A stretch of 64,000 nucleotides of DNA from Gammaproteobacteria bacterium. Its GTDB lineage: Bacteria; Pseudomonadota; Gammaproteobacteria; Ga0077536. The notes under the pieces are model-generated. The model worked only from the letters and a program-made list of their open reading frames with translations, searched no databases and had not been told where the DNA came from. Numbering within the stretch: position 1 is the stretch's first letter; each line of letters starts with the position of its first letter. The stretch spans positions 1,248,001 to 1,312,000 of the forward strand of contig CAXXLL010000002.1 of assembly GCA_963662545.2 (NCBI GenBank), written 5' to 3'. The translations under genes and the position numbers were made by a program. Positions 1 through 64,000 of this stretch are shown here, piece by piece.

Positions 1-1
1 C

Positions 2-530
2 AATGAGCCGGAATCCACGACGTTTTACTTCATGCGTGACTTTCCGTTGCTCGAGGTCAACACGCGCGAATGTCATGCGGCGGAGGTCGGATCGGCCAAC
101 GGCATTGCGAATGGCCGCGCGCTGGCCGGCCTCTACGCGCCACTCGCCAATGGCGGTATGTGCGACGGTACCCGTCTCGTCGGGACGGACACGCTCGCGC
201 GCATGGCGAGAGTCAGCATGGCCTCGCATGACGACGCGACCCTCCTGATGCCAACGCGGTTCGGGCTCGGTTTCATGCGTGGGGTGGACAACCGGCGGGT
301 AGCAGCGACAGTCAATTCCAGCCTCTTGCTTCGGCGAGTCGGCGTTCGGCCATGTCGGCGCCGGCGGTTCGGTCGGGTTCGCCGATCCCGACTGCCGGAT
401 GAGTTTCGGCTACACCATGAACCGCATGGGCACGGGGTTGTTGATGAACGAGCGTGGGCAGTCCCTGATCGACGCCGCCTATTCCGCGCTCGGCTACCGC
501 TCGAACGCGAGCGGTGCCTGGCTGACGTAG
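2..530 (+). pseudogene. 3' part of beta-lactamase-family serine hydrolase (EstA-like), +1 frameshift near 330; 5' end outside window
   Basis: Frame of ORF 32..568 gives AEVGSANGIANGRALAGLYAPL...TRFGLGF. Shifting frame at ~331 gives GESAFGHVGAGGSVGFADPDCRMSFGYTMNRMG...WLT-TAG(528-530), the typical family C-terminus. Frameshift may be a sequencing error. Confidence 0.8.
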
Positions 531-579
531 AGGCACCGCTCCAACGCCTGACCCAATTTCCTTACTGAGACTTCGAGGC

Positions 580-648
580 GGAACGGCATCGCCTCCCGGT
601 GGGTCCCCTGGACTTCAAATTCGGTGGAACGCGCGAAGACGTGTTCGG
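580..648 (+). pseudogene. 5' two-thirds fragment of tRNA-Sec (degenerate copy)
   Basis: 59/69 nt identical by manual alignment to 19634-19702; keeps the CTTCAAA anticodon loop and variable arm; no T-arm or CCA end. Confidence 0.85.
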
Positions 649-669
649 GCTAAATTACGGCACGCTCCT

Positions 670-1905
670 TCATTCTCGCCGGAGCGCTTCGATGGGATTC
701 ATGTTGGACGCCTGTATGGCAGGATATAGACCGGAAAATATGCCGATCGCGCCTGAAAACAGAACCGCCCCGATGAGCGAGACAAGGTCGATCCTGACCT
801 GCCATCCGGTAATGCCTCCCACAATGTATGCGATCACGACGCCTAGTGCAGCGCCGGCAAAGCCCCCTACGATGGTGACCCCTGCTGCTTCGGCTAGAAA
901 CTGTCGGCGAATATCTTTCTTGCGGGCACCGACGGATATACGAATCCCGATTTCCCGCGTTCGCTCCACCACGGACACCAACATGATATTCATCACGCTG
1001 ATGCCGCCGACAACAAGCGAGACGGCGGCAACGCACGCCAACAAGATCGTCAAGGTTTTTGACGCTTCTTTGCGCGCAGACAAAGCCGCAGCCGGATCGC
1101 GAACGAGGAAATCGTTATCTCGGCCGTCCGGAATTCGATGCCTATCCTTCAGAACCCGCTCGACGGAATCCCGGATGTCCGTGAGGCTTACAGATTTCTC
1201 TCCTTTAATTAAAACGAATGCAACAGCCGCCCTATTGACCTGATGATACCCACCCACGAGCCGCGATTTAGCGCTCGACATCGGTACAATCATCACGTCG
1301 TCTTGATCGCCACCGACGACGGAGAAGCCTTTGGGCTCTAGGATCCCGATCACGCGGAAGGGCACGCTACGGACTCTAATTATCGTTTCGAGTATCGCGT
1401 GTTCGGGTGATAATCTTTCGGCTACCGTTTGCCCGATTACGGCGACCTTTGCAGAAGACGCTACCTCCGCGTCCGTAAAGTTGCGGCCCAGTCTGATATC
1501 CTAGTCGCGGACGGCGAGATAACCCGGTTGCGTGCCGGCCAGATTGGTTCGCCAGTTTCTATTGCCGTAAACGGTCCGAACTTTGCCTGTGACGCCTGCA
1601 ACTGCAACTCGAACACCGTAAACTTCTCTTTGAATTGCGGCCGAGTCGGCTTCCGTGAGCGTGTGCTGGCCGCCCGTACCAGAACTCAGGCCGTCAGTCA
1701 TTCGAGTATTTGGTACGACCATTAACATGTTCGATCCGAGGCGCGAAATCTCCGCGTCGATTTGGCTCCTCGCGCCTAAACCGAACGACACCATCGCGAC
1801 GATAGCGGCAACGCCGATGATGATCCCAAGCATTGTCAGGGTCGTGCGGAGCGAGTGTCTCCTCAATGATCCCAGGGCCAGTCCAAGGTGGTCGACAATA
1901 TTCAT
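670..1905 (-). pseudogene. MacB-like ABC transporter permease (FtsX/MacB-PCD) interrupted by in-frame TAG at 1501-1503
   Basis: ORFs 1501..1905 and 670..1365 are in one frame. The stretch between them reads *DIRLGRNFTDAEV..KVAVIGQTVAERL. Motifs RTTLTMLGIIIGVAA, GGISVMNIMLVSVVERTREIGIR and NPIEALRRE. Confidence 0.88.
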
Positions 1906-1965
1906 GAGGCTGCAAACGGCCTGGTCACAATATTGGTCCGTTCACGCACACAACGCCCACGTTAG

Positions 1966-2649
1966 TCATAGTCCCTCCTTATTTAAATAGCCGTCTTTCA
2001 ACACAATTCGCTCGTTTGCCCTACCTGCCACATCATCGCTGTGAGTTACGATGATCAAAGTCGTTCCCTGCTCATTCAGATCGCCAAGCAAACGCAAGAT
2101 CTCGTCGCCCGTAACGCTGTCGAGGGATCCGGTCGGTTCATCCGCGAGGATTACCTTGGGGTTGTTGACGATAGCGCGCGCGATGGCGACCCGCTGCTGT
2201 TCACCACCGGACAACTGCGACGGCATATGAGTCGCGCGATGGTCGAGGCCGACCTTCCTGAGCGCTTCGTCAGCGCGGTCTCGGCGATCTTTCGAGCTAG
2301 TACCTGAATAGAGCAGTGGTAATTCGACGTTTTCACGAGCGGAACTTCGCGAAAGCAGCTGAAATGATTGAAATACGAATCCGATCTCTAGATTGCGAAG
2401 CTTTGCAAGCTCGGTACTGGTCAGGGTGTCTAGATCGTGGCCACAGAAGCTGAGTGAACCGCCGAACTCCTTATCGAGAAATCCCATCAGATTGAGTAGT
2501 GTGGATTTTCCCGAGCCGGACGGTCCGGTGATTGCCGTGAATGCACCGGGACGGATAGTAAAAGAGACGTCTATCAATGCCGGAATAATCGCGGTGGATG
2601 GTCCGTATCCCTTGCTGAGACGATTAGCTCGATAAAGAACCTCGGACAC
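1966..2649 (-). CDS. ABC transporter ATP-binding protein (MacB/LolD-like)
   Basis: Walker [10 protein letters not shown], signature [14 protein letters not shown], Walker [20 protein letters not shown]. Confidence 0.95.
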
Positions 2650-2675
2650 TTAAATGCCCCGCCCAGCACAGACCG

Positions 2676-3872
2676 CTAGTGGCGGTACCCAATGATAAGC
2701 TTGTCTCCAGGCGCCAGGCTGCCGGCCAAAACTTCCGTGAATTCACCGTTGGAGTAGCCGATTTCGAGGTTTCGTTGTTCCGGCTCGCCATCGATGCCGA
2801 TTGCCCAAACGGTCACCTTCGCAGAACCTTCCGGTCGCGCCTGGGCAGTACTAGGTTTGCTCATACCCGTCGGCATCTCGAACCGCAATGCCGCGTTCGG
2901 AATCTGGAGTACTTTACGATCTGCCGCGCTGATAATCTCAACCACGGCCGTCATGCCGGGGAGCATGAGCTCGTCCGGATTTTGCGCATCAATCACTACC
3001 GTATAGGTCACCACGTTTTGCACTATTTCCGGCGCCTTGCGTATTTGGCTTACGCGTCCCTCGAAACTTCGTTCTGGGTAAGCATCAACACGAAACACGA
3101 CGGACTGACCGGCGCGGATCTTACCGATGTCTGCCTCATCCACGCTGGCGTGGACTTCGATGAGTTTGAGGTCATGGGCAATGACAAACAGCTCCGGCGC
3201 TTCCAGGCTGGCCGCGACCGTCTGCCCTGGTTCAATGCTCCGCTTTATTACGATGCCGTCGATCGGCGCACGAATCACGGTCCGCTCGAGATCGATTTCA
3301 GCCTGCCTTAGAGACGCCCGTGCCACAGAAATGGCGGCTCGCTTAGTCTGGAGCTGCGCTTGCGACGACAAGACGGCGCTACGACTTTGCCGCTTTCGCG
3401 TGCGCGCCTCGTCCAATAAACTTATCGAGATACTGCCCTTTTCGAACAGCGCCTCCTTTCGAGCAAGGTCACGCTCCGCTTCTTCAAATTCCGCTTCTAC
3501 GCCTTTAAGCGCTGCGGTAGCCGACGCCGCTTCGGCGTTTGCCACCGCAAGCGCCGCGTTCAGTTCCTCGACACGCGAGGCAAACCGTTGGCGATCCAGG
3601 GTGGCAAGCGGTTGTCCATCGGTAACCAGGTCATTGAAGTCGACCGAAACTTGATCGATCCGCCCCGATAGCTGCGAGCTGACTTCGACACTGGTTACCG
3701 TCTGGATGGTGCCGGTCGCTAATACTGAATCCGTCAGGGGGGCTATGCTCGCCTCGGCAGTGGCGAAGACCGGGTCATATCCATCAGGTTTTGAACAGCT
3801 CTGTAATGCCAATAAGGGAAACAGGAAATAGCATGCCCGAATACGTGGTTTTATAAGCGTACGAAGAGTCAA
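2676..3872 (-). CDS. MacA-like periplasmic adaptor (membrane fusion protein)
   Basis: ATGTIQ..VEVSSQLSGRI, coiled coil, IRAPIDGIV, VDEADIGKI..GQ.V.F.VDAYP, LLPGMTA-like motif; adjacent to the ABC ATPase. Confidence 0.93.
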   Translation of the reverse strand: MTLRTLIKPRIRACYFLFPLLALQSCSKPDGYDPVFATAEASIAPLTDSVLATGTIQTVTSVEVSSQLSGRIDQVSVDFNDLVTDGQPLATLDRQRFASRVEELNAALAVANAEAASATAALKGVEAEFEEAERDLARKEALFEKGSISISLLDEARTRKRQSRSAVLSSQAQLQTKRAAISVARASLRQAEIDLERTVIRAPIDGIVIKRSIEPGQTVAASLEAPELFVIAHDLKLIEVHASVDEADIGKIRAGQSVVFRVDAYPERSFEGRVSQIRKAPEIVQNVVTYTVVIDAQNPDELMLPGMTAVVEIISAADRKVLQIPNAALRFEMPTGMSKPSTAQARPEGSAKVTVWAIGIDGEPEQRNLEIGYSNGEFTEVLAGSLAPGDKLIIGYRH

Positions 3873-4307
3873 CAGCGGCTTCGCGCTCTATTTCGTTTCG
3901 GAATCCGCACAAATCGCCCGGACCTTGGACGCTATCCTAAAGCAAAATTGCGTTCCGATTCTTCCAGGCGCCGTCGCGATCCATCACTTGGGTGGCATGG
4001 CTGATGGATCTCAGAGATTGCGCTACTCTCAAGATAATAATCGCGACTCGCGCGGCGCGCTGTCAACGCAGCAATTAACCACCGCGATACCTTGGAAATG
4101 AGGTCGAAACGTGCAATTGCTCAGACCAAAATATTCATGCCTCCACAAGATTTGGGGAGCTTGGGCGTCTCTACGAGCAGGACTGTCTTTCGTTCTTGCT
4201 GAGATCTTTACGGCCGCACAGAACGCAGCGATCGAGAGGTTATGGGAACGGATGGAAAAGAATGGCTCCCGAAGGAGCCATTCTCTACGAGTCATCTTTG
4301 CAGTCTA

Positions 4308-4673
4308 TTAATGCGTCCTATCCGGTATACCAAAATCGGCAAATGCCTCTTCGCAGCCAAAGCCGGGGGGCGAGGCCACCGTGTCCAGCGCGAAGAACAA
4401 GCTTATCGCCGGCGTCGCACCCGGCCCGTCACCAGGAAAAAATGCCGGGTTCTGCCAGAACGTACCCAGACCCTTCTCACCAATCGAGACTAGAAATGGG
4501 TGGAGGCCGCTATTTATAAACCCTAATCCATGTCCCTGGCAGGTCGGGTGTTCAGCAGCGTTTGAGGAACCCTTGCCCGCTCCCGGGGTCCCAGCCTTGC
4601 CACCAGCGATTGCACTTCCAGCAAAGAACATGGCGCCGACGAGCGTCAATACTGCGATTAATTTATTAGTCAT
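4308..4673 (-). CDS. Small secreted hypothetical protein (121 aa)
   Basis: ATG at 4673 preceded by AGGGAG; signal peptide MTNKLIAVLTLVGAMFFAGSAIA; Gly/Pro/Phe-rich mature part with two Cys. Confidence 0.7.
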   Translation of the reverse strand: MTNKLIAVLTLVGAMFFAGSAIAGGKAGTPGAGKGSSNAAEHPTCQGHGLGFINSGLHPFLVSIGEKGLGTFWQNPAFFPGDGPGATPAISLFFALDTVASPPGFGCEEAFADFGIPDRTH

Positions 4674-4839
4674 TACACACTCCCTATGGGTGAATAAAGG
4701 AACAAGCCAATGAGACCAGTTTTCTGATTCACTAAGGGTGAGTTCCTCATTCCCCGATATTCGTTCACACATTGATTGCCTGGCCGTCGGGTACGAAGGC
4801 AGGGACTGCTGCCAGGTGCTGTAGCTCGTTGATTCCGTG

Positions 4840-4905
4840 GGACTTCAAATCCGGTGGAACACGCGAAGGCGTATGCAGTGGGTTCGACTCTCAGTTCTTT
4901 CGCCA
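4840..4905 (+). pseudogene. 3' two-thirds fragment of tRNA-Sec (degenerate copy, att-like)
   Basis: 55/66 nt identical and gap-free versus 19664-19729; contains CTTCAAA, GTTCGACTC and ends TCTTTCGCCA. Confidence 0.88.
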
Positions 4906-5096
4906 AATCCCTGAGAGCTGATTCTTGAGACTCTAAGCTCCTCCCGCGAGACACACCTTGGCGGGAGATCCACCGATCTTTCCACCTCACGTAGCAGTAA
5001 TTGACTACTGAGCGGCCCTACGTCCGGGTTGTTCATAACCGCTCCGCACCATGACCGCTGAGTCGGTCTGGGCCGCTCCGCCGAGTGACTGCCGGC

Positions 5097-5128
5097 TTGA
5101 CCCTGAAGTACACTTCAAGGTCTATTCT
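5097..5128 (+). promoter_or_regulatory. MerR-family (ZntR/CadR-type) promoter-operator
   Basis: TTGACC (5097-5102), 20-bp spacer and TATTCT (5123-5128), overlaid by the dyad ACCCTGAAGT-AC-ACTTCAAGGT; long spacer plus dyad is the MerR hallmark. Confidence 0.85.
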
Positions 5129-5147
5129 GTCATCGGAGATGAAAATC

Positions 5148-5573
5148 ATGACTTATCTCAACATCGGTCAAATCGCTAAACGTACGGGTGTGACGGTCGA
5201 GGCGATCCGATTCTATGAAAAACAGGCGCTTCTTCCCGAGCCCCGGCGTAGTGCGTCGGGTTACCGACAATATCTCCCAGAGACAGCGAAACGCGTGCGG
5301 TTCATCCAGCGCGCCAAGGAACTCGGATTTTCGCTGAAAGAAGTCAATGCACTTCTATCATTACGCGATACACAGGATGGCTCCTGTGCCGATGTGAAGG
5401 TTCAGGCGTTGCAGAAAGTATCCGAGATTGAGCAAAAAATACGTGACCTAAATCGAATCCGCGACGCTCTAACGGAATTAGCGGAGAAATGCGGTGGCAG
5501 GGGCGATCTCAGTGAGTGCCCAATCTTGGACGCGCTCGATGAGATTGAGGATTTTGCCGATGGTTCGAGTTGA
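5148..5573 (+). CDS. Heavy-metal-responsive MerR-family transcriptional regulator
   Basis: IGQIAKRTGVTVEAIRFYEKQ..L.P.R..SGYRQY; RFIQRAKELGFSLKEV; three Cys (SCADV, KCGG, ECPIL); GGAG RBS before ATG 5148. Confidence 0.93.
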   Translation: MTYLNIGQIAKRTGVTVEAIRFYEKQALLPEPRRSASGYRQYLPETAKRVRFIQRAKELGFSLKEVNALLSLRDTQDGSCADVKVQALQKVSEIEQKIRDLNRIRDALTELAEKCGGRGDLSECPILDALDEIEDFADGSS

Positions 5574-5758
5574 ACGGATCTACGAACGCACTTGCGCCAA
5601 TACCGGAGCCGCTAGGAATCAACGATTACAAGTTATGGCCGCATACCCGGCGTCAATCAGATTGCCTTGGCGTCGGATTATTGATCGGCGCATCACTTTG
5701 GAATACGTGGTCGCGACGCCTCAAACACGGAATTGTCAACTGAATTAGGAGAAAAGTG

Positions 5759-6031
5759 ATGAGTGAGAAACGGCAGATTGAAATATTCAGCGCGGGCTGC
5801 TCGATTTGCAAGCACACCATTGATCTTGTCAACGAGATCACTTGTCCCTCCTGCGAGGTCACGGTGCTTGATATGCAAGACAAGTCGATTGCCGATCGCG
5901 CACGCGACCTCGGCATCAAATCGATTCCTGCGGTAGTAATCGACGGCAAGGTGGCCGATTGTTGTGCGGGACGTGGCGTGAATGCCGATACATTACGCGC
6001 CGCCGGCATTGGTCAGCCGCTTGGCGATTAA
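5759..6031 (+). CDS. Small thioredoxin/glutaredoxin-like protein (CxxC, CxxC, CC)
   Basis: IEIFSAGCSIC...CPSC...GIKSIPAVVIDGK..DCC; TAGGAG RBS. Confidence 0.85.
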   Translation: MSEKRQIEIFSAGCSICKHTIDLVNEITCPSCEVTVLDMQDKSIADRARDLGIKSIPAVVIDGKVADCCAGRGVNADTLRAAGIGQPLGD

Positions 6032-6136
6032 GGTCGCGCGAATCGATCTTTGCGTGCCAGCTTAAAGCTTTTGCCAAGTGGCTACGTAGGAAAATGACAG
6101 GCGATAAATCCCGATAGCAAGCGTTAAGAAAATTCG

Positions 6137-6349
6137 ATGTCTGAGCTCATCTTGCAATCGACGATCACGTGCCCGACGTGTGGGCATAAAAAGGAGGAAA
6201 CCATGCCGACCGATTCCTGTACGCGGTTCTTCCAGTGTGAGTCATGCGAATCATTACTGAAACCGTTCCCCGGCGACTGTTGTGTTTTCTGTTCTTATGG
6301 CTCTGTTAAATGTCCGCCGATTCAGGCCGGAGATTCTTGGGGTGCCTGA
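6137..6349 (+). CDS. GDCCVxC-family Cys-rich small protein
   Basis: STITCPTCGH...MPTDSC..FQCESC..LKP.PGDCCVFCSYGSVKCPPIQ, a recognisable metal-resistance-operon family. Confidence 0.88.
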   Translation: MSELILQSTITCPTCGHKKEETMPTDSCTRFFQCESCESLLKPFPGDCCVFCSYGSVKCPPIQAGDSWGA

Positions 6350-6719
6350 TAATTCGAGTGCGCCTAATGATTTAGTGCTTTCCAGGGCTTCTTGGTTTTT
6401 GTGGGGTATCCCCATGGCCTTGGGCGTTTCCGCAATATTTTGGTCGCTTGGGCGACCGTATTTGCTAGCCGTCGCATTTACGTGGGCGGGCTTAGCCTGT
6501 GTCGTGAACGCAAAACGCTGCGGACGCTTCCACTGTCACCTTACGGGTCCGCTATATCTGGGCCTCGGTTTGGTGTCTGGGTTAACGGGTCTGGGGATAT
6601 TGAACACCGACTGGAACTGGATCGGGCTGATATTCGCGATGGGAACCTTTATTGCTTACTTGCCGGAGTTTATCGGCTGGCGATACGTTCGGCGCCGATC
6701 GAGCGACGGTGCAGCCTAA
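6342..6719 (+). CDS. Small multi-pass membrane protein with Cys/His motif (putative metal transporter)
   Basis: GTG 6342 overlaps the previous stop; about four hydrophobic segments; ACVVNAKRCGRFHCHLTGP motif. Confidence 0.75.
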   Translation: MPDNSSAPNDLVLSRASWFLWGIPMALGVSAIFWSLGRPYLLAVAFTWAGLACVVNAKRCGRFHCHLTGPLYLGLGLVSGLTGLGILNTDWNWIGLIFAMGTFIAYLPEFIGWRYVRRRSSDGAA

Positions 6720-6797
6720 GAGCCTGCTCTGTCTAGGGGTGTGACTGGACCTGCGTATAAACGAAGACCCCATGTTCACGAATCACGAAGCATTCTG

Positions 6798-8273
6798 TCA
6801 GCCGATTACTTTAACTTCGTAGTCCTCCGCGCCGGCCTCCATCGTACGCTCGGTGAATGCATCCATGGAATGCGGCCACTGGGTCACCAGCCGTCCTGAA
6901 CTCGCGCGATAGTAGAAGTCGTTACCGCACTCGGCCTGCCACACGTCGACGGTGTTGATGTCTTTCTGGATCTGCTCATTGAAAGCAGCCATGACCGTAG
7001 GGCGAAGGTCAATCCAGACAATATTTTCATCGTCCATGCGTTTGAGTTGGCGCGTAATGTATTCGACCTGCCGCTCCAGCATGAAAAGAATGCAACCTTG
7101 ATTGGTGTTGGGTCCGTAGAGCATGAAGAGGTTCGGAAATCCGCTCGTCGTCATCCCGTAATACGCTTGAGCACCATCGCTCCAGGCGTCCTCGAGGCGC
7201 CGGCCGTTACGTCCGGTTACATCGAGAGCGGTAAGGTAAGTCGTGGTTTCGAATCCGGTCGAGTAGATGATGGTGTCGACTTCGCGGGCTTCACCATCGG
7301 CTGTGACGATCGAATTGGCCGTGATGCGTTCGATGTTTTCGGTCAGGAGTTCGACGTTGTCGCGATTGAACACCGGATAATAAACATCGGAAAACAACGG
7401 GCGCTTACAGCCAAAGGGATGATTGGGCGTCAGCTTTCGGCGCACATCGGGGTCTTTTACAACTTCAATCCGTTCCAGTCCCGCCTTCTCAATTTCGGCC
7501 AATACTGCCTTGTCCTTAAACGTGCACAGCGTGTTCCACGTTTTAAAGATTTCTTCGCGACTTTCCATCACGGCATCCGGGTTTTGACGAAAGTGCTGCC
7601 GCTCCTTTTTCGTATAAGGCGTATTAGGCTTGGGCACTACCCAGTTCGCCGTGCGCTGATAAAGGTGCAGTTGTCCGACGATAGGCGCGATCTCCGGAAC
7701 GAACTGGATCGCGCTCGCCGCGATACCGATAACGCCGACGCGCTCACCGTTGAGATCATGATCGTGATTCCAGCGCGCTGAATGAAAACACGTGCCTTCG
7801 AATTCATCGACGCCGGGTATGGCCGGCATGACCAGTTTATTGAACATACCGAGAGCACTGATGACACATTGAGCTTCGAGCTGCTCTCCCGATTCGGTGG
7901 TCAGGCGCCAGTGTTCCTGGTCATCGCGCCAGTGTGCGGCGGTAACCGCGGTATTGAAGCGGACATGAGCCCGTACTCCATACTTATCCGCGCAGTCATT
8001 GAGATAGATGAGGATCTCTTCCTGCCCCGCGAACGGCCGCGACCAATCATTTTTCTGCTCGAACGAAAACGAATAGAGATGGGATTGAACATCGCAACCG
8101 GCCCCCGGATAACGATTCCAGTACCACGTGCCGCCGATATCGTCCGCTTTCTCCAGAATCACGAAATCCTCGATACCGGCATTTTTCAGGCTGATCCCCA
8201 TACAGATGCCGGCCGATCCCGCTCCGATGATGATCAAGCGATGTCGATTGCTCTGCGCCACCTTGCCCTCCAC
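6798..8273 (-). CDS. Baeyer-Villiger / flavin-containing monooxygenase
   Basis: IIGAGSAG, GGTWYWNRYPGAGCD, BVMO fingerprint FEGTCFHSARWNHD, FPNLFMLYGPNT. Confidence 0.93.
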   Translation of the reverse strand: MEGKVAQSNRHRLIIIGAGSAGICMGISLKNAGIEDFVILEKADDIGGTWYWNRYPGAGCDVQSHLYSFSFEQKNDWSRPFAGQEEILIYLNDCADKYGVRAHVRFNTAVTAAHWRDDQEHWRLTTESGEQLEAQCVISALGMFNKLVMPAIPGVDEFEGTCFHSARWNHDHDLNGERVGVIGIAASAIQFVPEIAPIVGQLHLYQRTANWVVPKPNTPYTKKERQHFRQNPDAVMESREEIFKTWNTLCTFKDKAVLAEIEKAGLERIEVVKDPDVRRKLTPNHPFGCKRPLFSDVYYPVFNRDNVELLTENIERITANSIVTADGEAREVDTIIYSTGFETTTYLTALDVTGRNGRRLEDAWSDGAQAYYGMTTSGFPNLFMLYGPNTNQGCILFMLERQVEYITRQLKRMDDENIVWIDLRPTVMAAFNEQIQKDINTVDVWQAECGNDFYYRASSGRLVTQWPHSMDAFTERTMEAGAEDYEVKVIG

Positions 8274-8470
8274 CCTGCGTATTTGCGTTTCCGTAACTGC
8301 GACAACGCAACTATAAATAACTGTCGGCCTGATTGCACCATCGAAGCTTAGAATTAGCGGGGCTAGACGATGCCGGAGTCGGGCACCGTACTATATGGCG
8401 AGCCTGAGCGCGAAGATTTTGGGGTGACAAGACTAAGCACGAAGGACACGGCGAACACCAAGAAAATAGA

Positions 8471-8546
8471 TTAACCACAGAGATCACAGAGCTTATCTAT
8501 TAAATATTGGGTATTTCTCTGTGCACTCTGTGATCTCTGTGGTTAA
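8471..8546. repeat. CACAGAG-type palindromic element
   Basis: Perfect 21-bp inverted repeat TTAACCACAGAGATCACAGAG / CTCTGTGATCTCTGTGGTTAA around an AT-rich core, plus an extra CTCTGTG unit. Confidence 0.85.
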
Positions 8547-8684
8547 AAATCCCTAACAAAATTCTTACCAGAGTCGCCGCCGAGTTCTTCCATTGCCCGG
8601 TTTTTGTATGATGGGAATGAAATCGTTCTGCCTTTCGGCGCCGCCCGGAACGGTCGGCTTAGCGCTGAGGCGAGGGGAGCATTC

Positions 8685-8999
8685 ATGCTGTTGACGACAT
8701 TGGAATCGGTGCCCGGGAAGACCATCGCGAAGCATTTCGGACTGGTCCAGGGCAGCTCGGTGCGCGCGAAGCACGTCGGGCGGGACATGATGGCGGGGCT
8801 GAAGAACATTTTCGGCGGCGAGTTAAAGGGCTACACGGAGCTGCTACAGGAGTCCCGGGCCGAGGCCTTGGAGCGCCTGCAGCAACAAGCCGAGGCCGCG
8901 GGGGCTAATGCGATACTGAATATCCGCTTTTCCACCTCGTCGGTGGCCCAAGGGGCGGCGGAGATGCTTGCCTACGGGACCGCGGTCGTCTTGGAGTAG
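8685..8999 (+). CDS. YbjQ/UPF0145 family protein
   Basis: MLLTTLESVPGK..GLVQG..VRAKHVGRD..AGLKNIFGGELKGY..AYGTAV; GGGGAG RBS. Confidence 0.93.
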   Translation: MLLTTLESVPGKTIAKHFGLVQGSSVRAKHVGRDMMAGLKNIFGGELKGYTELLQESRAEALERLQQQAEAAGANAILNIRFSTSSVAQGAAEMLAYGTAVVLE

Positions 9000-9005
9000 C
9001 GGGCG

Positions 9006-9446
9006 ATGGAACTTCTCATATTTCTGACCCTGCTGATCCTGGGCTACATCACGGGCCGAATTGCGGAACATCGCCATTACCGGTCGATACTGGAGCGTGA
9101 AGACACGCTCCGGGGGATCCCGGCCATCGCCTCCAAGGTGTTGCCTACGGATTTCCGCGGTGACACGCGTCTGGTGACCGGCAGCGTGGTGGTTTCGGTC
9201 GATTATTTCAAACGCTTCGTGGCAGGGTTGCGCAATCTGGTGGGCGGGCGGATCACCACTTATGAGACGCTGCTGGATCGCGCTCGCCGCGAAGCCGTCC
9301 TGCGTATGAAGGCCGAGGCGAATTCACAGGGTGCGACCATGGTATTCAACGTCAAGCTCGAGACGGCTTCCATCTCCAAGGGCCGGCGGAACGCCATCGG
9401 ATCCGTGGAAGTGCTCGCTTACGGCACGGCCTTGATTCCGGGCTGA
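9006..9446 (+). CDS. YbjQ-family protein with N-terminal membrane anchor
   Basis: N-terminal TM, then LVTGSVVVSVDYFKRFVAGLRNLVGGRI..YETLLDRARREAVLRM..EVLAYGTA. Confidence 0.9.
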   Translation: MELLIFLTLLILGYITGRIAEHRHYRSILEREDTLRGIPAIASKVLPTDFRGDTRLVTGSVVVSVDYFKRFVAGLRNLVGGRITTYETLLDRARREAVLRMKAEANSQGATMVFNVKLETASISKGRRNAIGSVEVLAYGTALIPG

Positions 9447-9484
9447 AGGCCGCAACCCACGGAACCAATCAAGAGCGCCGCGCG

Positions 9485-10315
9485 TTGGAGTACTCCAACC
9501 CGAAACTACCGGAGGGCATTAACACCACTGAGGAGCATCCCCTCAAAGAGTTCGCGGTGCTCTCCGGGGGCGTATTGCTGTGCATCGTGGTCGTGGTGAT
9601 GGCGCTCGGCTTTTCCGCCGATCTGCTGGCCCGGCGTATTCCCTTCAGTTACGAGCAGGCGATGGTGTCGTCCTATCCGGGCAGCGTGCCGGAGAGCCAT
9701 CCCGTTGACGCGGTACTCCAGCCTCTGGCCGGGCGTATTGCCGAGGCCATGGACTTGCCGGACGACATGACCATCACGGTTCATTATCAGGATTCGGAAA
9801 TAGTCAACGCCGCCGCGACCTTCGGCGGACACATTATCCTGTACCGCGGCCTGGTGTCCCGGTTGCCCAACGAGAATGCTCTGGCCATGGTCATGGCCCA
9901 TGAGATCGCCCACATCAAGCACCGCCATCCCATTCGAAGCCTCGGCCGGGTCGCGATGGTATCGCTCTCCGTGATGGCCTTAGTAGGTATCGAGGGGGGC
10001 GATACGGCCTCGAGCGTGGTCAACGACGCGGGTGGCTTGACCTTGTTGACCTTCAGCCGCGCTCAAGAGCAGGAGGCCGACCGTGAAGCCCTGGCGGCTG
10101 TGAACAAACTGTACGGACACACCGCCGGTGCGATGGATCTCTATGAAGTGTTGCTGGAGCCTGCCAGTGAGTCCGTGGGAGAACTACCTGCCTTTATGAG
10201 CACCCATCCACTGACCCTCGATCGGATCCGAGAGCTCAAGGCCATGCAGAGGGATCTGGGCTGGTCCGCGAGCGGTACCACCCAGCCGCTGCCCGTCGGT
10301 TTGAACCGGCCGTAG
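9485..10315 (+). CDS. M48-family zinc metallopeptidase
   Basis: VNAAA..GG.I, AHEIAH (HExxH), FSRAQEQEAD, STHP; N-terminal TM. Confidence 0.92.
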   Translation: MEYSNPKLPEGINTTEEHPLKEFAVLSGGVLLCIVVVVMALGFSADLLARRIPFSYEQAMVSSYPGSVPESHPVDAVLQPLAGRIAEAMDLPDDMTITVHYQDSEIVNAAATFGGHIILYRGLVSRLPNENALAMVMAHEIAHIKHRHPIRSLGRVAMVSLSVMALVGIEGGDTASSVVNDAGGLTLLTFSRAQEQEADREALAAVNKLYGHTAGAMDLYEVLLEPASESVGELPAFMSTHPLTLDRIRELKAMQRDLGWSASGTTQPLPVGLNRP

Positions 10316-10350
10316 GTCCGGGAAAAAAGGGACACACTTTCATAGTCTGG

Positions 10351-11394
10351 TCAGCCGTTACGAAAATGGGGCATGACTTCTCGTGCGAACAAAGCCATGG
10401 AGTTTCTGGCCTTCTCGGTCGGCATGCCCGCCATTTGCATCCACATGCAAAGGTGTGTGCAGCGGGTTTCTGCGGTGTAGCGCTCGATCTCTGCGATGGC
10501 GTCATCGGGTGTGCCGATGATCAACGGTGCCTGGAAGAAGGATAAGTCTTTCGCGTTGCGAAGCTGTCCGATCGGCGGGACCTCCGGCGCGGACATGACG
10601 GCCGAGCCCCATTTCATATCGTCTGCTTCTTTGTAGCGACGGTCGTAAAGCGACATCATGTAATAGAGATGTTGCTCGCAATCGTCCCATGCTTGCTCCC
10701 GGGTTTCGGCGATATATACCGCGCGGAGCTGCGCGATGTGGTGATCCTCTACGCGCTTGCCGAGCTTGACGAGTTCGTCGTCGTAGTATTGCTGCAGATC
10801 GGCGCCACCGCTTCCCGCGAGGTGGTAACCGAGGCGTGCCACCCGGCGTACTGAGTTCTCGGCCATCGCTGCGACCCAGATCGGCGGATTGGGCTGCTGG
10901 ATCGAACGCGGGCTCAACTCGATGTCCTCGAGCTGCCAGTATTTGCCATCGTAGGAGAAGCTTTCTTCGGTGAAGCATTTGTTGATGATGTCGACACCTT
11001 CAGTCAGGCGCGAGGCGCGCTGCTTGCGCGAAACTCCGAAGCTCGCGAATTCACTGAGCCAGTAGCCTTGACCCACACCGAGATCCAGACGCCCGTTCGA
11101 GATGATGTCGACCGTCGCAGCATCTTCGGCGACTCGTACCGGGTGATGGAAAGGCAGCACGATGATGAAGGTGCCAAGGCGGACGGTCGAAGTCCGTGCG
11201 GCGATTGCCGACAGGATCGGCAGCAGGCTTGGCGACCAGCCGTCTTCGGAGAAGTGATGTTCGGTGGTCCAGATCGTGTCGTAGCCGAGTTCCTCCGCAT
11301 AGACCGCCTGTTCGATATGTTCAGCGTATATCTCGTTAAACGGACGCGACCATTGTTTCGGGCTGCGGAAGGCAAGTAGCAAGCCAAAGTTCAT
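10351..11394 (-). CDS. LLM-class (luciferase-like) flavin-dependent oxidoreductase
   Basis: AEELGYDTIWTTEHHF, HPVRVAEDAATVDIISNGRLDLGVGQGY, LFAREVMPHF. Confidence 0.93.
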   Translation of the reverse strand: MNFGLLLAFRSPKQWSRPFNEIYAEHIEQAVYAEELGYDTIWTTEHHFSEDGWSPSLLPILSAIAARTSTVRLGTFIIVLPFHHPVRVAEDAATVDIISNGRLDLGVGQGYWLSEFASFGVSRKQRASRLTEGVDIINKCFTEESFSYDGKYWQLEDIELSPRSIQQPNPPIWVAAMAENSVRRVARLGYHLAGSGGADLQQYYDDELVKLGKRVEDHHIAQLRAVYIAETREQAWDDCEQHLYYMMSLYDRRYKEADDMKWGSAVMSAPEVPPIGQLRNAKDLSFFQAPLIIGTPDDAIAEIERYTAETRCTHLCMWMQMAGMPTEKARNSMALFAREVMPHFRNG

Positions 11395-11468
11395 TGAATC
11401 TTCCTCCGGCGATCTCGGTACTGATTTTGCTAGGGGCGGTTTCTATCACCGCTGCGGTGTTTTCGGAG

Positions 11469-12869
11469 TTATCGAGATACGGCTTCGAGAGAAGATTTCT
11501 CCGCGCGAGATCCGAGCTCCGGTACCAGCTCGGGCACGCCGCTCGTATCCCGTTGTGGACTGCCGCCACACGCGTCGCGAAGCTTCGGCGCACATTCCTC
11601 GGCGAAGTATTGCATCAAGTCCTCGATCTCGTGGCCTTCGAAGCCCGCCTTCTCGAAGAGCCCGGCGAACATCAGGTCTTCGTAACCGCAGGCTTCCTTG
11701 AGCTTCATGATCTTCTCGATGAGTTCATCGGGTTTGCCGACGAGCGCGATTTCCCCCTCGATCAACATTTCGGCAGTAACGCGCTCGCCGACGGGCAGCA
11801 GCAGGCCTTCGAAGAAGGGGCCGATGTAATCGAACTGCAGTTCGAGTCCCCGCTTCAGACGCTCGCGCTCGCGCGCATCGTCACGGCCCGGCAGGATCGG
11901 ATGGATGAAGCGTGCGATCCCGACGCCGCGCCGCTTCTCGGTATCCCAACCGTAACGCAGCGCCCCGCGGCCGAGGCGGTCGGGCCACTTTGCCTTCTCC
12001 GCAGCGTCGTAGTAGATCTCGATATTTTTTGCGAGCTGGTCGTTTGCCTCGCCGACAAAATAGCCGTTGACGCCGTGTTCAGCCGCCCAGCGGATCGAGC
12101 GTGGACTGGTCAGCGGCTGCCAAAGTTGGGGGTGGGGCTTTTGTATCGGTTGCGGAAACACGCTGATTTCTTTCAGGGTCGTGGTCGTTGCAACCACCGG
12201 ATTGCCACCCGCATAACTATCAGGGCCGCCGAGCTTCAATATGTCTTCGATACCGCGCTCGACTTTCTCCTGCGCGAAATAAGCCTTCGTGTGAGCGTGA
12301 TTCCACTTGGTGTAGCGCGGTGGAATAGAGAAGTTTTCGCCGCGATGTGAGAACGAAAGCTCGGTCCAGCATTTGATAATGATCTCGAATGCTTCCTCGA
12401 AGGCCGCGCGGTTCCGTTCCTGATCCTGAATCGTCGAGCCGTAGGGCCGCCCCAGCGTCTCGTTCTCGCGCGGCTGGTAACCGCGTCCGATCCCGCATTC
12501 GACTCGGCCGCCGCTCAGCACGTCCAGCATCGCGATCTGCTCGGCGAGGCGGACTGGATGGTGCCAGGTGATGATGTTTGCAGTCTGGCCGAGGCGGATG
12601 CGATGGGTGTGGGCCGCTATGGCCGTCTCGGATAACAACGGGTTCGGCGAAAACTCGGCGCCTTCAGGCTGAAAATGGTGCTCGGTCTGAAACCAGTAGT
12701 CGTAGCCCAACTTCTCGGCGAGTATGCCCTGACGCACGTGGTTGACGGTGGTGCGTTGCGCCGCCGCGTGCGCATCCGCTAGGGATCCGTCGGAGATCGC
12801 TAATCCGTCGGCGTTGTAGATTACGGGCAGATCGCTCGAACCATTGTGGAAGCAGCCCAGCTCAAACAC
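11469..12869 (-). CDS. LLM-class flavin-dependent oxidoreductase (long form)
   Basis: AEKLGYDYWFQTEHHF, HPVRLAEQIAMLDVLSGGRVECGIGRGY, PQPIQKPHPQLW. Confidence 0.92.
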   Translation of the reverse strand: MFELGCFHNGSSDLPVIYNADGLAISDGSLADAHAAAQRTTVNHVRQGILAEKLGYDYWFQTEHHFQPEGAEFSPNPLLSETAIAAHTHRIRLGQTANIITWHHPVRLAEQIAMLDVLSGGRVECGIGRGYQPRENETLGRPYGSTIQDQERNRAAFEEAFEIIIKCWTELSFSHRGENFSIPPRYTKWNHAHTKAYFAQEKVERGIEDILKLGGPDSYAGGNPVVATTTTLKEISVFPQPIQKPHPQLWQPLTSPRSIRWAAEHGVNGYFVGEANDQLAKNIEIYYDAAEKAKWPDRLGRGALRYGWDTEKRRGVGIARFIHPILPGRDDARERERLKRGLELQFDYIGPFFEGLLLPVGERVTAEMLIEGEIALVGKPDELIEKIMKLKEACGYEDLMFAGLFEKAGFEGHEIEDLMQYFAEECAPKLRDACGGSPQRDTSGVPELVPELGSRAEKSSLEAVSR

Positions 12870-12988
12870 CTTAAGATCCTCCCCTCGAAGCCTTAGGCCA
12901 TTTTATGTCCAATTAGGAGGCGCAGGCTACGCGCACCGGGCGCGGTCGCAAGATGTTAATCTGAGCTCTGGTCCAACAGGAGATCCGC

Positions 12989-13288
12989 GTGACGACAATC
13001 GTGATATTGGACATTCCGGCGACGGCCCAGACTCGCGGCGCCGTCCTGGAGACACTTCGCGAAGCGCTCGATGATACGCGAGCATTCGAGGGTTGTGAGG
13101 GCCTGGAATTGCTCGTAAACCAGGACGACGACGCGAATATCATCGTCTACGAGCGATGGCGCTCGCGCAAGGATTACGACAACTACTTCGCATGGCGGCA
13201 AAAGAGCGGGTTTTCCGCGAGTTTTCGGGCTCTGTTTCCTGGCGCGTCGACCGTTCGGAAATTCGACATCGAAAAAATCTACGACTAA
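12989..13288 (+). CDS. Antibiotic biosynthesis monooxygenase (ABM) family protein
   Basis: DTRAFEGC..ELLVNQDD..IIVYERWRS..DY..Y..WR; CAGGAG RBS. Confidence 0.85.
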   Translation: MTTIVILDIPATAQTRGAVLETLREALDDTRAFEGCEGLELLVNQDDDANIIVYERWRSRKDYDNYFAWRQKSGFSASFRALFPGASTVRKFDIEKIYD

Positions 13289-13374
13289 AGCGAACAATTC
13301 TTCGGCAACGGGGTACGCGCTAACAGTTGACAGTTGAACGCGTGCCTGTAAATCTTGTCCCAAGAGCCTGAATC

Positions 13375-13746
13375 ATGTTGAAACACTGCCGAATCGCCGC
13401 TTCTCTGATTGCGCTCGCTGTTGCCATCGCGCCGGTTACCTGTGTCTGCGCCGGTTGGACGGGCCTGGACGCGCCCGTAGCTGTGATCACCGATACCGCA
13501 TCCGATTGCCATTCCAACGTGCCCGCGCCGGAAGTCGCTGGTGATGAAGCCTGTCCGGGATGCGACGATGGCTCGCCGGCCGACGTATCGAAAACGCCAT
13601 TCGAACCATTCAATCCGGGCCCGTTCGCTTTAGATTTCGCTTCAAGCTTTGCGTCTGCACAAGATCGTAGTGCGACACCCGTCCACCGTCTCCGACAGTT
13701 CAGGCGGCCGACGCCGGTTAGCTTGAACGTCGTTTTGCTGATCTAG
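13375..13746 (+). CDS. Small exported Cys/His-containing protein preceding cus operon
   Basis: Hydrophobic N-terminus, TCVC, DCH, CPGC; ends LNVVLLI, as in leader ORFs of metal-efflux operons. Confidence 0.65.
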   Translation: MLKHCRIAASLIALAVAIAPVTCVCAGWTGLDAPVAVITDTASDCHSNVPAPEVAGDEACPGCDDGSPADVSKTPFEPFNPGPFALDFASSFASAQDRSATPVHRLRQFRRPTPVSLNVVLLI

Positions 13747-13836
13747 CCAACCCTGCCTCGTCGGCCGCGCTCATGCGCGGCTGTGAACACATCCGTTCCC
13801 GCACTTCGCCAGGGCGTAGACCCCGAGGAGGCGTTG

Positions 13837-15150
13837 ATGAGACAGCGATCACCACGCGAGCCAGCGGCTTCGCAATCGAATCGAAACATTAAGTACCGGG
13901 ATCACGGCGCGAGCTTATTGATAGCGTGCGTGGCGTCGATGCTTTGCGCCTGGAGCGCGGGGGTTACCGCCGAGTCGGTGCCGCTGACCTTCGAGGAAGC
14001 GATGGTCCTCGCGGTTTCGCGGGCCGATCCGACTTTGATCAGGCACGATGAACGCGCCGCGGCATTGGAAAACCGAGCGGTCGCCGCGGCGCAGTTGCCG
14101 GACCCCGAAGTTCTATTCGGTTTTGCCAACTGGCCGGTCGACTCGTTCGACTACGACCAGGAGCCGATGACCCAGATCCAGGCCGGCCTGCGGCAGCGCT
14201 TTCCACGCGGCGATACGCGCTCAATCCTTGGCGCCCGGCGCGAAAGTGAAGCGCAGCTTGAGCGCGCGCGACGGTCGCTGCGATTGCGCGAGATCACACG
14301 TGCGACCCGGGATGCATGGCTCGAACTCTATTACCTGTCGCACGCACGAGACGTCGTCGACGCGAGCCGCATTACAGTCGCAGAACTCGTTGACGTCGTG
14401 CAGGCGAGTTTCGCCACGGGTCTTCAAAATAATCAGGATCTGCTGCGCGCGGAACTCGAACTCAGCCTGCTCGACGATCGCGCATTCGAAATCGAGCGCC
14501 TGATCCAGCGGCGCCGTGCCGATCTGGGACGCCTGATCGGCGAACTCGACGCTTCGCGTGATGTCGCACGGGAGTTACCGTCGTGGCCCGCATTGCCGCC
14601 GCAAGAGACCATTGACGAACTGATAGTGGACCACCCAGCGGTGGCCGTGGAAGATGCAGCGATTACCGGCCGCGAACATGACGTAAGCCTGGCACACGAA
14701 CAGTACGACCCTGGCTGGGCGCTGGAAGCCGGGTATGGCATGCGCAGCGGCGGACGCGCGGATTTCGCTTCCGTGATGGTGACAGTGGAAGTGCCCATTT
14801 TCACTGATAAACGTCAGGACCGTGAGCTTGCGGCATCCGAGCAGGAACGCGCCGCCGCTATTCTTGACCGCGATGCGATTTTGCTGTCGCTTCGCCGACA
14901 GACACAACACGCTCTTGCAGATGCCGAAAGATTTACCGAGCGCGTGGCCTTATACCGCGAAATCGTCGTCGACAGAGCGGACGGTACCGCCGCGGCTGCG
15001 CTCGACGGCTACCAGAGTCAGGTCGCCGATTTTGCAGAGCTGATCCGTTCGCGACTGGCGGCGCTGGATACCGGGCTCAAGCTGAAGCGGCTGGAGGCGG
15101 ATCTTGGCAAGGCCTATGCCGAACTGGCCTATCTGTTGGGGGAGCGCTGA
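13837..15150 (+). CDS. TolC/CusC-like outer-membrane efflux protein
   Basis: AAQLPDP..FDYDQEPMTQ..GLRQRFPRG..; GAGGAG RBS; first gene of the CBA cluster. Confidence 0.9.
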   Translation: MRQRSPREPAASQSNRNIKYRDHGASLLIACVASMLCAWSAGVTAESVPLTFEEAMVLAVSRADPTLIRHDERAAALENRAVAAAQLPDPEVLFGFANWPVDSFDYDQEPMTQIQAGLRQRFPRGDTRSILGARRESEAQLERARRSLRLREITRATRDAWLELYYLSHARDVVDASRITVAELVDVVQASFATGLQNNQDLLRAELELSLLDDRAFEIERLIQRRRADLGRLIGELDASRDVARELPSWPALPPQETIDELIVDHPAVAVEDAAITGREHDVSLAHEQYDPGWALEAGYGMRSGGRADFASVMVTVEVPIFTDKRQDRELAASEQERAAAILDRDAILLSLRRQTQHALADAERFTERVALYREIVVDRADGTAAAALDGYQSQVADFAELIRSRLAALDTGLKLKRLEADLGKAYAELAYLLGER

Positions 15151-15151
15151 C

Positions 15152-16465
15152 ATGAATCGTCTCGTCGGGTCTCTTACATTGATAGGGTTTGGCGTAGTGC
15201 TTGGAGTGGCCGCCACGCTGTTCAGAAGTGAGCTCAATCGCGGCCAAGCGATGCAAAGCGGGGAGGGTGATCCTGAGGTTCTGTATTGGGTCGCACCGAT
15301 GGATCCGAGTTTCCGGCGCGATGGTCCGGGTACTTCACCGATGGGCATGGATCTCGTTCCGGTCCATGCCCGCCAGGGTGAAGCAGGCGGCGACAACGCT
15401 GTCCGCATCGAACCATCGCTGATCAATAATCTCGGTGTCCAGACCGTGGTCGTCGAGCGCAAGGTTCTACGCGAGAAGATTCGAACCGTGGGACGGATCG
15501 AATATAACGATGAACGAGTCGCACACGTACATTTGCGTGCGTCGGGGTGGATTCGACGTCTTGCCGTGCGTGCCGAAGGTGAGCGCGTGCGGCGCGGTGA
15601 TTTGTTGTTCGAGGTGTATTCGCCGGATCTCGTCAAAGCGCAGGCCGAATTTATCCAGACGCTGAAGAGTGGCCGCAAGGAACTCATCGCGGTGACCCGT
15701 GATCGTCTTCGCGCGCTGGCTATACCGAAGTCGCTGATCGATGCACTCGAACAAAACGGCAAGGTTCAGCAGAACGTGCGCGTTTACGCGCCGAGCAGCG
15801 GCGTCGTCGCTCAACTCAACGTTGCGGACGGCAAGTTCGTCAAACCCGATTCCGACATCATGGTCATCGCTGAACTCGATCAACTGTGGTTGATCAGTGA
15901 TGTCTTCGAGTCCCATGCGGATCTGGTTGAGGTCGGTGCCCGCGTGACGGCCCGTACGGCGTTCGCGCCGGGTGAACGCATCACGACACAGGTCGAATAC
16001 ATCTATCCCAATCTCGATCCCATAACCCGCACTATTCCGGTGCGCGCGCTGATTGAGAACAAGGACGGGAGACTGAAGCCCGGGATGTTCATGACCGTGT
16101 CGATAGAGTCGGTGGCGCGGCCGCCCGCTTTGGTGATTCCCAGCACGGCGTTGATACGTACCGGGAGCGAGGAGCGGGTTATCGTTGCATACGGTGACGG
16201 GCGTTTCCGGCCCGCCGCCGTCGAGAGCGGCGCCGAGGCGGACGGCATGATTGAGATCGTCGCCGGGCTTGCAGAAGGCGAACTGGTCGTCGTCTCGGGA
16301 CAGTTCCTGATCGATTCGGAAAGTAGTTTTGCCGGCGCCAGTTTGCGATTGTCTGCGGGAACCGGAAGTGGCGAAATCATCTCCGGCGACCGTGAACATG
16401 CACAAGACCCCGCTGAGGGTGGACGTTCGCCGATCGACTTCAAACCGCCGGACCCATCACCGTGA
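15152..16465 (+). CDS. cusB: CusB-like periplasmic adaptor
   Basis: YWVAPMDP..DGPGTSPMGMDLVP metal-binding motif, YSPDL..AQ.E, LKPGMF, VVSGQFLIDSES. Confidence 0.9.
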   Translation: MNRLVGSLTLIGFGVVLGVAATLFRSELNRGQAMQSGEGDPEVLYWVAPMDPSFRRDGPGTSPMGMDLVPVHARQGEAGGDNAVRIEPSLINNLGVQTVVVERKVLREKIRTVGRIEYNDERVAHVHLRASGWIRRLAVRAEGERVRRGDLLFEVYSPDLVKAQAEFIQTLKSGRKELIAVTRDRLRALAIPKSLIDALEQNGKVQQNVRVYAPSSGVVAQLNVADGKFVKPDSDIMVIAELDQLWLISDVFESHADLVEVGARVTARTAFAPGERITTQVEYIYPNLDPITRTIPVRALIENKDGRLKPGMFMTVSIESVARPPALVIPSTALIRTGSEERVIVAYGDGRFRPAAVESGAEADGMIEIVAGLAEGELVVVSGQFLIDSESSFAGASLRLSAGTGSGEIISGDREHAQDPAEGGRSPIDFKPPDPSP

Positions 16466-19400
16466 TTACAAGCGTCATTCAATGGTCGCTCGATAACCGC
16501 GTGATCGTGCTGCTGGTGTCCATGATCTTAATGGCGGCTGGTGTGTTCAGTATTCTACGCACCCCGCTCGACGCCATTCCGGATCTGTCGGACGTGCAGG
16601 TGATCATCAAGACCCCGTACCCCGGTCAGGCCCCGCAAGTGGTGGAAGACCAGGTGACCTATCCGTTGACTACCGCGATGCTGGCAGTGCCACGCGCGAT
16701 AAGCGTTCGCGGCTATTCGTTTTTCGGCGATTCCTATGTCTATGTCATTTTCGAGGACGGCACCGATCTCTATTGGGCGCGCTCGCGCGTGCTCGAATAC
16801 CTGAGCCAGGTTGCCGGCGAGCTGCCGGAATCGGCAGATCCTGAGCTGGGACCTGATGCGACCGGGGTTGGCTGGGTTTATCAGTATGCGCTCGTTGACC
16901 GCAGCGGGCGGCACAACATTGCGGATCTGACCAGCCTGCAGAACTGGTTCTTGAGGTTTGAACTGCAAAGCGTACCGGGCGTCGCCGAGGTCGCGACCAT
17001 CGGCGGCATGGTGCGCCAGTATCAGGTGACGGTCGATCCGGAAAAATTGCGGATCTTTAATTTGACCCTGACCGAAGTCCGGCGCGCCATCGTCGCTGGC
17101 AATCAGGAAGTTGGGGGATCCGTCATCGAGCTCGCCGAAGCCGAATACATGATTCGCGCGCGCGGCTATGTATCCTCAGTAGAAGATCTGGCCGCAATTC
17201 CTGTCGGCCGCCTCGCGAACGGTACGCCGGTAATGCTCGATGACATCGCGATCATCGAAATCGGACCGCAGATGCGGCGCGGGATTGGAGAACTCAATGG
17301 CGAGGGCGAAGCCGTTGGCGGCGTCATCATTATGCGCTGGGGTGAGAATGCGCTCGCGACAATCAATGCGGTCAAGCAGCGGCTCGAAATCCTGAAGCGC
17401 AGTCTGCCCCCGGGCGTCGAGGTGGTGACGACTTATGATCGTTCATCGTTGATCGAGCGCGCGGTGGCCAACCTCAAGGAAAAGCTGACGGAGGAGTTCG
17501 TCGTCGTCGCGCTGTTGTGCGCACTTTTCCTGCTGCACCTGCGATCGTCGCTGGTCATCGTCCTGACCTTGCCGCTCGGCATCTTGTGCGCTTTCATCGT
17601 CATGAATCTGCAAGGGATCAATGCCAATATCATGTCGCTAGGCGGCATCGCCATCGCTATCGGGACGATGGTGGATGGTGCGATCGTCATGCTCGAGGCG
17701 GTACACCGCCGCTTCGAGCAATCGCCGCCCGCGAACGCTGCCGACCGCTGGCGGCTGGTGGGGGAAGCGGCGCGGCAGGTCGGCCCGGCGATCTTTTACT
17801 CACTGCTTATCATTACCGTCAGCTTCATGCCGGTGTTCGCGCTTGAAGCTCAGGAGGGGCGGCTGTTCAAACCACTGGCCTTCACGAAAACCTACTCTAT
17901 GGCAGCGGCCTCAATTCTGGCGATCACCTTGGTGCCCGTACTCATGGGTTATTTCGTTTGTGGGCGCATTCTGCCGGAGCACAAAAACCCCATATCGGCG
18001 ATATTGCGGGCGGTCTATCGACCGCTCCTCACGTTCACCGCGCGTCATCCCCTCATGGTGGTGATTGTTTGCGCGGCGGTCTCCTTGACGGCAGTGGTGC
18101 CGGCCACGCGCCTGGGCGCCGAGTTCATGCCCGACCTCGATGAAGGCGACATACTCTACATGCCGAGTACGTTTCCCGGAATTTCGATCGGTAAGGTACG
18201 ACAGGTGCTGCAGCAGACCAACAAACTCATTGCTACCGTGCCGGAAGTCGATACCGTCTACGGCAAGGCGGGACGCGCCGACTCTGCAACCGATCCGGCA
18301 CCACTGACCATGATCGAATCTACCATCCGGCTCAAGCCGCGTGCCCAGTGGCGCGAAGGCATGACGACCAAGAGCATTCGGGCCGAACTCGACCGCATCG
18401 TACAGCTCCCCGGCATTTTGAATATCTGGGTGATGCCGATCAAGAACCGTATCGATATGTTGGCGACCGGCATCAAGACGCCGCTCGGCATCAAGGTCGC
18501 GGGTCCGGATCTCAAGACGATTGCGGAAATTGGCGAAGCCATCGAGCTCGCGCTCAAGGAGGTGCCGGGCACCGCCTCTGTATATGCGGAACGCGTGGTC
18601 GGCGGTCGCTACATCGAAATCGATGTGCGCCGCGAAGAAGCGGCCCGATTCGGCATGAGTGTTGCCGACGTTCAGGATATCGTGCGCTCAGCCATCGGCG
18701 GCTCGGTGATTTCCGAATCGGTCGAGGGCCTTGAACGCTATCCGATCAATCTGCGCTTCCCGCGCGATTATCGTGATTCCGTAAAGAACCTGAGGAACCT
18801 TCCGGTCGTCACTTCAAGTGGCGCGCAGGTGCGGCTGGCACGGCTTGCGAGCATCGATATCGTCGATGGGCCGCCGATGATCCGCAGTGAAGATGCACGC
18901 TTGAATGGTTGGATTTACGTCGATATCACCGGCCGCGATCTGGCGTCGTATGTCGAGGAAGCGCAACGCGTGGTGGCTGCAAAGGTCGCACTTCCCGCCG
19001 GCTATTCGCTCGGCTGGTCGGGTCAATTCCAATACATGGAAAGGGCAAAGGAACGGTTGCGCTTAATCGTGCCAGTCACGCTCGCCATTATCGTCATCAT
19101 TCTGTTCCTGGCTTTCAGGCGAGCCGCTGAGGTCTGCATGGTCCTGTTGAGCGTACCGCTCGCCTTGTCAGGTGGGATCTGGATCCTATATTTGCTCGAT
19201 TACAATCTGTCTATTGCCGTGGCCGTGGGTTTCATTGCCCTCGCGGGGCTCGCCGTCGAAACCTCGGTGGTCATGCTGGTGTTTTTGAACGAGTCGTATG
19301 AAAGTGCGATTTCCCACAGCCGTCAGGCAGGTCGCGCGCCGACAGCGGAGGAATTACGAAATGCAGTCAAAGAGGGCGCCATACTCCGCTTGCGGCCGAT

Positions 19401-19605
19401 CGTAATGACAGTGACAACCGTCATTTTCGGCTTGCTTCCAGTGATGCTGGGGAGCGGGACGGGTTCCGAAGTCATGCGCCGTATCGCAGCACCCATGGTC
19501 GGCGGCGTGGTCAGCGCGACGGTGTTGACCCTGTTGGTATTGCCTGCGATGTATTTGTTGTGGCGTCAGGCTGGGTTGCGGGGCACTGCAATGTTTAGCC
19601 CATGA
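16462..19605 (+). CDS. cusA: CusA/CzcA heavy-metal RND permease (Cu/Ag type)
   Basis: PLDAIPDLSDVQVII, LGPDATGVGWVYQY, EFMPDLDEGD, PIKNRIDMLATGIK, GSEVMRRIAAPMVGG. Confidence 0.95.
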   Translation: MITSVIQWSLDNRVIVLLVSMILMAAGVFSILRTPLDAIPDLSDVQVIIKTPYPGQAPQVVEDQVTYPLTTAMLAVPRAISVRGYSFFGDSYVYVIFEDGTDLYWARSRVLEYLSQVAGELPESADPELGPDATGVGWVYQYALVDRSGRHNIADLTSLQNWFLRFELQSVPGVAEVATIGGMVRQYQVTVDPEKLRIFNLTLTEVRRAIVAGNQEVGGSVIELAEAEYMIRARGYVSSVEDLAAIPVGRLANGTPVMLDDIAIIEIGPQMRRGIGELNGEGEAVGGVIIMRWGENALATINAVKQRLEILKRSLPPGVEVVTTYDRSSLIERAVANLKEKLTEEFVVVALLCALFLLHLRSSLVIVLTLPLGILCAFIVMNLQGINANIMSLGGIAIAIGTMVDGAIVMLEAVHRRFEQSPPANAADRWRLVGEAARQVGPAIFYSLLIITVSFMPVFALEAQEGRLFKPLAFTKTYSMAAASILAITLVPVLMGYFVCGRILPEHKNPISAILRAVYRPLLTFTARHPLMVVIVCAAVSLTAVVPATRLGAEFMPDLDEGDILYMPSTFPGISIGKVRQVLQQTNKLIATVPEVDTVYGKAGRADSATDPAPLTMIESTIRLKPRAQWREGMTTKSIRAELDRIVQLPGILNIWVMPIKNRIDMLATGIKTPLGIKVAGPDLKTIAEIGEAIELALKEVPGTASVYAERVVGGRYIEIDVRREEAARFGMSVADVQDIVRSAIGGSVISESVEGLERYPINLRFPRDYRDSVKNLRNLPVVTSSGAQVRLARLASIDIVDGPPMIRSEDARLNGWIYVDITGRDLASYVEEAQRVVAAKVALPAGYSLGWSGQFQYMERAKERLRLIVPVTLAIIVIILFLAFRRAAEVCMVLLSVPLALSGGIWILYLLDYNLSIAVAVGFIALAGLAVETSVVMLVFLNESYESAISHSRQAGRAPTAEELRNAVKEGAILRLRPIVMTVTTVIFGLLPVMLGSGTGSEVMRRIAAPMVGGVVSATVLTLLVLPAMYLLWRQAGLRGTAMFSP

Positions 19606-19633
19606 GGCGCATCTTTTTGATAGGATTGCAGGC

Positions 19634-19729
19634 GGAAGAGCATCGTCTCCCGGTGGGGCGCCCGGACTTCAAATCCGGTGGAACGCGCGAAGGTGTGTTT
19701 GGTAGGTTCGACTCCTACCTCTTTCGCCA
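19634..19729 (+). tRNA. selC: tRNA-Sec (anticodon UCA), 7/5 fold
   Basis: GGAAGAG/CTCTTTC acceptor, G discriminator, CCA; 6-bp D-stem CGTCTC/GGGGCG; CCGGA-CTTCAAA-TCCGG; long variable arm; GTAGG-TTCGACT-CCTAC; resembles E. coli selC. Confidence 0.9.
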
Positions 19730-20072
19730 CAAATACTTACAGACGTTTTCTGGAACCAAGACGGAAATTTGAGAGCGCCTGTGGGACATTTGAGGTCCTA
19801 AATCCGCTCCATTTAGCTTCGGCGCGTCTCGACCAAATACCAAGTTGGGCCCCAGAAATAGGGATTAAATGGATTCTTATTGTCCCGACCGTGATTCGTT
19901 TCAAAATGGGACATTTATCGGAAGCTAAGAGCCACTCAAAACCGCCTGTTTACGCCTATAAGCGAACCACCGGCACGTACCAGCAACTAAAGAAGACCCA
20001 TGTTATTAAGGCGCGGCGGGCCATAAGATCGACGGGTGCGCGCGCTTTCACGATTTCGAGGGTAGATCTCCC

Positions 20073-20192
20073 CGTGTTTAGTTAAATAAGTCAACTCCGG
20101 CACCCTAACCCACGTGTTTAGTTAAATAAGTCAACTCCGGCACCCTAACCCACGTGTTTAGTTAAATAAGTCAACTCCGGCACCCTAACCCA
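20073..20192 (+). repeat. Perfect tandem repeat, 3 x 40 bp
   Basis: CGTGTTTAGTTAAATAAGTCAACTCCGGCACCCTAACCCA at 20073, 20113 and 20153; no spacers; ends immediately before ATG 20193. Confidence 0.97.
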
Positions 20193-20431
20193 ATGAGTAG
20201 CCCAGTCAGAGCAATCCCGGATAGTTTCTATGTTGTGGCTAGGGAACCCGGCGCAGAGCATCCCGCGTTGCCTACCTGGGCCAATGATGCGAAAAATCCG
20301 GCCGGCCTTGCCGTGGACCATACCGGCGTTGTTGATCGGCGCGAGGTCGATGCAGTACCGGGCGCCTTTCAGTTACTCAATGTCCTCTCGACATCGGAGT
20401 GTCAGCATCTAATTGAACCCCGATTATCCCC

Positions 20432-20460
20432 TTGACTAACGTACTCCAATCGTGTACGAT
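20432..20460 (+). promoter_or_regulatory. Sigma70-type promoter of transposase, -35 inside the left TIR
   Basis: TTGACT, 17 bp, TACGAT; followed by AGGAGG RBS and ATG 20483. Confidence 0.75.
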
Positions 20461-20482
20461 CTCCTTACAGTAGGAGGACACG

Positions 20483-21340
20483 ATGAGCAAGCCACTGAGT
20501 ATTCAGCAATTTTTCAAGCATTTCCCGAACGATGACACCTGCCTGCAGCATCTGATGCTGAGCAAGTATGGCGAAACCCTTGATTGCCCGAAATGCGGCA
20601 AGCACGGCAAGTTTCACCGCATGAAGAAGGAACCTGCTTACGAATGCCAGTGGTGCGGACATCATCTTCACCCGATGGCGGGCACGATTTTCCACCGCTC
20701 TCACACGTCGCTCCAGAAGTGGTTCTACGCGATCTACCTGTTCACTACGACTCGGCATGGCGTGGCCGCCAAGGAATTGCAGCGCCAGTTGAGCGTGACC
20801 TATAAAACAGCGTGGCGCATGGCCCACCAGATCCGCAAGCTCATGGCGAAAGCCGACGGCGAGTGGCCGCTGAGCGGGACCGTCGAAGTGGACGAAACCT
20901 ACGTGGGCGGAAAGGTCAAGGGTAAGGGACGGGGCTACCGGGGCAACAAGGCCGTGGTATTCGGCATGATGGAGCGGGGCGGCGACGTGATGACCAAGGT
21001 CGTCCCAAACGTCCGCAAAAAGACCCTGCAGCCGATCATTAAGGCGAATGTCGAAGAAGGTAGCACCGTGCATACCGACGAGCTTAAGTCTTACAACGGG
21101 CTTGAGAAGGCCGGATACGACCATGAGACGGTTAATCACGGCGCTGGCGAATATGCGAAGGACGGCTGCCATGTAAACACGATGGAAGGCTATTGGGCGC
21201 GGCTCAAGCTTTCGATCCGCGGGACGCATGTCCATGTTTCCGGGAAGCACCTTGAGAAGTACGTGAAGGAGTTTGAGTACCGCTACAACCGCCGCCGGAA
21301 CCCCGAGCGGATGTTTGATCATCTGCTGGCAAGTCTTTAG
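20483..21340 (+). CDS. IS1595-family (ISXO2-like) transposase
   Basis: Zn ribbon CPKC..CQWC, GTIF, LSGTVEVDETYVGG, VHTDE..SY, VNH, HVNTMEGYW, YVKEFEYRYN. Confidence 0.96.
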   Translation: MSKPLSIQQFFKHFPNDDTCLQHLMLSKYGETLDCPKCGKHGKFHRMKKEPAYECQWCGHHLHPMAGTIFHRSHTSLQKWFYAIYLFTTTRHGVAAKELQRQLSVTYKTAWRMAHQIRKLMAKADGEWPLSGTVEVDETYVGGKVKGKGRGYRGNKAVVFGMMERGGDVMTKVVPNVRKKTLQPIIKANVEEGSTVHTDELKSYNGLEKAGYDHETVNHGAGEYAKDGCHVNTMEGYWARLKLSIRGTHVHVSGKHLEKYVKEFEYRYNRRRNPERMFDHLLASL

Positions 21341-21461
21341 CGGCCAGATCCAGCACCTCCCAAAAGCGCGAGTTCGGCGGGCACGGATGCTCCTTGATGA
21401 ACTGATCGATCTTGCCCATCCGGCGGGCTTCCTCTAGGGACAACTCTTTCCCTCTGGACAT
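21204..21461 (-). CDS. Small IS-borne ORF overlapping transposase 3' end
   Basis: MSRGKELSLEEARRMGKIDQFIKEHP...; directly follows the passenger gene on the same strand. Confidence 0.45.
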   Translation of the reverse strand: MSRGKELSLEEARRMGKIDQFIKEHPCPPNSRFWEVLDLAAKDLPADDQTSARGSGGGCSGTQTPSRTSQGASRKHGHASRGSKA

Positions 21462-21474
21462 CGTTCTAAATTCC

Positions 21475-22047
21475 TTACCGGTGCGTTTCCCCGCGCGGCA
21501 TAATTACCCTAGGGCGCCTTGTTCGATGAAAGGCTTTCCGTTTGATACGAAGATATTCATACCAATCCAGAACGGATTTAGGCGAATCTATATCAATCGG
21601 AGACGGATAATCGTCATGTCCGTGCTCCTGCAGGAAAATCGTCAACTCGTCAACCGTATCTTGAGCCACCTCAGCCATATAGTCCGGGTTCCCTGGATGC
21701 GCCGCGTTTATCACTTGCGGTTTGTGCACCCTCTGGACGTACGCGTAGGTTTGCTCAACAGATTCACGAAGCATCTCATCTTCTTGAATCGCTATCATCT
21801 TGGCCAGCCGCCACAACGTTGCCCCACTAATCATTAAAACGATGATCGCCAAAACTGGCGGTAAGTATTCCGGGATCAAACTAACCACCGCGCGAGCCCA
21901 ATCCATCACCCACGCTGCTGCATAAGCGAGAGCAGAAAACACCCCTGCCGCGCTGAGCCCCAACCCAATGTAGTGCTCGGCAATTCGATCCATTACCCAT
22001 CGTGGGATCCCCCACAACAACTTTTCGGGCGCTTTTGATATCCCCAT
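21475..22047 (-). CDS. IS passenger gene, membrane protein of unknown function
   Basis: 190-aa ORF inside the IS, starting just inside the right TIR; two N-terminal hydrophobic helices. Confidence 0.7.
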   Translation of the reverse strand: MGISKAPEKLLWGIPRWVMDRIAEHYIGLGLSAAGVFSALAYAAAWVMDWARAVVSLIPEYLPPVLAIIVLMISGATLWRLAKMIAIQEDEMLRESVEQTYAYVQRVHKPQVINAAHPGNPDYMAEVAQDTVDELTIFLQEHGHDDYPSPIDIDSPKSVLDWYEYLRIKRKAFHRTRRPRVIMPRGETHR

Positions 22048-22964
22048 AGCGGGGAATCATCTCACTATCCACTTACGTTAGTCAAGGGGATAATCGGGAA
22101 TTGAACTGACTGAATCGCTCGGCTATTTACCCGATGCCGCGGTTTCGCTACCGCGTTCAATCCGTCACAACCACAACGTCACCTGGGTTGCCGACCAGCT
22201 GACAACCGACATCCTGTGGCAGCGCTGCGCGGACCTAATGACCGACGATCTCGGCCTGTTCTCGGGCAAACGCGCAATTGGACTGAACGCGCGTTTCCGC
22301 TTTTATCGCTATCGGCAAGGCGATTACTTCAAGCCCCATACTGACGGCGCGTGGCCGGGAAGCAAGGTCGTTGATAATGAACTGATCACCAATGCTTACA
22401 CGGACCGCTGGAGTCAGCTCTCTTTTATTGTGTTTCTTGGCGACGACTATACCGGGGGGCGCACCCAGTTCTACCTGAACAAAGACGATCCATTACAGCC
22501 CGCGCGCGATAGTGAGCCGGCCATTGTAATTAATGTCAGGACACCAGTCGGCGCCGTTCTGTGTTTCCCCCACGGCCTCCATCGCCTGCATTGCCTGCAT
22601 AGCTCCGAAGCAATCATTGGCGGAACGAAGTACATCATTCGTTCGGACGTTCTGTTCGAAATTTAGCCCCCGAAGGCATTTTTTCACCATCTGAGAGGCG
22701 TAATAAGAGACCGATCACGATTTCCTCGTGCACATATCTGCAAGCCACTCGATAGCGGTGGTTCATAGTATTCGGTGGCGCGAGCGTGACGGGCGGCGGC
22801 TCGCGGCGACCGGACACCCGGATACTTTCATCTGACCCCACCGACCGACGTCCCGCTTTACGCGGGAATTGGCGAAAAAAGGCGTTGTTCTTCCTACATT
22901 CGCACGGTAGCTTGGTACTTTCGTATTTACAGAATCAACATGCACATCTGCAAAGGGGGAGACC

Positions 22965-23405
22965 ATGACGATTGATGACCTCAATGATCTCGAAGCGATA
23001 CGCCAGCTTAAATCGCGTTACTTCCGGCTAATGGACACCCAACAGTTTGACCAGTGGCATACGTGCTTTACCGATGATGTGTCGGCGCTCTACGAGGGGG
23101 TACCACGTGCCGCCGATGACCTGCCCACGGATATTGAGATCCAGGGCTGCGCGGCACTGGTCGATGGGGTGCGCAGCCTGATGACCGGCGCACAGTCGAT
23201 ACATCAGGGCTATATGCCCGAGCTCGAACTAACCAGCGCCACGACGGCCAAGGGGATCTGGTCAATGTACGACTATGTGCGCCTGGCAACCTGCAACTTT
23301 CAGGGCTGGGGGCACTACCACGAGGAGTATGTGAAAGAAGGCGGCCAGTGGAAGATCAAGAAGATTCACCTGACCCGTTTGCATACCGAGGAGGAATGGC
23401 TCTAG
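22965..23405 (+). CDS. SnoaL/NTF2-like protein (BaiE-type dehydratase family)
   Basis: DLEAIRQLKSRYFRLMDT, SIHQGYMPELE..SATTAKGIWSM.D, GWGHYHEEY.KE.G.WKI..LTRL. Confidence 0.9.
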   Translation: MTIDDLNDLEAIRQLKSRYFRLMDTQQFDQWHTCFTDDVSALYEGVPRAADDLPTDIEIQGCAALVDGVRSLMTGAQSIHQGYMPELELTSATTAKGIWSMYDYVRLATCNFQGWGHYHEEYVKEGGQWKIKKIHLTRLHTEEEWL

Positions 23406-23460
23406 CGTAAGAAGTCGTGTCGTCATTCCTACGACGAAAGTTTTCGCGCAAGCAGACGAA

Positions 23461-24180
23461 TCACGCTGCGTCGTGAAAAATAATTCCTAGCGCTCGCCTT
23501 AGTCCGGCGCGTAATTCACTGACGCCGTGACGGGTCTTGAGCCGGTAGTAACCGCGCGTTCCTTTGACCGGCCGTTCATTGACGGTAAACACCACGGCGT
23601 CACCCTGCGTGAGCGGCACCACGCGTACGCGGGACTGCGATCTTGGTTTTTGCTCGGTCAGAACGAATTCGCCGCCTTCGAAGTCTTGTCCCGGTCGATC
23701 GAGCAGCACGGTGATCTGCAGCGGAAAACTCGTCTCTCCGTAGAGGTCTTGGTGCAGTCGGTTGTAATCGCCGGTCCGGTAACGCAGGAGCAGCGGGGTC
23801 GGACGCCGTTGCTCGCGGGCGTGGCAGCGTTTGAGGAAACCGTCGTGATCCGTCGGATAGGGACGGGTGCGATGGATCTTCCGGGACCAGTCGTTGGCGA
23901 GGTCGACGAGGCGCTCGTACAGGCCCCGGCGCAGCGCCTCGACCAATGGCGGGAGCGGGTATGCGAAGTACTTGTACTCGCCTTCACCGAAACCAAACCG
24001 CTGCATGACGATGTGCGATCGAAAACTATCGTCCCGCTCAAACGCCGCCGCGATGTCACCGCATTCCCGGGCAGACATCAAACTTTCGAGTACCGAGTAT
24101 CCCTGTTGGTCCAGGCGGTTCAGGATGGGCTGCCAATCGTAACGCTCCAGGCGCGGAGCCCGCTCGTCGCCCGCCATCAT
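23461..24180 (-). CDS. DUF2086-type 2OG-Fe(II) oxygenase
   Basis: FG.GEYKYFAYPLP, RPTPLLLRY..GDYN.LHQDLYGE..FPLQ, RHGVS, LGIIFHDA; ATG overlaps the selD stop (ATGA). Confidence 0.9.
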   Translation of the reverse strand: MMAGDERAPRLERYDWQPILNRLDQQGYSVLESLMSARECGDIAAAFERDDSFRSHIVMQRFGFGEGEYKYFAYPLPPLVEALRRGLYERLVDLANDWSRKIHRTRPYPTDHDGFLKRCHAREQRRPTPLLLRYRTGDYNRLHQDLYGETSFPLQITVLLDRPGQDFEGGEFVLTEQKPRSQSRVRVVPLTQGDAVVFTVNERPVKGTRGYYRLKTRHGVSELRAGLRRALGIIFHDAA

Positions 24181-26462
24181 GATCGTATCGCAATCGCCGC
24201 GCCGTTTTCCCTGGCGACGAACCGTCCGATCGCAATCGCCTGTGGATAACCGATGCGCCGGAGTTCGGCGACACACGCGTTCGCATTCGTCGCGGGAATG
24301 GCGGCGAGCAGTCCGCCTGAGGTTTGCGGATCGAAGCCCATGTCGAAATGCGGATGTTCGCGTGCGGCCTGGTCCACCTTGCAAGCTTCGGCCGCACTCA
24401 AGTTCTGCGGATGCAGTGTACTCAAGATGCCGCGATCCGCGAGTTCTATGGCGCCGGACAGCAGCGGTAGCGAACTCAATTCGAACTCCGTTGCAAGCGA
24501 ACGGTCGTTCAACATTTCGAGCAGGTGTCCGACGAGACCGAAACCGGTGACGTCGGTCAAAGCGGTGGCGCCGTGGTCGACCATGCAGCGCGCCGCGCCG
24601 CCGTTGGACAAGGTCATCATCATCAGCGCCTCGTCGATCCAGCGCGAACGCGCCTGCCCTTGCATCGCGCCCGCGAAAAGAATGCCGGTACCTAGCGGTT
24701 TAGCCAGAACCAGCACGTCGCCGACGCGGGCGCCGGATTTGCGCAGCAGACGGTTTTCGTCGGCATAGCCAATAACGGCGAACCCGAGCGAGAGTTCAGC
24801 CCCTTCGCCGGTATGTCCGCCGACCAGCGTGGTTTCTTCGGCCGCGAAAACTTCCAGCGCCCCGGACATCATGTGGACCAGGTCGTGGCGCATTTTCGAT
24901 TCCTTGGCCAGCGGCAGGGTTGCGACGGCAAGCGCCGACTGCGGTGTAGCGGCCATCGCGAAAATGTCACTGAGCGCGTGCGTTGCCGCCACCTTGCCAA
25001 ACATCCACGGGTCGTCGATGAAGCTGCGGAAAGCATCCACGGTTTGTACGGAGACCGTGCCCGGCGGCGTGCGGACGACTGCGGCATCGTCCGGTTTCGC
25101 CAGGCCGACGAGAATATCGGGCCCGTGACGGAGAGTGAGTTCGTCCAGGGCGTTGCGCAAAAGATCAGCGCCCAGCTTCGAGCCGCAGCCACCGCAGCGC
25201 ATGTCTTCAAACGTCGGGGTATCGCCGACACCGTTCGGCGACGGTGCGGTCGTGCGCATGGCCGGAAGATCGGTGAAGCGCCGCATGAAGCGGCGATCGA
25301 TCCAATCTTTCCACTGCCAGACCCAGCGGCCTTCGAACGCCCAGTTTCCGCGCGAGGCGATCGCGCGGCGCTCGCCTGTGGTGATCAGGCTGAGAAACTG
25401 GTGCTGCGGTGTGAACGACGTCAAACGAGAGCGCTGCAACGCGCGGCGCAGATTATTGGCCAGGGGAGGACCCTGCCGCACGGCGAATACGCCCGACTTG
25501 GGACGCGGATGGGGATCGACGCTTGCTACGTCTCCGGCCGCAAAGACACCGGCATGCGATACCGACTGCAGGGTATCGTCCACACGAATAAAGCCGTGTT
25601 CATCCGTTGCAAGCCCTGCTTCGCGCGGCCACGGCGGTGCGCTCGCGGCCGTAACCCAAAGTACTTCGTCGAGTGCAATGGTATCGCCCGTGTGCGTGCG
25701 CAAGGTGCCGGGCGTGACTTCGGTCACTTCGCAACCGAGCGACAAGGCCACGCCCGAGCTTTCCAGTACGTTGCGATACATGGCGCGGACGCGGGGGTTA
25801 TGTGTGGGGAGAATGTCGTCGCTCGCGGTGATCAGATGAAACTGGAGGCGTTCGAGATCCCCCGCGACGGCGCGCAGTTCCTGCAGCAGGTGATAACGCA
25901 CCGCCATCAGCAACTCGACCCCGCCGGCGCCGCCACCGACGACCCCGATCTTCAAGGCATCAGCGGTCGCCAGGACGCGTTCGCGCATGGCCTGCCAGCG
26001 TTCGTGAAAACTGCTGACCGGTTTGACGATAACGGTGTTCTCTTCGGAGCCCGGCGCGCTCGTCGACGGCGCCGAACCGGTATCGATGCTGAGCAGGTCG
26101 AAACTGACCGGCGGGCGATCGTTGCAGATCACCTTGCGGCTTTCGAGATTGAGCCCCGTAACCTCGTCATGCAGGAGGCGTGCGCCAGCGAAACGGGCGA
26201 GAGGGCCAAGATCGATATGCGCATCGTCGTAGCTGTAATGGCCCGCTATGTAAGCTGGAAGCATGCCGGAATAGGGCGTGTGCAAATCCCGGCTAATCAG
26301 GGTGATGCGCACGCCTTCAAAGGGCTTCATGCCGAAGCGGCGCATGACCTCGACATGGGCGTGGCCCCCGCCGATCAGGACCAAATCATGCGTGATGGGC
26401 GCTGCATTCATAAATGAAGGGATATTTCTGGCCGTCAGTTGCGAAGACTGGGTCGCGGACAT
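24177..26462 (-). CDS. selD: Selenide,water dikinase fused to N-terminal FAD/NADH-dehydrogenase-like domain
   Basis: N-part LVLIGGGHAH, VGGGAGGVE, FAAGD, PKSGVFAVRQG; C-part MRCGGCGSK, DDAAV, QTVD, GGHT, TDVTGFGL.GHL.EM, DPQTSGGLL. Confidence 0.95.
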   Translation of the reverse strand: MSATQSSQLTARNIPSFMNAAPITHDLVLIGGGHAHVEVMRRFGMKPFEGVRITLISRDLHTPYSGMLPAYIAGHYSYDDAHIDLGPLARFAGARLLHDEVTGLNLESRKVICNDRPPVSFDLLSIDTGSAPSTSAPGSEENTVIVKPVSSFHERWQAMRERVLATADALKIGVVGGGAGGVELLMAVRYHLLQELRAVAGDLERLQFHLITASDDILPTHNPRVRAMYRNVLESSGVALSLGCEVTEVTPGTLRTHTGDTIALDEVLWVTAASAPPWPREAGLATDEHGFIRVDDTLQSVSHAGVFAAGDVASVDPHPRPKSGVFAVRQGPPLANNLRRALQRSRLTSFTPQHQFLSLITTGERRAIASRGNWAFEGRWVWQWKDWIDRRFMRRFTDLPAMRTTAPSPNGVGDTPTFEDMRCGGCGSKLGADLLRNALDELTLRHGPDILVGLAKPDDAAVVRTPPGTVSVQTVDAFRSFIDDPWMFGKVAATHALSDIFAMAATPQSALAVATLPLAKESKMRHDLVHMMSGALEVFAAEETTLVGGHTGEGAELSLGFAVIGYADENRLLRKSGARVGDVLVLAKPLGTGILFAGAMQGQARSRWIDEALMMMTLSNGGAARCMVDHGATALTDVTGFGLVGHLLEMLNDRSLATEFELSSLPLLSGAIELADRGILSTLHPQNLSAAEACKVDQAAREHPHFDMGFDPQTSGGLLAAIPATNANACVAELRRIGYPQAIAIGRFVARENGAAIAIRS

Positions 26463-26657
26463 TTATCTTGTATCGGATCCCGGGTGATCGAGCGGTCCGC
26501 AATGAACGCCTCGCGTTTTCTATTGTGCCACACCCCATCCGCTCCATTTCGAGTGGATTGTCACTTCGAAGAGGCCATTTGGCGCTGCTTGATCCGGGCG
26601 GAGACGGTCACTATCGTTAGATCGTGTAATTTGCGCTGAGAAAGAAGGAGCCCAACG

Positions 26658-27389
26658 ATGGCGAACCACAAGGTCGTATCGAGAGAAGAATGGTTGGAGG
26701 CCCGCCAGGAACACCTGAAGAAAGAAAAGGAGTTCACGCGTTTGCGCGACGAGGTGAGCCGCCACCGGCGCGACATGCCGTGGGTCAAGCTAGACAAGGA
26801 ATACTTGTTCGACACGGAGCGGGGCAAGCAGTCGTTGGCCGATCTCTTCGAAGACTGCAGTCAGCTCATCACCTACCATTTCATGTTTCATCCGGACTGG
26901 GAACAGGGCTGCAAGAGTTGCTCGTTCCTTGCCGACAGTTACGCCGGTTCGGCGGCGCACCTGAAGGCCCGCAATGTGTCGCTGGTCACGGTGTCCAAAG
27001 CATCTCTTGATCAGATCAATACATTCAGGACGCGTATGGGTTGGGACTTTCCTTGGGTCTCGTCGGGACCCAGCGATTTCAACCGGGACTTCCACGTGTC
27101 GTTTACCGAGGAAGAACTCGAGAACGCAAGCGCGTATTACAACTATCGCAAGATGGGCTTCCCCGAAGTCGAAGCGCCTGGGATCAGCGTGTTCTTCAAG
27201 GACGACGACGGCACGGTGTACCACACCTACTCATCGTACGGGCGCGGCCTCGATATGTTCATCACCACCTACCATCTGCTCGATATCGTGGCCAAGGGCC
27301 GTGACGAGCAAGACCTTCCTTATTCAATGGCGTGGATACGTCATCACGATAAGTACAACGACCCGAACGACAGCGGCTCGTTTCATTAG
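26658..27389 (+). CDS. DUF899 thioredoxin-like protein
   Basis: VVSREEWLEAR..L.KEKEFTR.RD, SLADLF..SQL..YHFMF.P..GCKSCS, YHTYSSYGRG. Confidence 0.92.
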   Translation: MANHKVVSREEWLEARQEHLKKEKEFTRLRDEVSRHRRDMPWVKLDKEYLFDTERGKQSLADLFEDCSQLITYHFMFHPDWEQGCKSCSFLADSYAGSAAHLKARNVSLVTVSKASLDQINTFRTRMGWDFPWVSSGPSDFNRDFHVSFTEEELENASAYYNYRKMGFPEVEAPGISVFFKDDDGTVYHTYSSYGRGLDMFITTYHLLDIVAKGRDEQDLPYSMAWIRHHDKYNDPNDSGSFH

Positions 27390-27407
27390 GCGAGCCGGAA
27401 TAAAGGA

Positions 27408-27566
27408 TTTAACACGGCTTTTCCCCGGCGAGCGCCCGTACAAGGATGTGCGGGCCGTGGCCGAACGAAGACCATTGAGTACCGCCAAGGATGGCAGGCA
27501 CCTACCTTCGACACTACTCCACCCTGGATTCAAACAAAGCCCACGACGAATCGCCAGGGACGGCAA
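27408..27566 (+). repeat. Interspersed palindromic repeat (copy A)
   Basis: 27408-27455 matches the reverse complement of 31325-31372 at 40/48 nt; CGCCAAGGATGGCAGGCAC also recurs twice at 31168-31221. Confidence 0.75.
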
Positions 27567-27625
27567 CTCCGGCTCCGAATTCCCGGCACCCGTAGGAGCC
27601 AGCAACCGGACGAAGGGGGAACGCC

Positions 27626-28258
27626 TCAGGTCGTCCGGATTATCGTGGGGTCCGTATGCGGCGACACCCAGGCTTCGTTGTCCTCGGCGGGATCATTGTC
27701 GAGCAATCCCGCCGCTTCGATCTCGGCCATCGCGTCCTGGGTGAATTCCGCGCCGGGCGCGTCGCCCGCGATTACGAACATCAGCACCGAATACTCCTCC
27801 GTGGGTCCGTCGGTGACGTTCTCGAAACGCCGGATCGCGCCCGGCGGGAACGAGATGACATCCAGGGGGTCGAGGTCTGCGTGTTCGACCTCTCCGTTCT
27901 CGTTTTCCCAGCTCGCACGCCATTTACCGGTCATGGCGATAAAGGTCTCGTTGGTATCGTGGTTGTGCATCATCGGCCCTTTGCCCGGTAAGGCCTCACA
28001 GTAGCCGAGATTGAAACCTTCGGAGATCTTGATCGTGGACATGCGCGCGGCCTTGGCACCGACTGGTGACAGCACGCCTTCGTGCTCATTCTCAGGAGGT
28101 TGGAAGCCGATGACGTTGTATAAGATGCGCTCGGCGCCCGGCATGTAACTGTCGGGCAGTCCGCCGTCGAATCCCTTGAGATCCTTGAAGCGCGCGACCC
28201 GTTTCATCATCTTTTCTTTCGACACGAATTTACGCGGAAGTTGTTCTTCGAAAGCCAC
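27626..28258 (-). CDS. Cupin-domain protein
   Basis: GFNLGY..A.PGKGPMMHNHDTNETF..MTG.W, DVISFPPGAIRRFEN; AAGGAG RBS. Confidence 0.85.
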   Translation of the reverse strand: MAFEEQLPRKFVSKEKMMKRVARFKDLKGFDGGLPDSYMPGAERILYNVIGFQPPENEHEGVLSPVGAKAARMSTIKISEGFNLGYCEALPGKGPMMHNHDTNETFIAMTGKWRASWENENGEVEHADLDPLDVISFPPGAIRRFENVTDGPTEEYSVLMFVIAGDAPGAEFTQDAMAEIEAAGLLDNDPAEDNEAWVSPHTDPTIIRTT

Positions 28259-28404
28259 GACGCTCTCCTTTAGTGATCGACTGGTCTCAATAGCATAGTC
28301 ACATCCCGGTCGTCGCGAAAGGCGCCATGGACCGAGTTGAACAAATCGGTTCGGATCTTAAGTCCCCTGAGGGCAAGCGCTAAGAACCTCCCGATGAACG
28401 GCGA

Positions 28405-29340
28405 TTAACGGATCGCCACCGGATTGATCACGGCCTGCACCGCTCCGACGAAGCGCGGCTGCCCGAGTACGAAGAGGAATTCCCAGCCTTCGTCCTCGGC
28501 GAGCGCACGGGTATCCATGTTCTCGAGCAGGTAAATCCCTTTCTTCGTGATCAATTCCTGGTGTACCGGAAAGACCTGACCCTCGGTTTCGAACGGAATC
28601 ACCTCCACGCCGAAGGTGTCGGCGCCGACCGCGATCACGCCGATCTCGGCAAGGTAGCGCGCGCCGTCAATGCCAACTCCCGGTTCGCCCTTCATGAATC
28701 GGGCGGCGTCTTCGTCGGCGATGTTCTGCCACCCGGTATGAAACAACACCACGTCGCCCTTGCGCAGATCGATGCCCTGCGCCTTGGCGGCGGCCTCGAT
28801 CTCCGCGCGGTTGATCGCGGTGCCCTCGTCCAGGATTTTCTTGCCCTTGAGGCGCGCGATATCCAGCAGCACGCCGCGCGCGACGATGGGCGGAATATCA
28901 GAAATCGAAAACGTGGTGAGCCCGGTAACCTTGGTGAAGTCCTTGGCATGGACGCCGTTGTAGTAGACATGGTTGATGCCGACGTGGCCGAGCCCGTCGA
29001 TCTGGCTGCCGATCCCCAGCCAGGTCATCAACAAATCGTCGTTGCTGGTGAGCTTGTTGTCGCCCCACGGCGTACCGGTACCGTCTTCGAGTTGCAGGAT
29101 AGTCATCTGATACTTGCGCGGGGGATAAGCGGGTGTGTCGGGGCCGGTTTCTACGCCGAGCGCGTAGGTCTTGCCGGTCTTGACGAGCCGCGCGGCTTCG
29201 ATGACTGCGGCCGGCGTCATGCGGTTGACGGCGCCGAGCGTGTCGTGCGGTCCGAATTCCGATGGATACCAGTCTTCGGCCGGGGTCAGCGTGGCAGTGA
29301 ATGCGGCCGTCAACGCGGCCAGCACAATCGGTAGTCTCAA
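28405..29340 (-). CDS. Exported cyclase-family (kynurenine formamidase-like) metal hydrolase
   Basis: Signal peptide; GSQIDGLGH, ARGVLLDIA, GDVVLFHTGW, VGADT, HQEL..GIYLLEN, INPVAIR. Confidence 0.88.
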   Translation of the reverse strand: MRLPIVLAALTAAFTATLTPAEDWYPSEFGPHDTLGAVNRMTPAAVIEAARLVKTGKTYALGVETGPDTPAYPPRKYQMTILQLEDGTGTPWGDNKLTSNDDLLMTWLGIGSQIDGLGHVGINHVYYNGVHAKDFTKVTGLTTFSISDIPPIVARGVLLDIARLKGKKILDEGTAINRAEIEAAAKAQGIDLRKGDVVLFHTGWQNIADEDAARFMKGEPGVGIDGARYLAEIGVIAVGADTFGVEVIPFETEGQVFPVHQELITKKGIYLLENMDTRALAEDEGWEFLFVLGQPRFVGAVQAVINPVAIR

Positions 29341-29389
29341 AATGGCTCTCCCTTCGGCAGTTCGAAAAATCCCGCGACAGTGTACCTAA

Positions 29390-29551
29390 GGAACCTCTGA
29401 AAAAGTCATGGCACATCTGCCTTGCCCATGAAATCGCGCAGCTCCGCGTTACGAAGCTTGCCAATAGTCCCCGCTATTGCCTGCGCTTCGTGCCTTAATC
29501 TGCACAATTGCATGAACAATTCAGACGCACCATGACTTATTCAGAGGTTCC
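29390..29551. mobile_element. Non-autonomous IS5-type MITE (162 bp)
   Basis: TIR GGAACCTCTGAAAAAGTCATGG / CCATGACTTATTCAGAGGTTCC (21/22 match), flanked by a CTAA duplication; no transposase inside. Confidence 0.88.
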
Positions 29552-29583
29552 CTAAATCGATGTTTCGAATGATAAGGGGTTTT

Positions 29584-29663
29584 ATTCGCCCGTAAGCGGG
29601 CCCCTACGCGGGCAGGGTGATTCGCGGTAGTCAGCCATCGTAGGAGCCCGCTTGCGGGCGAAT
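29584..29663. repeat. GTAG-type REP doublet
   Basis: ATTCGCCCGTAAGCGGGCCCCTAC ... GTAGGAGCCCGCTTGCGGGCGAAT in inverted orientation. Confidence 0.88.
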
Positions 29664-29708
29664 TCGGATCAATCTCGTAATTCGGAACATCACACCGGCT
29701 CGGCGTTT

Positions 29709-31088
29709 TCACCACCAGCCTTCGCCTCTCAATTCGGCAAGCGTCTCGTCGAACGCCCCGATCAATGCGTCCACGTGATCCTCGCCCATCGGTGTCGACA
29801 GGGCTGCCATGCCGCGCATCGACACGTGGATCCCCCGGTTGCAGAGACCCAGAAAGGTGAGCAGGGTCAGCTCGGCGTCGCCGGTGTTGGCGCCCCGCGC
29901 ATTGGTCACGGACAGAGTGGTCCAGTGGATCTGGAACAGCGAGCCGGCACCCGTGACCTGGGCCGGTGCTTCGTGCTGGACGATGGCTTGGGCGATGCCG
30001 GAACGCGCCTTTTCGCCCAGGTCATTGATATGACCGATGACCGCTTCATCGAGCATCTGCATCGCCTCGAGTCCGGCGCATACCGATATCGGGTTGGCGC
30101 TGAACGTGCCGAGGTTTGCCACCATGCCGCCTTCCTCCGGTTCGCCGAAGCGCCGCATGAATTCGCGTCGACCACCGATAGCGCCGATCGGAAATCCGCC
30201 GCCGATGATCTTGGCCATGGTCGTCAGATCCGGTTGGATACCGTAGTACCCCTGCGCGCCGCCGAGGGCTATTCGAAGCGTAACGACTTCGTCGCAAATG
30301 AACACGATGCCGGCGCGCTCGGTCTCTGCGCGCAGGACCTTCAGGAACTCGGCGTCGGCCGGGATAACGCCGCCCGCGCCCAGGATCGGTTCGACGAGAA
30401 TCGCCGCCAGTTTGTCGCCGTAGTGGCTGACTGCGTCGCGCACGGCTTGCGGATCGTTGTATCGGATGAGTACGGCGTCTTCGGTGGCCGCGAGCGGCAG
30501 ACCGCCGACGTCGGGCGCCGGCCGGCTGAGACGACGCGGGTCGTCCGGCACCGGCAGATCGTGTCCGCCCACCATGACGAAATCGGACGCCCCGTGATAG
30601 GCGCCCTCGAACAATCCGATCTTGTTGCGGCCGGTGTGCGCCCGCGCACAGCGAAGTGCGACCATTACCGCTTCGGTGCCGGAATTGTTGAACACGACTT
30701 GCTCGATGCTGCCGATCCTTTCACACAACAGTTTCGCGAGTTCGTATTCCTGCGCGCCGGGCGCTGAGTAGGCCGTGCCGCGCGGCAGTTGGTGTTCGAC
30801 TGCGGCGTTGATGCGCGGATGCGCGTGTCCGTGTATCTGCGCTGTGTAGTTATTGTGGAAATCGATCCGAGTATTGTCGTCGAGATCCGTTCCATGCACG
30901 CCTTCGGCATGGGCGAGGTAGAACGGAAAGGGCGGGTGCCTCAGCAGCGCACGCGAGGTGCCGGTGGGCACGTATTCGCGCGCCCGTACGGCGTGCTCGA
31001 AAGATTTCTGGTTCTTTTCGACGAAGCTGCGATGCATGGCAGAATCCTGCACGTCGCGTCGGGCGCCTGGTTTTTCTGTGCTATTCAT
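29709..31088 (-). CDS. Class III PLP aminotransferase (glutamate-1-semialdehyde aminomutase-like)
   Basis: IHGHAHP, FNNSGTEA, FEGAYHG, ILVEP, FICDEV, PDLTTMAKIIGGGFPIGA, GTFSANP. Confidence 0.92.
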   Translation of the reverse strand: MNSTEKPGARRDVQDSAMHRSFVEKNQKSFEHAVRAREYVPTGTSRALLRHPPFPFYLAHAEGVHGTDLDDNTRIDFHNNYTAQIHGHAHPRINAAVEHQLPRGTAYSAPGAQEYELAKLLCERIGSIEQVVFNNSGTEAVMVALRCARAHTGRNKIGLFEGAYHGASDFVMVGGHDLPVPDDPRRLSRPAPDVGGLPLAATEDAVLIRYNDPQAVRDAVSHYGDKLAAILVEPILGAGGVIPADAEFLKVLRAETERAGIVFICDEVVTLRIALGGAQGYYGIQPDLTTMAKIIGGGFPIGAIGGRREFMRRFGEPEEGGMVANLGTFSANPISVCAGLEAMQMLDEAVIGHINDLGEKARSGIAQAIVQHEAPAQVTGAGSLFQIHWTTLSVTNARGANTGDAELTLLTFLGLCNRGIHVSMRGMAALSTPMGEDHVDALIGAFDETLAELRGEGWW

Positions 31089-31167
31089 TGATTGAATCCT
31101 TCTGAATATGTGCCGCCTAACCGCGAACCGGTGTTTGCCTGAGAGCAGGCATCTGATCATTCATTCC

Positions 31168-31372
31168 GTGCCTGCCATCCATGGCGTTGCGCATTAATAT
31201 CGGTGCCTGCCGTCCATGGCGCGACGCATTCGCCTTCGTTTGGCCCCGGCCCGGCCATTCATGGCCGGGCGCTCGCTGGGAGAAAGCCACTTTAAGTGGC
31301 TTTATCTTTTTCCAGCTCGCCCCAGCCCGCACATCTTTGTGCGGCCGCTCGTCGGGAGAAAGCCATGCTAAA
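31168..31372 (-). repeat. Interspersed palindromic repeat (copy B, two internal units)
   Basis: Two GGCTTTCTCCC..CGAGCG.CCG...CGGGC units and two CGCCATGGA.GGCAGGCAC units, homologous to 27408-27501. Confidence 0.75.
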
Positions 31373-31591
31373 TGGCTTTCTCTTTCTCCGACTCGCGCCG
31401 AGCGGCAATCAGAATTGTCCACTGCCGTCCGTTACGAATGCAATGCCCTTATCGTCGGCGGTTTCATACTTGCACAGTGAAACCAATCATGCCGCCATGG
31501 TGTCTATTACCAAGGTGCTGAAAACGAATACCTGTTTTTTCAACACTCGTCAGGACATTGGCTGATTTCAAGCAACGGGGTTCTCCATTCC

Positions 31592-33427
31592 ATGAAGCGC
31601 AAATCGTCCCTTCTCGCTCTCTTTCTCATCGCGTTCAGCAGCACTTGCATCGCCGCCGAACACGTTCAATGGCGGTCCTGGGAGGCGGACGCATTCGCCG
31701 AAGCGAAGAAACGCAAGCTGCCGATCCTCGTCAACGTCGGTCACGAAGGCTGCACGGCGTGCCGCATGATGGAGGAAAACACCTATTCCAACGGCGAGGT
31801 GATCGCCTTGTTGAACGATCACTTCATAGCGATTCAGGTCGATTGTGAAGCACGCCCCGATATCGGTGAACGCTATTCCGACTGGGCCTGGCCGGCGACG
31901 GCCTTTCTCAAACCCGACGGCACCCAGGTCTTCGCCATGCGTGGCAGCCGGCGCCCCGGGGACTTCAAAAACCTGTTGAAACGCGTCATCGAGCGCCACC
32001 AGGCGGGCGAACTCAGAACTGATGATCTGGCGCCCTACGGCGCTCCGAAGGTCGCGCGCGAAGGCCCGCTTGCAGACATCCTCGCGCAGGTCCGCGAGCA
32101 ACTCGACGACAGCTTCGACCAGGATCGCGGTGGCTGGGGACAGGCCAAGGTCCTGGAATATGCCGAACCCAGCTTGCAGCTTTTTCTGCGCGGCCACCTT
32201 CATGATGACAAGATTTCCGAGCGCCGCGCGGTCAAAACCGCGCAGGGATTTCTCGCACAGATGGATTCGGTCTGGGGCGGTATGTTTTACGCGTCTTTCG
32301 GGCGCTGGGACCAGGTCGTACGCGAATTGCGCCTGGAGAGTCAGGCGGCCGCCCTGCAGTTATTCGCCGATGCATTGCAGACGACCGGAGATGCTCGGTT
32401 CGCCCGGGGACTCGACGGCATTCACCGGTATCTGACCGGCATGATGGCGTCGCCCCGCGGTACCTTTTATGCCAATCAGAAGGATGTCGTTGCTGGTTTG
32501 TCCTCAGGTATGAGCGTCGACGACTACTACGAACTCGACGACGAAGGACGGCGGGTGATCGGTGTTCCGTTTATCGATCGCGCGGTCTATACCGATGTCA
32601 ACGGCCGCGCCATCACCGGACTCGTACGCGCCTTCGAGGCGACCGGCGAGGCGCGCTACCTAGATACCGCCGTCCGCGCGGCCAAGGTCTTGGTCGACGA
32701 GCGGCAGACCGATGACGGCTGGATGCTTCAGTTCGAAGCCGATCAGGATCTCCGCACCGTCAAGCGCGTGCGCCGGGTCGACGTAACAGGCTATCCCTAC
32801 CTGCGCGCGCAGGCGCAATTCGGACTCGCCGCGCTGGCCTTATTCCAGGCGACGGGCGAGGAGTCGTGGCATGTTACGGCCAATCGCGTTGCTGACGGTT
32901 TGAAAAAGACCTTGCTGGATACCGAACTCGGCGGCTTCTTCGGCGGTGCGGCGAGCGAGGTCGATGCCGTCGTTGGCCGCCGCAAGCCGCTCGAAGACAA
33001 CGCGGTGGCCGCGCGCTTTGTGTATCTACTGGGCGTGTTGAACAAGGATGACGATCTCAGAAACGAGGCCGAGCGCGCGATCCGCGCCGTTGCCTCACCC
33101 GAGATCGTCAGCCGTGAAGGACGCATTACCGGCAATCTTGCTGTCGCGCTCGAACTCATCACCAGCGGTTACGTCGAATTTTCAGTGGTCGGGGAGCCGG
33201 ACGATGCACGCGCGCAGGCCCTGATCGCGGCCGCCCGCAGCATCTACGAACCGCGCAAGGTCGTTCACTTCGAAAAGCCCGGCCGCTATCCGGATCGCGG
33301 CTACCCGGCGATGTATATCTGTAACGACGACCAGTGCTCGCTGCCGATATCGGATCCGACCACGGTTGCGACGCAGGCGCGGCAGTTCAAGCCGGCGGTG
33401 ATGCGGAAGGTCGCAGCGATGCGATAG
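31592..33427 (+). CDS. Exported DUF255/YyaL-like thioredoxin-domain protein
   Basis: Signal peptide; W..W..EAFAEAK..KPIL..G..GCTACRMME..TY, ARPD..RY..WAWPAT.FL.PDG; helical C-part; YICND..CSLP. Confidence 0.88.
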   Translation: MKRKSSLLALFLIAFSSTCIAAEHVQWRSWEADAFAEAKKRKLPILVNVGHEGCTACRMMEENTYSNGEVIALLNDHFIAIQVDCEARPDIGERYSDWAWPATAFLKPDGTQVFAMRGSRRPGDFKNLLKRVIERHQAGELRTDDLAPYGAPKVAREGPLADILAQVREQLDDSFDQDRGGWGQAKVLEYAEPSLQLFLRGHLHDDKISERRAVKTAQGFLAQMDSVWGGMFYASFGRWDQVVRELRLESQAAALQLFADALQTTGDARFARGLDGIHRYLTGMMASPRGTFYANQKDVVAGLSSGMSVDDYYELDDEGRRVIGVPFIDRAVYTDVNGRAITGLVRAFEATGEARYLDTAVRAAKVLVDERQTDDGWMLQFEADQDLRTVKRVRRVDVTGYPYLRAQAQFGLAALALFQATGEESWHVTANRVADGLKKTLLDTELGGFFGGAASEVDAVVGRRKPLEDNAVAARFVYLLGVLNKDDDLRNEAERAIRAVASPEIVSREGRITGNLAVALELITSGYVEFSVVGEPDDARAQALIAAARSIYEPRKVVHFEKPGRYPDRGYPAMYICNDDQCSLPISDPTTVATQARQFKPAVMRKVAAMR

Positions 33428-33451
33428 GTTTCAGTATGCAACCGGGCCGCG

Positions 33452-33518
33452 TTCGCCCGCAAGCGGGGCTCCTACAGTGGCTGGATCAAACTCCGTAGGA
33501 GCCCGCTTGCGGGCGAAT
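33452..33518. repeat. GTAG-type REP doublet
   Basis: TTCGCCCGCAAGCGGGGCTCCTAC ... GTAGGAGCCCGCTTGCGGGCGAAT between convergent genes. Confidence 0.9.
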
Positions 33519-33529
33519 ATCTAGGTGTC

Positions 33530-34030
33530 TCACTCGCCCGCCACGACCTCGAATCCCGCGTGTTCGATGAGTGCGTCGGCTTCGCCGCCCGGCACCCAGA
33601 TCACGACGGCCCTGACCGGGACGTCGGATAAGACCGCATGCTTGACGCTATCGCCGGGTTTAACGAATCCCACTTCACCGGGCGCGAGCCGGTGGGCCTT
33701 GCCGTTGACTTCGTGGCCGAGCACGCCTTCAAGGACGTAGAAGATCTCGAGCGCGCCATGCTGATGCACGCCGCCTTCGCCGTAGGCGACGGGGAGAAAC
33801 AATTCGCCGACCTCGACCTTGTCGCGCCCGAGGTTGCTCGCATCGACCAGCATCTTGATCTTGACGCCCTCCAGGGCCAAGGTGCGCGTGCCCGTGCTGC
33901 GCGCGTCATACGCTGCGTTGCCGGCGGACGCACCGGCGTCATGCGTGTCCTCACCATGAGCCAGGCCGGACCCTGTGTGCAGAAGACATAAAAGCGCCGT
34001 CATGGTCAGGACTAATCGTTCATTGTGCAT
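33530..34030 (-). CDS. Exported cupin-domain protein
   Basis: Signal peptide ending AHG; HQHGALEIFYVLEG..H.VNG..L.PGE..VKPGD.V.H. Confidence 0.85.
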   Translation of the reverse strand: MHNERLVLTMTALLCLLHTGSGLAHGEDTHDAGASAGNAAYDARSTGTRTLALEGVKIKMLVDASNLGRDKVEVGELFLPVAYGEGGVHQHGALEIFYVLEGVLGHEVNGKAHRLAPGEVGFVKPGDSVKHAVLSDVPVRAVVIWVPGGEADALIEHAGFEVVAGE

Positions 34031-34063
34031 GGTGGTTAAAACCCCTCTGTGGATTGATTGACT

Positions 34064-34810
34064 TCATTGCCGGGTCCCGGCCTTGTCGCCGGAATCACCC
34101 CAGATGTCGCCGAGCCACGACGGGACCGCGCCCAGTGCGTCGCGAAAGCCATCGAGGTCGTAATGCCCGTTCGCGTCGACCCGGGTCAGGCGTACCGGAC
34201 AACCACTAGCCTGTAGGTCGGCGACCAAGGATTCCAGGCGCGTCATCTCGAACAACTCGTCGCTTGCCGTATGAAAAGTGGAGATCGGCACGGTGCAAGC
34301 GAGGTCGCCGTTGGGGAAGCCCGATACAGGAACCGCCGCCGAGAACATCTCGGGGTAGTGCGTGACGTAATGCCAGGCGCCGATCGCGCCCATGCTGTAG
34401 CCGGTGACGATGATGCGCGCGCTATCGACATCGTAGGTTTTAATCAGCGTGTCGATGAGACGCATGACAAAGGCTTCGTTTTCTTCAGTGTGCCACTGCC
34501 CGTTGATCGATTCGGGCGCGACATAGACGGCGTGGAGGGGGCGGAAGGCCGGTTCGACCAGTTCTTCGAGCAGCGGGCGTCCGTAGAATCGCGTCGGCGT
34601 GCCCGCGTAATGCAGGACGAGGACGAGAGGCAGTCCCAGGCCGCTGCGAGGCTCGGGTAGCGATAGCGTGAATCGAGCCGTGCGGCCGCCGTCCAGTTTG
34701 GATTCCACATCGTAGATGCCGGGCGCGGACGGGAGAGCGCGATCGGCCCCGTCGCCGTGGGCGATGCCGGAGATCAGCCACAACATGAGGGTTATCTTAA
34801 GCGGCATCAT
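34064..34810 (-). CDS. Exported alpha/beta-hydrolase (esterase-like)
   Basis: PLVLVLH, DSARIIVTGYSMGA (GxSxG), H...DE, GHY; signal peptide. Confidence 0.82.
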   Translation of the reverse strand: MMPLKITLMLWLISGIAHGDGADRALPSAPGIYDVESKLDGGRTARFTLSLPEPRSGLGLPLVLVLHYAGTPTRFYGRPLLEELVEPAFRPLHAVYVAPESINGQWHTEENEAFVMRLIDTLIKTYDVDSARIIVTGYSMGAIGAWHYVTHYPEMFSAAVPVSGFPNGDLACTVPISTFHTASDELFEMTRLESLVADLQASGCPVRLTRVDANGHYDLDGFRDALGAVPSWLGDIWGDSGDKAGTRQ

Positions 34811-35061
34811 TGATACGGCGATAAGTTATTGTTGAGAAAGAATAAATTACAATAATCCAAGTCCGACAAAGCGCTCGCTCGGCGCTCGTGCAACTGCCTG
34901 CGATCGGCGTAGTATTCAATCAGACCTCCGAGGACGCCCGCCGCTTCGACCGAGCCCAAACGTCGTGCGGGCGGCATATAAAAGAATAATGTCAGGATTT
35001 TACAATAAGCCCTTATAAACTATAATAAAATCCCGTCGAGGTTCGTCATCGCTACAGGGGA

Positions 35062-36641
35062 ATGGGGACGATTTTCAAAAGTACGCTACGGGTCTTTTTG
35101 ATCGGGGTCATCGCGCTTGCGGCGTGGGCCGAAGAGATCCCCGTCGTGCGCTTCACGGTCAGCGGCTTTCAGGTGACTGGCGAAAACCCCGTCGACGCCG
35201 CCGAAACCGAACGCATTCTCGCCGAGTACACGGGCGAGTACGCGGGCCTCGACGGGTTGCTCGCGGTCGTCGACGCCTTCCAGTCCGAACTCAATGCACG
35301 CGGCTTCGCCTTTCGCCGCGTGATCCTGCCGCCGCAGACCCTCGACGGCGGGATCGTGACCCTGAAGATCGTGCTGATCAAGCTCGCCAGCGTCACCGTC
35401 GCCGGCGCCGAGCATTTCTCCGAAGCCAATATCTTGCGCAGCGTGCCGGCGCTCCGCCCGGATCTCTCGCCGGACCAGGACCTTTTGAGCGGCAGCCTCG
35501 AACTCGCCAACCGGCACCCCTCAAGCAGGTTTCGGTGCGCCTGCGCGAGAGCGAGCAGGTCGACGCCGTGGACGCCATCATCGACGTCCAGGATCGGCGC
35601 CCGTGGCAGTTGTTCACCTTGCTCAACAACATCGGTACGCGCGACACCGGGCGCACACGGGTTACTTTCGGCGCCCAGCACAGCAACCTGTTCGATCGGG
35701 ATCACAGCCTGGTGGTGTCGTACACGACCTCGCCGGAAAACCAGAAGGACGTCATGCAGGCGGGCGCGAGCTACGATCTACCGCTGTATTTCGCGCGCAG
35801 CAAGCTGTCCGCGTTCTTTTCGGAATCCGACGTCAGCGTCGGCGAGGTCAGCGGTTTCGACATCAGCGGTGCGGGCCGCTTCTGGGGCGTGTCACTGACG
35901 CGCCTGCTGAAGCGCCGCGGCAGCTATTCGCACGAATGGCGGCTCGGGATCCAGGACCGGTTCTTCGAAAACGACGTCAATTTCATCGCCGCCGGCACCC
36001 GTGTGCCGCTCGGCGTCAACGTGCGCAGCTACCCGGTCACGGTGGGCTACAGCGGGCAATACGAAACAAGTACCTGGAACATCGGCTTCAACGTCGATTA
36101 CTCGCGCAACCTCGGCTTTGGCGACCGCAACAACGATGCAATCTATGAAGTCTCGCGCGCTGGCGCGAGCTCCGGCTGGGACGCGCTCCGCTTCGATGCA
36201 GCGGTGAACTATTTTTTGCCCTGGGACCTGCTCGCCCGGTTCGAGGTCAACGGGCAGTGGTCGAACGAACCCTTGATCGCCGGCGAGCAGTTCGGCCTGG
36301 GTGGGGCGCGCTCGATCCGCGGATTGGACGAACGGGTGGTGCTGGGGGACAGCGGCTTTCGCCTGGGTACGGAGATCTGGTCGCCGCCGATCCCCTACGC
36401 CTTGGGATTGCGGCTGCTGGGATTCGTCGACCTGGGTTTCATCGACCGCGCCGAGGCACTGCCGGGTGAAGTGGAATCGGACACGGTGTCGAGCGCGGGC
36501 TTGGGGCTGCGCTGGCAATGGCGCGGACTGAGCGTGAACCTGGATTACGGCCATACGCTGGCCGAGGGCGAAGGCCTGACGGCGCTGGCGGACGACAGCT
36601 ATGGCGTGCGCTGGCATTTCAATGTTTTTTACACTTTTTAA
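35062..36641 (+). CDS. ShlB/FhaC/HecB two-partner secretion transporter (TpsB); -1 frameshift at ~35517-35520
   Basis: POTRA (F.V.G.N..RVILPPQTLDGGIVTL) in frame 35062. Barrel (NNIGT..TG..R, NLFDRDH, EQFGLGGARSIRG, SAGLGLRW, C-terminal F) in frame 35124. One extra C in CACCCCTC would join them. Confidence 0.9.
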
Positions 36642-36753
36642 CATTTGCTCAACATCTGCGCGCAATGGTTCGCAGTTGGGCACGCACAAAACGGTAGAAT
36701 TGGCCAGCAATAAGAACAATTTAGGCTCCCGCACCGTGACACCTAGGGAGGGT

Positions 36754-39700
36754 GTGTACTTGCGACGAACGGCAAGTCTCTACGGCCTCATCCTCGGCTT
36801 GCTCGTCGGGTCGCCGGCGCTCGCCAATCCGCAGGGGGGCGTCGCGGTGCACGGCCAGGTATCGGGGCTGCCCGCGCCCGGTGTCAACGTCCCGAACCTG
36901 CGCATCACCAACTCCCCGAGTTCGATCATCAACTGGCAGTCGTTCGGCATTCGTCCGGGCGAGATCACCCAGTTCATCCAGCAGAGCGCGCAGTCGGCCG
37001 TTCTGAATCGCGTGGTCGGCGGGAACCTCTCGCAACTCATGGGTCAATTGAAATCGAACGGCCGCGTGTTCCTGCTCAATCCGAACGGCATCATCGTCGG
37101 GCAGGGCGCGGTGATCAATACGGCCCGTTTCATCGCCTCGACCCTCGACATGACCGACGAGGATTTCATCGCCGGCAAACTGCGGTTCACGGGTGACGGC
37201 AATTCCGGTTCCATCGAGAACCGGGGATTCATCAAGGCGAACGACCAGGGCGACATCCTCCTGGTTGCGCCGTCCATTCGTAACGAAGGCACACTCTCGA
37301 CCGACGGCGGTCGGCTGATTCTGGCAGCCGGAGAATCGGTCACGATCACAAGCCTCGACGACGTCAAGGTGCAGTTCGAGATCCAGGCGCCCGACAACGA
37401 GGTCGTCAATCTTGGGGAGATGATCACTTCGGGCGGTGCCGCTGCGGTATTCGCCGGCACAATTCGCAACAGCGGAACCGTCAATGCGAACAGCATCGCC
37501 GTCGACTCGCAAGGTCGCATCCAGCTGGTAGCGAAATCCGATCTCACGCTCGAACAAAGTTCGGTCCTCACGGCGGATGGCCCCGCGGGCGGTGTTATCG
37601 AAGTCGTAAGTGCGGAGGCGACGACTATCGTCCGTGGCGAGCTCTCGGCCGAGGGGGCTGCTGACGTGGGCGGACGCATCCATTTGCTGGGCGATCGCGT
37701 CGGCGTTGGTGCCGGTACGGAAATTTCAGTAGTTGGCGAAACGGGAGGCGGTGAAATTCTCGTCGGTGGTGACTATCAGGGTGTGGGCGATACACCCACC
37801 GCGAGTCAAACCTTTGTCGGGCCCGACGCGATATTGCAAGCCGATGCAGCCGCAAGTGGTGATGGGGGCAAGATCATCGTCTGGGCGGACGAGGCGACGC
37901 GCTTCTACGGTCAGGCAAGTGCGCGCGGCGGTGAAGAATCGGGTGATGGTGGCTTCGTCGAGATCTCCGGTAAGCACCATCTGAAATTCGAGGGCGAGGT
38001 TGATACCACGGCGGCGAATGGACAAACGGGCACCCTGCTGCTGGATCCCGACGACATCGTCATCCACAACGGCGGCGGCCAGCTCGATGACGGCGAGATC
38101 GGTTTCGCCGACGGCCTGATCGACTTCGCCGACGGCGGCTCCGTGACCTTCGATATCTCGGAGCTCGCGGTCGAAGGTATCGGCTCAGCGACGAACGTGA
38201 TTTTTCGCGCCAACAACAGCATCACGATCAATTCCTTGACGAGCGACGGCGTGCTCAGCCTGGACCAGACGACCACGGTGACCTTCGAGACGGGCGCCGG
38301 CGGTTTCACGATGAGCAGTTTCGATGAGATCGACCTGACCGGAGGCGCGTCACTGACCATTGACGCCACCGCGGGCACTGGCTCTGGTGGCGTGACGATC
38401 GGGAGCATCACGACGACATCGTTCGGCGCGGTCGATATTACCGGAACCTCGATCCAGATCGACGGCGCCGTCATCACCGATTCCGGGGCCATCACTTTCA
38501 CCGCCACGGCGGGCGACATCAATCTAGACACGGTCAATACAAACACGGGCGCTATCATCATCAACGCATTGTCCGATATCAACGTGGCCGCCGATCTTAG
38601 GGTCACGACCAGTACGGGATCGATCAATCTCGACGCTGATACCGACGGAGACGGGACCGGTACGCTGACGGTTCAAGACGGTGCGACGCTCAGCAAGGCG
38701 GGGCTCGGGGTTCTGACCATCACCGCGGCCGATATCGATTTGCAGACGACGGGCGCCATTGATGCCGACCAGGGTCAGATTCAAATATTCGCGACGAACA
38801 ACGGCAACATATCGGTCGGCACTTCGACTTCGAGTTGCGGTGGCGCCTGCGAGATGATCATCGACGCATCCGAACTGAGCCGTATAACGATCGCCAACCC
38901 CGGACTGTCGATGACGGTCGGTGACAACACGCATGCAGGCATCTTCGTCGGTCCGATTACGGAGCCGCAGAGCAACGGTATTACCGGAGGCATATTCATT
39001 CAATCAGGCGGCAGCGTTACGTTCGAGGGCGTAGCGACCTTTAACGAGCTATCCGCATTCGCGGACCAGGGGGTTTTTGTCAACTTCGATCTGGACACCG
39101 ATGCCGGCAGCCTGGCGCTCGATGGAGATAACGATCTTGTCGGAGGACACGTCATCAGCGTCGCCGACGGTGTGACTATCGCCTCACGCAGCCTGGGCGG
39201 GTTCATCAACCTCGTGAGCGCTACGGATGTCGCCGCGGGCGCAGCGGGTGCCACCTTTATCTCGGACGGCACCATTCAGATCAGCGGCGATTTCGATAGT
39301 ACGGGGCAGACAGGATTCCTCACCTTCTCACTGGACGACGATGATAATGGCGCAGGTAATTTCAACGCCATCGGCGGCGCGAATCTGACGTTCGGCGCAG
39401 CCGAAGTCGTGATTATCGCCGACGACATCGTGATCGGGGCGGCGGGGTCGCTGTCCGGCACCAACCGTTTGAAGTTCGAACCCGCGGACATGGTGACCTC
39501 GATCGGCGTGGGGCAGGCAGGCGACATGACCATCGACGCGACTGAAATTGGATTGATCGCCGACGGATTTGCGGTTGGGTGGTCGATTGGCGTCGGCGGG
39601 TACACGGGTTCAATCGATATCGGCACGGTCAGCTTCAGCGATCCGATCGAGTTTCTCGCAACCGGGGCCGGTGGCAGCATCTCGGTGAACGGTACCTTGA

Positions 39701-42700
39701 CCGGTACCGACGATGCGGAGTTTTTACTGGATGGGCCCGGCGCGACGACGACACTGGCGGGCAATATCCTGACATTCGGTAACGCGATTACCATCAGCGA
39801 CAACGTAGTCTTAAATAGCGCTAGCGTAACGCTCGACACCACGAATGGCGGTAACGCGGGCGGCGCTACCATCACGATCACCGGCACCGTCGACGACACG
39901 GGCGTCGGCGCGAGCAGCCTGACCTTAAACGGCGGCACGAGCGGCACGGTCGATCTGCAGGGGGACGTCGGCGGTGTTACGCCCAACAATCTGTTCACCA
40001 TTGCGGACGCGGGACAGGTCTTCCTGCCGAACGTGACCGCCAACGGCACGATCAACGTCAGCGGCGTAAACATCGATCTCCTCGGAACGACCTATACCAG
40101 CACGACCGACCAGGTTCTCTTCGCGAACGTTGCGACCGTGGACGTGCTCGCCAATGCCACCATCACGGCCGGCGCGAACAACATCGCGGCCGGTACGGTC
40201 AACATCAGCGGTAACACCCTGACCCTGGCTTCAAATGCCGGCATCGAGACCATCAACCTCACCGGCAGCACCCTCTTCGCGCCCGGGATGGTGAATGTGA
40301 CGACGCTGAACTGGAGCGGTATCAGCGAAATCGACGGCGCCGGTACGGGTGCCTTTCAAGTATTGGGTACGACGACGGTGACCGGATCGAGCACCGTGAC
40401 CTTGGACCAGGTGACCTTCCAGAATCCCGGGACGTTTAACTACAACGCGGGCTCCAGCATCTTGACGCTCTCGACCGGCGCGGAGCTCCTGAACCTGAAC
40501 ATATTCAATTTCGTGAGCGGCGCGGGCGTCCTAGCGGGCGCCGGCAGTGGCGTTTTCTTCAATGACGGCGGCACCGTAAATCTCAGCGCGCCATCGCAGA
40601 TCGACACGGCATTCGACAACGACGGCGGTACGGTGGAGCTGGGGACCAGCAACCTGACGGTAACCTCGGGCGGCATCTATGACGGCAGTTTGACTGTCAA
40701 CAGCGCGGGTAGCACCGAGCTGTTTATGATCGGAGGCACCTACCAGTTCAATGCCGGAACGTCGATCGACGGTACGGGCGCGCTGAATTTCGACACCGGC
40801 ACTTGGGATGTCCAAGCAGGTACGTTGACCTTGAACAGCGTCTTGAACTGGACCGCGCCCAGTACCATTGACGGCGGCGGCGTGGGAACTTTCGCTATTG
40901 CCAGTGGGGGTGTGATCAACTTTACCGTTGCCGGACTCACCGCGGCCTCACCGTTCGAGAACATTACCGTCAGTAACGCCGGCACCTTTAACTACAATCC
41001 TGCTACGGCGAGTGCCCTGACCTTGCGTAACGGGGCCATATTCAACAACGAGGTGGGGGGGATCTTCGATTTCCAGGCAGATTTCGTCGTGGTATCGAAC
41101 GCCGGGGTCGGTACGTTCAACAACTTGGGTACCGTGCAAAAGACGGGTGGAGCCGGTACGTCCGGTTTCGTTAGTACAACCGGCACCATGGTCTTCAATA
41201 ACCCCAGCGGGCTGATCGACGTCGACACCGGTCTAATCCAAGTCAATAACAACTTCATCAATGGCGGCACCATCGATGTCGCTTTAGGCACCGAGTTCGA
41301 AGTGACGGGCACGTTCACGAACTCGGCTAGCGGCATCATCCTCGGGATCGGAACCGTCGATCCGGCTGGCGGGGGGAATACGTTATTGAATTCCGGAATA
41401 ATCAGTCCCGGAGTATCACCCGGTATCCTGACCGTCGCCGGCAACGTCACGTTCAGTAACGGCGGTCAGTTCGACGTCGAGTTGGCAGGTTCGGGCAATG
41501 TCGCCGGAACGGATTACGATCAACTCGTCGCCACCGGTACGGTCACAATCGATCCCGGCGCAATCTTGAACCTGATGACGTTCGGCGGCTACACGGGCGT
41601 AACGAACGACATTTTCACTGACATCATCGATGCCACGGGCGCGCTCAATGGCGAGTTCGACACCGTTCTTCAGCCCGGAACCCTCATCGCCCAAACAACT
41701 TATGTCGTAGGAGCGCCGGGAGATTTGACACTCGACGTGCTGGGCACGGGCACCGTTAACCAATGGACCAACCCAGCGAGCGGCAGCTTCAACCTGGGCG
41801 GCAACTGGAGCCTCCTATCCGTGCCTGACACTGGCGAACTCGCCTTCATTGGTATCGGCGGGATTACGGTGTCAAACAGCGGCACAGTTACTGTTGACGA
41901 GCTGTCGCTGGTTTCAAGTTCGACGCTCCAACTCTTGGGCGGCAGCATCACCATAAGCAACGATTCCGTCCTGGATGGCGTTCTCTTGATGAACGGTGGC
42001 GATTTGATCGGGCCACCTAATCTAACCGTCAACGGGCTCCTCGACTGGCGCCAGGGCACGATGTCGGGCGCCGGTACGACGTTCGCGAACGGTGGCATTA
42101 CGGTAACGACGAACAGCGGCAGCCGCCGTTTGAACGGCCGGGACTTGGACAGCACGGCGACGTTCATCCTGGGCCAGATGACGAACTTCACGATCAACGG
42201 CGGGGCGACCTTGGACCAGTCGGGCGGGATCTTCGATCTACGCGGCAACAGCTCAATCAATACGAACACCACCGGCAACGTGGTGAGTTCGGTGCCGGTG
42301 CAGAAGACAGGCAGCTTCAACACCAGTATTTCGACGACGAACTTTACCAACACGGGCGACATTAACGTCAATGTGGATGATCTCGTGCTGACCACCACCG
42401 GTACGCACCTCGAGACGAATGTCACGGCGACGGTGGCGGACGGTACGACGCTGGACATACGGTCATCAACAACGGGGACGTACAACAACTTCGATGTCGT
42501 GTTGGTTGGCGCGGGTTCGACATTCGAGATGGGCGGTACCACCGCCACGCAGACCTACGATGCGGCGAGCAGCATCACGGGTCCAGGCGATGTCATCATC
42601 GCCGCGTCGGGTACGCTGAACTTCCTGGGCCCGACGACGTTTTCGGGGAATTTGAGTCATACGGGTGGAGGGACCACGACGTTTGCGCAACCGGTGAACG

Positions 42701-45700
42701 TGGCGGATTTAACGGTCGGGTTCGGCATCCTGCACCTGGATGGCGCGGGGAACATGGCGGGGACGGGAACCTTGAGCGGAGGCACCCTGACTGGCCTGGG
42801 CGACGTGACCTACTCGGGGTTGTTAGCCTGGTTGGAGGGGACGATGGAGACGACGGGAGCAGCCAAGACGTTCGCGAACGGTGGCATTACGGTAACGACG
42901 AACAGCGGCAGCCGCCGTTTGAACGGCCGGGACTTGGACAGCACGGCGACGTTCATCCTGGGTCAGATGACGAACTTCACGATCAACGGCGGGGCGACCT
43001 TGGACCAGTCGGGCGGGATCTTCGATCTACGCGGCAACAGCTCAATCAATACGAACACCACCGGCAACGTGGTGAGTTCGGTGCCGGTGCAGAAGACAGG
43101 CAGCTTCAGCACCAGCATCGCGACGACGACGTTTACCAATAGCGGCAATATCAACGTCAACACGGGCACCCTGTTCATTTCCCCGAATTTCATCAATACG
43201 GCAACGGCCACAATCGCAAGCGGAACGACGCTCACCTTTGCTGGTACGACGAGTTCGAATGCGGCATCGGGGACCATCCAGGGTACAGGAACACTCAACG
43301 TTTCGAGCACCGCGTTCACGAATAACGGCGTGCTTGGACCGGGCACATCGCCGGGCATCTTCAACATCAACGGTAACGCTACCTTAGCAAACGGCAGTCA
43401 GCTCAACATCGAATTGGCCGGTTCCAGCAACGTCGCCGGTACCGACTTCGACCAGCTCGTCGTCATGGGCACGCTCACTATCGATCCAGGCGCAATACTG
43501 AACCTGACGACCTTCGGCGGCTACACGGGTGTCGTCAGCGACACCTTCACCGACGTCATCGACGCAACCGGCGCGCTGAACGGCGAGTTCGATACGGTAT
43601 TGATGCCGGCGACGCTGATCGCCCAGTCCACCTACGTCGTTGGCGGGCCCGGCGACCTGTCGCTGCTCGTCACTTCGACCGGCACCATCAATCAATGGAC
43701 AAACCCCGCCAGCGGCGCCTTCGACGTGGGCGGTAACTGGAGCCTTGGCGTGCCGAGCGGGACCCACGAGACCGTCATCGGCATCGGCGGTATCACGGTG
43801 ACGCACGGGCTCGCGGTCGCAGACACGGTGTTGTCGCTGTCGCTGGTCGGTTCGTCAACTTTTGCGTTGACTGCCGGCAGCCTCACGATCAACACCAATT
43901 CGATCCTCGACGGCAATCTCTCGATATCCGGCGGCGCGACCTTGCTCGGCGCCGGCGACGTGACCGTAAACGGAACCTTTAATGCGAACACCACGAGCAT
44001 CATCGGCACCGGCACCGAAAAATTCATTACTAACGGAACGAGCAACATCAGTGGTGCTTTCGGGCTCGACTTAAGGCCCTGGGATAACTTCGGTACCGTA
44101 AATTGGACGGCTGGGGATATTACCCTGGCGTTCGGTGCCTCGTCGGTATTCACCAACGAGGCCGGCGGGATTTTCAACATCAACACCGGTTTGAGTAGCG
44201 AAGACATCAACGGCGCGGGCAGTTTCGTCAACGATGGCGTGGTCAACAAGAACAGTAATCTGACGACGTCGTTCAACGTCCCGGTGACCAACACCAACGC
44301 CTTCAACCTCACGATGGCCCAGGTCAGTCTGCGTCAGACGAGTAGTAACACCGGCACGTTCTCGCTCTCGGGCGGCACGACCTTGGCAGTGGCGAATGCT
44401 TCGACCTTGAACCTGAATCTGAATACGGCGGTGATGGGGACGGGCACGGTGCTGGTGGAGCCTGGCACCACCTTGAGCGTGAACGTACCGGTGGCGATGG
44501 CGACGGGGTTCAACGTCCCGGTGACCAACACCAACGCCTTCAACCTCACGATGATCCTGACGAATGACGGCACGATAGCGAATGCCGAGAACCTGACCAT
44601 TCCGAACACCTTCAATCTGGACGGCGGGTGAGTGGCGATGCGGTGACGGGGACGGGCACGTTCACGACGCCGGCGACGAGTACGACGACGCTGAATGGTG
44701 GCACCAACACGCTGGGCGCGGGTCTGGCGTGGGACAGTTTCGGGCTGGTGAACTGGACGGCGGGTGATTTCACGCTGAGCGATGCGGGGTCGGTATTCAC
44801 GGTGGAGGCGGGTGCGCCGAGTATCTTCAACATCAACACCGGTTTGAGTAGCGAAGACATCAACGGCGCGGGCAGTTTCGTCAACGATGGCCACAAGCAG
44901 TAATGGGGACAAGTCGTTCAACGATCCCGTGACAACACAACACGTCTTCAATGTTCCATTCACCAATACCGGCACCGTTGTCGTCCAAAACGGCACGCAG
45001 CTCCATAACGTTTCACATATCCAGACCGCTGGCATCACCCTGCTTATCGGCGGTTCGATCGCGGGAACGGCCGCGCTCAATATCGATGGCGGTGTGCTTC
45101 AGGGCGGGGGCATTGGCAACATCAGCACCAATATCAACATCAACAGCGGCGGTGCCTTGGGTCCGGGTTTGTCGCTCGATACGATGAACGTGACGGGCAA
45201 TGTCGTGTTCAACAACGGCGGCGCTTATAACGTGGAAGTGGCCGCTGGACTTGCGTCTGACGTACTCAACGTAACGGGTAGCGTTACCATCAACGCGGGC
45301 GCGATCCTGAACGTTTCGGCCTTCGGCGGCTATACCGGCGTGGTGTCGGATAATTTCACCGGCGTCATCGCTACGACCGGCGCGTTGAACGGTACGTTCA
45401 CCACGATCAACCAGGATCCGGGTTTTAACGTGGCACCTTCGTACACTGTCGGCGGCCCGGGCGATCTGTCACTGCTCGTATCCGGCTTTACGAATATCTG
45501 GATCGGGCCGCTGGGCGGCGGATTATGGAGCGTGCCTGGAAACTGGTCTCTCATCGCGGTTCCGATCGCCTCGCACGACGTCCTGTTCAACACGGCTGCG
45601 AACGTCAACCAGAATATCGGCGGCACCATCAATTCCATCAACACCATCGCCGGATCAACGCTGACCAATACCAGCGGTACGCTGACGATCAATAGCAATT

Positions 45701-48700
45701 CGATACTGGTCGGCAGTCTCACCATCTCGGGCGGGACCTTGACTGGGACGGGGGACATCATCGTCACCGGCCTGACCAGTTGGTCGGGTACCAGCACCAT
45801 CGGCGGCTTGGGGACCAGCCTATTTGCGGACGGCGGCCTGAACCTGACTACCGCCGTCTCAACGACCTGGACGCTGGATCGAGCACTGGTGCTCGGTGGC
45901 AACAGTTCCTGGTCGCCCAACACCAACCAAGGCGGCAAGGTGCTCACCGGCGCTGGGTCTATCACCAACAATGCGATCCTGGATCTTACGCCGAACGATT
46001 TTATCAGTCCTTCCGAGGCTCGTCGTTTGCAAGTGCAGGTGCCCTTCACCAACACGGCGATGGGCACGGTGACCAAGAGCGGCGGCAACGTGCGGGCCGA
46101 TTTCCAGATGACCTTTGTACAACGCGGGGGTGGTGGAGGGCGACGCTCTGTCACTGCACGTATCCGGCTTTACGAATATCGGGGACTTCGGGCCGCTGGG
46201 CGGCGGATTATGCAGTTCGCGGGTACACATGCCTTCAATAGCGGCGTTGATTTCACCGGGGCGGGTACGGTGGACGTCCTGAGTGACACCAGCACCCTGG
46301 CGACCGGGGTGACCACACCATGAATATCGGTGGCACCATCAATTCGCGATCAACACCATCGCCGGATCAACGCTGACCAATACCAGCGGTACGCTGACGA
46401 TCAATAGCAATTCGATACTGGTCGGCAGTCTCACCATCTCGGGCGGGACCTTGACTGGGACGGGGGACATCATCGTCACCGGCCTGACCAGTTGGTCGGG
46501 TACCAGCACCATCGGCGGCTTGGGGACCAGCCTATTTGCGGACGGCGGCCTGAACCTGACTACCGCCGTCTCAACGACCTGGACGCTGGATCGAGCACTG
46601 GTGCTCGGTGGCAACAGTTCCTGGTCGCCCAACACCAACCAAGGCGGCAAGGTGCTCACCGGCGCTGGGTCTATCACCAACAATGCGATCCTGGATCTTA
46701 CGCCGAACGATTTTATCAGTCCTTCCGAGGCTCGTCGTTTGCAAGTGCAGGTGCCCTTCACCAACACGGCGATGGGCACGGTGACCAAGAGCGGCGGCAA
46801 CGTGCGGGCCGATTTCCAGATGACCTTTGACAACGCGGGGGTGGTGGAGGGCGACGCTGTGGTGGCCCTCACGCTCAGCGGCGGCGGCACCCACATCGGG
46901 GACTTCAGTACTGCTGGCGGGGGGCTACTGCAGTTCGCGGGTACACATGCCTTCAATAGCGGCGTTGATTTCACCGGGGCGGGTACGGTGGACTTCTTGA
47001 GTGACACCAGCACCCTGGCGACCGGGGTGACCTACAACATGAACATGAGTGGCACCACTCGTGTTTCCGGCGCGACCGTCAATTTCGACAGCAGCGGCAT
47101 CACCAGCCTCGGCAACTTCGCGGTCAGCGCTGGCACGGCCAATCTGAATACCGGTAATACGCAGACCCTGACGACTTTGTCGGTCAGTAGCGGCATTTTG
47201 CAAGGCGCCGATGACATCATCGTCACCGGCCTGACCAGTTGGTCGGGTACCAGCACCATCGGCGGCTTGGGGACCAGCCTATTTGCGGACGGCGGCCTGA
47301 ACCTGACTACCGCCGTCTCAACGACCTGGACGCTGGATCGAGCACTGGTGCTCGGTGGCAACAGTTCCTGGTCGCCCAACACCAACCAAGGCGGCAAGGT
47401 GCTCACCGGCGCTGGGTCTATCACCAACAATGCGATCCTGGATCTTACGCCGAACGATTTTATCAGTCCTTCCGAGGCTCGTCGTTTGCAAGTGCAGGTG
47501 CCCTTCACCAACACGGCGATGGGCACGGTGACCAAGAGCGGCGGCAACGTGCGGGCCGATTTCCAGATGACCTTTGACAACGCGGGGGTGGTGGAGGGCG
47601 ACGCTGTGGTGGCCCTCACGCTCAGCGGCGGCGGCACGCACACCGGGGACTTCAATATCACTGCCGGTAATCTTTTACAGCTCGTCGGCGTACATACGTT
47701 GAGCAACACCACGTCCATAAGCGGCGATGGCACCCTGGACGTGCTCGGCATCCCCGGCGGGTTGGTCATTAACGGCACGGTCGCACCCGGCGCTTCGATT
47801 GGTACGCTCAGCGTGACCGGTAACGTGACGTTCAACACTGGCGGCGCCTTGGAAGTAGAATTGGGCACCGCGCTGGCCAGGGATGTACTCAGCGTGAACG
47901 GCCAGGTGGATATCATCGCCGGTGCCGTCCTGAATATTATCGCTGACCCGCCTTACACGGGTGTCCTATCGGACAACTTCACCGGCGTCATTACCACGAC
48001 GGGCATGCTGAACGGCACGTTCACGACGATCAACCAGGATCCGAATTTCAGCGTCGCACCTTCGTACACGATCGGCGGTCCGGGCGATTTATCGCTGCTC
48101 GTTTCCGGCTTCACGAACACCTGGATTGGTTTACTCGTCGGCGGGTTGTGGAATGTACCCGGGAACTGGTCGCTCGCCGCAATTCCCATTGCGTCCCATG
48201 ACGTGCTTTTCAACACCCCCGCGAACGTCAATCAGAATATCGGCGGCACCATCAATTCCATCAACACCATCGCCGGATCGACGCTGACCAATACCAGTGG
48301 CACGCTGACGATCAATAACGATTCGATGCTGGGTGGAAATATCATTGTATCTGGCAGTAGTACGCTGACAGGTCCGGGCAATGTCACGGTCACGGGCCTG
48401 ACGAATTGGGCTGGCAACGGCACCACGATCGACGGGTCGGGGACGTTGTTTGCGAACGGTGGCTTCGACATCAACGCGGGCGGCGGCACGAGCCGGACGC
48501 TGAACCGTTTGGTGGTGATTGATGGCAACAGTACCTGGACGGACAGTTTCGGAAGCAATGTCTTCGGTACGGGCACGATCCGGAATCTGTTGGGGAACAC
48601 CATCACCGCGACCAATACCGCCGACTTCAATTTCAATCCCACTTTAGACAACTTGGGCACCTTCACGCAGACGGGCAGCGGCACCTTCAACATCAATGGC

Positions 48701-51700
48701 GGGCTGACGAACAACAACATCGTCAACGCCAACGGCGGCAAGACCGCGATCAATACCAACGGCACGGTCACGGGCGCGTTCAACATCGGGCCCAGCGGCA
48801 TCCTGGCGGTGACCAGCGGCACGACGGTGTTCGACGCCTTGTCCAGCATCACCGGCACGGGTTCGACGCCTTGTCCAGCATCACCGGCGGGCGGCGCTGT
48901 AAATTTTGATACGAGCGCGACGGTTGATGGCACCTACAACGTCACGGGCAACACGCTCCTACGGAATACGAGTACGGTGGCGACCTTCAACACGGCGGCA
49001 CAGATGGGGAGTCTGACCCTCACCCAGAACGGGCCGCGTCTGACGGGGTCGGGCAATGTCACGGTCACGGGCCTGACGAATTGGGCTGGTGGCGGCACCA
49101 CGATCGACGGGTCGGGGACGTTGTTTGCGAACGGTGGCTTCGACATCAACGCGGGCGGCGGCACGAGCCGGACGCTGAACCGTTTGGTAGTGATTGATGG
49201 CAACAGTACCTGGACGAACAGTTTCTCCAGCAATGTCTTCGGTACGGGCACGATACGGAATCTGTTGGGGAACACCATCACCGCGACCAACACCGCCGAC
49301 TTCAATTTCAATCCTACTTTAGACAACTTGGGCACCTTCACGCAGACGGGCAGCGGCACCTTCAACATCAATGGTGCCCTGACGAACAACAACATCGTCA
49401 ATGTGCAAGCTGGGCGAACCCAGGTTAATTCGACCTTCACGAACAACGGTACGATCAATCTCGGCGGTGGTATTTTCGCCGCGACCGGTGCAACGTTCGA
49501 TAACGCCGGTACGATCCAAGGCACGAGCACCCTGAACGTGTCAGGCACCACGTTCACCAACCAGTCCGGCGGTATTGTTGCGCCCGGCACTTCGATCGGC
49601 ACGATGCTCCTTACCGGCAATGCGATCTTCGCGTCGGGCAGCATCTTCCGCGCTGAGGTCGAGAACGGCACCTCCGACGTGCTGGCCGCGACCGGCACGG
49701 TCACGATTCAACCGGGCGCCATTCTCGATATCTTGCTGAGCGGCGGCCCGGCCCCCGTGGGCGGCGAGATGTTCAACGTCATCACAGGCGCCACGGTTAT
49801 CACTACGTTTGACACGGTACTCGAGCCGGTCGGCTTGAGCTTCGGGCAGGCGAATCCCGGGGGCACGGCGCTGGAACTCACCTTGCTGGGCGGCGCCAAC
49901 ACTTGGACGGGCCCGCTGGTCGGCGAATTCTGGGGTAACGCCGGCAACTGGACGCTGGGCGTGCCGTCGATGTTCGACGACGTCATCATCAATACCGCCG
50001 CGACCATAACGCACAATTTATTGGTTGCGGACACCATCAATTCACTGACCACGATCGCGGGATCGCTGCTGGATATGACCGGCGGATCCCTGGATATCGT
50101 CGTCAATTCGATCCTGGGCGGTGAACTCCGTCTGGCGGGTGGCGACGTTGGTGGGGCGGGGAACCTGACGGTCAATACGCTGACCCACAGCGCCGGTACG
50201 CTCGGTAGCAGTGGCACCGTCATGGTTAGCAACGCGTTCAACTTCAGCGGCGGCACGCTCGCCGCAAATCTCGATACGCTGGCTTCGAGCTCGAACACCT
50301 TGAGCGGCGCCGCAGCCAAGACGATATCGGGCGTAACCTGGAATACCTTTGGCCCAACGAGCTGGACCGCCGGTGATATCAATCTGGTGGGCGGCGCGAC
50401 GATCAACAATCAAAGCGGCGCCGTGTGGAATATCTTGACCGTCGGGTCCGCCGACGATATGCAGGGCGCCGGTACCTTCAACAGCCTCGCCAGCAGTACA
50501 GTCAATGCCAACGCGCCGGGCGGCTCCAACAGCATCCATCCGACAACGGTAAATCATGCTGGCACCATTAATGTGCTTTCGGGCGATCTGGACTTTGCCG
50601 GTCCGGGCACCTCCATTTTCACCTTCAGCGGGCCGATCAATTTTTCGAATGGCACTCGGATCAAGCCCTACACCTTCGCTGGAGCCCCGACCTTGAATTT
50701 CAACACGGGTACGAGCATCAGTGTTGTGTCCGGTACCGCCGAGATCCTTGTCGACGTTAACGTGCCGGTGAATTTCAACGCGCCGCTGGTCATGCCGAAC
50801 AACTTCGCGTTGAATCAGAGCAGCGGTACGGTCACGGTCAATGCAGCCGTGACGGTCGGCGATTTCAACCAGACCGGTGGAACGTTCACCGGCGCTGGCA
50901 ACCTCACGGCGACGAACAGCTTCACGCAGTCCGCTGGCTCGCACGCCGGAGCTGGCATGACGACACTGGGTCCGGCGGTCGTCTTCGCGCCCGGCGGTTA
51001 CACTTTCAATCGGCTATTCGACATCGACGGAACGCTCAACCACGGCGTCGGCACCTTGACCACGAATAACCTCGTGAATATCGACGGCGCGTTTAACTGG
51101 ACCGGTGGAACGGTAATGGGGAACTTCGCTACCGGTGCGACGAGCAATACGACGATCAACGGTACGTCGATCCTCGACGGCACGATGACTAGTGCGGGAG
51201 TGACGCAGGTCAATGGATTGCTGCAGGTACAGACCGGCGGCGTTATCAATGTAATCGGAGGCGTCTTCGGCGGCAACGGTGTCATCGACGTATCGTTGGA
51301 CACGGTGACGGCGGGGACCTCTCCGGGATTCTTGTCCATCATCGGGAATTTCACGCAGGGAGCGCTGGGTACCTTATTAGTGGATTTAGCCGCTCCGGGA
51401 TTGACGCCTGGGGCGGACTTTGACTTCATCAGCATCACGGGCACGGCGAATCTGGGCGGCACCTTGCTGGTGAATCCGCTGGGCGGTTTTATACCGCCAA
51501 CGGGGACCGGTTTCGACATTCTGAACTTCAGCGCGGTGAACGGAAATTTCGCCAGCATCGCGAGCACGTCCACGCAGACGTTCAGCGGTGTGCCGGGCGC
51601 GACGAATTTCGTGTTGACCGCGGGCACGCCGCCGGCGATACCGATGATGCCGATAATGATGGAGCCCGAGTCCGCGCCACCCTTGCCGCCGCCCAATCAG

Positions 51701-51865
51701 GAAGCGAACGTCATTGGCGATATCGGCGGCAGCGGCATCGGCAGTGGATTCGGCGACGGTACCGGCACAGACGGCGATGGCGACGGTGACGATGACGGGA
51801 GCGGATCGGATGGCTCAGACGACGGTGACGGTGACACCCCACTGCCGCAACTCTGCAGCGCCTGA
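36754..51865 (+). CDS. Giant filamentous-haemagglutinin-like TpsA exoprotein (~5000 aa); broken by frameshifts at ~44630-44900 and ~46120-46350
   Basis: Signal peptide ..SPALA-NPQGG; TPS domain INWQSF, VLNRV.G, NGRVFLLNPNGI; GGFVEISG, GTLLLDP; continuous Gly/Thr/Asn beta-helix repeats across ORFs 36601, 44628, 44887 and 46451. Confidence 0.88.
42079..43108 (+). repeat. 241-bp near-exact intragenic direct repeat (42079-42319, 42868-43108)
   Basis: Encodes TFANGGITVTTNSGSRRLNGR...QKTGSF twice; one nucleotide difference noticed. Confidence 0.9.
45754..47576 (+). repeat. 364-bp intragenic repeat in three copies (45754, 46466, 47213)
   Basis: DIIVTGLTSWSG...ADFQMTF three times; offsets 712 bp (out of frame) and 747 bp (in frame). 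Confidence 0.92.
48377..49401 (+). repeat. ~350-bp intragenic direct repeat (offset 675 bp)
   Basis: GNVTVTGLTNWAG...LTNNNIVN twice with a few substitutions. Confidence 0.88.
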
Positions 51866-51867
51866 AG

Positions 51868-53313
51868 TTGATTTCGCGCATGAATTTAAATCGCCCGGAC
51901 TCGTGTTCATACTTCATCGCGCTCACGCTGTTGCTCGTCGTGAGTGCCGAGGTGAGTGCCGCGCCCGCCGGCAAGATCGTCGCGGCGCGCGGCGCCGTTA
52001 CCATTCAATCGGCGGAAGGGGTGGCGCGGCTGGTGGGACGTGAAGATCCGATCTTTTCGGGCGATGTTCTGACCACCGGCAAGAAGAGCTTCGCTATCCT
52101 CGAGTTCAACGACGACACGCGTATGGCGCTGCGTCCTGATTCCGTGTTCAAAGTAGAGCAGTGGAGTATCGAACCCGAGCAGGAGAGCGCGGTGACGCGG
52201 TTGTTCAAAGGCGGCCTGCGCGCGGTCACGGGGTTCATCGCGCGACGCAATTCCCGGGCGTTTCGGGTGAATACCTCGGTTGCGACGATCGGGATCCGCG
52301 GAACGACCTTTGACGCGCGGTTGTGCGAAGGGGGCGAGTGCGAGGAGGATGCCCGGGCTGCCTCCGGGTTAACGGTTCCGCGCAGCCAGGCGATCGGTCG
52401 CGTCGCCTTCGTGAAGGGCACCGCGACGTCCCGCAAACGGGATGCCAACTACGCGCGCCCGGTCGCAGCGGGATCGCCGCTGTACGAAGGCGATACCGTC
52501 TCGACTGCGCCGAATTCCTATGCGGTCTTGATCTTCAAGGATCGCAGCCGAGTGACCCTGCGCGCGAACACCGTGTTCGAGATCGAGGCGATGAAGTACA
52601 CGGAGGACAAGGCGGACGAAGATTCGTCCGTGATGCGGCTGGTGCGGGGGGGCTTGCGTGCGGTCACGGGCTTCATCGGCAAGCGCAATGCCAGCCGCGT
52701 ACGTTACCGGACGGCGGTCGCGACCATCGGCATCCGGGGCTTTGGCTTCGATCTCGTATGCATAGACGCTTGCGGCGCGGACGCCCAATCGAGCACCTGG
52801 AATCTTGGCGACATGATCTTACCGAACGCATACGCCGCTGACGCGCTACCGCCCGGCTTGCTGGCGAGGTCGTGGTTAAGCGATATTTTCGCCTTAATTA
52901 ACGGCCGGGAATTCGAGATCCCCGAAGGTAAGGTGATCTTCATTCCACTGTCGTCATTAATTCCGCAGGAATTACTGCAAATGCCGTTCGAGATCGAAGA
53001 GCCGCGCCCTAATGACGTCGACCTGGACGAAGACGCGTTGTTTGAATACGGTCAGAGCCAGGAGGGCGCGGATGGCTTGCATGTCGCGTGCCTCGAAGGA
53101 ACGGCCTGCGCCGTCGGCGACGAGATCCTGGCGGTCGGCGAAGGCTTATATACCAGCGAAGACGGCACCACGGTGATCCGCACGGCATATGCCGCGGGCT
53201 TCCTTGTCAATGACAAATACTTCAAGACCATTGACGTACCACCGGACGTGCTCGATCTGCTTTACAACCTCGATGCCGCGGATGGCGCCGTCGGTGAGTG
53301 TACGGCGCAGTAG
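51868..53313 (+). CDS. Exported protein with two tandem FecR-like domains
   Basis: Signal peptide; two copies of GD...T...S.A.L.F.D....L...F...L..GGLRAVTGFI....T.VATIGIRG; Cys pairs after each domain. Start may be ATG 51880. Confidence 0.88.
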   Translation: MISRMNLNRPDSCSYFIALTLLLVVSAEVSAAPAGKIVAARGAVTIQSAEGVARLVGREDPIFSGDVLTTGKKSFAILEFNDDTRMALRPDSVFKVEQWSIEPEQESAVTRLFKGGLRAVTGFIARRNSRAFRVNTSVATIGIRGTTFDARLCEGGECEEDARAASGLTVPRSQAIGRVAFVKGTATSRKRDANYARPVAAGSPLYEGDTVSTAPNSYAVLIFKDRSRVTLRANTVFEIEAMKYTEDKADEDSSVMRLVRGGLRAVTGFIGKRNASRVRYRTAVATIGIRGFGFDLVCIDACGADAQSSTWNLGDMILPNAYAADALPPGLLARSWLSDIFALINGREFEIPEGKVIFIPLSSLIPQELLQMPFEIEEPRPNDVDLDEDALFEYGQSQEGADGLHVACLEGTACAVGDEILAVGEGLYTSEDGTTVIRTAYAAGFLVNDKYFKTIDVPPDVLDLLYNLDAADGAVGECTAQ

Positions 53314-53340
53314 AAATCGCTGACGATCATTATCCAGCGA

Positions 53341-53398
53341 AGCAAAAGGGGACATTCAACTTTTTCGATTTCGAAAAAGTTGAATGTCCCCTTTTGCT
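53341..53398. terminator. 58-bp perfect palindrome between convergent genes (bidirectional terminator or REP-like)
   Basis: AGCAAAAGGGGACATTCAACTTTTTCGA-TT-TCGAAAAAGTTGAATGTCCCCTTTTGCT. Confidence 0.75.
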
Positions 53399-53415
53399 CC
53401 CCCTTTTTCTCGCAG

Positions 53416-55029
53416 TTACCGGCCTTCGACGATGAATGCGCCGTTGATGGAGAAGGGTGGATAGGAAGGTTGGGACGTGTTGCCCTGAAATGCTCCGGTC
53501 ACGGCCCCGGCGGCCACGCCATTGATCGCAAGGCCGGCCGGCCCGAAGACCGTCGTGCCAAACATTGTACAGCCACTGTTACACATGCCGCCGGCGCCGG
53601 CGGCGATATCGGGCGCGGACCCGGCGGGTACCGTGATCGAGCTTGCGCCCGAATTGAAGAAGAGAAACCCGTTATTGATTTTATTTGTAGTAGGCATGAA
53701 CGACTGCAGTTTGAAATGGGAGCCGCTCGGGAAGGTGCCGGGATCCGGGTTGTCCGGATGGGCGAGGCCGGGCGGTGCCACTTCGACCAGGAAGTTGTCG
53801 ATGTTGCCGCCGTTCGTGTAATCGACTTCAATGCGGACGTAGGTGCGGACGTTCGCGACTTCCGTCAGGGTGTTCGAGCCGGCAGTGAGAGCCGCCAGGG
53901 TGCCGCCGATGTCCTGGTCATAGATCAACTGGACGCCCACCGGCAATTCGTTATCGGGCGTCGGTTCCGTCGACGCGATCCAGGTGAAGTGCCCGACCGA
54001 TTGCACGATGGCCCCGAAGAAATCAGTCACTGTCCAAAGGTTGATCACGCGGCCCCATTCGGTGGCATAAGTATTATTGAAGGTAGAGCCATCCGGCGCG
54101 GGGTCGACCACCTCCATACCGCTGTTGCTCGTAAACACACAGGTTTCACACGGGAACCCCGTGAACCACTCGAAAAAATCCAGTGAGCCGAAGGTCGCGG
54201 TATTCAACATACCGTCCGTTTCCTCGCCGTCCGCCAGGCTGTTGAGATTCATCCCGGTGTCGATGAAGGGAAACGCAACGCTGATGTGGGTGCCATCCGG
54301 CGCCGGACCCGCGGGAATCGGTCCTTCGGCGGTTTCCAGCGGTACCTCGCCGCTTTCGAAATCCCGCTGTTCTTCCTCGGGGTCGTAATAGGTCAGGTCT
54401 TCCTGATCACCCGCGCCGTCGACCGGCAGGCATGGCGAGTTGCAGATGTATTCGCCGGGACCAAGGTCGGACTCTAGGCCGGTGTCCGGATCGGTGGCGG
54501 TGAATCCGCCGAAGTCGACGTTGATACGCAAACTATCCGGCGTGAGGTAGCGGAAATAACCGCCGCTGCCGCGGATGCCGATGGTGGCGACCGAGGTCCG
54601 CAGACGCCAGCCCGAGCGGTTGGAGCGGGCGATCGCGCCAGTGACCAGGCGCACGCCGCCGCGGACGAGGTTGAAGAAACTGCGGCTGCGGCTGGGCGCG
54701 GCGTCGTCGTAGCTGTAATCCTCGAAGGCGTATTCCGTTTGGGGGTTGAGCGCGATGAAACTGCCGTCGGTCAGTTTGAGCTGTGCACGGCCCTTGCCGG
54801 TGACGACGGTGTCGCCGGAGGCGATGAAATCCCCACGCTTCACGGAGCGCCGGCTGCCGCTGGCATCGGTGGCGCTGACATCGCCGATGGCGTAGATGAT
54901 CTTGGCCGCATGTGAAGCCGCGACGGCGGAGGCCGGGGCCAGCGCCGCAGCGAAAAGAAAGAGTACGGCAGCGGCCGTCGAAGTCAGGAAAGCCGGAGCC
55001 CTGAAGGAAGTCGAGTTGTCAGAAGTCAT
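53416..55029 (-). CDS. Exported FecR-domain protein with beta-rich C-terminal domain
   Basis: Signal peptide; GDV.A..G..R.V.RG..I.SGD.V.T..GRAQL..TDG, L.RGG.R.VTG.I, TSVATIGIRG; acidic linker; C-terminus ..GAVTGAF..SINGAFIVEGR. Confidence 0.82.
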   Translation of the reverse strand: MTSDNSTSFRAPAFLTSTAAAVLFLFAAALAPASAVAASHAAKIIYAIGDVSATDASGSRRSVKRGDFIASGDTVVTGKGRAQLKLTDGSFIALNPQTEYAFEDYSYDDAAPSRSRSFFNLVRGGVRLVTGAIARSNRSGWRLRTSVATIGIRGSGGYFRYLTPDSLRINVDFGGFTATDPDTGLESDLGPGEYICNSPCLPVDGAGDQEDLTYYDPEEEQRDFESGEVPLETAEGPIPAGPAPDGTHISVAFPFIDTGMNLNSLADGEETDGMLNTATFGSLDFFEWFTGFPCETCVFTSNSGMEVVDPAPDGSTFNNTYATEWGRVINLWTVTDFFGAIVQSVGHFTWIASTEPTPDNELPVGVQLIYDQDIGGTLAALTAGSNTLTEVANVRTYVRIEVDYTNGGNIDNFLVEVAPPGLAHPDNPDPGTFPSGSHFKLQSFMPTTNKINNGFLFFNSGASSITVPAGSAPDIAAGAGGMCNSGCTMFGTTVFGPAGLAINGVAAGAVTGAFQGNTSQPSYPPFSINGAFIVEGR

Positions 55030-56383
55030 TGCGTATGGTCACCATGAATTCCACGCGGTCGAAATCGTTGACGATGATGTTCGAGTCGTTGTTGGTATAA
55101 CTGAGGTGCGGTGTCAGGCTCCAGTTACCGTCGAAGCGGTAGCGGTAGCCGATGTTCACATCGAAAAAGTCGTCGTCACGCCTGCTGCCGAAAATCGGAT
55201 CGTCGGCGTTGTAGTCGCTCGCCTGGTAGGTCACGGAACCGAACAGGGAACCGCGCGGGCCGAGCAGCCGACGCCCGCCGATCCGAACACCGAAAAATTC
55301 GCGATCGAAATGCTTGCCGCAACCACAGGCCAGGCCGGTGCGGGCGCGATCGTTCTGTGAATTTTCGACCCCGCCGAAAGCGCTCGCGAAAATGACCGGG
55401 CTACCGGCCATCTGCGGCATTGCATGTGCCACGCCGACGCCGCCCGAGTAGCGGTTGACGTTGCGTACTTGCTGTTCGGGGTAGCGAATCAGGGCGGCCT
55501 GGTCGAACAGGCTGACCTGGGTATTGTCGTTGTAGATGTGCCGCCACTGCAGCACCGCGGCACCGAGTTGACGGTCACTGTTGGAAATGCCGGGACCATC
55601 GACGAAGTATTTTTCGCCCTGGACAATGAGGCTGTACTGATTCTGATCACGCGTCAGTTGAAAACCGGTGTGACCCCTGGCATGGGTGGTGGTGAAATCA
55701 CTATCGCGCAGCGCGATGCTGTAGTTGAAGTCGATGCCGCCGACCAGGCGCAGATCCGGCTGCAAGGGTGAAGTGAACGAAAAACCCGCACCGATATCCC
55801 ACTTGGTGCTGTCCAGTTCGCGCGAATCGTTGGCGAGTGCGAACACTAGGCCGCCCGCGGCTGGTGAAGCGGTGACCGCACCGCGATCAGTGGCATTATT
55901 GACGTTGGTATCGAAGCCGAGGCCCGTCGTCACGTAGCGGGCGAAAGAAGTGCGGTAGGCGCCGTGATACTGATCGATGGCAGCGAGGTAGCTCTCCATT
56001 ACCCGCCTGACCCCGTCCGGCGGATCTTGTTTCTTTACTATTTCGAGTTCGCGCCGGGCCGCGTCGGTCTCGTTCGCGCGCATCAATGCACGGCCGAGTT
56101 CGGCGCGCGCCGGTCCGTGATTCGGGTCCTGATCGACAACGCGTTGTAGCGCGAAGATGGCCTCGGTATTGCGCCCGCTGTCCAATGCGGCGAGACCGAG
56201 CAGATAGTCGAACGCCGGATTGCCGGCTTCGTCATCTTCCATGGGTTTCAGCAGGTCGTAAGCCTGCTGCGCCTGGCCCGCGTCGAGCAGCGATTTGGCT
56301 TCGCGCAGCGCGGAATCTTCAGCGGCGCCAGCGGCGAAAGACAGAAAAAGGGTTAACAGGAGACAGAACCTGAAACGATTCAC
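55019..56383 (-). CDS. TPR + outer-membrane beta-barrel protein (Slam/DUF560, T11SS-like)
   Basis: Signal peptide, TPR (YLLGLAALDSG...ARAELGRAL), GFDTNVN motif, alternating beta strands, RDD, N.SNI..F.R and terminal Phe. Confidence 0.82.
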   Translation of the reverse strand: MNRFRFCLLLTLFLSFAAGAAEDSALREAKSLLDAGQAQQAYDLLKPMEDDEAGNPAFDYLLGLAALDSGRNTEAIFALQRVVDQDPNHGPARAELGRALMRANETDAARRELEIVKKQDPPDGVRRVMESYLAAIDQYHGAYRTSFARYVTTGLGFDTNVNNATDRGAVTASPAAGGLVFALANDSRELDSTKWDIGAGFSFTSPLQPDLRLVGGIDFNYSIALRDSDFTTTHARGHTGFQLTRDQNQYSLIVQGEKYFVDGPGISNSDRQLGAAVLQWRHIYNDNTQVSLFDQAALIRYPEQQVRNVNRYSGGVGVAHAMPQMAGSPVIFASAFGGVENSQNDRARTGLACGCGKHFDREFFGVRIGGRRLLGPRGSLFGSVTYQASDYNADDPIFGSRRDDDFFDVNIGYRYRFDGNWSLTPHLSYTNNDSNIIVNDFDRVEFMVTIRNDF

Positions 56384-56605
56384 GCAAGCACCCGTGAGTT
56401 GTTTTTATCGTCGATGCAACGTTTTGACACGATTCGATGTCAGGGACTATGACTAAAACACCACAAAAGAGGGTGAACGAGGACCATTCCCGCAACCAAT
56501 TTTGGCTGCCGCTTCCCTGAGATGCCAGAGCGCGGACGATTTGTACTGGAGCCCGGGCGCGGTCAATATCTCGGGGCCACGCTCAATACCCAGGAGTTCA
56601 CGATT

Positions 56606-57499
56606 ATGACCGACGCCTACCGGACCCCGGACGAACGCTTTGCGGACCTGCCGGATTTCGACTTCGAACCCCGCTATATCGATGATTTACCGGGCCACGA
56701 CGGCCTGCGCATGCACTATCTCGACGAGGGGCCGGACGGCGCGGATCAGGTGTTTCTGTGTCTGCACGGCGAGCCGACCTGGAGCTTCCTCTACCGTAAG
56801 ATGCTGCCGGTCTTTGTTGCGGCCGGCGGCCGCGTCGTTGCGCCCGATCTGTTCGGATTCGGCCGATCCGACAAGCCGGCCGATGGCGTCTACAGTTTCG
56901 AGTTCCATCGCCGTAGCCTGCTGGCGCTCGTCGAGCGGCTGAACCTGTCCCAGATCACCATCGTCTGCCAGGACTGGGGCGGCCTGCTCGGCCTGACCCT
57001 GCCGCTCGACATCGCCGATCGCGTCACCCGCCTGATCGCCATGAACACCATCCTGTGTACCGGCGAAATGCCGCTGCCCGACGCTTTCTTCGCGTGGAAG
57101 CAGTGGGCCGCGGATCACCCGGACATGGATGTCGCCGAGGCCATGGGCTTTATCGACGACACGCTGCCCAAGGCGACCCGTGAGGCCTACCGCGCGCCGT
57201 TCCCGAACGAACGCAGCAAGGCCGGAGCGCGAGCTTTTCCAGAACTCGTGCCCACGGAAATGGAGTCGCCGGGCGCGGACATATCGCGCCGGGCACGGGA
57301 CTGGTGGCAATCCGAATGGCGCGGCCAGGCCCTGGTCGCCTGCGGAATGCACGATCAGATCCTGAGCCTGCCCGTGATGCAGCTCCTGGCGAGCTGGATC
57401 AAGGACTGTCCGCCGGTATTCGAGGTCGCGGAGGCAGGGCACTTCGTGCAGGAACGCGGAGAGGTCGTGGCGGAAAAGGCGCTTGATATGTTTGGATAG
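56606..57499 (+). CDS. Haloalkane dehalogenase
   Basis: RTPDERF..LP, LRMHYLDEG, LCLHGEPTWSFLYRKM, CQDWGG, AYRAPFP, AGHFVQE; AGGAG RBS. Confidence 0.92.
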   Translation: MTDAYRTPDERFADLPDFDFEPRYIDDLPGHDGLRMHYLDEGPDGADQVFLCLHGEPTWSFLYRKMLPVFVAAGGRVVAPDLFGFGRSDKPADGVYSFEFHRRSLLALVERLNLSQITIVCQDWGGLLGLTLPLDIADRVTRLIAMNTILCTGEMPLPDAFFAWKQWAADHPDMDVAEAMGFIDDTLPKATREAYRAPFPNERSKAGARAFPELVPTEMESPGADISRRARDWWQSEWRGQALVACGMHDQILSLPVMQLLASWIKDCPPVFEVAEAGHFVQERGEVVAEKALDMFG

Positions 57500-57565
57500 C
57501 GCGAGGCTCGCGGGGATTTTCCGGGCGAATTAATTCGTCGTCGTCGTCTCGTCGAGCTCGACCCG

Positions 57566-58351
57566 TCAAGCGCGCGCCGTCGAACCGCCGTCCACGGCGA
57601 GGATCGTCCCCGTGCAATACGATGCTTCATCGGACGCGAGATACAAACAGGCGTAAGCGACTTCCTCAGGCGTTGCGGGCCGGCCCATCGGCGCGATCAG
57701 CTTGGGATTTTCCGGCGGGAACAACTGGTCCAGGACGATTTCGACCATCTGCGTTTTAACGAAACCGGGTGCTACCGAATTGACCCGAATGTTGTCGTCG
57801 ACGTAGGCCACCGACATCGATTTCGTCAGGTTGATGCTCGCGCCTTTGCCCGCCGTGTAGGTGTGCGCATCGGGCGCGCCGCCCATGCCGAATATACTCG
57901 AGACGATGACGATGGATCCCTGCTGCTGCTTCTTCATCTGCTGGATGACGAGGCGGCAGACGTAGAACAGGCTGTCGAGATTAAGAGCCATCACTTCCCG
58001 CCATTTGTCGATGGGGGTCGTGTCGACCGGGTTCATCGAGCCGATGCTCGTTTCTTTGAGGCTGTAGCCGACGCCGGCCGCGTTGAGCAGGATGTCGATG
58101 CGGCCGTAGGTGTCTATCATCTGTTTAACAGACGTTTCGGCGCCTTCCGGATCGGATAGATCGGCACTGAAGACGCTGCCCGTGCCGCCTTCCGCTTCTA
58201 CTAACTTCACGGTTTCGTCGAGATTGGCCTGGGTACGCGATACGCCGAAAACCTCGGCGCCTTCTTTGGCAAACAGGATCATGCAGGCGCGACCGATGCC
58301 GGTACCGGCGCCGGTAATCAGCGCTGTTTTTCCTTCCAGACGTTCCATCAT
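57566..58351 (-). CDS. SDR-family NAD(P)-dependent oxidoreductase
   Basis: TGAGTGIG, NAAG, YTAGK (YxxxK), IRVNSVAPG, VDGG. Confidence 0.95.
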   Translation of the reverse strand: MMERLEGKTALITGAGTGIGRACMILFAKEGAEVFGVSRTQANLDETVKLVEAEGGTGSVFSADLSDPEGAETSVKQMIDTYGRIDILLNAAGVGYSLKETSIGSMNPVDTTPIDKWREVMALNLDSLFYVCRLVIQQMKKQQQGSIVIVSSIFGMGGAPDAHTYTAGKGASINLTKSMSVAYVDDNIRVNSVAPGFVKTQMVEIVLDQLFPPENPKLIAPMGRPATPEEVAYACLYLASDEASYCTGTILAVDGGSTARA

Positions 58352-58413
58352 TCAATCTCCATTAGTTTTTGGTTCGTAGCGCCGATCGGATCTGTCGCAC
58401 CCGTAGCGCTTCG

Positions 58414-59019
58414 CTATTCTTCGCGTTGGCGTCCGAGCAGGCGCAGCAGATCTTCGTGCAATTCGAACCACACCGTGTGATAGCTCTCGATGCGTGCGTC
58501 GCTGACCCATTCGACCTTGCCGTCCGCGGCCTTTTCCAGGGCCGCGAGCAGCTTGATCTTGTAGCTGCCGAAGCGCGCGTGGCGCTCGATCATGCGATCG
58601 AGTATCGCTTCGAAACGTTCGTGCAGATCGCCAAGACGGTCGATGAGCTTGTCGTCGTACTCCGAGTTGGAATGATCGTTGGCGACCTTCTTGCCGCCGA
58701 CATCCATCGTCTGCCAATTGGTAATCAACTGCTTGAGATCGGTGTTGATGCGCTCGAATTGACCGTAGGCCTCGATGAATTGGGCATCGCAGCGCAGGTC
58801 GTCCCAGAACCGGGAGTATTCGCTCATGAGTATCATCTGGCCCGCAGGTGACAGCAGGAACTTGCCGTCGGTGCTGATGACCCTACCCTTGGCCTCGGCT
58901 TCGGCAAGCACCTCGCTGACGAGTGGGACGGGCAGGCCGGATACACTCGCGACATCCGCGGCGCTGCCGTGTTTCTTGATAGCGACACCATGCATGACCT
59001 GATGGAGGTTGCTGATCAC
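58414..59019 (-). CDS. Winged-helix protein resembling mycobacterial Rv1126c
   Basis: N-terminal wHTH-like segment; AY..F..IN..LK.L.T.WQ, NDH...YD, Y..KL.AAL.K, SYHTVWFELHEDL recalled from the Rv1126c family. Confidence 0.75.
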   Translation of the reverse strand: MISNLHQVMHGVAIKKHGSAADVASVSGLPVPLVSEVLAEAEAKGRVISTDGKFLLSPAGQMILMSEYSRFWDDLRCDAQFIEAYGQFERINTDLKQLITNWQTMDVGGKKVANDHSNSEYDDKLIDRLGDLHERFEAILDRMIERHARFGSYKIKLLAALEKAADGKVEWVSDARIESYHTVWFELHEDLLRLLGRQREE

Positions 59020-59086
59020 GGACTTCTCCTATTTCCCCAAGGAATTATGATCGCTTTTTCGGGCATCGCCCGCGCGGTCTTCGATC

Positions 59087-60637
59087 TCAACCCTTTTCGC
59101 GAAGCGTTTCCACGTCCGCCCGTCTCAGACCCGCCCCTTTGCTTCTCAACAGGCGCGATTCGCGCTGCTCGATCGAGAACAATTCGTCCGCCAGCGGGGT
59201 GTCGTAGTGGTACTTGACCCAGTCGGCGCACAGAAAACGGTAGGGCTCACGGCAGGTGCTCGGCACGAATTCGCGCGCTTGGCGATTGTATTCGTCCTGC
59301 GTCAGGATCCCCTGCGAGGTGCGGTAGCGATCATTCTTCCGCGGCAGATAACTGTCGCCGGGACGCATCGGCCCGACCGCGGCGGTGTAGTCGCCGTCGT
59401 TCAGGATCGAATAGGGCAGGTAGCTCAAAGCCCGCGCCGGGATGTCGTTGTGCTGCATCATGGTGTAGTCGTGCAGGACCTGTGAAGGCGTGCTGATGTA
59501 ACCGACCAGTTCACCCAGGAAGAGATTGCCGTACTCGTCGTTGAGCAGTGGGCGGAAGCGCTCCGTACGTTCGTCGATCAGCATCCAGTCCTCCATCTCG
59601 TAGACGCCGGCGATGTGGGCGAATTCCTTGCCCACGCCGTAATAGGTGAGAGCGCCTGCGTCGAGTAGCTGATCACGCGACCATCCCGCCATTTCCGCCC
59701 ACAGTTTCTTGGTCGCGGTCTTGATGATCTCGGTGAGTTCCTGGAAGGTCTCCGCCAGCTCCTGCTTGCTGCCCATCCCGACGGGAAGGTGCCCGTCGGT
59801 CAGGTAATCCGCGGTGTAGAGCCCCACCGCCACCATGTGTTCCGATTTCATTTCGGGTTCGGATTCGAAAGAACCCCAATCGTCCAGCAGGTTGATGTGG
59901 CAATCCTCGAGGATCATGCTGACCGTGAGGTTGTTGTACGGAATGTCCTGACCCACGCCGTCCAGCCAGGGATAGTCCGATTCGGCCAATTCACGGTAAT
60001 CGCGGACCAGCATCTCGCGGTTGTCAGCGATCTTGTAGGGCCCGTGATTATGTGTCGTGAGGCGGCTTTCACAGGACACCAGGAAGCCGTACTGCGCGAT
60101 GGTCGCCATGAAGGCCTGCGCCGCCGTGTGCAGGGTATCGCCCGGGCGGCATTCGTAAGCGTCGGCATGAAAGACCTGCAGGCGCTGCTCGGGCATGATC
60201 TGCGCCCGGTGATCAGCCTGCCGATTGGTGATGTTGCCGTTATTTCGGTGCCAGGAAAGCTGGAAGCGCTTCCAGAAATCGAGCACGTAGACGACATCCT
60301 CAACCGCGTCGGTTGGGCGGATCATGCCCCAGTTGATGAGCATTTCCCGTCCGAGAAGATAGAAGCAGGGGATCGTCCAGGCCACGATCTTGATGCCTTG
60401 ATTGCGCGCGCGATCGCCGATTTCCTCGGCGGCCATGCGCTCTTCCATTTTTTTCATCAGGGCCGGGTAGCGGTAGAAACAGTTGAGGTAGGAAAACAGG
60501 ATGTAAGCCGACACTGGAAATATTTTCGACTCCTGCACGGTGCGCGTCGCGCACAGCCAATAGGTTTCGTCCGCGTTCTGCTGGATGAGATTATTGGTTT
60601 CCAATAACTGGGCGTAGTTGATTTCGATATCGGACAT
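59087..60637 (-). CDS. Hypothetical protein (516 aa)
   Basis: Long ORF with host-like codon usage, ATG 60637 after CAGGAAG, in operon context; no motif recognised. Confidence 0.85.
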   Translation of the reverse strand: MSDIEINYAQLLETNNLIQQNADETYWLCATRTVQESKIFPVSAYILFSYLNCFYRYPALMKKMEERMAAEEIGDRARNQGIKIVAWTIPCFYLLGREMLINWGMIRPTDAVEDVVYVLDFWKRFQLSWHRNNGNITNRQADHRAQIMPEQRLQVFHADAYECRPGDTLHTAAQAFMATIAQYGFLVSCESRLTTHNHGPYKIADNREMLVRDYRELAESDYPWLDGVGQDIPYNNLTVSMILEDCHINLLDDWGSFESEPEMKSEHMVAVGLYTADYLTDGHLPVGMGSKQELAETFQELTEIIKTATKKLWAEMAGWSRDQLLDAGALTYYGVGKEFAHIAGVYEMEDWMLIDERTERFRPLLNDEYGNLFLGELVGYISTPSQVLHDYTMMQHNDIPARALSYLPYSILNDGDYTAAVGPMRPGDSYLPRKNDRYRTSQGILTQDEYNRQAREFVPSTCREPYRFLCADWVKYHYDTPLADELFSIEQRESRLLRSKGAGLRRADVETLREKG

Positions 60638-60701
60638 GAACCTGCTTCCTGCTGAATGTTGAGATAGACGACGGAGTGAGGGTTGCTTGGATCGCCCGGT
60701 G

Positions 60702-61439
60702 TCAGGATTTCCCGGTCCGCCAGACACGCGCCGACGCTTCGACGCCGCTTTGATAGTCGTCGGTCGTCTTGGCCTTGGCAGACGTTTCAATTTCCAGTAT
60801 GTCGCCGTCCTTGATACCGCTGAGCCGCGAGTTCATTAAACACGGAATGCCATATTCACGCGTGAGGATGGCGAGGTGCGAGCGCGTGGTGCCGCCGGCG
60901 CAGAGCACGCCCTTGAACTTTTCCAGTATCGGTGCCGTCAGGGTTCCACCGGAGTCGTCGATGATCGCAATGGTATCGGCCGGCACGCCGCTGGTCAGAT
61001 ATTCGAGGACCTTGTCGCTGGTCCTGACATGACGCGCGATGCCGGTCAAATCGTTCGGATAGGTGACGACGTTGTCACCGGCGCCGCGTAATTCGCGGCC
61101 GTCGGCATCGGTCTTTGCGGTCGGCGCCTCGGGATGCTCGAAACTGAAATCTTCGACGTAGAGTCCCGAATCCTTATAAGCTTCGGGCCGTTCGACCGAC
61201 GACGACATGGCGGAGGGTTCGAAACGGTAGCCGTTGTCCAGCAACTGCCGTTCGATGCGTGCGATGTCGTCCTTGGTAATCATCTCGTAGGCCTTGTCCG
61301 CCACGAATTCGCTCCACTCACAGGCAGCTTCGGCGAAGCGCCGTCTTACCAGGTCTTTGACGGCCGCGTTGTACGCTTCCGCGATCGGAAAGTCTGACTG
61401 ATATCCATATTTGTCAGAATCCACATACAGTCTGGTCAT
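60702..61439 (-). CDS. Stand-alone PEP-utilizing enzyme mobile (phospho-His) domain protein
   Basis: IAIIDDSGGTLTAPIL..FKGVLCAGGTTRSHLAILTREYGIPCLM matches the GGxxSHxAIxxRExGIP signature; AGGGAG RBS. Confidence 0.88.
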   Translation of the reverse strand: MTRLYVDSDKYGYQSDFPIAEAYNAAVKDLVRRRFAEAACEWSEFVADKAYEMITKDDIARIERQLLDNGYRFEPSAMSSSVERPEAYKDSGLYVEDFSFEHPEAPTAKTDADGRELRGAGDNVVTYPNDLTGIARHVRTSDKVLEYLTSGVPADTIAIIDDSGGTLTAPILEKFKGVLCAGGTTRSHLAILTREYGIPCLMNSRLSGIKDGDILEIETSAKAKTTDDYQSGVEASARVWRTGKS

Positions 61440-61530
61440 GGTGTCTCCCTTAGCGGTCGTTTGCGATTGAACCCGCGGTTGGCCGAAACCTTAGCCACGC
61501 AGCCGTTTCGAACGACGATATCATTTTTTT

Positions 61531-61597
61531 ATTCGCCCGCAAGCGAGCTCCTACGGGGCGACGCCATGCTCCCTTAGGAGCCGGCTTGCGGGCGAAT
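61531..61597. repeat. GTAG-type REP doublet
   Basis: ATTCGCCCGCAAGCGAGCTCCTAC ... TAGGAGCCGGCTTGCGGGCGAAT. Confidence 0.88.
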
Positions 61598-61610
61598 TCG
61601 GAACGGCAGG

Positions 61611-62618
61611 CTAGTGCGTGAATTCGTCTCGCAACCGCGCCAGCTCGGCATCGCCGAGCGCACAGGCCTGCCGCAGGAATTCCTCGCCCGACCCGAACTT
61701 CTCGTCAATGATAGCGAAAGCCGACTCCAAATATGATGCTCGGGTTTCCAAAAGCGGCATCACCAGGCGGCTGGCCGCCTCGCCGGTCGCCTTAACCGCG
61801 TATTTCTCGAATACGCGGTCCAATTCGGACGCCGCAGGGAAATAGGTTTTCGACAACATGAAGTCGTAGAAAATCGTCTCGCGCGGAACATTCAAGGCGA
61901 TGAGCAGCAGCGCAGCACCGACGCCGGTGCGTTCCTTGCCGGCCGAACAGTTGATGAGGACCTTGCCGCCGCGCTGCGTCAGCAGAATCTCGAACAGCCT
62001 CGCATAGCGTGGGGCCGCATCCACAATCAGCGACTGCATCACTTCGTGCATGGCGGCGACCACGGCCTGCGGGTCGGTCGTGGACGCAAATAGGCGGTGG
62101 AAAAAAAAGCGATCCCTGACCCCCGGCGGAACCGCGAGGATTTCGACGACGGGATCGTTCGGCAGGACGGCGTTTTCCTGCTCGAGTTCTGCGCCTGTGC
62201 GGAAATCGCACACGGTTTGAATATCGAGCGATCCCAAATAACGCTTGTCGTCTTCGGTCAGTCTGGACAGGTGGCCGGAGCGGAACAGGCGGCCCCAGTC
62301 GACGCGGCGTCCGTCCCGCGTTTCGTAGCCGCCGAGATCCCGGAAATTGATGCCCCCCGCGAGGGGCAGGGCGCGCTCTGCGACGGTGATGCCGTTGCCC
62401 GCGGCCGGCTGCAGGCGGAAGTAATGACGAACTCCCGATTCAAGGCGCGGAATGTCGGCCTGTCCGTGGGCGTTGTCGACGAGGGGCGTCGTGAGATCAA
62501 TGCCGGCCGGTGAAGAACCGGCATAGACCGTGACCGGTTGATCGTGGAAGCATCCATGCCACCGGATGCGATAGCCGTCGCCGGTGACTTCGACTTGAAT
62601 CGACTGCAGAACATCCAT
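61611..62618 (-). CDS. Cys-based (tyrosine/dual-specificity, IphP/MptpB-like) phosphatase
   Basis: NFRDLGGY, LFRSG.L, DFR...E, P-loop NCSAGKERTG, DF.LS. Confidence 0.92.
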   Translation of the reverse strand: MDVLQSIQVEVTGDGYRIRWHGCFHDQPVTVYAGSSPAGIDLTTPLVDNAHGQADIPRLESGVRHYFRLQPAAGNGITVAERALPLAGGINFRDLGGYETRDGRRVDWGRLFRSGHLSRLTEDDKRYLGSLDIQTVCDFRTGAELEQENAVLPNDPVVEILAVPPGVRDRFFFHRLFASTTDPQAVVAAMHEVMQSLIVDAAPRYARLFEILLTQRGGKVLINCSAGKERTGVGAALLLIALNVPRETIFYDFMLSKTYFPAASELDRVFEKYAVKATGEAASRLVMPLLETRASYLESAFAIIDEKFGSGEEFLRQACALGDAELARLRDEFTH

Positions 62619-62696
62619 TGTATCGCCTGAATCCAAGGCGCATCTGTTCTCGTTCCGCCATCCGCCTCGCTGCGATCGCCTAAGTCCGACCCGCTC

Positions 62697-64000
62697 CTAG
62701 CGTGATGCCGCCAACTCCGCCCGCCGGGTCTTGCTCGCGGCCAGATCGAGAGCCAGCGATTCGTCGTCGAGGCGGCCGTTGAAGACGATCCCGTAGACGT
62801 CGCGCGCGCGCGCGATCGTTTCCCAGCGCTCCAGCACGTCTCGCAACACCCGTTCCGGTTCGCGCTCCAGTGGATCGCCGTAGCCGCCACCGCCGCAATC
62901 AAGTCCCCGCACCAATTCGCCGGGTTCCAGGCGGCACTCGACGACGCCCGGGAGTTTTTCCTGCGTGCCATCCGCGCTGATCTTATAGGTCTCGGCGGCC
63001 GGTCCCGGCGCACCGCCGCGCACGCCGCGCGGCGGGAAGTGTTGCCCGTCGCAGGAGATGACGACGGTCATGGGGTCCGTGCGCGGCCCGTAGATGACCT
63101 CGGCGCCCGGGGCTCCGCGAAATCGTCCGGCACCGCCGCCGCCCTCGATCACGCGGATTGATTTGATCATGATCGGGTACTTCGATTCGTCGATTTCGAC
63201 GCTGTTGCGGTACATGAGGCCGCCGACCACCGGCAAACCATAAGTCAGCCAGCCGTCAGTGGACGGGGTGCCCGGGCCGCCGTTCGCCATGATGAATTCC
63301 TGATTGATATAAGGATCGCCGCCGAAACGCCAGTCCTTGCCGGAAATGACACCCGCGCCTGCGCCCATGCCGAGTGCCCCTTCGGCCAAACCATGCCCTT
63401 CACCGATCTGTGCGAACGCGGCCTGGGTGATGTTGACGATGCGGTCGGCGATGTTGGTGGTCGCCATGGAACAACTGTGCGGGAATTCCGGGATGCCGGT
63501 AATGCAGCCTTCGCGGAGTTTAATGTTTACCCGCGAGAAGCTGCCGGCGTTGTGCGGAATGTCGTGGTCAAGGCAGTTGAACACGCCGGCCATGGCGTTA
63601 CTGGTCGCGCAGGCGACCGACTGGTTCAAACCGAAATCCTTGTTGTCTTCGTTGTGTGTCAGGTCGACTTCGATGCGGCCTTCCTCGGCATCGACCGTCA
63701 CGTCGACACGGATCTCGAGGCCGTCGGGCAATACCGGGGGCTGCGGATCGTAATGGCCGACGTTTGTCAGCGTGCCGCCCGGCATGGTCTTGATCGCCTC
63801 GATCATGCGCCGCTCCGAGTAGGCGAACCAGGTCTTGATGAATTCGCGGATGGTATCGCGGCCATAGCGTTCGACCAGTTCTCTCAAGCGGCGCTCGCCG
63901 ATACGGGCCGCGCCGATCGCGGCGAGATAGTCGCCAAACCATTGCTCCGGCACGCGAATGCGTCGTTTGCACATGCGGATGATGTCCTGCATGTCCTGGT
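62697..64000 (-). CDS. Hydantoinase B/oxoprolinase family protein (5' end outside window)
   Basis: RIRVPEQW.GD, IPHNAGSF, NGGPG....DGW, SVEIDE..YP, GAGRFRG.PG, GGGGYGDPLER. Confidence 0.93.
   Translation of the reverse strand, partial: QDMQDIIRMCKRRIRVPEQWFGDYLAAIGAARIGERRLRELVERYGRDTIREFIKTWFAYSERRMIEAIKTMPGGTLTNVGHYDPQPPVLPDGLEIRVDVTVDAEEGRIEVDLTHNEDNKDFGLNQSVACATSNAMAGVFNCLDHDIPHNAGSFSRVNIKLREGCITGIPEFPHSCSMATTNIADRIVNITQAAFAQIGEGHGLAEGALGMGAGAGVISGKDWRFGGDPYINQEFIMANGGPGTPSTDGWLTYGLPVVGGLMYRNSVEIDESKYPIMIKSIRVIEGGGGAGRFRGAPGAEVIYGPRTDPMTVVISCDGQHFPPRGVRGGAPGPAAETYKISADGTQEKLPGVVECRLEPGELVRGLDCGGGGYGDPLEREPERVLRDVLERWETIARARDVYGIVFNGRLDDESLALDLAASKTRRAELAASR

Follow-up and report, generated by a model that had tools for sequence, protein, structure and literature searches.

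In the enterobacteria, islands of the LEE, SHI-2 and PAI-I types occupy the downstream side of the tRNA-Sec gene selC; a P4-type integrase adjoins selC, and the opposite end of the island is marked by a short 3' direct repeat. The wider class of tDNA islands is represented by the Islander set (Hudson, Lau & Williams 2015, PMC4383910), in which, according to the passages of that paper available here, an intact tRNA gene is found with co-oriented end fragments at the island ends. The fragments are 3' fragments in 3760 of the 3919 islands, while 159 of the 3919 have a 5' fragment upstream of a regenerated gene; sites centred on the anticodon account for 2083/3919, and the three sublocations named in these passages are the anticodon loop, the T loop and the T/acceptor junction. 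What defines a tycheposon, in the available part of the preprint (Hackl et al., bioRxiv 10.1101/2020.12.28.424599), is that it has tRNA-associated tyrosine recombinases and replication modules of its own, and the presence or absence of tycheposons varies at the level of the strain.

The locus considered here lies in a stretch of 64,000 nucleotides, the window (C2:1248001-1312000), of a gammaproteobacterial genome of 5.58 Mb in 3 contigs with 58% GC. It is probably the ordinary debris of past island integration and not a working cassette-delivery system, and is best understood as a degenerate tDNA island without an integrase, in which one copy of selC has been split by a first module and a second copy works. 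As in the enterobacterial selC islands, accessory cargo has been inserted at the same target gene; unlike those islands, this one lacks an integrase and occupies the upstream side of the live gene, where it separates selC from the sel operon. The likeness to the islands of the Islander set extends to the intact gene with its co-oriented end fragments, the anticodon-centred 3' fragment, the 5' fragment upstream of what would be the regenerated gene, the accessory cargo, the signs of successive events and the length of about 19 kb, which falls inside the Islander range of 2-200 kb. In contrast to those islands, as the available passages present them, the locus lacks an integrase gene and fails the integrase filter, and its two fragments overlap by 40 nt in tRNA positions around module 1, as if a second, dead copy had been split. 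Under the configuration rule of the same paper (PMC4383910, available passages) the pair formed by 580-649 and the gene at 19634 fits, whereas the pair formed by 4840-4905 and 19634 does not, the 3' fragment being upstream. The earlier note on this DNA had regarded the layout as unusual and closer to that of tycheposons; the upstream 5' fragment, however, belongs to the known Islander minority and is not peculiar to tycheposons, and the odd arrangement is that of the upstream 3' fragment. What the locus has in common with the tycheposons, as described in the available text, is that the island grows beside a tRNA gene and contains degenerate elements and partial tRNA snippets. It differs from them in that no tyrosine or large serine recombinase gene is present in or near the island, and in that the breakpoints of gain and loss, in the sole close comparison (with the congener G002), fall inside genes and not at the partial tRNAs.

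The live selC gene and its fragments

The complete selC gene reported earlier is recovered by two methods, as the single tRNA-SeC called by ARAGORN and as a match to RF01852 of 62.2 bits against the Rfam gathering score of 47, which makes it the only copy above that cut-off in the whole genome. The spacing of 28 nt from the cusA stop likewise agrees. The TG-n-TAGGAT motif that precedes the gene is conserved in one alignment, and a scan upstream of it for a sigma-70 consensus promoter called no site. The features of the locus are collected in Table 1.

Table 1. Features at and around the selC island, in window coordinates
Feature	Position	Strand	Evidence or remarks
blaX, 3' part of a beta-lactamase-family gene	2..568	+	about 412-425 aa, start upstream of the window; PF00144
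5' selC fragment, predicted dead	580..649	+	tRNA positions 1-70; 59/69 identical to live gene
MacB-type ABC permease, putative pseudogene	670..1905	-	in-frame TAG at 1501-1503
ABC ATPase of MacAB-like module	1966..2649	-	PF00005, 118 bits; NCBIfam LolD/MacB-like
MacA-like membrane-fusion protein	2676..3872	-	PF16576/PF13437
Two small ORFs, 88 and 154 aa	4029..4772	-	head of module 1; no Pfam/NCBIfam match
3' selC fragment, predicted dead	4840..4905	+	positions 31-96, anticodon stem to 3' end; genus-typical allele
MerR-family metal-responsive regulator	5085..5573	+	PF09278/PF13411
Mixed module 2 cargo	5756..12869		thioredoxin-like (weak), FMO, YbjQ x2, M48 peptidase, luciferase-like x2
Flavin monooxygenase (FMO)	6798-8273	-	Pfam/NCBIfam
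cusCBA-type heavy-metal RND efflux operon	13783..19605	+	PF02321; PF16576 + HMBD; PF00873
tRNA-Sec gene selC, predicted functional	19634..19729	+	anticodon TCA; ARAGORN, RF01852, conserved TG-n-TAGGAT motif before gene
IS1595-family insertion	20419..22099		transposase 20483-21340; PF12762/PF12760
selD fused to pyridine-nucleotide-disulfide oxidoreductase domain	24177..26462	-	TIGR00476 279.9 bits (cut-off 125); TIGR03169 482.9 bits

BLASTN of the gene against the whole genome returns 18 matches at E <= 10, of which 4 are significant and the other 14 have E >= 0.05. Apart from the gene, the significant matches are window 576-648 (86%, E 2.6e-18, tRNA positions about -4 to 69), window 4840-4905 (83%, E 3.7e-13, positions 31-96) and a fourth piece on another contig, C3:2491585-2491650 on the minus strand (88%, E 3.2e-17, positions 31-96). 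The full-length gene and both window fragments share the plus strand of one replicon. Both fragments are end fragments, the 5' piece beginning at tRNA position 1 and the 3' piece stopping at the tRNA 3' end, and together they bracket module 1. The right end of the 5' fragment coincides with the junction of the variable arm and the T stem, and the fragment is preceded by a decayed copy of the conserved upstream motif; the duplicated motif, present before this fragment and the live gene, spans about 27-33 nt, and no duplicated flanking DNA accompanies the selC copies. With RF01852 scores of 22.4 and 24.4 bits against the cut-off of 47, the two fragments are predicted to be non-functional as tRNAs. 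Their variable arms and T stems are of the genus type, which is what pieces displaced from the host's own gene would be expected to show. Re-alignment reproduced the identities of the fragments to the live gene (59/69 for the one at 580, 55/66 for the one at 4840) as well as the retention of the CTTCAAA anticodon loop in all copies, and the 3' fragment and live selC agree fully over 21 nt at the anticodon arm. The compensatory change in the T stem, which had been ascribed to the 4840 copy, is real and its direction is reversed: the TGGG/CCCA state occurs in the 4840-4905 fragment and in the live genes of both congeners, and the live gene of this genome is the deviant.

Two other interpretations of the copies were set aside. 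A live selC that is chimeric, with a genus-type 5' part and a g16-type 3' part, would have fitted the best relative of CusA being in g16, and is ruled out by the allele table, in which the second T-stem pair flips repeatedly between A-T and G-C across the family. A full-length, heavily mutated copy reaching from the 5' fragment into macB is ruled out as well, the matches past position 70 being the last macB codons; these end in a motif that we take to be the usual C terminus of the FtsX family.

The 3' fragments of the window, of contig C3 and of the family genome G086 all start at the anticodon stem within 1 nt of each other, those of the window and C3 having an identical first position. Their flanks are unrelated, and each begins with GGACTTCAAA or GACTTCAAA and extends to the tRNA 3' end. 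A common start of three independent 3' fragments is the classical signature of att scars, and the fragment at 4840-4905 is read as an attR-type scar of module 1. Another member of the family, G045, has two full-length selC copies 1.4 kb apart, which means that two such copies can coexist in the family. Among the 81 family genomes (the order contains those same 81) no further 5' selC fragment is found besides the event common to this genome and G002. A tRNA-Sec query of plasmid collections retrieved only full-length selC, on large rhizobial and other replicons, and of phage collections 46-nt matches in 5 records, with no att-like piece in either.

Ancestral frame, cargo and decay of the island

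In 36 of the 41 loci of relatives the gene immediately before selC, and co-directional with it, is selB or blaX; upstream of selC, blaX is present in 19/41 and CusA in 0/41. The genome G019, of another genus, has selA-selB-blaX-selC contiguous and represents the empty site, lacking the island there, and has its orthologue of the selD fusion about 5.4 kb downstream of selC. PF00144 matches the upstream part of blaX and the orthologues in G002 and G019, to which blaX is 93% and 66% identical by tblastn. In the present genome blaX is followed, after a gap of 11 nt, by the 5' fragment only at the ancestral place of selC, and about 19 kb of macAB-like module, MerR-family regulator, oxidoreductases and cusCBA separate this fragment from the live gene. 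Compared with the empty site of G019, these 19 kb uphold the proposal that selC is an insertion point of accessory DNA, and the gene content between selB and selC differs among relatives. Further downstream, the selD fusion marks the ancestral frame. Short repeats and an IS1595 element follow selC, with no integrase among them; IS and small repeats abound in the genome. The flanks of the IS1595 element are contiguous in a paralogue at C2:1175026-1175801, and the element is not the agent of the island.

The cargo was expected to consist of efflux and metal-resistance genes, an expectation borne out by family annotation with Pfam and NCBIfam. In module 1 (650-4839) an intact 401-aa macB homologue from L085 matches 1893-673 in one frame (tblastn, 38% over 407 aa, with an internal stop), and the FtsX and MacB_PCD models of Pfam match the two ORF halves of macB. 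No close relative of the MacA-like adaptor is found in the 81 family genomes (best identity 46%), among the best 80 loci of species genomes (35-47%, the top ones at 42-47%) or among the best 80 loci of JGI metagenomes (35-46%, the top ones at 42-46%), with the consequence that no intact element with an integrase was recovered and the donor of module 1 was not traced. Module 1 looks foreign, given its low GC (53-56.5% over window 1001-9000 against 58% for the genome) and an adaptor with no homologue above 47% identity. In module 2 (4906-19605) the protein at 5085..5573 falls under the cut-offs of the MerR, CueR and ZntR models of NCBIfam. The two luciferase-like oxidoreductases are on the minus strand, and homologues of the FMO and LLM genes, at 70-74% DNA identity, sit elsewhere in G001 and G019. 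The cusCBA genes comprise an outer-membrane factor, a CusB-like adaptor and a CusA/CzcA pump, the last scoring 1212.9 bits with TIGR00914 against a cut-off of 701; its best identity within the family is 72%, and none is found in the 2 congeners. The right-hand half of module 2 may not be foreign, because its GC of 59-62.5% is genome-like and it has in-family homologues.

The age of the island is given by G002, whose 5' fragment is orthologous, breaks off on the right at the same point and has three derived states in common with the one here, so that the insertion predates the split from this congener. Remnants of the island are present in G002 in the same order, namely the 3' ends of macB (52 aa, 98%) and merR (45 aa, 82% at the protein level). 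Its presence/absence breakpoints correspond to window 840/5423 and 5557/about 19607, which is to say that its deletions cut inside macB and merR and not at the tRNA copies. An absence of breakpoints at the copies in relatives had been put forward as the finding that would undo the idea of cassette accretion, and this is what is seen in part, in G002. Between the two genomes the 5' fragment is 80% identical (56/70), against 91.7% for blaX and 90.6% for 10.2 kb of neighbouring DNA, and the insertion is old and decaying, with decayed fragments and a macB that is interrupted by an in-frame stop. The macB remnant, at 97.1% (166/171), stands above blaX, and this hints that module 1 may have been exchanged more recently than one old event implies. 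The G002 assembly is in 150 contigs, and no part of module 2 is matched by the 131 bp that precede its selC. The three congeners do not agree in the 3' flank of selC, and the locus is rearranged on both sides among them.

Recombinase genes and assembly

That the island has no integrase, as the earlier note had stated, holds on the scale of the whole genome: of PF00589 matches the genome has 35, and the interval between C2:997622 and C2:1617247 is free of them, the nearest being about 250 kb away on either side. The sole match of the genome to the serine recombinase model PF00239, at C2:2551529, is not at the island, and the unnamed ORFs of the island match neither Pfam nor NCBIfam. No integrase adjoins the G086 fragment or the selC pair of G045, none of the 26 PF00589 matches in the 5 genomes without an ancestral neighbour is on a selC contig, and no selC-linked integrase is found anywhere in the family sample.

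Contigs of the Logan collection span most of the locus. A contig of run X6, of 19449 nt, covers window 1-16803 with 1 mismatch, and contigs of X9 and X1 cover 1-5342 and 212-675 with at most 1 mismatch; the three runs belong to different studies, and one may be the source sample. The contigs break inside the live tRNA gene, at 19652-19673. Among the 15 listed of 33 contig joints there is none at the tRNA copies, in a kind of data that cannot show rare junctions.

History of the locus and competing explanations

At least two events at the tRNA-Sec gene would have given rise to the island, all of them prior to the split from G002. From an ancestral order selA-selB-blaX-selC ... selD, the selC at the ancestral place (alpha) would now be dead and present as two overlapping pieces, positions 1-70 at 580-649 and 31-96 at 4840-4905. 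Exactly the 31-96 piece would be displaced if a tyrosine integrase recombined at the anticodon loop, and the left partner could have arisen either through a deletion that trimmed alpha to position 70 and took the integrase gene along, or through an element that brought only positions 31-70, the gene never being restored. A second full-length copy (beta), with its own upstream motif and placed after module 2, would supply the tRNA-Sec, and nothing would be mobile today, the pieces decaying neutrally while the cargo is being lost. It counts against this history that no single known step accounts for beta. Moreover, as Islander rejects a 3' fragment upstream of the live gene (PMC4383910, available passages), at least two integrations and a deletion, or else an unusual attP, are needed. 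The 5' fragment also ends just where variable arm and T stem meet, which resembles a border set by structure more than the chance end of a deletion. The same side of the balance holds the lack of a selC-linked integrase in the family sample, the high identity of the macB remnant, the genome-like right-hand half of module 2 and, in G002, the 150 contigs and the unmatched 131 bp before selC.

The difficulty over beta would disappear if the whole 19 kb were a composite island that entered in one integration of the 5' type, with an attP consisting of the upstream motif and positions 1-70, displacing the host's 5' piece to the left and regenerating the live gene at its right end. The crossover might then lie in the long variable arm of tRNA-Sec, after which the fragment stops exactly, and the internal 3' fragment would be a scar that the island already carried. 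This is a valid configuration, known from the 159/3919 islands (PMC4383910, available passages), and a single event would cover the 5' fragment, the live gene and the duplicated motif with no pre-existing second copy. However, the internal 3' fragment is left unexplained, the circular form of the island would hold a selC split by module 1, which shifts the problem to the donor, and the case is one event, shared by two genomes, in which no site specificity at position 70 is demonstrated; with no other 5' fragment in the 81 genomes and the integrase absent, we regard a single integration as unlikely. A broader proposal makes selC of this lineage a two-sided target, with the anticodon-loop site joined by an integrase crossing in the variable arm, whose element would bring its own upstream motif and positions 1-70 and whose islands, growing upstream and wedged between the sel operon and selC, might even now be mobilised by a recombinase whose gene lies elsewhere. 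The three sublocations in the available passages of the Islander paper (PMC4383910) do not include a variable-arm site, and this proposal is decidedly unlikely.

The other explanations dispense with integration at a tRNA site, or take it to be still at work. Local duplication of selC followed by illegitimate insertions and deletions, with coincidental boundaries, would accord with the missing recombinase gene, the plain whole-gene duplication of G045, the abundance of IS and small repeats and the rearrangement on both sides of the locus among congeners; random breakage is, however, not expected to give three independent 3' fragments with starts within 1 nt and exact 3' ends, and no duplicated flanking DNA accompanies the copies; this course of events seems quite improbable. 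The idea of the earlier note, that modules are moved into selC by a recombinase encoded elsewhere in the genome, can point to the 35 tyrosine-recombinase matches, to the 21-nt identity of the anticodon arms, to the variable gene content between selB and selC and to the differing 3' flanks of the congeners. Against such active accretion stand a decayed arrangement that is common to G002, G002 breakpoints that lie off the copies, a cargo gene interrupted by a stop, the lack of one at the copies among the 15 listed of 33 contig joints, and repeats that are only 83-86% identical; a crossover joining the 3' fragment to the live gene would, furthermore, cost the only working selC its 5' part. We do not uphold it and consider it highly improbable. 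An assembly artefact from collapsed or chimeric contigs, a general risk with repeats and one to which the break of the Logan contigs in the live gene might lend colour, can practically be dismissed: the genome is in just 3 contigs, and those of X6, X9 and X1 bridge both fragments and module 1, which refutes an artefact for the fragments if at least one of the runs is independent of the source sample.

Read as a degenerate island with one split and one working gene, the locus offers a worked example of what is left at a tRNA gene long after recombinase loss, when the att scars persist as tRNA pieces in decay, a split and dead gene copy stands beside one that works, macB in the cargo is becoming a pseudogene, and a sister species deletes the island piecemeal. 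It is also a caution that tRNA snippets at cassette edges need not mean a live delivery system, and it would be overlooked or turned down by automated finders, for which an integrase and a legal configuration of fragments are obligatory. Of wider interest are the upstream position of the island and the fragment boundary at the Sec-specific variable arm; were this to recur elsewhere, the known tRNA integration sites would gain a further sublocation.

The tRNA-Sec gene and its fragments

The genome (G000, 5.58 Mb in three contigs, with the window at C2:1248001-1312000) contains a sole tRNA-Sec above the Rfam RF01852 cut-off, the live selC gene, which at 62.2 bits clears the gathering score of 47 and is also the single tRNA-SeC gene found in the window by ARAGORN. 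A genome-wide BLASTN search with selC and its flanks gave 18 matches at E <= 10, four of them significant. The identities to live selC reported in the earlier note (59/69 for the 5' fragment and 55/66 for the 3' fragment) were reproduced, and the wider search added a fourth piece on C3, another large contig, which had lain outside that note's view. With tRNA-Sec model scores of no more than 22.4 and 24.4 bits, the two window fragments are not genes. That the copies might be assembly artefacts, a possibility named in the earlier note, is refuted for the fragments, since contigs from public runs of different studies span them and show at most one mismatch (X6 over window 1-16803, X9 over 1-5342 and X1 over 212-675; the source sample may be among these runs). 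A TG-n-TAGGAT motif stands 8-16 nt upstream of every live selC gene in the family, and the copy ahead of the 5' fragment is decayed (alignment A2). The motif may represent a promoter, for which a consensus promoter scan called no site.

Features of the selC locus and related pieces (window positions unless a contig is named)
Feature	Position	Strand	BLASTN match to selC	Content
blaX, gene end	2-568	+		beta-lactamase-family
selC 5' fragment	580-649	+	576-648; 86%; E 2.6e-18; tRNA positions about -4 to 69	
Module 1	670-4772	-		MacB-type permease, ABC ATPase, MacA-like adaptor, two unnamed ORFs
selC 3' fragment	4840-4905	+	83%; E 3.7e-13; tRNA positions 31-96	
Module 2, whole	5085-19605	mixed		MerR-family regulator, weak thioredoxin-like ORF, flavin monooxygenase, two YbjQ genes, M48 peptidase, two luciferase-like oxidoreductases, cusCBA-type RND operon
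Live selC	19634-19729	+	100%; E 1.6e-60; full length	28 nt past cusA stop
Downstream of live selC				short repeats, IS1595 insertion, then selD fusion gene
selD fusion gene	24177-26462			TIGR03169 + TIGR00476
selC piece	C3:2491585-2491650 (L045 9986-10051)	-	88%; E 3.2e-17; tRNA positions 31-96	

The MacB-type permease of module 1 is encoded in one frame that an in-frame TAG codon interrupts at 1501-1503, and as an intact 401-aa homologue aligns with it over 407 residues, across the stop, it is a pseudogene. The low GC content of window 1001-9000 (53-56.5% against 58% for the genome), together with a MacA-like adaptor for which no relative exceeds 47% identity in the family genomes or in the best 80 loci each from all species genomes and metagenomes, makes module 1 look foreign. 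In the right half of module 2 the GC content is genome-like, and the module's CusA has relatives of up to 72% identity within the family and none in the two congeners.

The ancestral junction and its history

In a survey of 41 relatives' loci, each comprising selC with 1.5 kb per side, selB or blaX lies directly upstream of selC on the same strand in 36 (selB within about 115 nt in 15, blaX in 19), and cusA is upstream in none of the 41. The complete genome of another genus, G019, has the order selA-selB-blaX-selC and then, 5.4 kb on, the selD fusion; in this fusion, as in that of G000, selD carries an N-terminal pyridine-nucleotide-disulfide oxidoreductase domain. In G000 selA and selB are directly upstream of the window, and 11 nt past blaX comes the selC 5' fragment alone. 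Given the blaX-selC adjacency of the relatives, some 19 kb (650-19605) has therefore been wedged into the ancestral junction, and the 5' fragment is what remains of a selC gene at its original place.

The window fragments overlap by 40 nt (tRNA positions 31-70) and flank module 1, as would be expected of one old selC copy, alpha, with module 1 inside it. The locus would then read blaX, alpha 1-70, module 1, alpha 31-96, module 2, the live gene (beta) and selD, and this history of a split alpha with a separate live beta is the most likely. Module 1 may have entered alpha by recombination at the anticodon loop, leaving the 3' scar, with a deletion later truncating the regenerated left copy at position 70 and taking the integrase gene along; such a gene normally adjoins the regenerated tRNA gene. 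Alternatively, an element carrying only positions 31-70 would have killed alpha outright. Both routes would be tolerable only with beta already present. Two full-length, nearly identical selC genes 1.4 kb apart, with differing flanks on both sides, do occur in another family genome (G045:C419; L069 2421-2518 and 3953-4050).

Scars, decay and alternative readings

The two 3' fragments of G000 have unrelated flanks, a common start, GGACTTCAAA, in the anticodon stem and an end that coincides with the tRNA 3' end; an independent third 3' fragment, in the family genome G086, starts 1 nt later. Integration into tRNA genes leaves a regenerated gene and a displaced end fragment, which in the Islander account is a 3' fragment in 3760 of 3919 islands and a 5' fragment in 159, with an anticodon-centred site in 2083 of the 3919 (PMC4383910). 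By that pattern the 3' pieces have the shape of a classical att scar. Since Islander counts as illegitimate any 5' fragment lying downstream of the gene and any 3' fragment lying upstream of it, the 5' fragment upstream of live selC is a known minority configuration and the 3' fragment upstream is the anomaly (PMC4383910).

Both window fragments are genus-type in the allele table and so are displaced pieces of a host gene. The compensatory T-stem change described earlier in the 4840 copy is real, but its direction is reversed: the fragment has the state of both congeners' live genes and it is the G000 live gene that has changed, at a pair whose state switches repeatedly within the family. In the C3 fragment the variable arm is of another type, nearest to those of genera g18 and g8, and the T stem is unique. 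The DNA around this fragment is strain-specific; one truncated and one full IS21 lie next to it, and IS91 and IS6 transposases are found within 10 kb. This non-native allele in IS-rich surroundings thus arrived with foreign DNA, and contig C3 has no live selC.

The reported lack of an integrase near the copies holds: the nearest of 35 genome-wide PF00589 matches is about 250 kb from the window, the one PF00239 match is 1.2 Mb away, and the unnamed ORFs of the island match no Pfam or NCBIfam family. No integrase adjoins the G086 fragment or the G045 selC pair, the whole contig of which lacks one, and 0 of 26 PF00589 matches fall on the selC contigs of five relatives without the ancestral neighbour.

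How old is the arrangement? The congener G002, about 90.6% identical to G000 over 10.2 kb of neighbouring DNA, has an orthologous 5' fragment with the identical right-hand breakpoint and three shared derived changes. The two 5' fragments are 56/70 identical (80%), below the 91.7% of blaX, as expected without constraint. Between this fragment and live selC, G002 retains just the 3'-terminal 52 codons of macB and 45 of merR (98% and 82% identical, respectively), plus 131 bp before live selC without any match in module 2; its breakpoints relative to G000 (840/5423 and 5557/about 19607) lie within genes, away from the tRNA pieces. The macB remnant is, at 97.1% (166/171), oddly similar, which may reflect a later exchange of module 1. 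In the other congener, G001, selB and selC are separated by about 7 kb of unrelated genes, and there is no selC fragment.

The earlier note had proposed an active system of selC-targeted cassette accretion with the recombinase supplied in trans. This is now very improbable: the locus is old and decaying, the deletions in G002, the sole close comparison, ignore the tRNA copies, and a crossover between live selC and the 3' fragment would be self-destructive, costing the genome its one working copy. Duplication and breakage at random is improbable too, leaving unexplained why three fragments have starts no more than 1 nt apart. Were all 19 kb the product of one 5'-type integration, that step would account at once for the 5' fragment, live selC and the doubled upstream motif, and the neat fragment end at the variable arm would fit as well; this reading is nevertheless unlikely, as it does not account for the internal 3' fragment and has only one event behind it.

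The 3' flank of selC is different in each of G000, G001 and G002, and the 3' end of the gene is a rearrangement breakpoint between G000 and G002. The small gene directly 3' of selC in G002 (L041 2090-2705) corresponds to G000 C3:1451834-1452424, on the other large contig, with 90% identity. The selA gene of G002:C67 (L040 16699-18150) is split into ORFs of 224 and 250 aa by a frameshift or assembly error.

Classification and neighbouring mobile DNA

Both in how it works and in classification, the locus is closest to a degenerate tRNA-gene island, perhaps what is left of a tandem array. Enterobacterial selC islands lie downstream of selC beside a P4-type integrase, and the G000 island differs from them in both respects. 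It departs from Islander islands, as that work defines them, in its want of an integrase and in the configuration of one of its two fragment pairs (PMC4383910). The island, whose fragments the earlier note likened to the snippets of tycheposon-type elements, is not itself a tycheposon: such elements bring tRNA-associated recombinases of their own and differ from strain to strain at the snippets (bioRxiv 10.1101/2020.12.28.424599). The finding is real but largely ordinary, and only the upstream position of the island and its boundary at the Sec-specific variable arm merit a wider search.

An IS1595-family element at about 20419-22099 (within window 20217-22680; transposase 20483-21340) splits a sequence whose unbroken paralogue, 89-91% identical, lies at C2:1175026-1175801, with inverted ends at both junctions. 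Just downstream of live selC, window 20039-20192 is a tandem repeat with a unit of ~40 bp and related copies at several C2 and C3 sites. A repeat of ~170 bp at 29384-29555 occurs in well over 200 copies, spread over both large contigs at 70-98% identity and often in both orientations, and looks like a MITE-type element. Near the C3 fragment, 5134 bp (C3:2482674-2487807; L045 1075-6208) are 100% identical to G001:C15:80198-85331, against only about 70% DNA identity between the selB genes of these genomes, which means either very recent interspecies transfer or cross-contamination; the IS21 copy beside this stretch is 99% identical to at least five G001 sites.

Follow-up and report, generated by a model that had tools for sequence, protein, structure and literature searches.

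Two convergent operons meet at a palindrome

The stretch of DNA analysed here (64,000 nucleotides, hereafter the window) contains two outer-membrane export operons. On the plus strand lie tpsB, encoding a type Vb transporter (35062..36641), a giant tpsA of about 5,000 codons (36601..51865) and the gene of a secreted tandem-FecR protein, FecR2 (51868..53313). The minus strand carries the gene of a Slam/T11SS-type protein with tetratricopeptide repeats (TPR) and a barrel (55019..56383), and that of a FecR-headed protein, the candidate cargo (53416..55029). The trio and the pair converge on a perfect palindrome (53342..53397, two 27-nt arms round TT). This arrangement had been described in an initial annotation of the DNA, and both its coordinates and the palindrome arms were confirmed. 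As RNA, the palindrome folds with an energy of -48.7 kcal/mol (z -10.8, 0/200 shuffles as good) and is likely a two-way terminator hairpin. Its arm is no genome-wide repeat; the 5.58 Mb genome contains its own two arms and four sites with two mismatches.

The tpsB region matches POTRA_2 (E 3.1e-11, 43.4 bits) in the frame starting at 35062 and ShlB (E 5.5e-27, 95.5 bits) in the frame starting at 35124. TpsA begins with a TPS secretion domain (36913..37509, plus strand; PF05860, 100.5 bits against a cut-off of 33.5, E 1.9e-28), which covers residues 53-251 of the ORF 36757-38100, and TIGR01901 matches the same start with 80.2 bits. No Pfam family matched the body of the protein.

The translations of all three FecR domains of the locus show the previously reported common motif GG.R.VTG.I...T.VATIGIRG, with T, F or S as the next residue. 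The initial annotation also placed every domain behind a signal peptide. Within the tandem protein this holds for the first domain and not for the second, signal peptides being called by eye and from model helices. Apart from the signal peptide the domains have no membrane helix, and they have no cytoplasmic part. Sigma-70 r2/r4, TonB-receptor/Plug and CHASE2 families were found neither in the locus proteins nor in 36 further window ORFs (E <= 1e-5), as the annotation had stated. It was also right that these domains are not anti-sigma factors, given that they lack cytoplasmic and transmembrane parts and that the window encodes neither a sigma factor nor a TonB transducer.

The two operons are conserved independently

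Both operons had been proposed to form a single surface-assembly or contact-sensing machine joined by the three FecR domains. The operons are indeed adjacent and convergent, they share one hairpin, and their three FecR domains are much alike. Furthermore, at one locus (L048) the gene directly upstream of a Slam-like barrel encodes a fusion of a tandem-FecR protein with an OmpA-like barrel. However, in none of the 80 named genome loci does a Slam-like barrel gene lie 10 kb or less from the tandem-FecR gene. Some TPS part, TpsB and/or TpsA, adjoins the tandem-FecR gene in 79 of these 80 loci (TpsB in 76, the TPS domain in 72, both in 70). The class sample of 15 loci, which is partly the same as the named set (e.g. 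L095 = L036 and L107 = L035) and, like it, consists of relatives that are not independent, contains TpsB and the TPS domain in 11 loci, TpsB only in one, and only a TpsA body running up to the contig end in two; the last, the sole one beside a barrel, is without TPS genes. The order of the trio varies (B-F-A, A-F-B or B-A-F, with F the FecR gene), and its adjacency is constant.

A comparison of whole genomes gave the same picture. The barrel is present in 5/13 genomes with the trio, in every case either about 296 kb from the trio or on a different contig, and two genomes of the same family have the trio and no barrel match at E <= 1e-10. The source genome holds three TpsB/TpsA/FecR trios and a further TPS pair that has no FecR partner, and the paralogous copies are likewise unlinked. 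The barrel, in turn, has a FecR-domain gene as its neighbour in 49 of 61 barrel matches from 400 genomes of the class (31 counted by hand and 18/20 in a further batch), with 18/18 neighbouring FecR candidates above the FecR cut-off. The neighbourhood co-occurrence check thus found the two operons linked nowhere else in these loci and genomes, and the absence of linkage largely refutes the joint machine, which we regard as very improbable. Contact sensing found no support either; the two CHASE2 genes of the genome lie about 0.9 Mb from the locus and next to none of its 11 FecR matches. The locus very probably represents two unrelated and independent export modules placed tail to tail by chance of position.

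The minus-strand pair resembles type 11 secretion systems

The Slam-type protein (55019..56383, minus strand) has a signal peptide, a TPR region (TPR_19, 52.3 bits) and a C-terminal barrel, and its gene shares 11 nt with the cargo gene. SlipAM aligns with it over profile positions 11-288 of 288 at 18.9 bits, below the cut-off of 22. Fourteen of 21 barrel homologues match SlipAM at E <= 0.01, one of them with 39.1 bits, and the best ten named Atlas clusters listed are all of the Slam-type TPR/barrel kind, nine with SlipAM among their families. The earlier assignment to Slam/T11SS is supported by fold matches and by the barrel homologues, but not by the SlipAM score of the barrel itself.

The 537-residue cargo candidate (53416..55029, minus strand) matches PF04773 once (36.9 bits, E 5.2e-9). 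It consists of a signal peptide, a FecR-like head (residues ~40-200), an acidic and Pro-containing low-confidence linker of about 40 residues (202-240) and a lobe (245-537), which is modelled as a TbpB-like handle plus barrel. The AF2 model was built from 10 sequences and has a mean pLDDT of 61. Its closest solved folds are PupR (Z 14.6), the NHBA C-domain (Z 10.2) and the TbpB C-lobe (Z 9.6), followed by LbpB, fHbp, hemophilin, HphA and HpuA; TbpB, LbpB, fHbp, HpuA and hemophilin-type cargo are the best solved matches to the modelled C-terminal half. TbpB_B_D was detected by sequence in 0/10 members of the cargo family. We therefore treat the TbpB-like lobe as a model of moderate confidence. 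Among 96 longer relatives, 11 combine FecR and TbpB_B_D in one protein, and in the 4/4 double-domain proteins checked FecR is N-terminal and TbpB_B_D C-terminal.

We consider it quite probable that the minus-strand genes encode an outer-membrane protein of type 11 secretion (Slam/DUF560-type) and its FecR-headed cargo. The cargo would be Sec-exported without lipidation, its FecR head joined via a flexible linker to the TbpB-like lobe, and the handle-and-barrel lobe would be the feature that marks known T11SS cargo. A TPR-plus-barrel protein beside a Sec-exported protein is also what characterizes the soluble, hemophilin-type cargo systems (Hpl, HphA, HrpC). The present pair differs from Slam/T11SS systems in the FecR-like head and in having no lipobox, no TbpB_B_D sequence signal and no TonB receptor or metal genes nearby among the window ORFs scanned. 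The accessible text of a published survey lists about ten T11SS cargo architectures, none with FecR, and the word 'FecR' occurs in it 0 times (PMC12282271). A FecR head combined with a TbpB-like lobe thus appears to be an unlisted type of T11SS cargo. The pair is carried by Gamma- and Betaproteobacteria from the environment, most of them uncultured.

Type 1 secretion proceeds with the C-terminus first, so that the N-terminal end stays in. This bears on the question of whether the whole cargo is released or displayed outside the cell like hemophilin, with the FecR head serving as a ligand-binding effector and not as a periplasmic plug. The subdomain of the RTX retention module is also found in the head (27.4 bits for NF033682; 5ix9 at E 0.087, a weak match), the head is attached by the low-confidence linker, and FecR occurs together with RTX repeats in 18/96 longer relatives, N-terminal, i.e. 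at the retained end, in the 3/3 checked. These points speak against an external head, but none is decisive. In its favor, published T11SS cargo, as far as described in the same survey text, has an N-terminal effector and a C-terminal barrel for targeting (PMC12282271), and FecR-domain proteins of Leptospira are reported, in the portion of the source available, to be on the surface and to bind host factors (PMC13719327). We hold an external location of the whole cargo to be possible, albeit doubtful.

FecR2 and TpsA both end in a conserved cysteine

FecR2 (51868..53313, plus strand; 481 residues) matches PF04773 twice (E 1.9e-18). Its two FecR modules are followed by a C-terminal beta domain, and a flexible tail has GECTAQ as its last residues. 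Its AF2 model (pLDDT 89, pTM 0.83) is closest to the PupR cell-surface signalling domain (CCSSD, Z 15.4) and to BDI_1681 (Z 14.3). The first subdomain superimposes on the retention module of an RTX adhesin (5ix9) with Z 7.6 and an rmsd of 1.9 over 75/76 residues at 28% identity, the profile match to 5ix9 has an E of 2.5e-5, and NF033682 (retention_LapA) reaches 47 bits against a cut-off of 50. The NCBIfam models of LipL45 and Lsa33 give weak matches to the FecR-like proteins of the locus.

The tail, modelled with a pLDDT below 50, bears C478, which is invariant in all 74 tandem-FecR proteins compared. The last cysteine is located 2-6 residues from the end in every one of them, and the number of mature cysteines is odd in 72. 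The same terminal pattern is seen in 76/77 complete tandem-FecR frames of the named loci, and two single-FecR variants of 250 residues also finish in ..DCP and ..DCQ. TpsA has a matching feature. The translation shows a lone Cys codon (51854..51856, plus strand) three residues from the C-terminus (...PQLCSA), preceded by an acidic Gly/Asp tail. A cysteine is present at positions -2 to -4 in 13/13 TpsAs linked to FecR, and 0/7 TpsAs without a FecR neighbour (a small control from 5 genomes) have one in the last 180 residues. In an alignment of the 13 tails, the only invariant columns are G54 and the terminal Cys. Of the TpsA frames running to a stop codon in the named loci, 38/44 end in Cys; the other six comprise three short broken frames and three of 1,316-2,019 residues.

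A possible disulfide-linked stopper

For the plus strand we propose a type Vb system of three partners, the third being the tandem-FecR protein. TpsB would export the fibre protein TpsA with the N-terminus leading, while the last residues of TpsA, the acidic linker and its one Cys, would remain in the periplasm. There, the terminal Cys could be disulfide-bonded to the single unpaired Cys in the C-terminal tail of the tandem-FecR protein. As a folded periplasmic protein of 45 kDa the latter would exceed the pore size, and it would therefore act as an in-trans stopper that keeps the fibre attached to the cell. The anchor role suggested in the initial annotation is the favored reading, based on the homology to 5ix9 and the paired terminal cysteines in the sequences. 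Gene content, the separate conservation of each module, the folds and the cysteine pattern are observations; the disulfide, the periplasmic site and the retention function are inferred, and we put the disulfide-linked stopper forward tentatively, at somewhat short of an even chance. Each terminal cysteine might instead serve another partner or a modification.

The structural similarity of FecR2 to the PupR signalling domain and BDI_1681 would also fit a periplasmic signalling adaptor, which reads the state of TpsB/TpsA and passes it on to a remote CHASE2 cyclase or kinase, much as the C-terminal domain of FecR interacts with the signalling domain of a TonB transducer. In Burkholderia, secreted LysM-FecR proteins are encoded with CHASE2 kinases, according to the part of the report available (PMC5192318). 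However, no CHASE2, sigma or kinase family was found among the window ORFs scanned, the remote CHASE2 genes adjoin no FecR gene, and an adaptor leaves the paired terminal cysteines unexplained. We consider this role unlikely.

The tandem-FecR protein might also assist TpsA in the periplasm as a chaperone or secretion factor, or it might be co-exported and cap the fibre outside the cell, in which case the cysteine bond would be made outside or in transit. The tight coupling to tpsB and tpsA, including overlapping stop and start codons in two loci (L038 and L039), and the constant adjacency despite a varying gene order are compatible with both, and a third partner exists in HMW1-type systems, as far as the source text covers them (PMC3983070). 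On the other hand, the terminal position of both cysteines suits a tether more than a chaperone. The tandem-FecR protein has no TPS domain, and there is thus no known way for TpsB to take it; a folded, disulfide-rich protein of 45 kDa would be unlikely to pass the TpsB pore. Either function is, in our estimate, improbable.

Several known systems come close to the proposed stopper, although neither module is described in the literature searched. In the HMW1/HMW1B system of Haemophilus influenzae, a cysteine feature at the C-terminus keeps the adhesin attached to the cell. The CdrA/CdrB system of Pseudomonas aeruginosa shares with the trio a TpsB and a TpsA with a TPS domain, and an extreme C-terminal cysteine of CdrA is tied to retention through the pore, as we propose for TpsA. 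The intramolecular cysteine hook of CdrA and the LapA retention model are both described in the available part of bioRxiv 10.1101/198937. CdrA, however, has a cysteine pair, whereas TpsA has one terminal Cys and the partner Cys is on a separate, putatively periplasmic protein encoded in the operon; moreover, the window scan yielded no gene for a LapG-type protease. The retention module of LapA/MpIBP-type RTX adhesins (5ix9) is homologous to the first subdomain of each FecR module and would do the same job, that of a periplasmic plug halting full export. There it acts in cis, at the N-terminal end and in a TolC-like pore; here it would act in trans, at the C-terminal end of the passenger and in the TpsB pore.

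The FecR/FoxR/PupR anti-sigma factors have the FecR fold in common with both proteins of the locus, but the proteins here lack a cytoplasmic anti-sigma domain, and neither an ECF sigma factor nor a TonB transducer is encoded nearby. The conserved Gly-Thr/Ser after IGIRG recalls the self-cleavage site of FoxR, Gly-191/Thr-192 in the text available (PMC11637429). Finally, LysM-FecR proteins (COG4254) associated with CHASE2 kinases and LipL45/Lsa33 of Leptospira similarly carry their FecR domain directly behind a signal peptide, yet, in the parts of the reports available, their genes are not accompanied by those of TpsA/TpsB or Slam-type barrels (PMC5192318, PMC13719327), and the present locus has no CHASE2 neighbour.

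The tps genes of the source genome are broken

The single tpsB and the giant tpsA named in the initial annotation are present, but their reading frames are not intact. The frame of tpsB switches at a run of four C (~35516-35519). TpsA is split into at least four pieces, 36601-44631, 44632-44886 (in the third frame), 44887-46323 and 46451-51865, and it contains 100% identical tandem copies at 45637-47489, spaced by 712 and 747 nt.

The location of breaks at a homopolymer and within identical copies, as well as the splitting of further long genes of this genome, could indicate that they are assembly errors and that the type Vb system is whole in the living organism. However, the contigs of 4/4 public runs from four studies showed no indel at the tpsB frame change, which is thus confirmed; this comparison covered the first 2.4 kb, which includes the tpsB frame change. 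A 244-nt contig from a 2019 run equals 35376-35619 without any difference. Two of the runs differ from the window elsewhere and hence are not copies of it. Assembly error is therefore an improbable explanation for the breaks.

Taken together, a slight balance of probability favors the combined account of two modules, one a T11SS cargo pair and the other a three-partner type Vb system with a stopper. With tpsB frameshifted and tpsA in pieces, the type Vb part is probably dead in the source genome, whereas the genes of FecR2 and of the T11SS pair are intact. Hence, nothing of the type Vb trio may operate in this organism.

Two convergent operons meet at a palindrome

Seven noteworthy reading frames were called in the region. 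On the plus strand, tpsB (35062–36641) exceeds the cut-offs of POTRA_2 (43.4 bits) and ShlB (95.5 bits). The giant tpsA follows (36601–51865), and its product has a TPS domain behind the N-terminal signal peptide (PF05860, 100.5 bits, cut-off 33.5; TIGR01901, 80.2 bits, cut-off 29.1). The initial annotation had described both as genes of a two-partner system; Pfam and NCBIfam agree on the families, but single intact frames are not found. The ShlB-type POTRA and the Omp85-type barrel of TpsB are both present, but in two separate frames, and tpsA is split into at least four frame pieces. The third gene (51868–53313, plus strand) encodes a 481-aa protein with two FecR stretches recognized by Pfam and NCBIfam, the tandem-FecR protein.

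The minus strand carries the gene of a 454-aa TPR/barrel protein (55019–56383), with TPR repeats and a weak match to SlipAM that covers profile positions 11–288 of 288 but, at 18.9 bits, stays below the cut-off of 22. It overlaps by 11 nt the gene of a 537-aa FecR-headed protein (53416–55029), which has one FecR stretch in Pfam and NCBIfam. The ends of the convergent operons are 103 nt apart, and the palindrome described earlier between them is indeed perfect, with 27-nt arms at 53342–53397 and a predicted fold of -48.7 kcal/mol (z -10.8). A genome search ruled it out as a genome-wide repeat element, as it is not dispersed. Elsewhere in the window, an IS1595-family transposase gene (20483–21340, plus strand) lies downstream of an RND efflux operon (13783–19605; OEP, HlyD and AcrB families).

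On translation, the FecR domains have the claimed motif in common, with the endings RGT, RGF and RGS. Both FecR proteins begin with a signal-peptide-like helix that leads straight into FecR, with neither an anti-sigma domain nor a membrane helix, and family scans of the window ORFs bear out the statement that sigma and TonB-receptor families are missing here. CHASE2 and sigma partners were also sought as candidates and rejected: there are none in the window and none beside the FecR genes of the genome.

The two operons are separate modules

The initial annotation had joined the two operons in one system. This idea fails, as a barrel gene is found near the tandem-FecR gene in none of 80 named loci and in one of 15 fetched loci of the class; the operons are separate modules. 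In a class sample of 400 further genomes, 13 have a full-length tandem-FecR match. The barrel occurs in five of these 13, in each case on a different contig or at a distance of about 296 kb.

The tandem-FecR gene has its own regular neighbors. TpsB and a TPS domain are encoded directly beside it in 11 of the 15 fetched loci (two genomes with short contigs, G099 and G153, are excluded from this set); of the others, one has TpsB only, two show no more than a TpsA body before the contig ends, and one is the locus with the barrel. The 80 named loci come mostly from uncultured Gamma- and Betaproteobacteria and share some records with the class sample. In this set, the gene has TpsB beside it in 76 loci, a TPS domain in 72 and a TPS part of some kind in 79; the single exception is a 2.9-kb contig. 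For the barrel, a FecR-domain gene adjoins 49 of 61 matches outside this genome, nearly always just downstream (31 by hand reading and 18 of 20 in a second check of barrel matches); two of the other matches are at a contig end, and the neighbor reading covered all but ten weak matches. All 18 barrel-neighbor proteins tested pass the FecR cut-off. Hence, on the neighbor counts in other genomes, each module is conserved independently and their meeting at this locus is local. Besides the present locus, this genome contains a second and a third trio of tpsA, tandem-FecR and tpsB genes, a second pair of barrel and FecR-protein genes, and a fourth TPS pair that lacks FecR, each at a separate place.

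Paired terminal cysteines suggest a stopper supplied in trans

The AlphaFold2 model of the tandem-FecR protein is of high confidence (pLDDT 89) and shows two FecR modules, a beta-rich C-terminal domain and a floppy tail. The C-terminal domain (residues ~330–466), searched within the whole-protein model, gave no match of its own above Z 5 in 48,161 chains. The first subdomain of each FecR module resembles 5ix9, the cell-surface anchoring domain of a Marinomonas RTX adhesin (Z 7.6, rmsd 1.9, 28% identity), and a profile search matches 5ix9 with an E value of 2.5e-5; homology to this retention module is thus supported. According to the accessible text of bioRxiv 10.1101/198937, 5ix9 was the template for modeling LapA's retention module. 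The LapA-type retention family NF033682 scores 47.0 (tandem-FecR protein) and 27.4 bits (head of the 537-aa protein), both below the cut-off of 50. Neither RTX repeats nor a T1SS context is present here.

Relatives of the tandem-FecR gene are encoded by 547 stretches in a scan of one collection; the records listed include one isolate, Aquabacterium sp. A7-Y (L146). Among 74 family members, the number of mature cysteines is odd in 72, and the last cysteine lies 2–6 residues from the end in all; the same pattern is seen in 76 of 77 complete frames of the named loci. The TpsA proteins show a counterpart. All 13 FecR-linked TpsAs examined have a lone cysteine at position -2 to -4 after an acidic linker, whereas TpsAs without a FecR neighbor in the same genomes have a terminal cysteine in none of seven cases. 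Of the 44 TpsA frames in the named loci that run to a stop, 38 have such a terminal cysteine. In the aligned tails, this cysteine is one of only two invariant columns. A shorter variant of the trio, also with tpsB, occurs in L077 (G204:C92) and L078 (G302:C61): the TpsA is 1,400–1,500 aa long and ends in ...AMCR or ...QLCQ, and the third partner is a single-FecR protein of ~250 aa ending in ...DCP or ...DCQ.

Because TpsA and the tandem-FecR protein carry paired terminal cysteines, we infer that an intermolecular disulfide would join the last residues of TpsA, while still periplasmic, to the tandem-FecR protein. The latter, being folded, would be unable to follow TpsA through TpsB and would thereby serve as a periplasmic stopper supplied in trans. 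A complex prediction of the tandem-FecR protein (residues 30–481) with the TpsA tail, run without controls, speaks neither for nor against this arrangement (score 0.04, mark 0.32). A protein with both a FecR and a TPS domain does not occur among 96 longer matches (843–2405 aa), which counts as weak evidence.

The FecR fold would also suit a signaling role of the tandem-FecR protein, and CHASE2-linked FecR proteins are described in the accessible part of PMC5192318. However, no sensor gene is located near any FecR gene of this genome and such a role would leave the terminal cysteines unexplained, so that we regard it as distinctly unlikely. A chaperone or co-export role of the protein is possible but unlikely.

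In the tandem-FecR family, G145-T146 and G291 are invariant in the 74 sequences, and at the second IGIRG site T292 is present in at least 90% of them; the protein of the window has F292 there and keeps Gly-Thr at the first site. The self-cleavage site of FoxR is Gly-191/Thr-192, as stated in the available text of PMC11637429.

A Slam-like barrel with a FecR-headed cargo candidate

SlipAM is matched at E <= 0.01 in 14 of 21 barrel homologues, and one homologue, 29% identical, reaches 39.1 bits. The best ten named Atlas clusters listed contain Slam-type TPR/barrel proteins; SlipAM is among the families of nine, in which it is assigned to 22–94% of members. The region before the barrel matches TPR_19 (52.3 bits, residues 66–123), and TPR_Slam scores 20.4 bits, below its cut-off of 35.2. 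Judged by these sequence matches, the barrels of this family probably form a divergent SlipAM/DUF560 branch. The barrel of Slam, or T11SS outer-membrane, proteins is 14-stranded.

The gene of the 537-aa protein adjoins this Slam-like barrel gene, and its product has a Sec signal peptide, judged by eye. Full-length relatives number about eleven among 5.8 billion proteins. An AlphaFold2 model of moderate confidence (pLDDT 61) still gives a clear set of matches: the head (residues 70–208) matches the PupR signaling domain at Z 14.6, and residues 245–537 resemble the C-domain of NHBA (Z 10.2) and the C-lobe of TbpB (Z 9.6), with weaker matches to LbpB, fHbp, hemophilin, HphA and HpuA (the last three at Z 7.7–8.2). 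HpuA and HphA are type 11 cargo. So are TbpB, LbpB, fHbp and hemophilin, which are named as such in the accessible text of a cargo survey (PMC12282271); the about ten architectures given there include none that is FecR-headed.

By sequence, PF01298 (TbpB_B_D) is found in none of ten members of the cargo family. Longer relatives have an N-terminal FecR and a C-terminal TbpB_B_D in 11 of 96 cases, and all four of those checked exceed the cut-off. Against solved structures, the family profile gave only a weak match to 5ix9 (E 0.087) and a chance-level match to RACK1, and the Atlas gave leads only (0.82–0.85). G154 is invariant in the family and is followed by S in eight of ten members and by T in two. 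We read the minus-strand pair as a predicted type 11 secretion pair whose cargo belongs to a new class.

Several related loci vary this arrangement. The closest relatives of the barrel (L049 and L050, 43–45% identity) have a small FecR protein of 231–263 aa upstream and a FecR-headed protein of 523–536 aa downstream. In L055, L056 and L058, the barrel has a FecR protein as its sole neighbor, which at 250 aa leaves no room for a TbpB-like lobe. In L048 (G213:C12, 8019–16872), a tandem-FecR fused to an OmpA-like eight-stranded membrane barrel is encoded immediately upstream of a Slam-like barrel that scores 39.1 bits on SlipAM; two more FecR-headed proteins follow, and a GAF-PAS-GGDEF-EAL gene is nearby on the opposite strand. 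The second pair of the present genome (L001, G000:C3:1582000-1598000, at 7360–12250) comprises a paralogous barrel with an in-frame TGA and a FecR-headed protein, then a gene for TPR and a family-41 glycosyltransferase; an ISL3 transposase is upstream.

The type Vb genes are broken in this genome

Both minus-strand genes and the tandem-FecR gene have stayed intact, but the frames of tpsB and tpsA do not amount to intact, expressible type Vb genes in this genome. The frame of tpsB changes at a run of four C near 35516–35519, and tpsA carries 100% identical tandem copies with spacings of 712 and 747 nt. We compared the tpsB break with public contigs from four runs of four studies across 35062–37500. 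None of the four has an indel at the frame change; a short contig of a 2019 run is identical to the window over 35376–35619, and two of the four runs diverge from the window at other positions. The frame change is kept in the contigs of all four runs, and therefore the tpsB break, at least, is real and no assembly error. One run lacks 6 and 2 bases in the start of tpsA (window 36755 and 36986), which indicates a further tpsA frame change in a related population. Identical short pieces of the tpsB region are contained in runs labeled as sponge metagenomes, and the whole region is present in six runs from four other coded organisms.

The two other tandem-FecR trios of the genome are broken as well, and its paralogous barrel has the in-frame TGA. 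A MacB-type permease gene (window 670–1905, minus strand), with its MacB_PCD and FtsX pieces in separate ORFs, is another sign of gene decay. As tpsB, tpsA and these other genes are all broken, the type Vb part is probably decaying here. In the third trio (L070, G000:C2:1438000-1457999), the FecR gene is in two parts interrupted by two unrelated ORFs of 396 and 448 aa, tpsB is shortened to 325 aa and tpsA is split in two; the tails are retained, ...VLMCF in TpsA and ...FECTIQ in the FecR part.

Discussion

Literature searches that combined FecR with two-partner secretion/TpsB, with T11SS/DUF560 and with haemagglutinin/CHASE2/LipL45 returned a description of neither module; subscription journals and supplements, including File S1 of PMC12282271 with the cargo clusters, were outside their scope. 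In the T11SS literature searched, FecR appears only as neighboring iron regulators. Both modules look undescribed in the searchable literature. Among known systems, the nearest are Slam/T11SS with soluble cargo, the cysteine hooks of the CdrA type and the LapA retention module. Unlike soluble Slam cargo, the candidate here has a FecR head; unlike in the CdrA hook, TpsA has a single cysteine and its proposed partner is on a separate protein; and the pore differs in type from that of the LapA system.

A wider reading, which we put forward tentatively and consider rather doubtful, is that the FecR-like fold is a general stopper of outer-membrane export, placed at the end of the passenger that leaves the periplasm last. 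It would be fused N-terminally in RTX adhesins and likewise in a large class of environmental type 11 cargo; in the three-partner type Vb family, which is widespread, a disulfide would link it in trans to the TpsA C-terminus. If true, retention by a FecR-type plug would be one mechanism common to three unrelated secretion systems, and the Gly-Thr/Ser conserved after IGIRG could serve as an inbuilt site of release by self-cleavage.

To our knowledge, cell retention of giant type Vb fibers is understood for a few pathogens only (FhaB, HMW1, CdrA). A third gene devoted to this task, its product carrying a paired terminal cysteine, would offer a new explanation of how such fibers are retained, and one that is easy to test. 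According to the accessible text of PMC12282271, published lists of type 11 cargo come almost wholly from host-associated bacteria, and most environmental clusters have no known cargo. A FecR-headed cargo beside 49 of 61 barrels of the subfamily would fill part of this gap. Annotation pipelines take the label ‘FecR domain’ to mean iron signaling. The present copy of the locus is partly dead, but the findings at the level of the families are broad and testable, and they broaden the meaning of that label.
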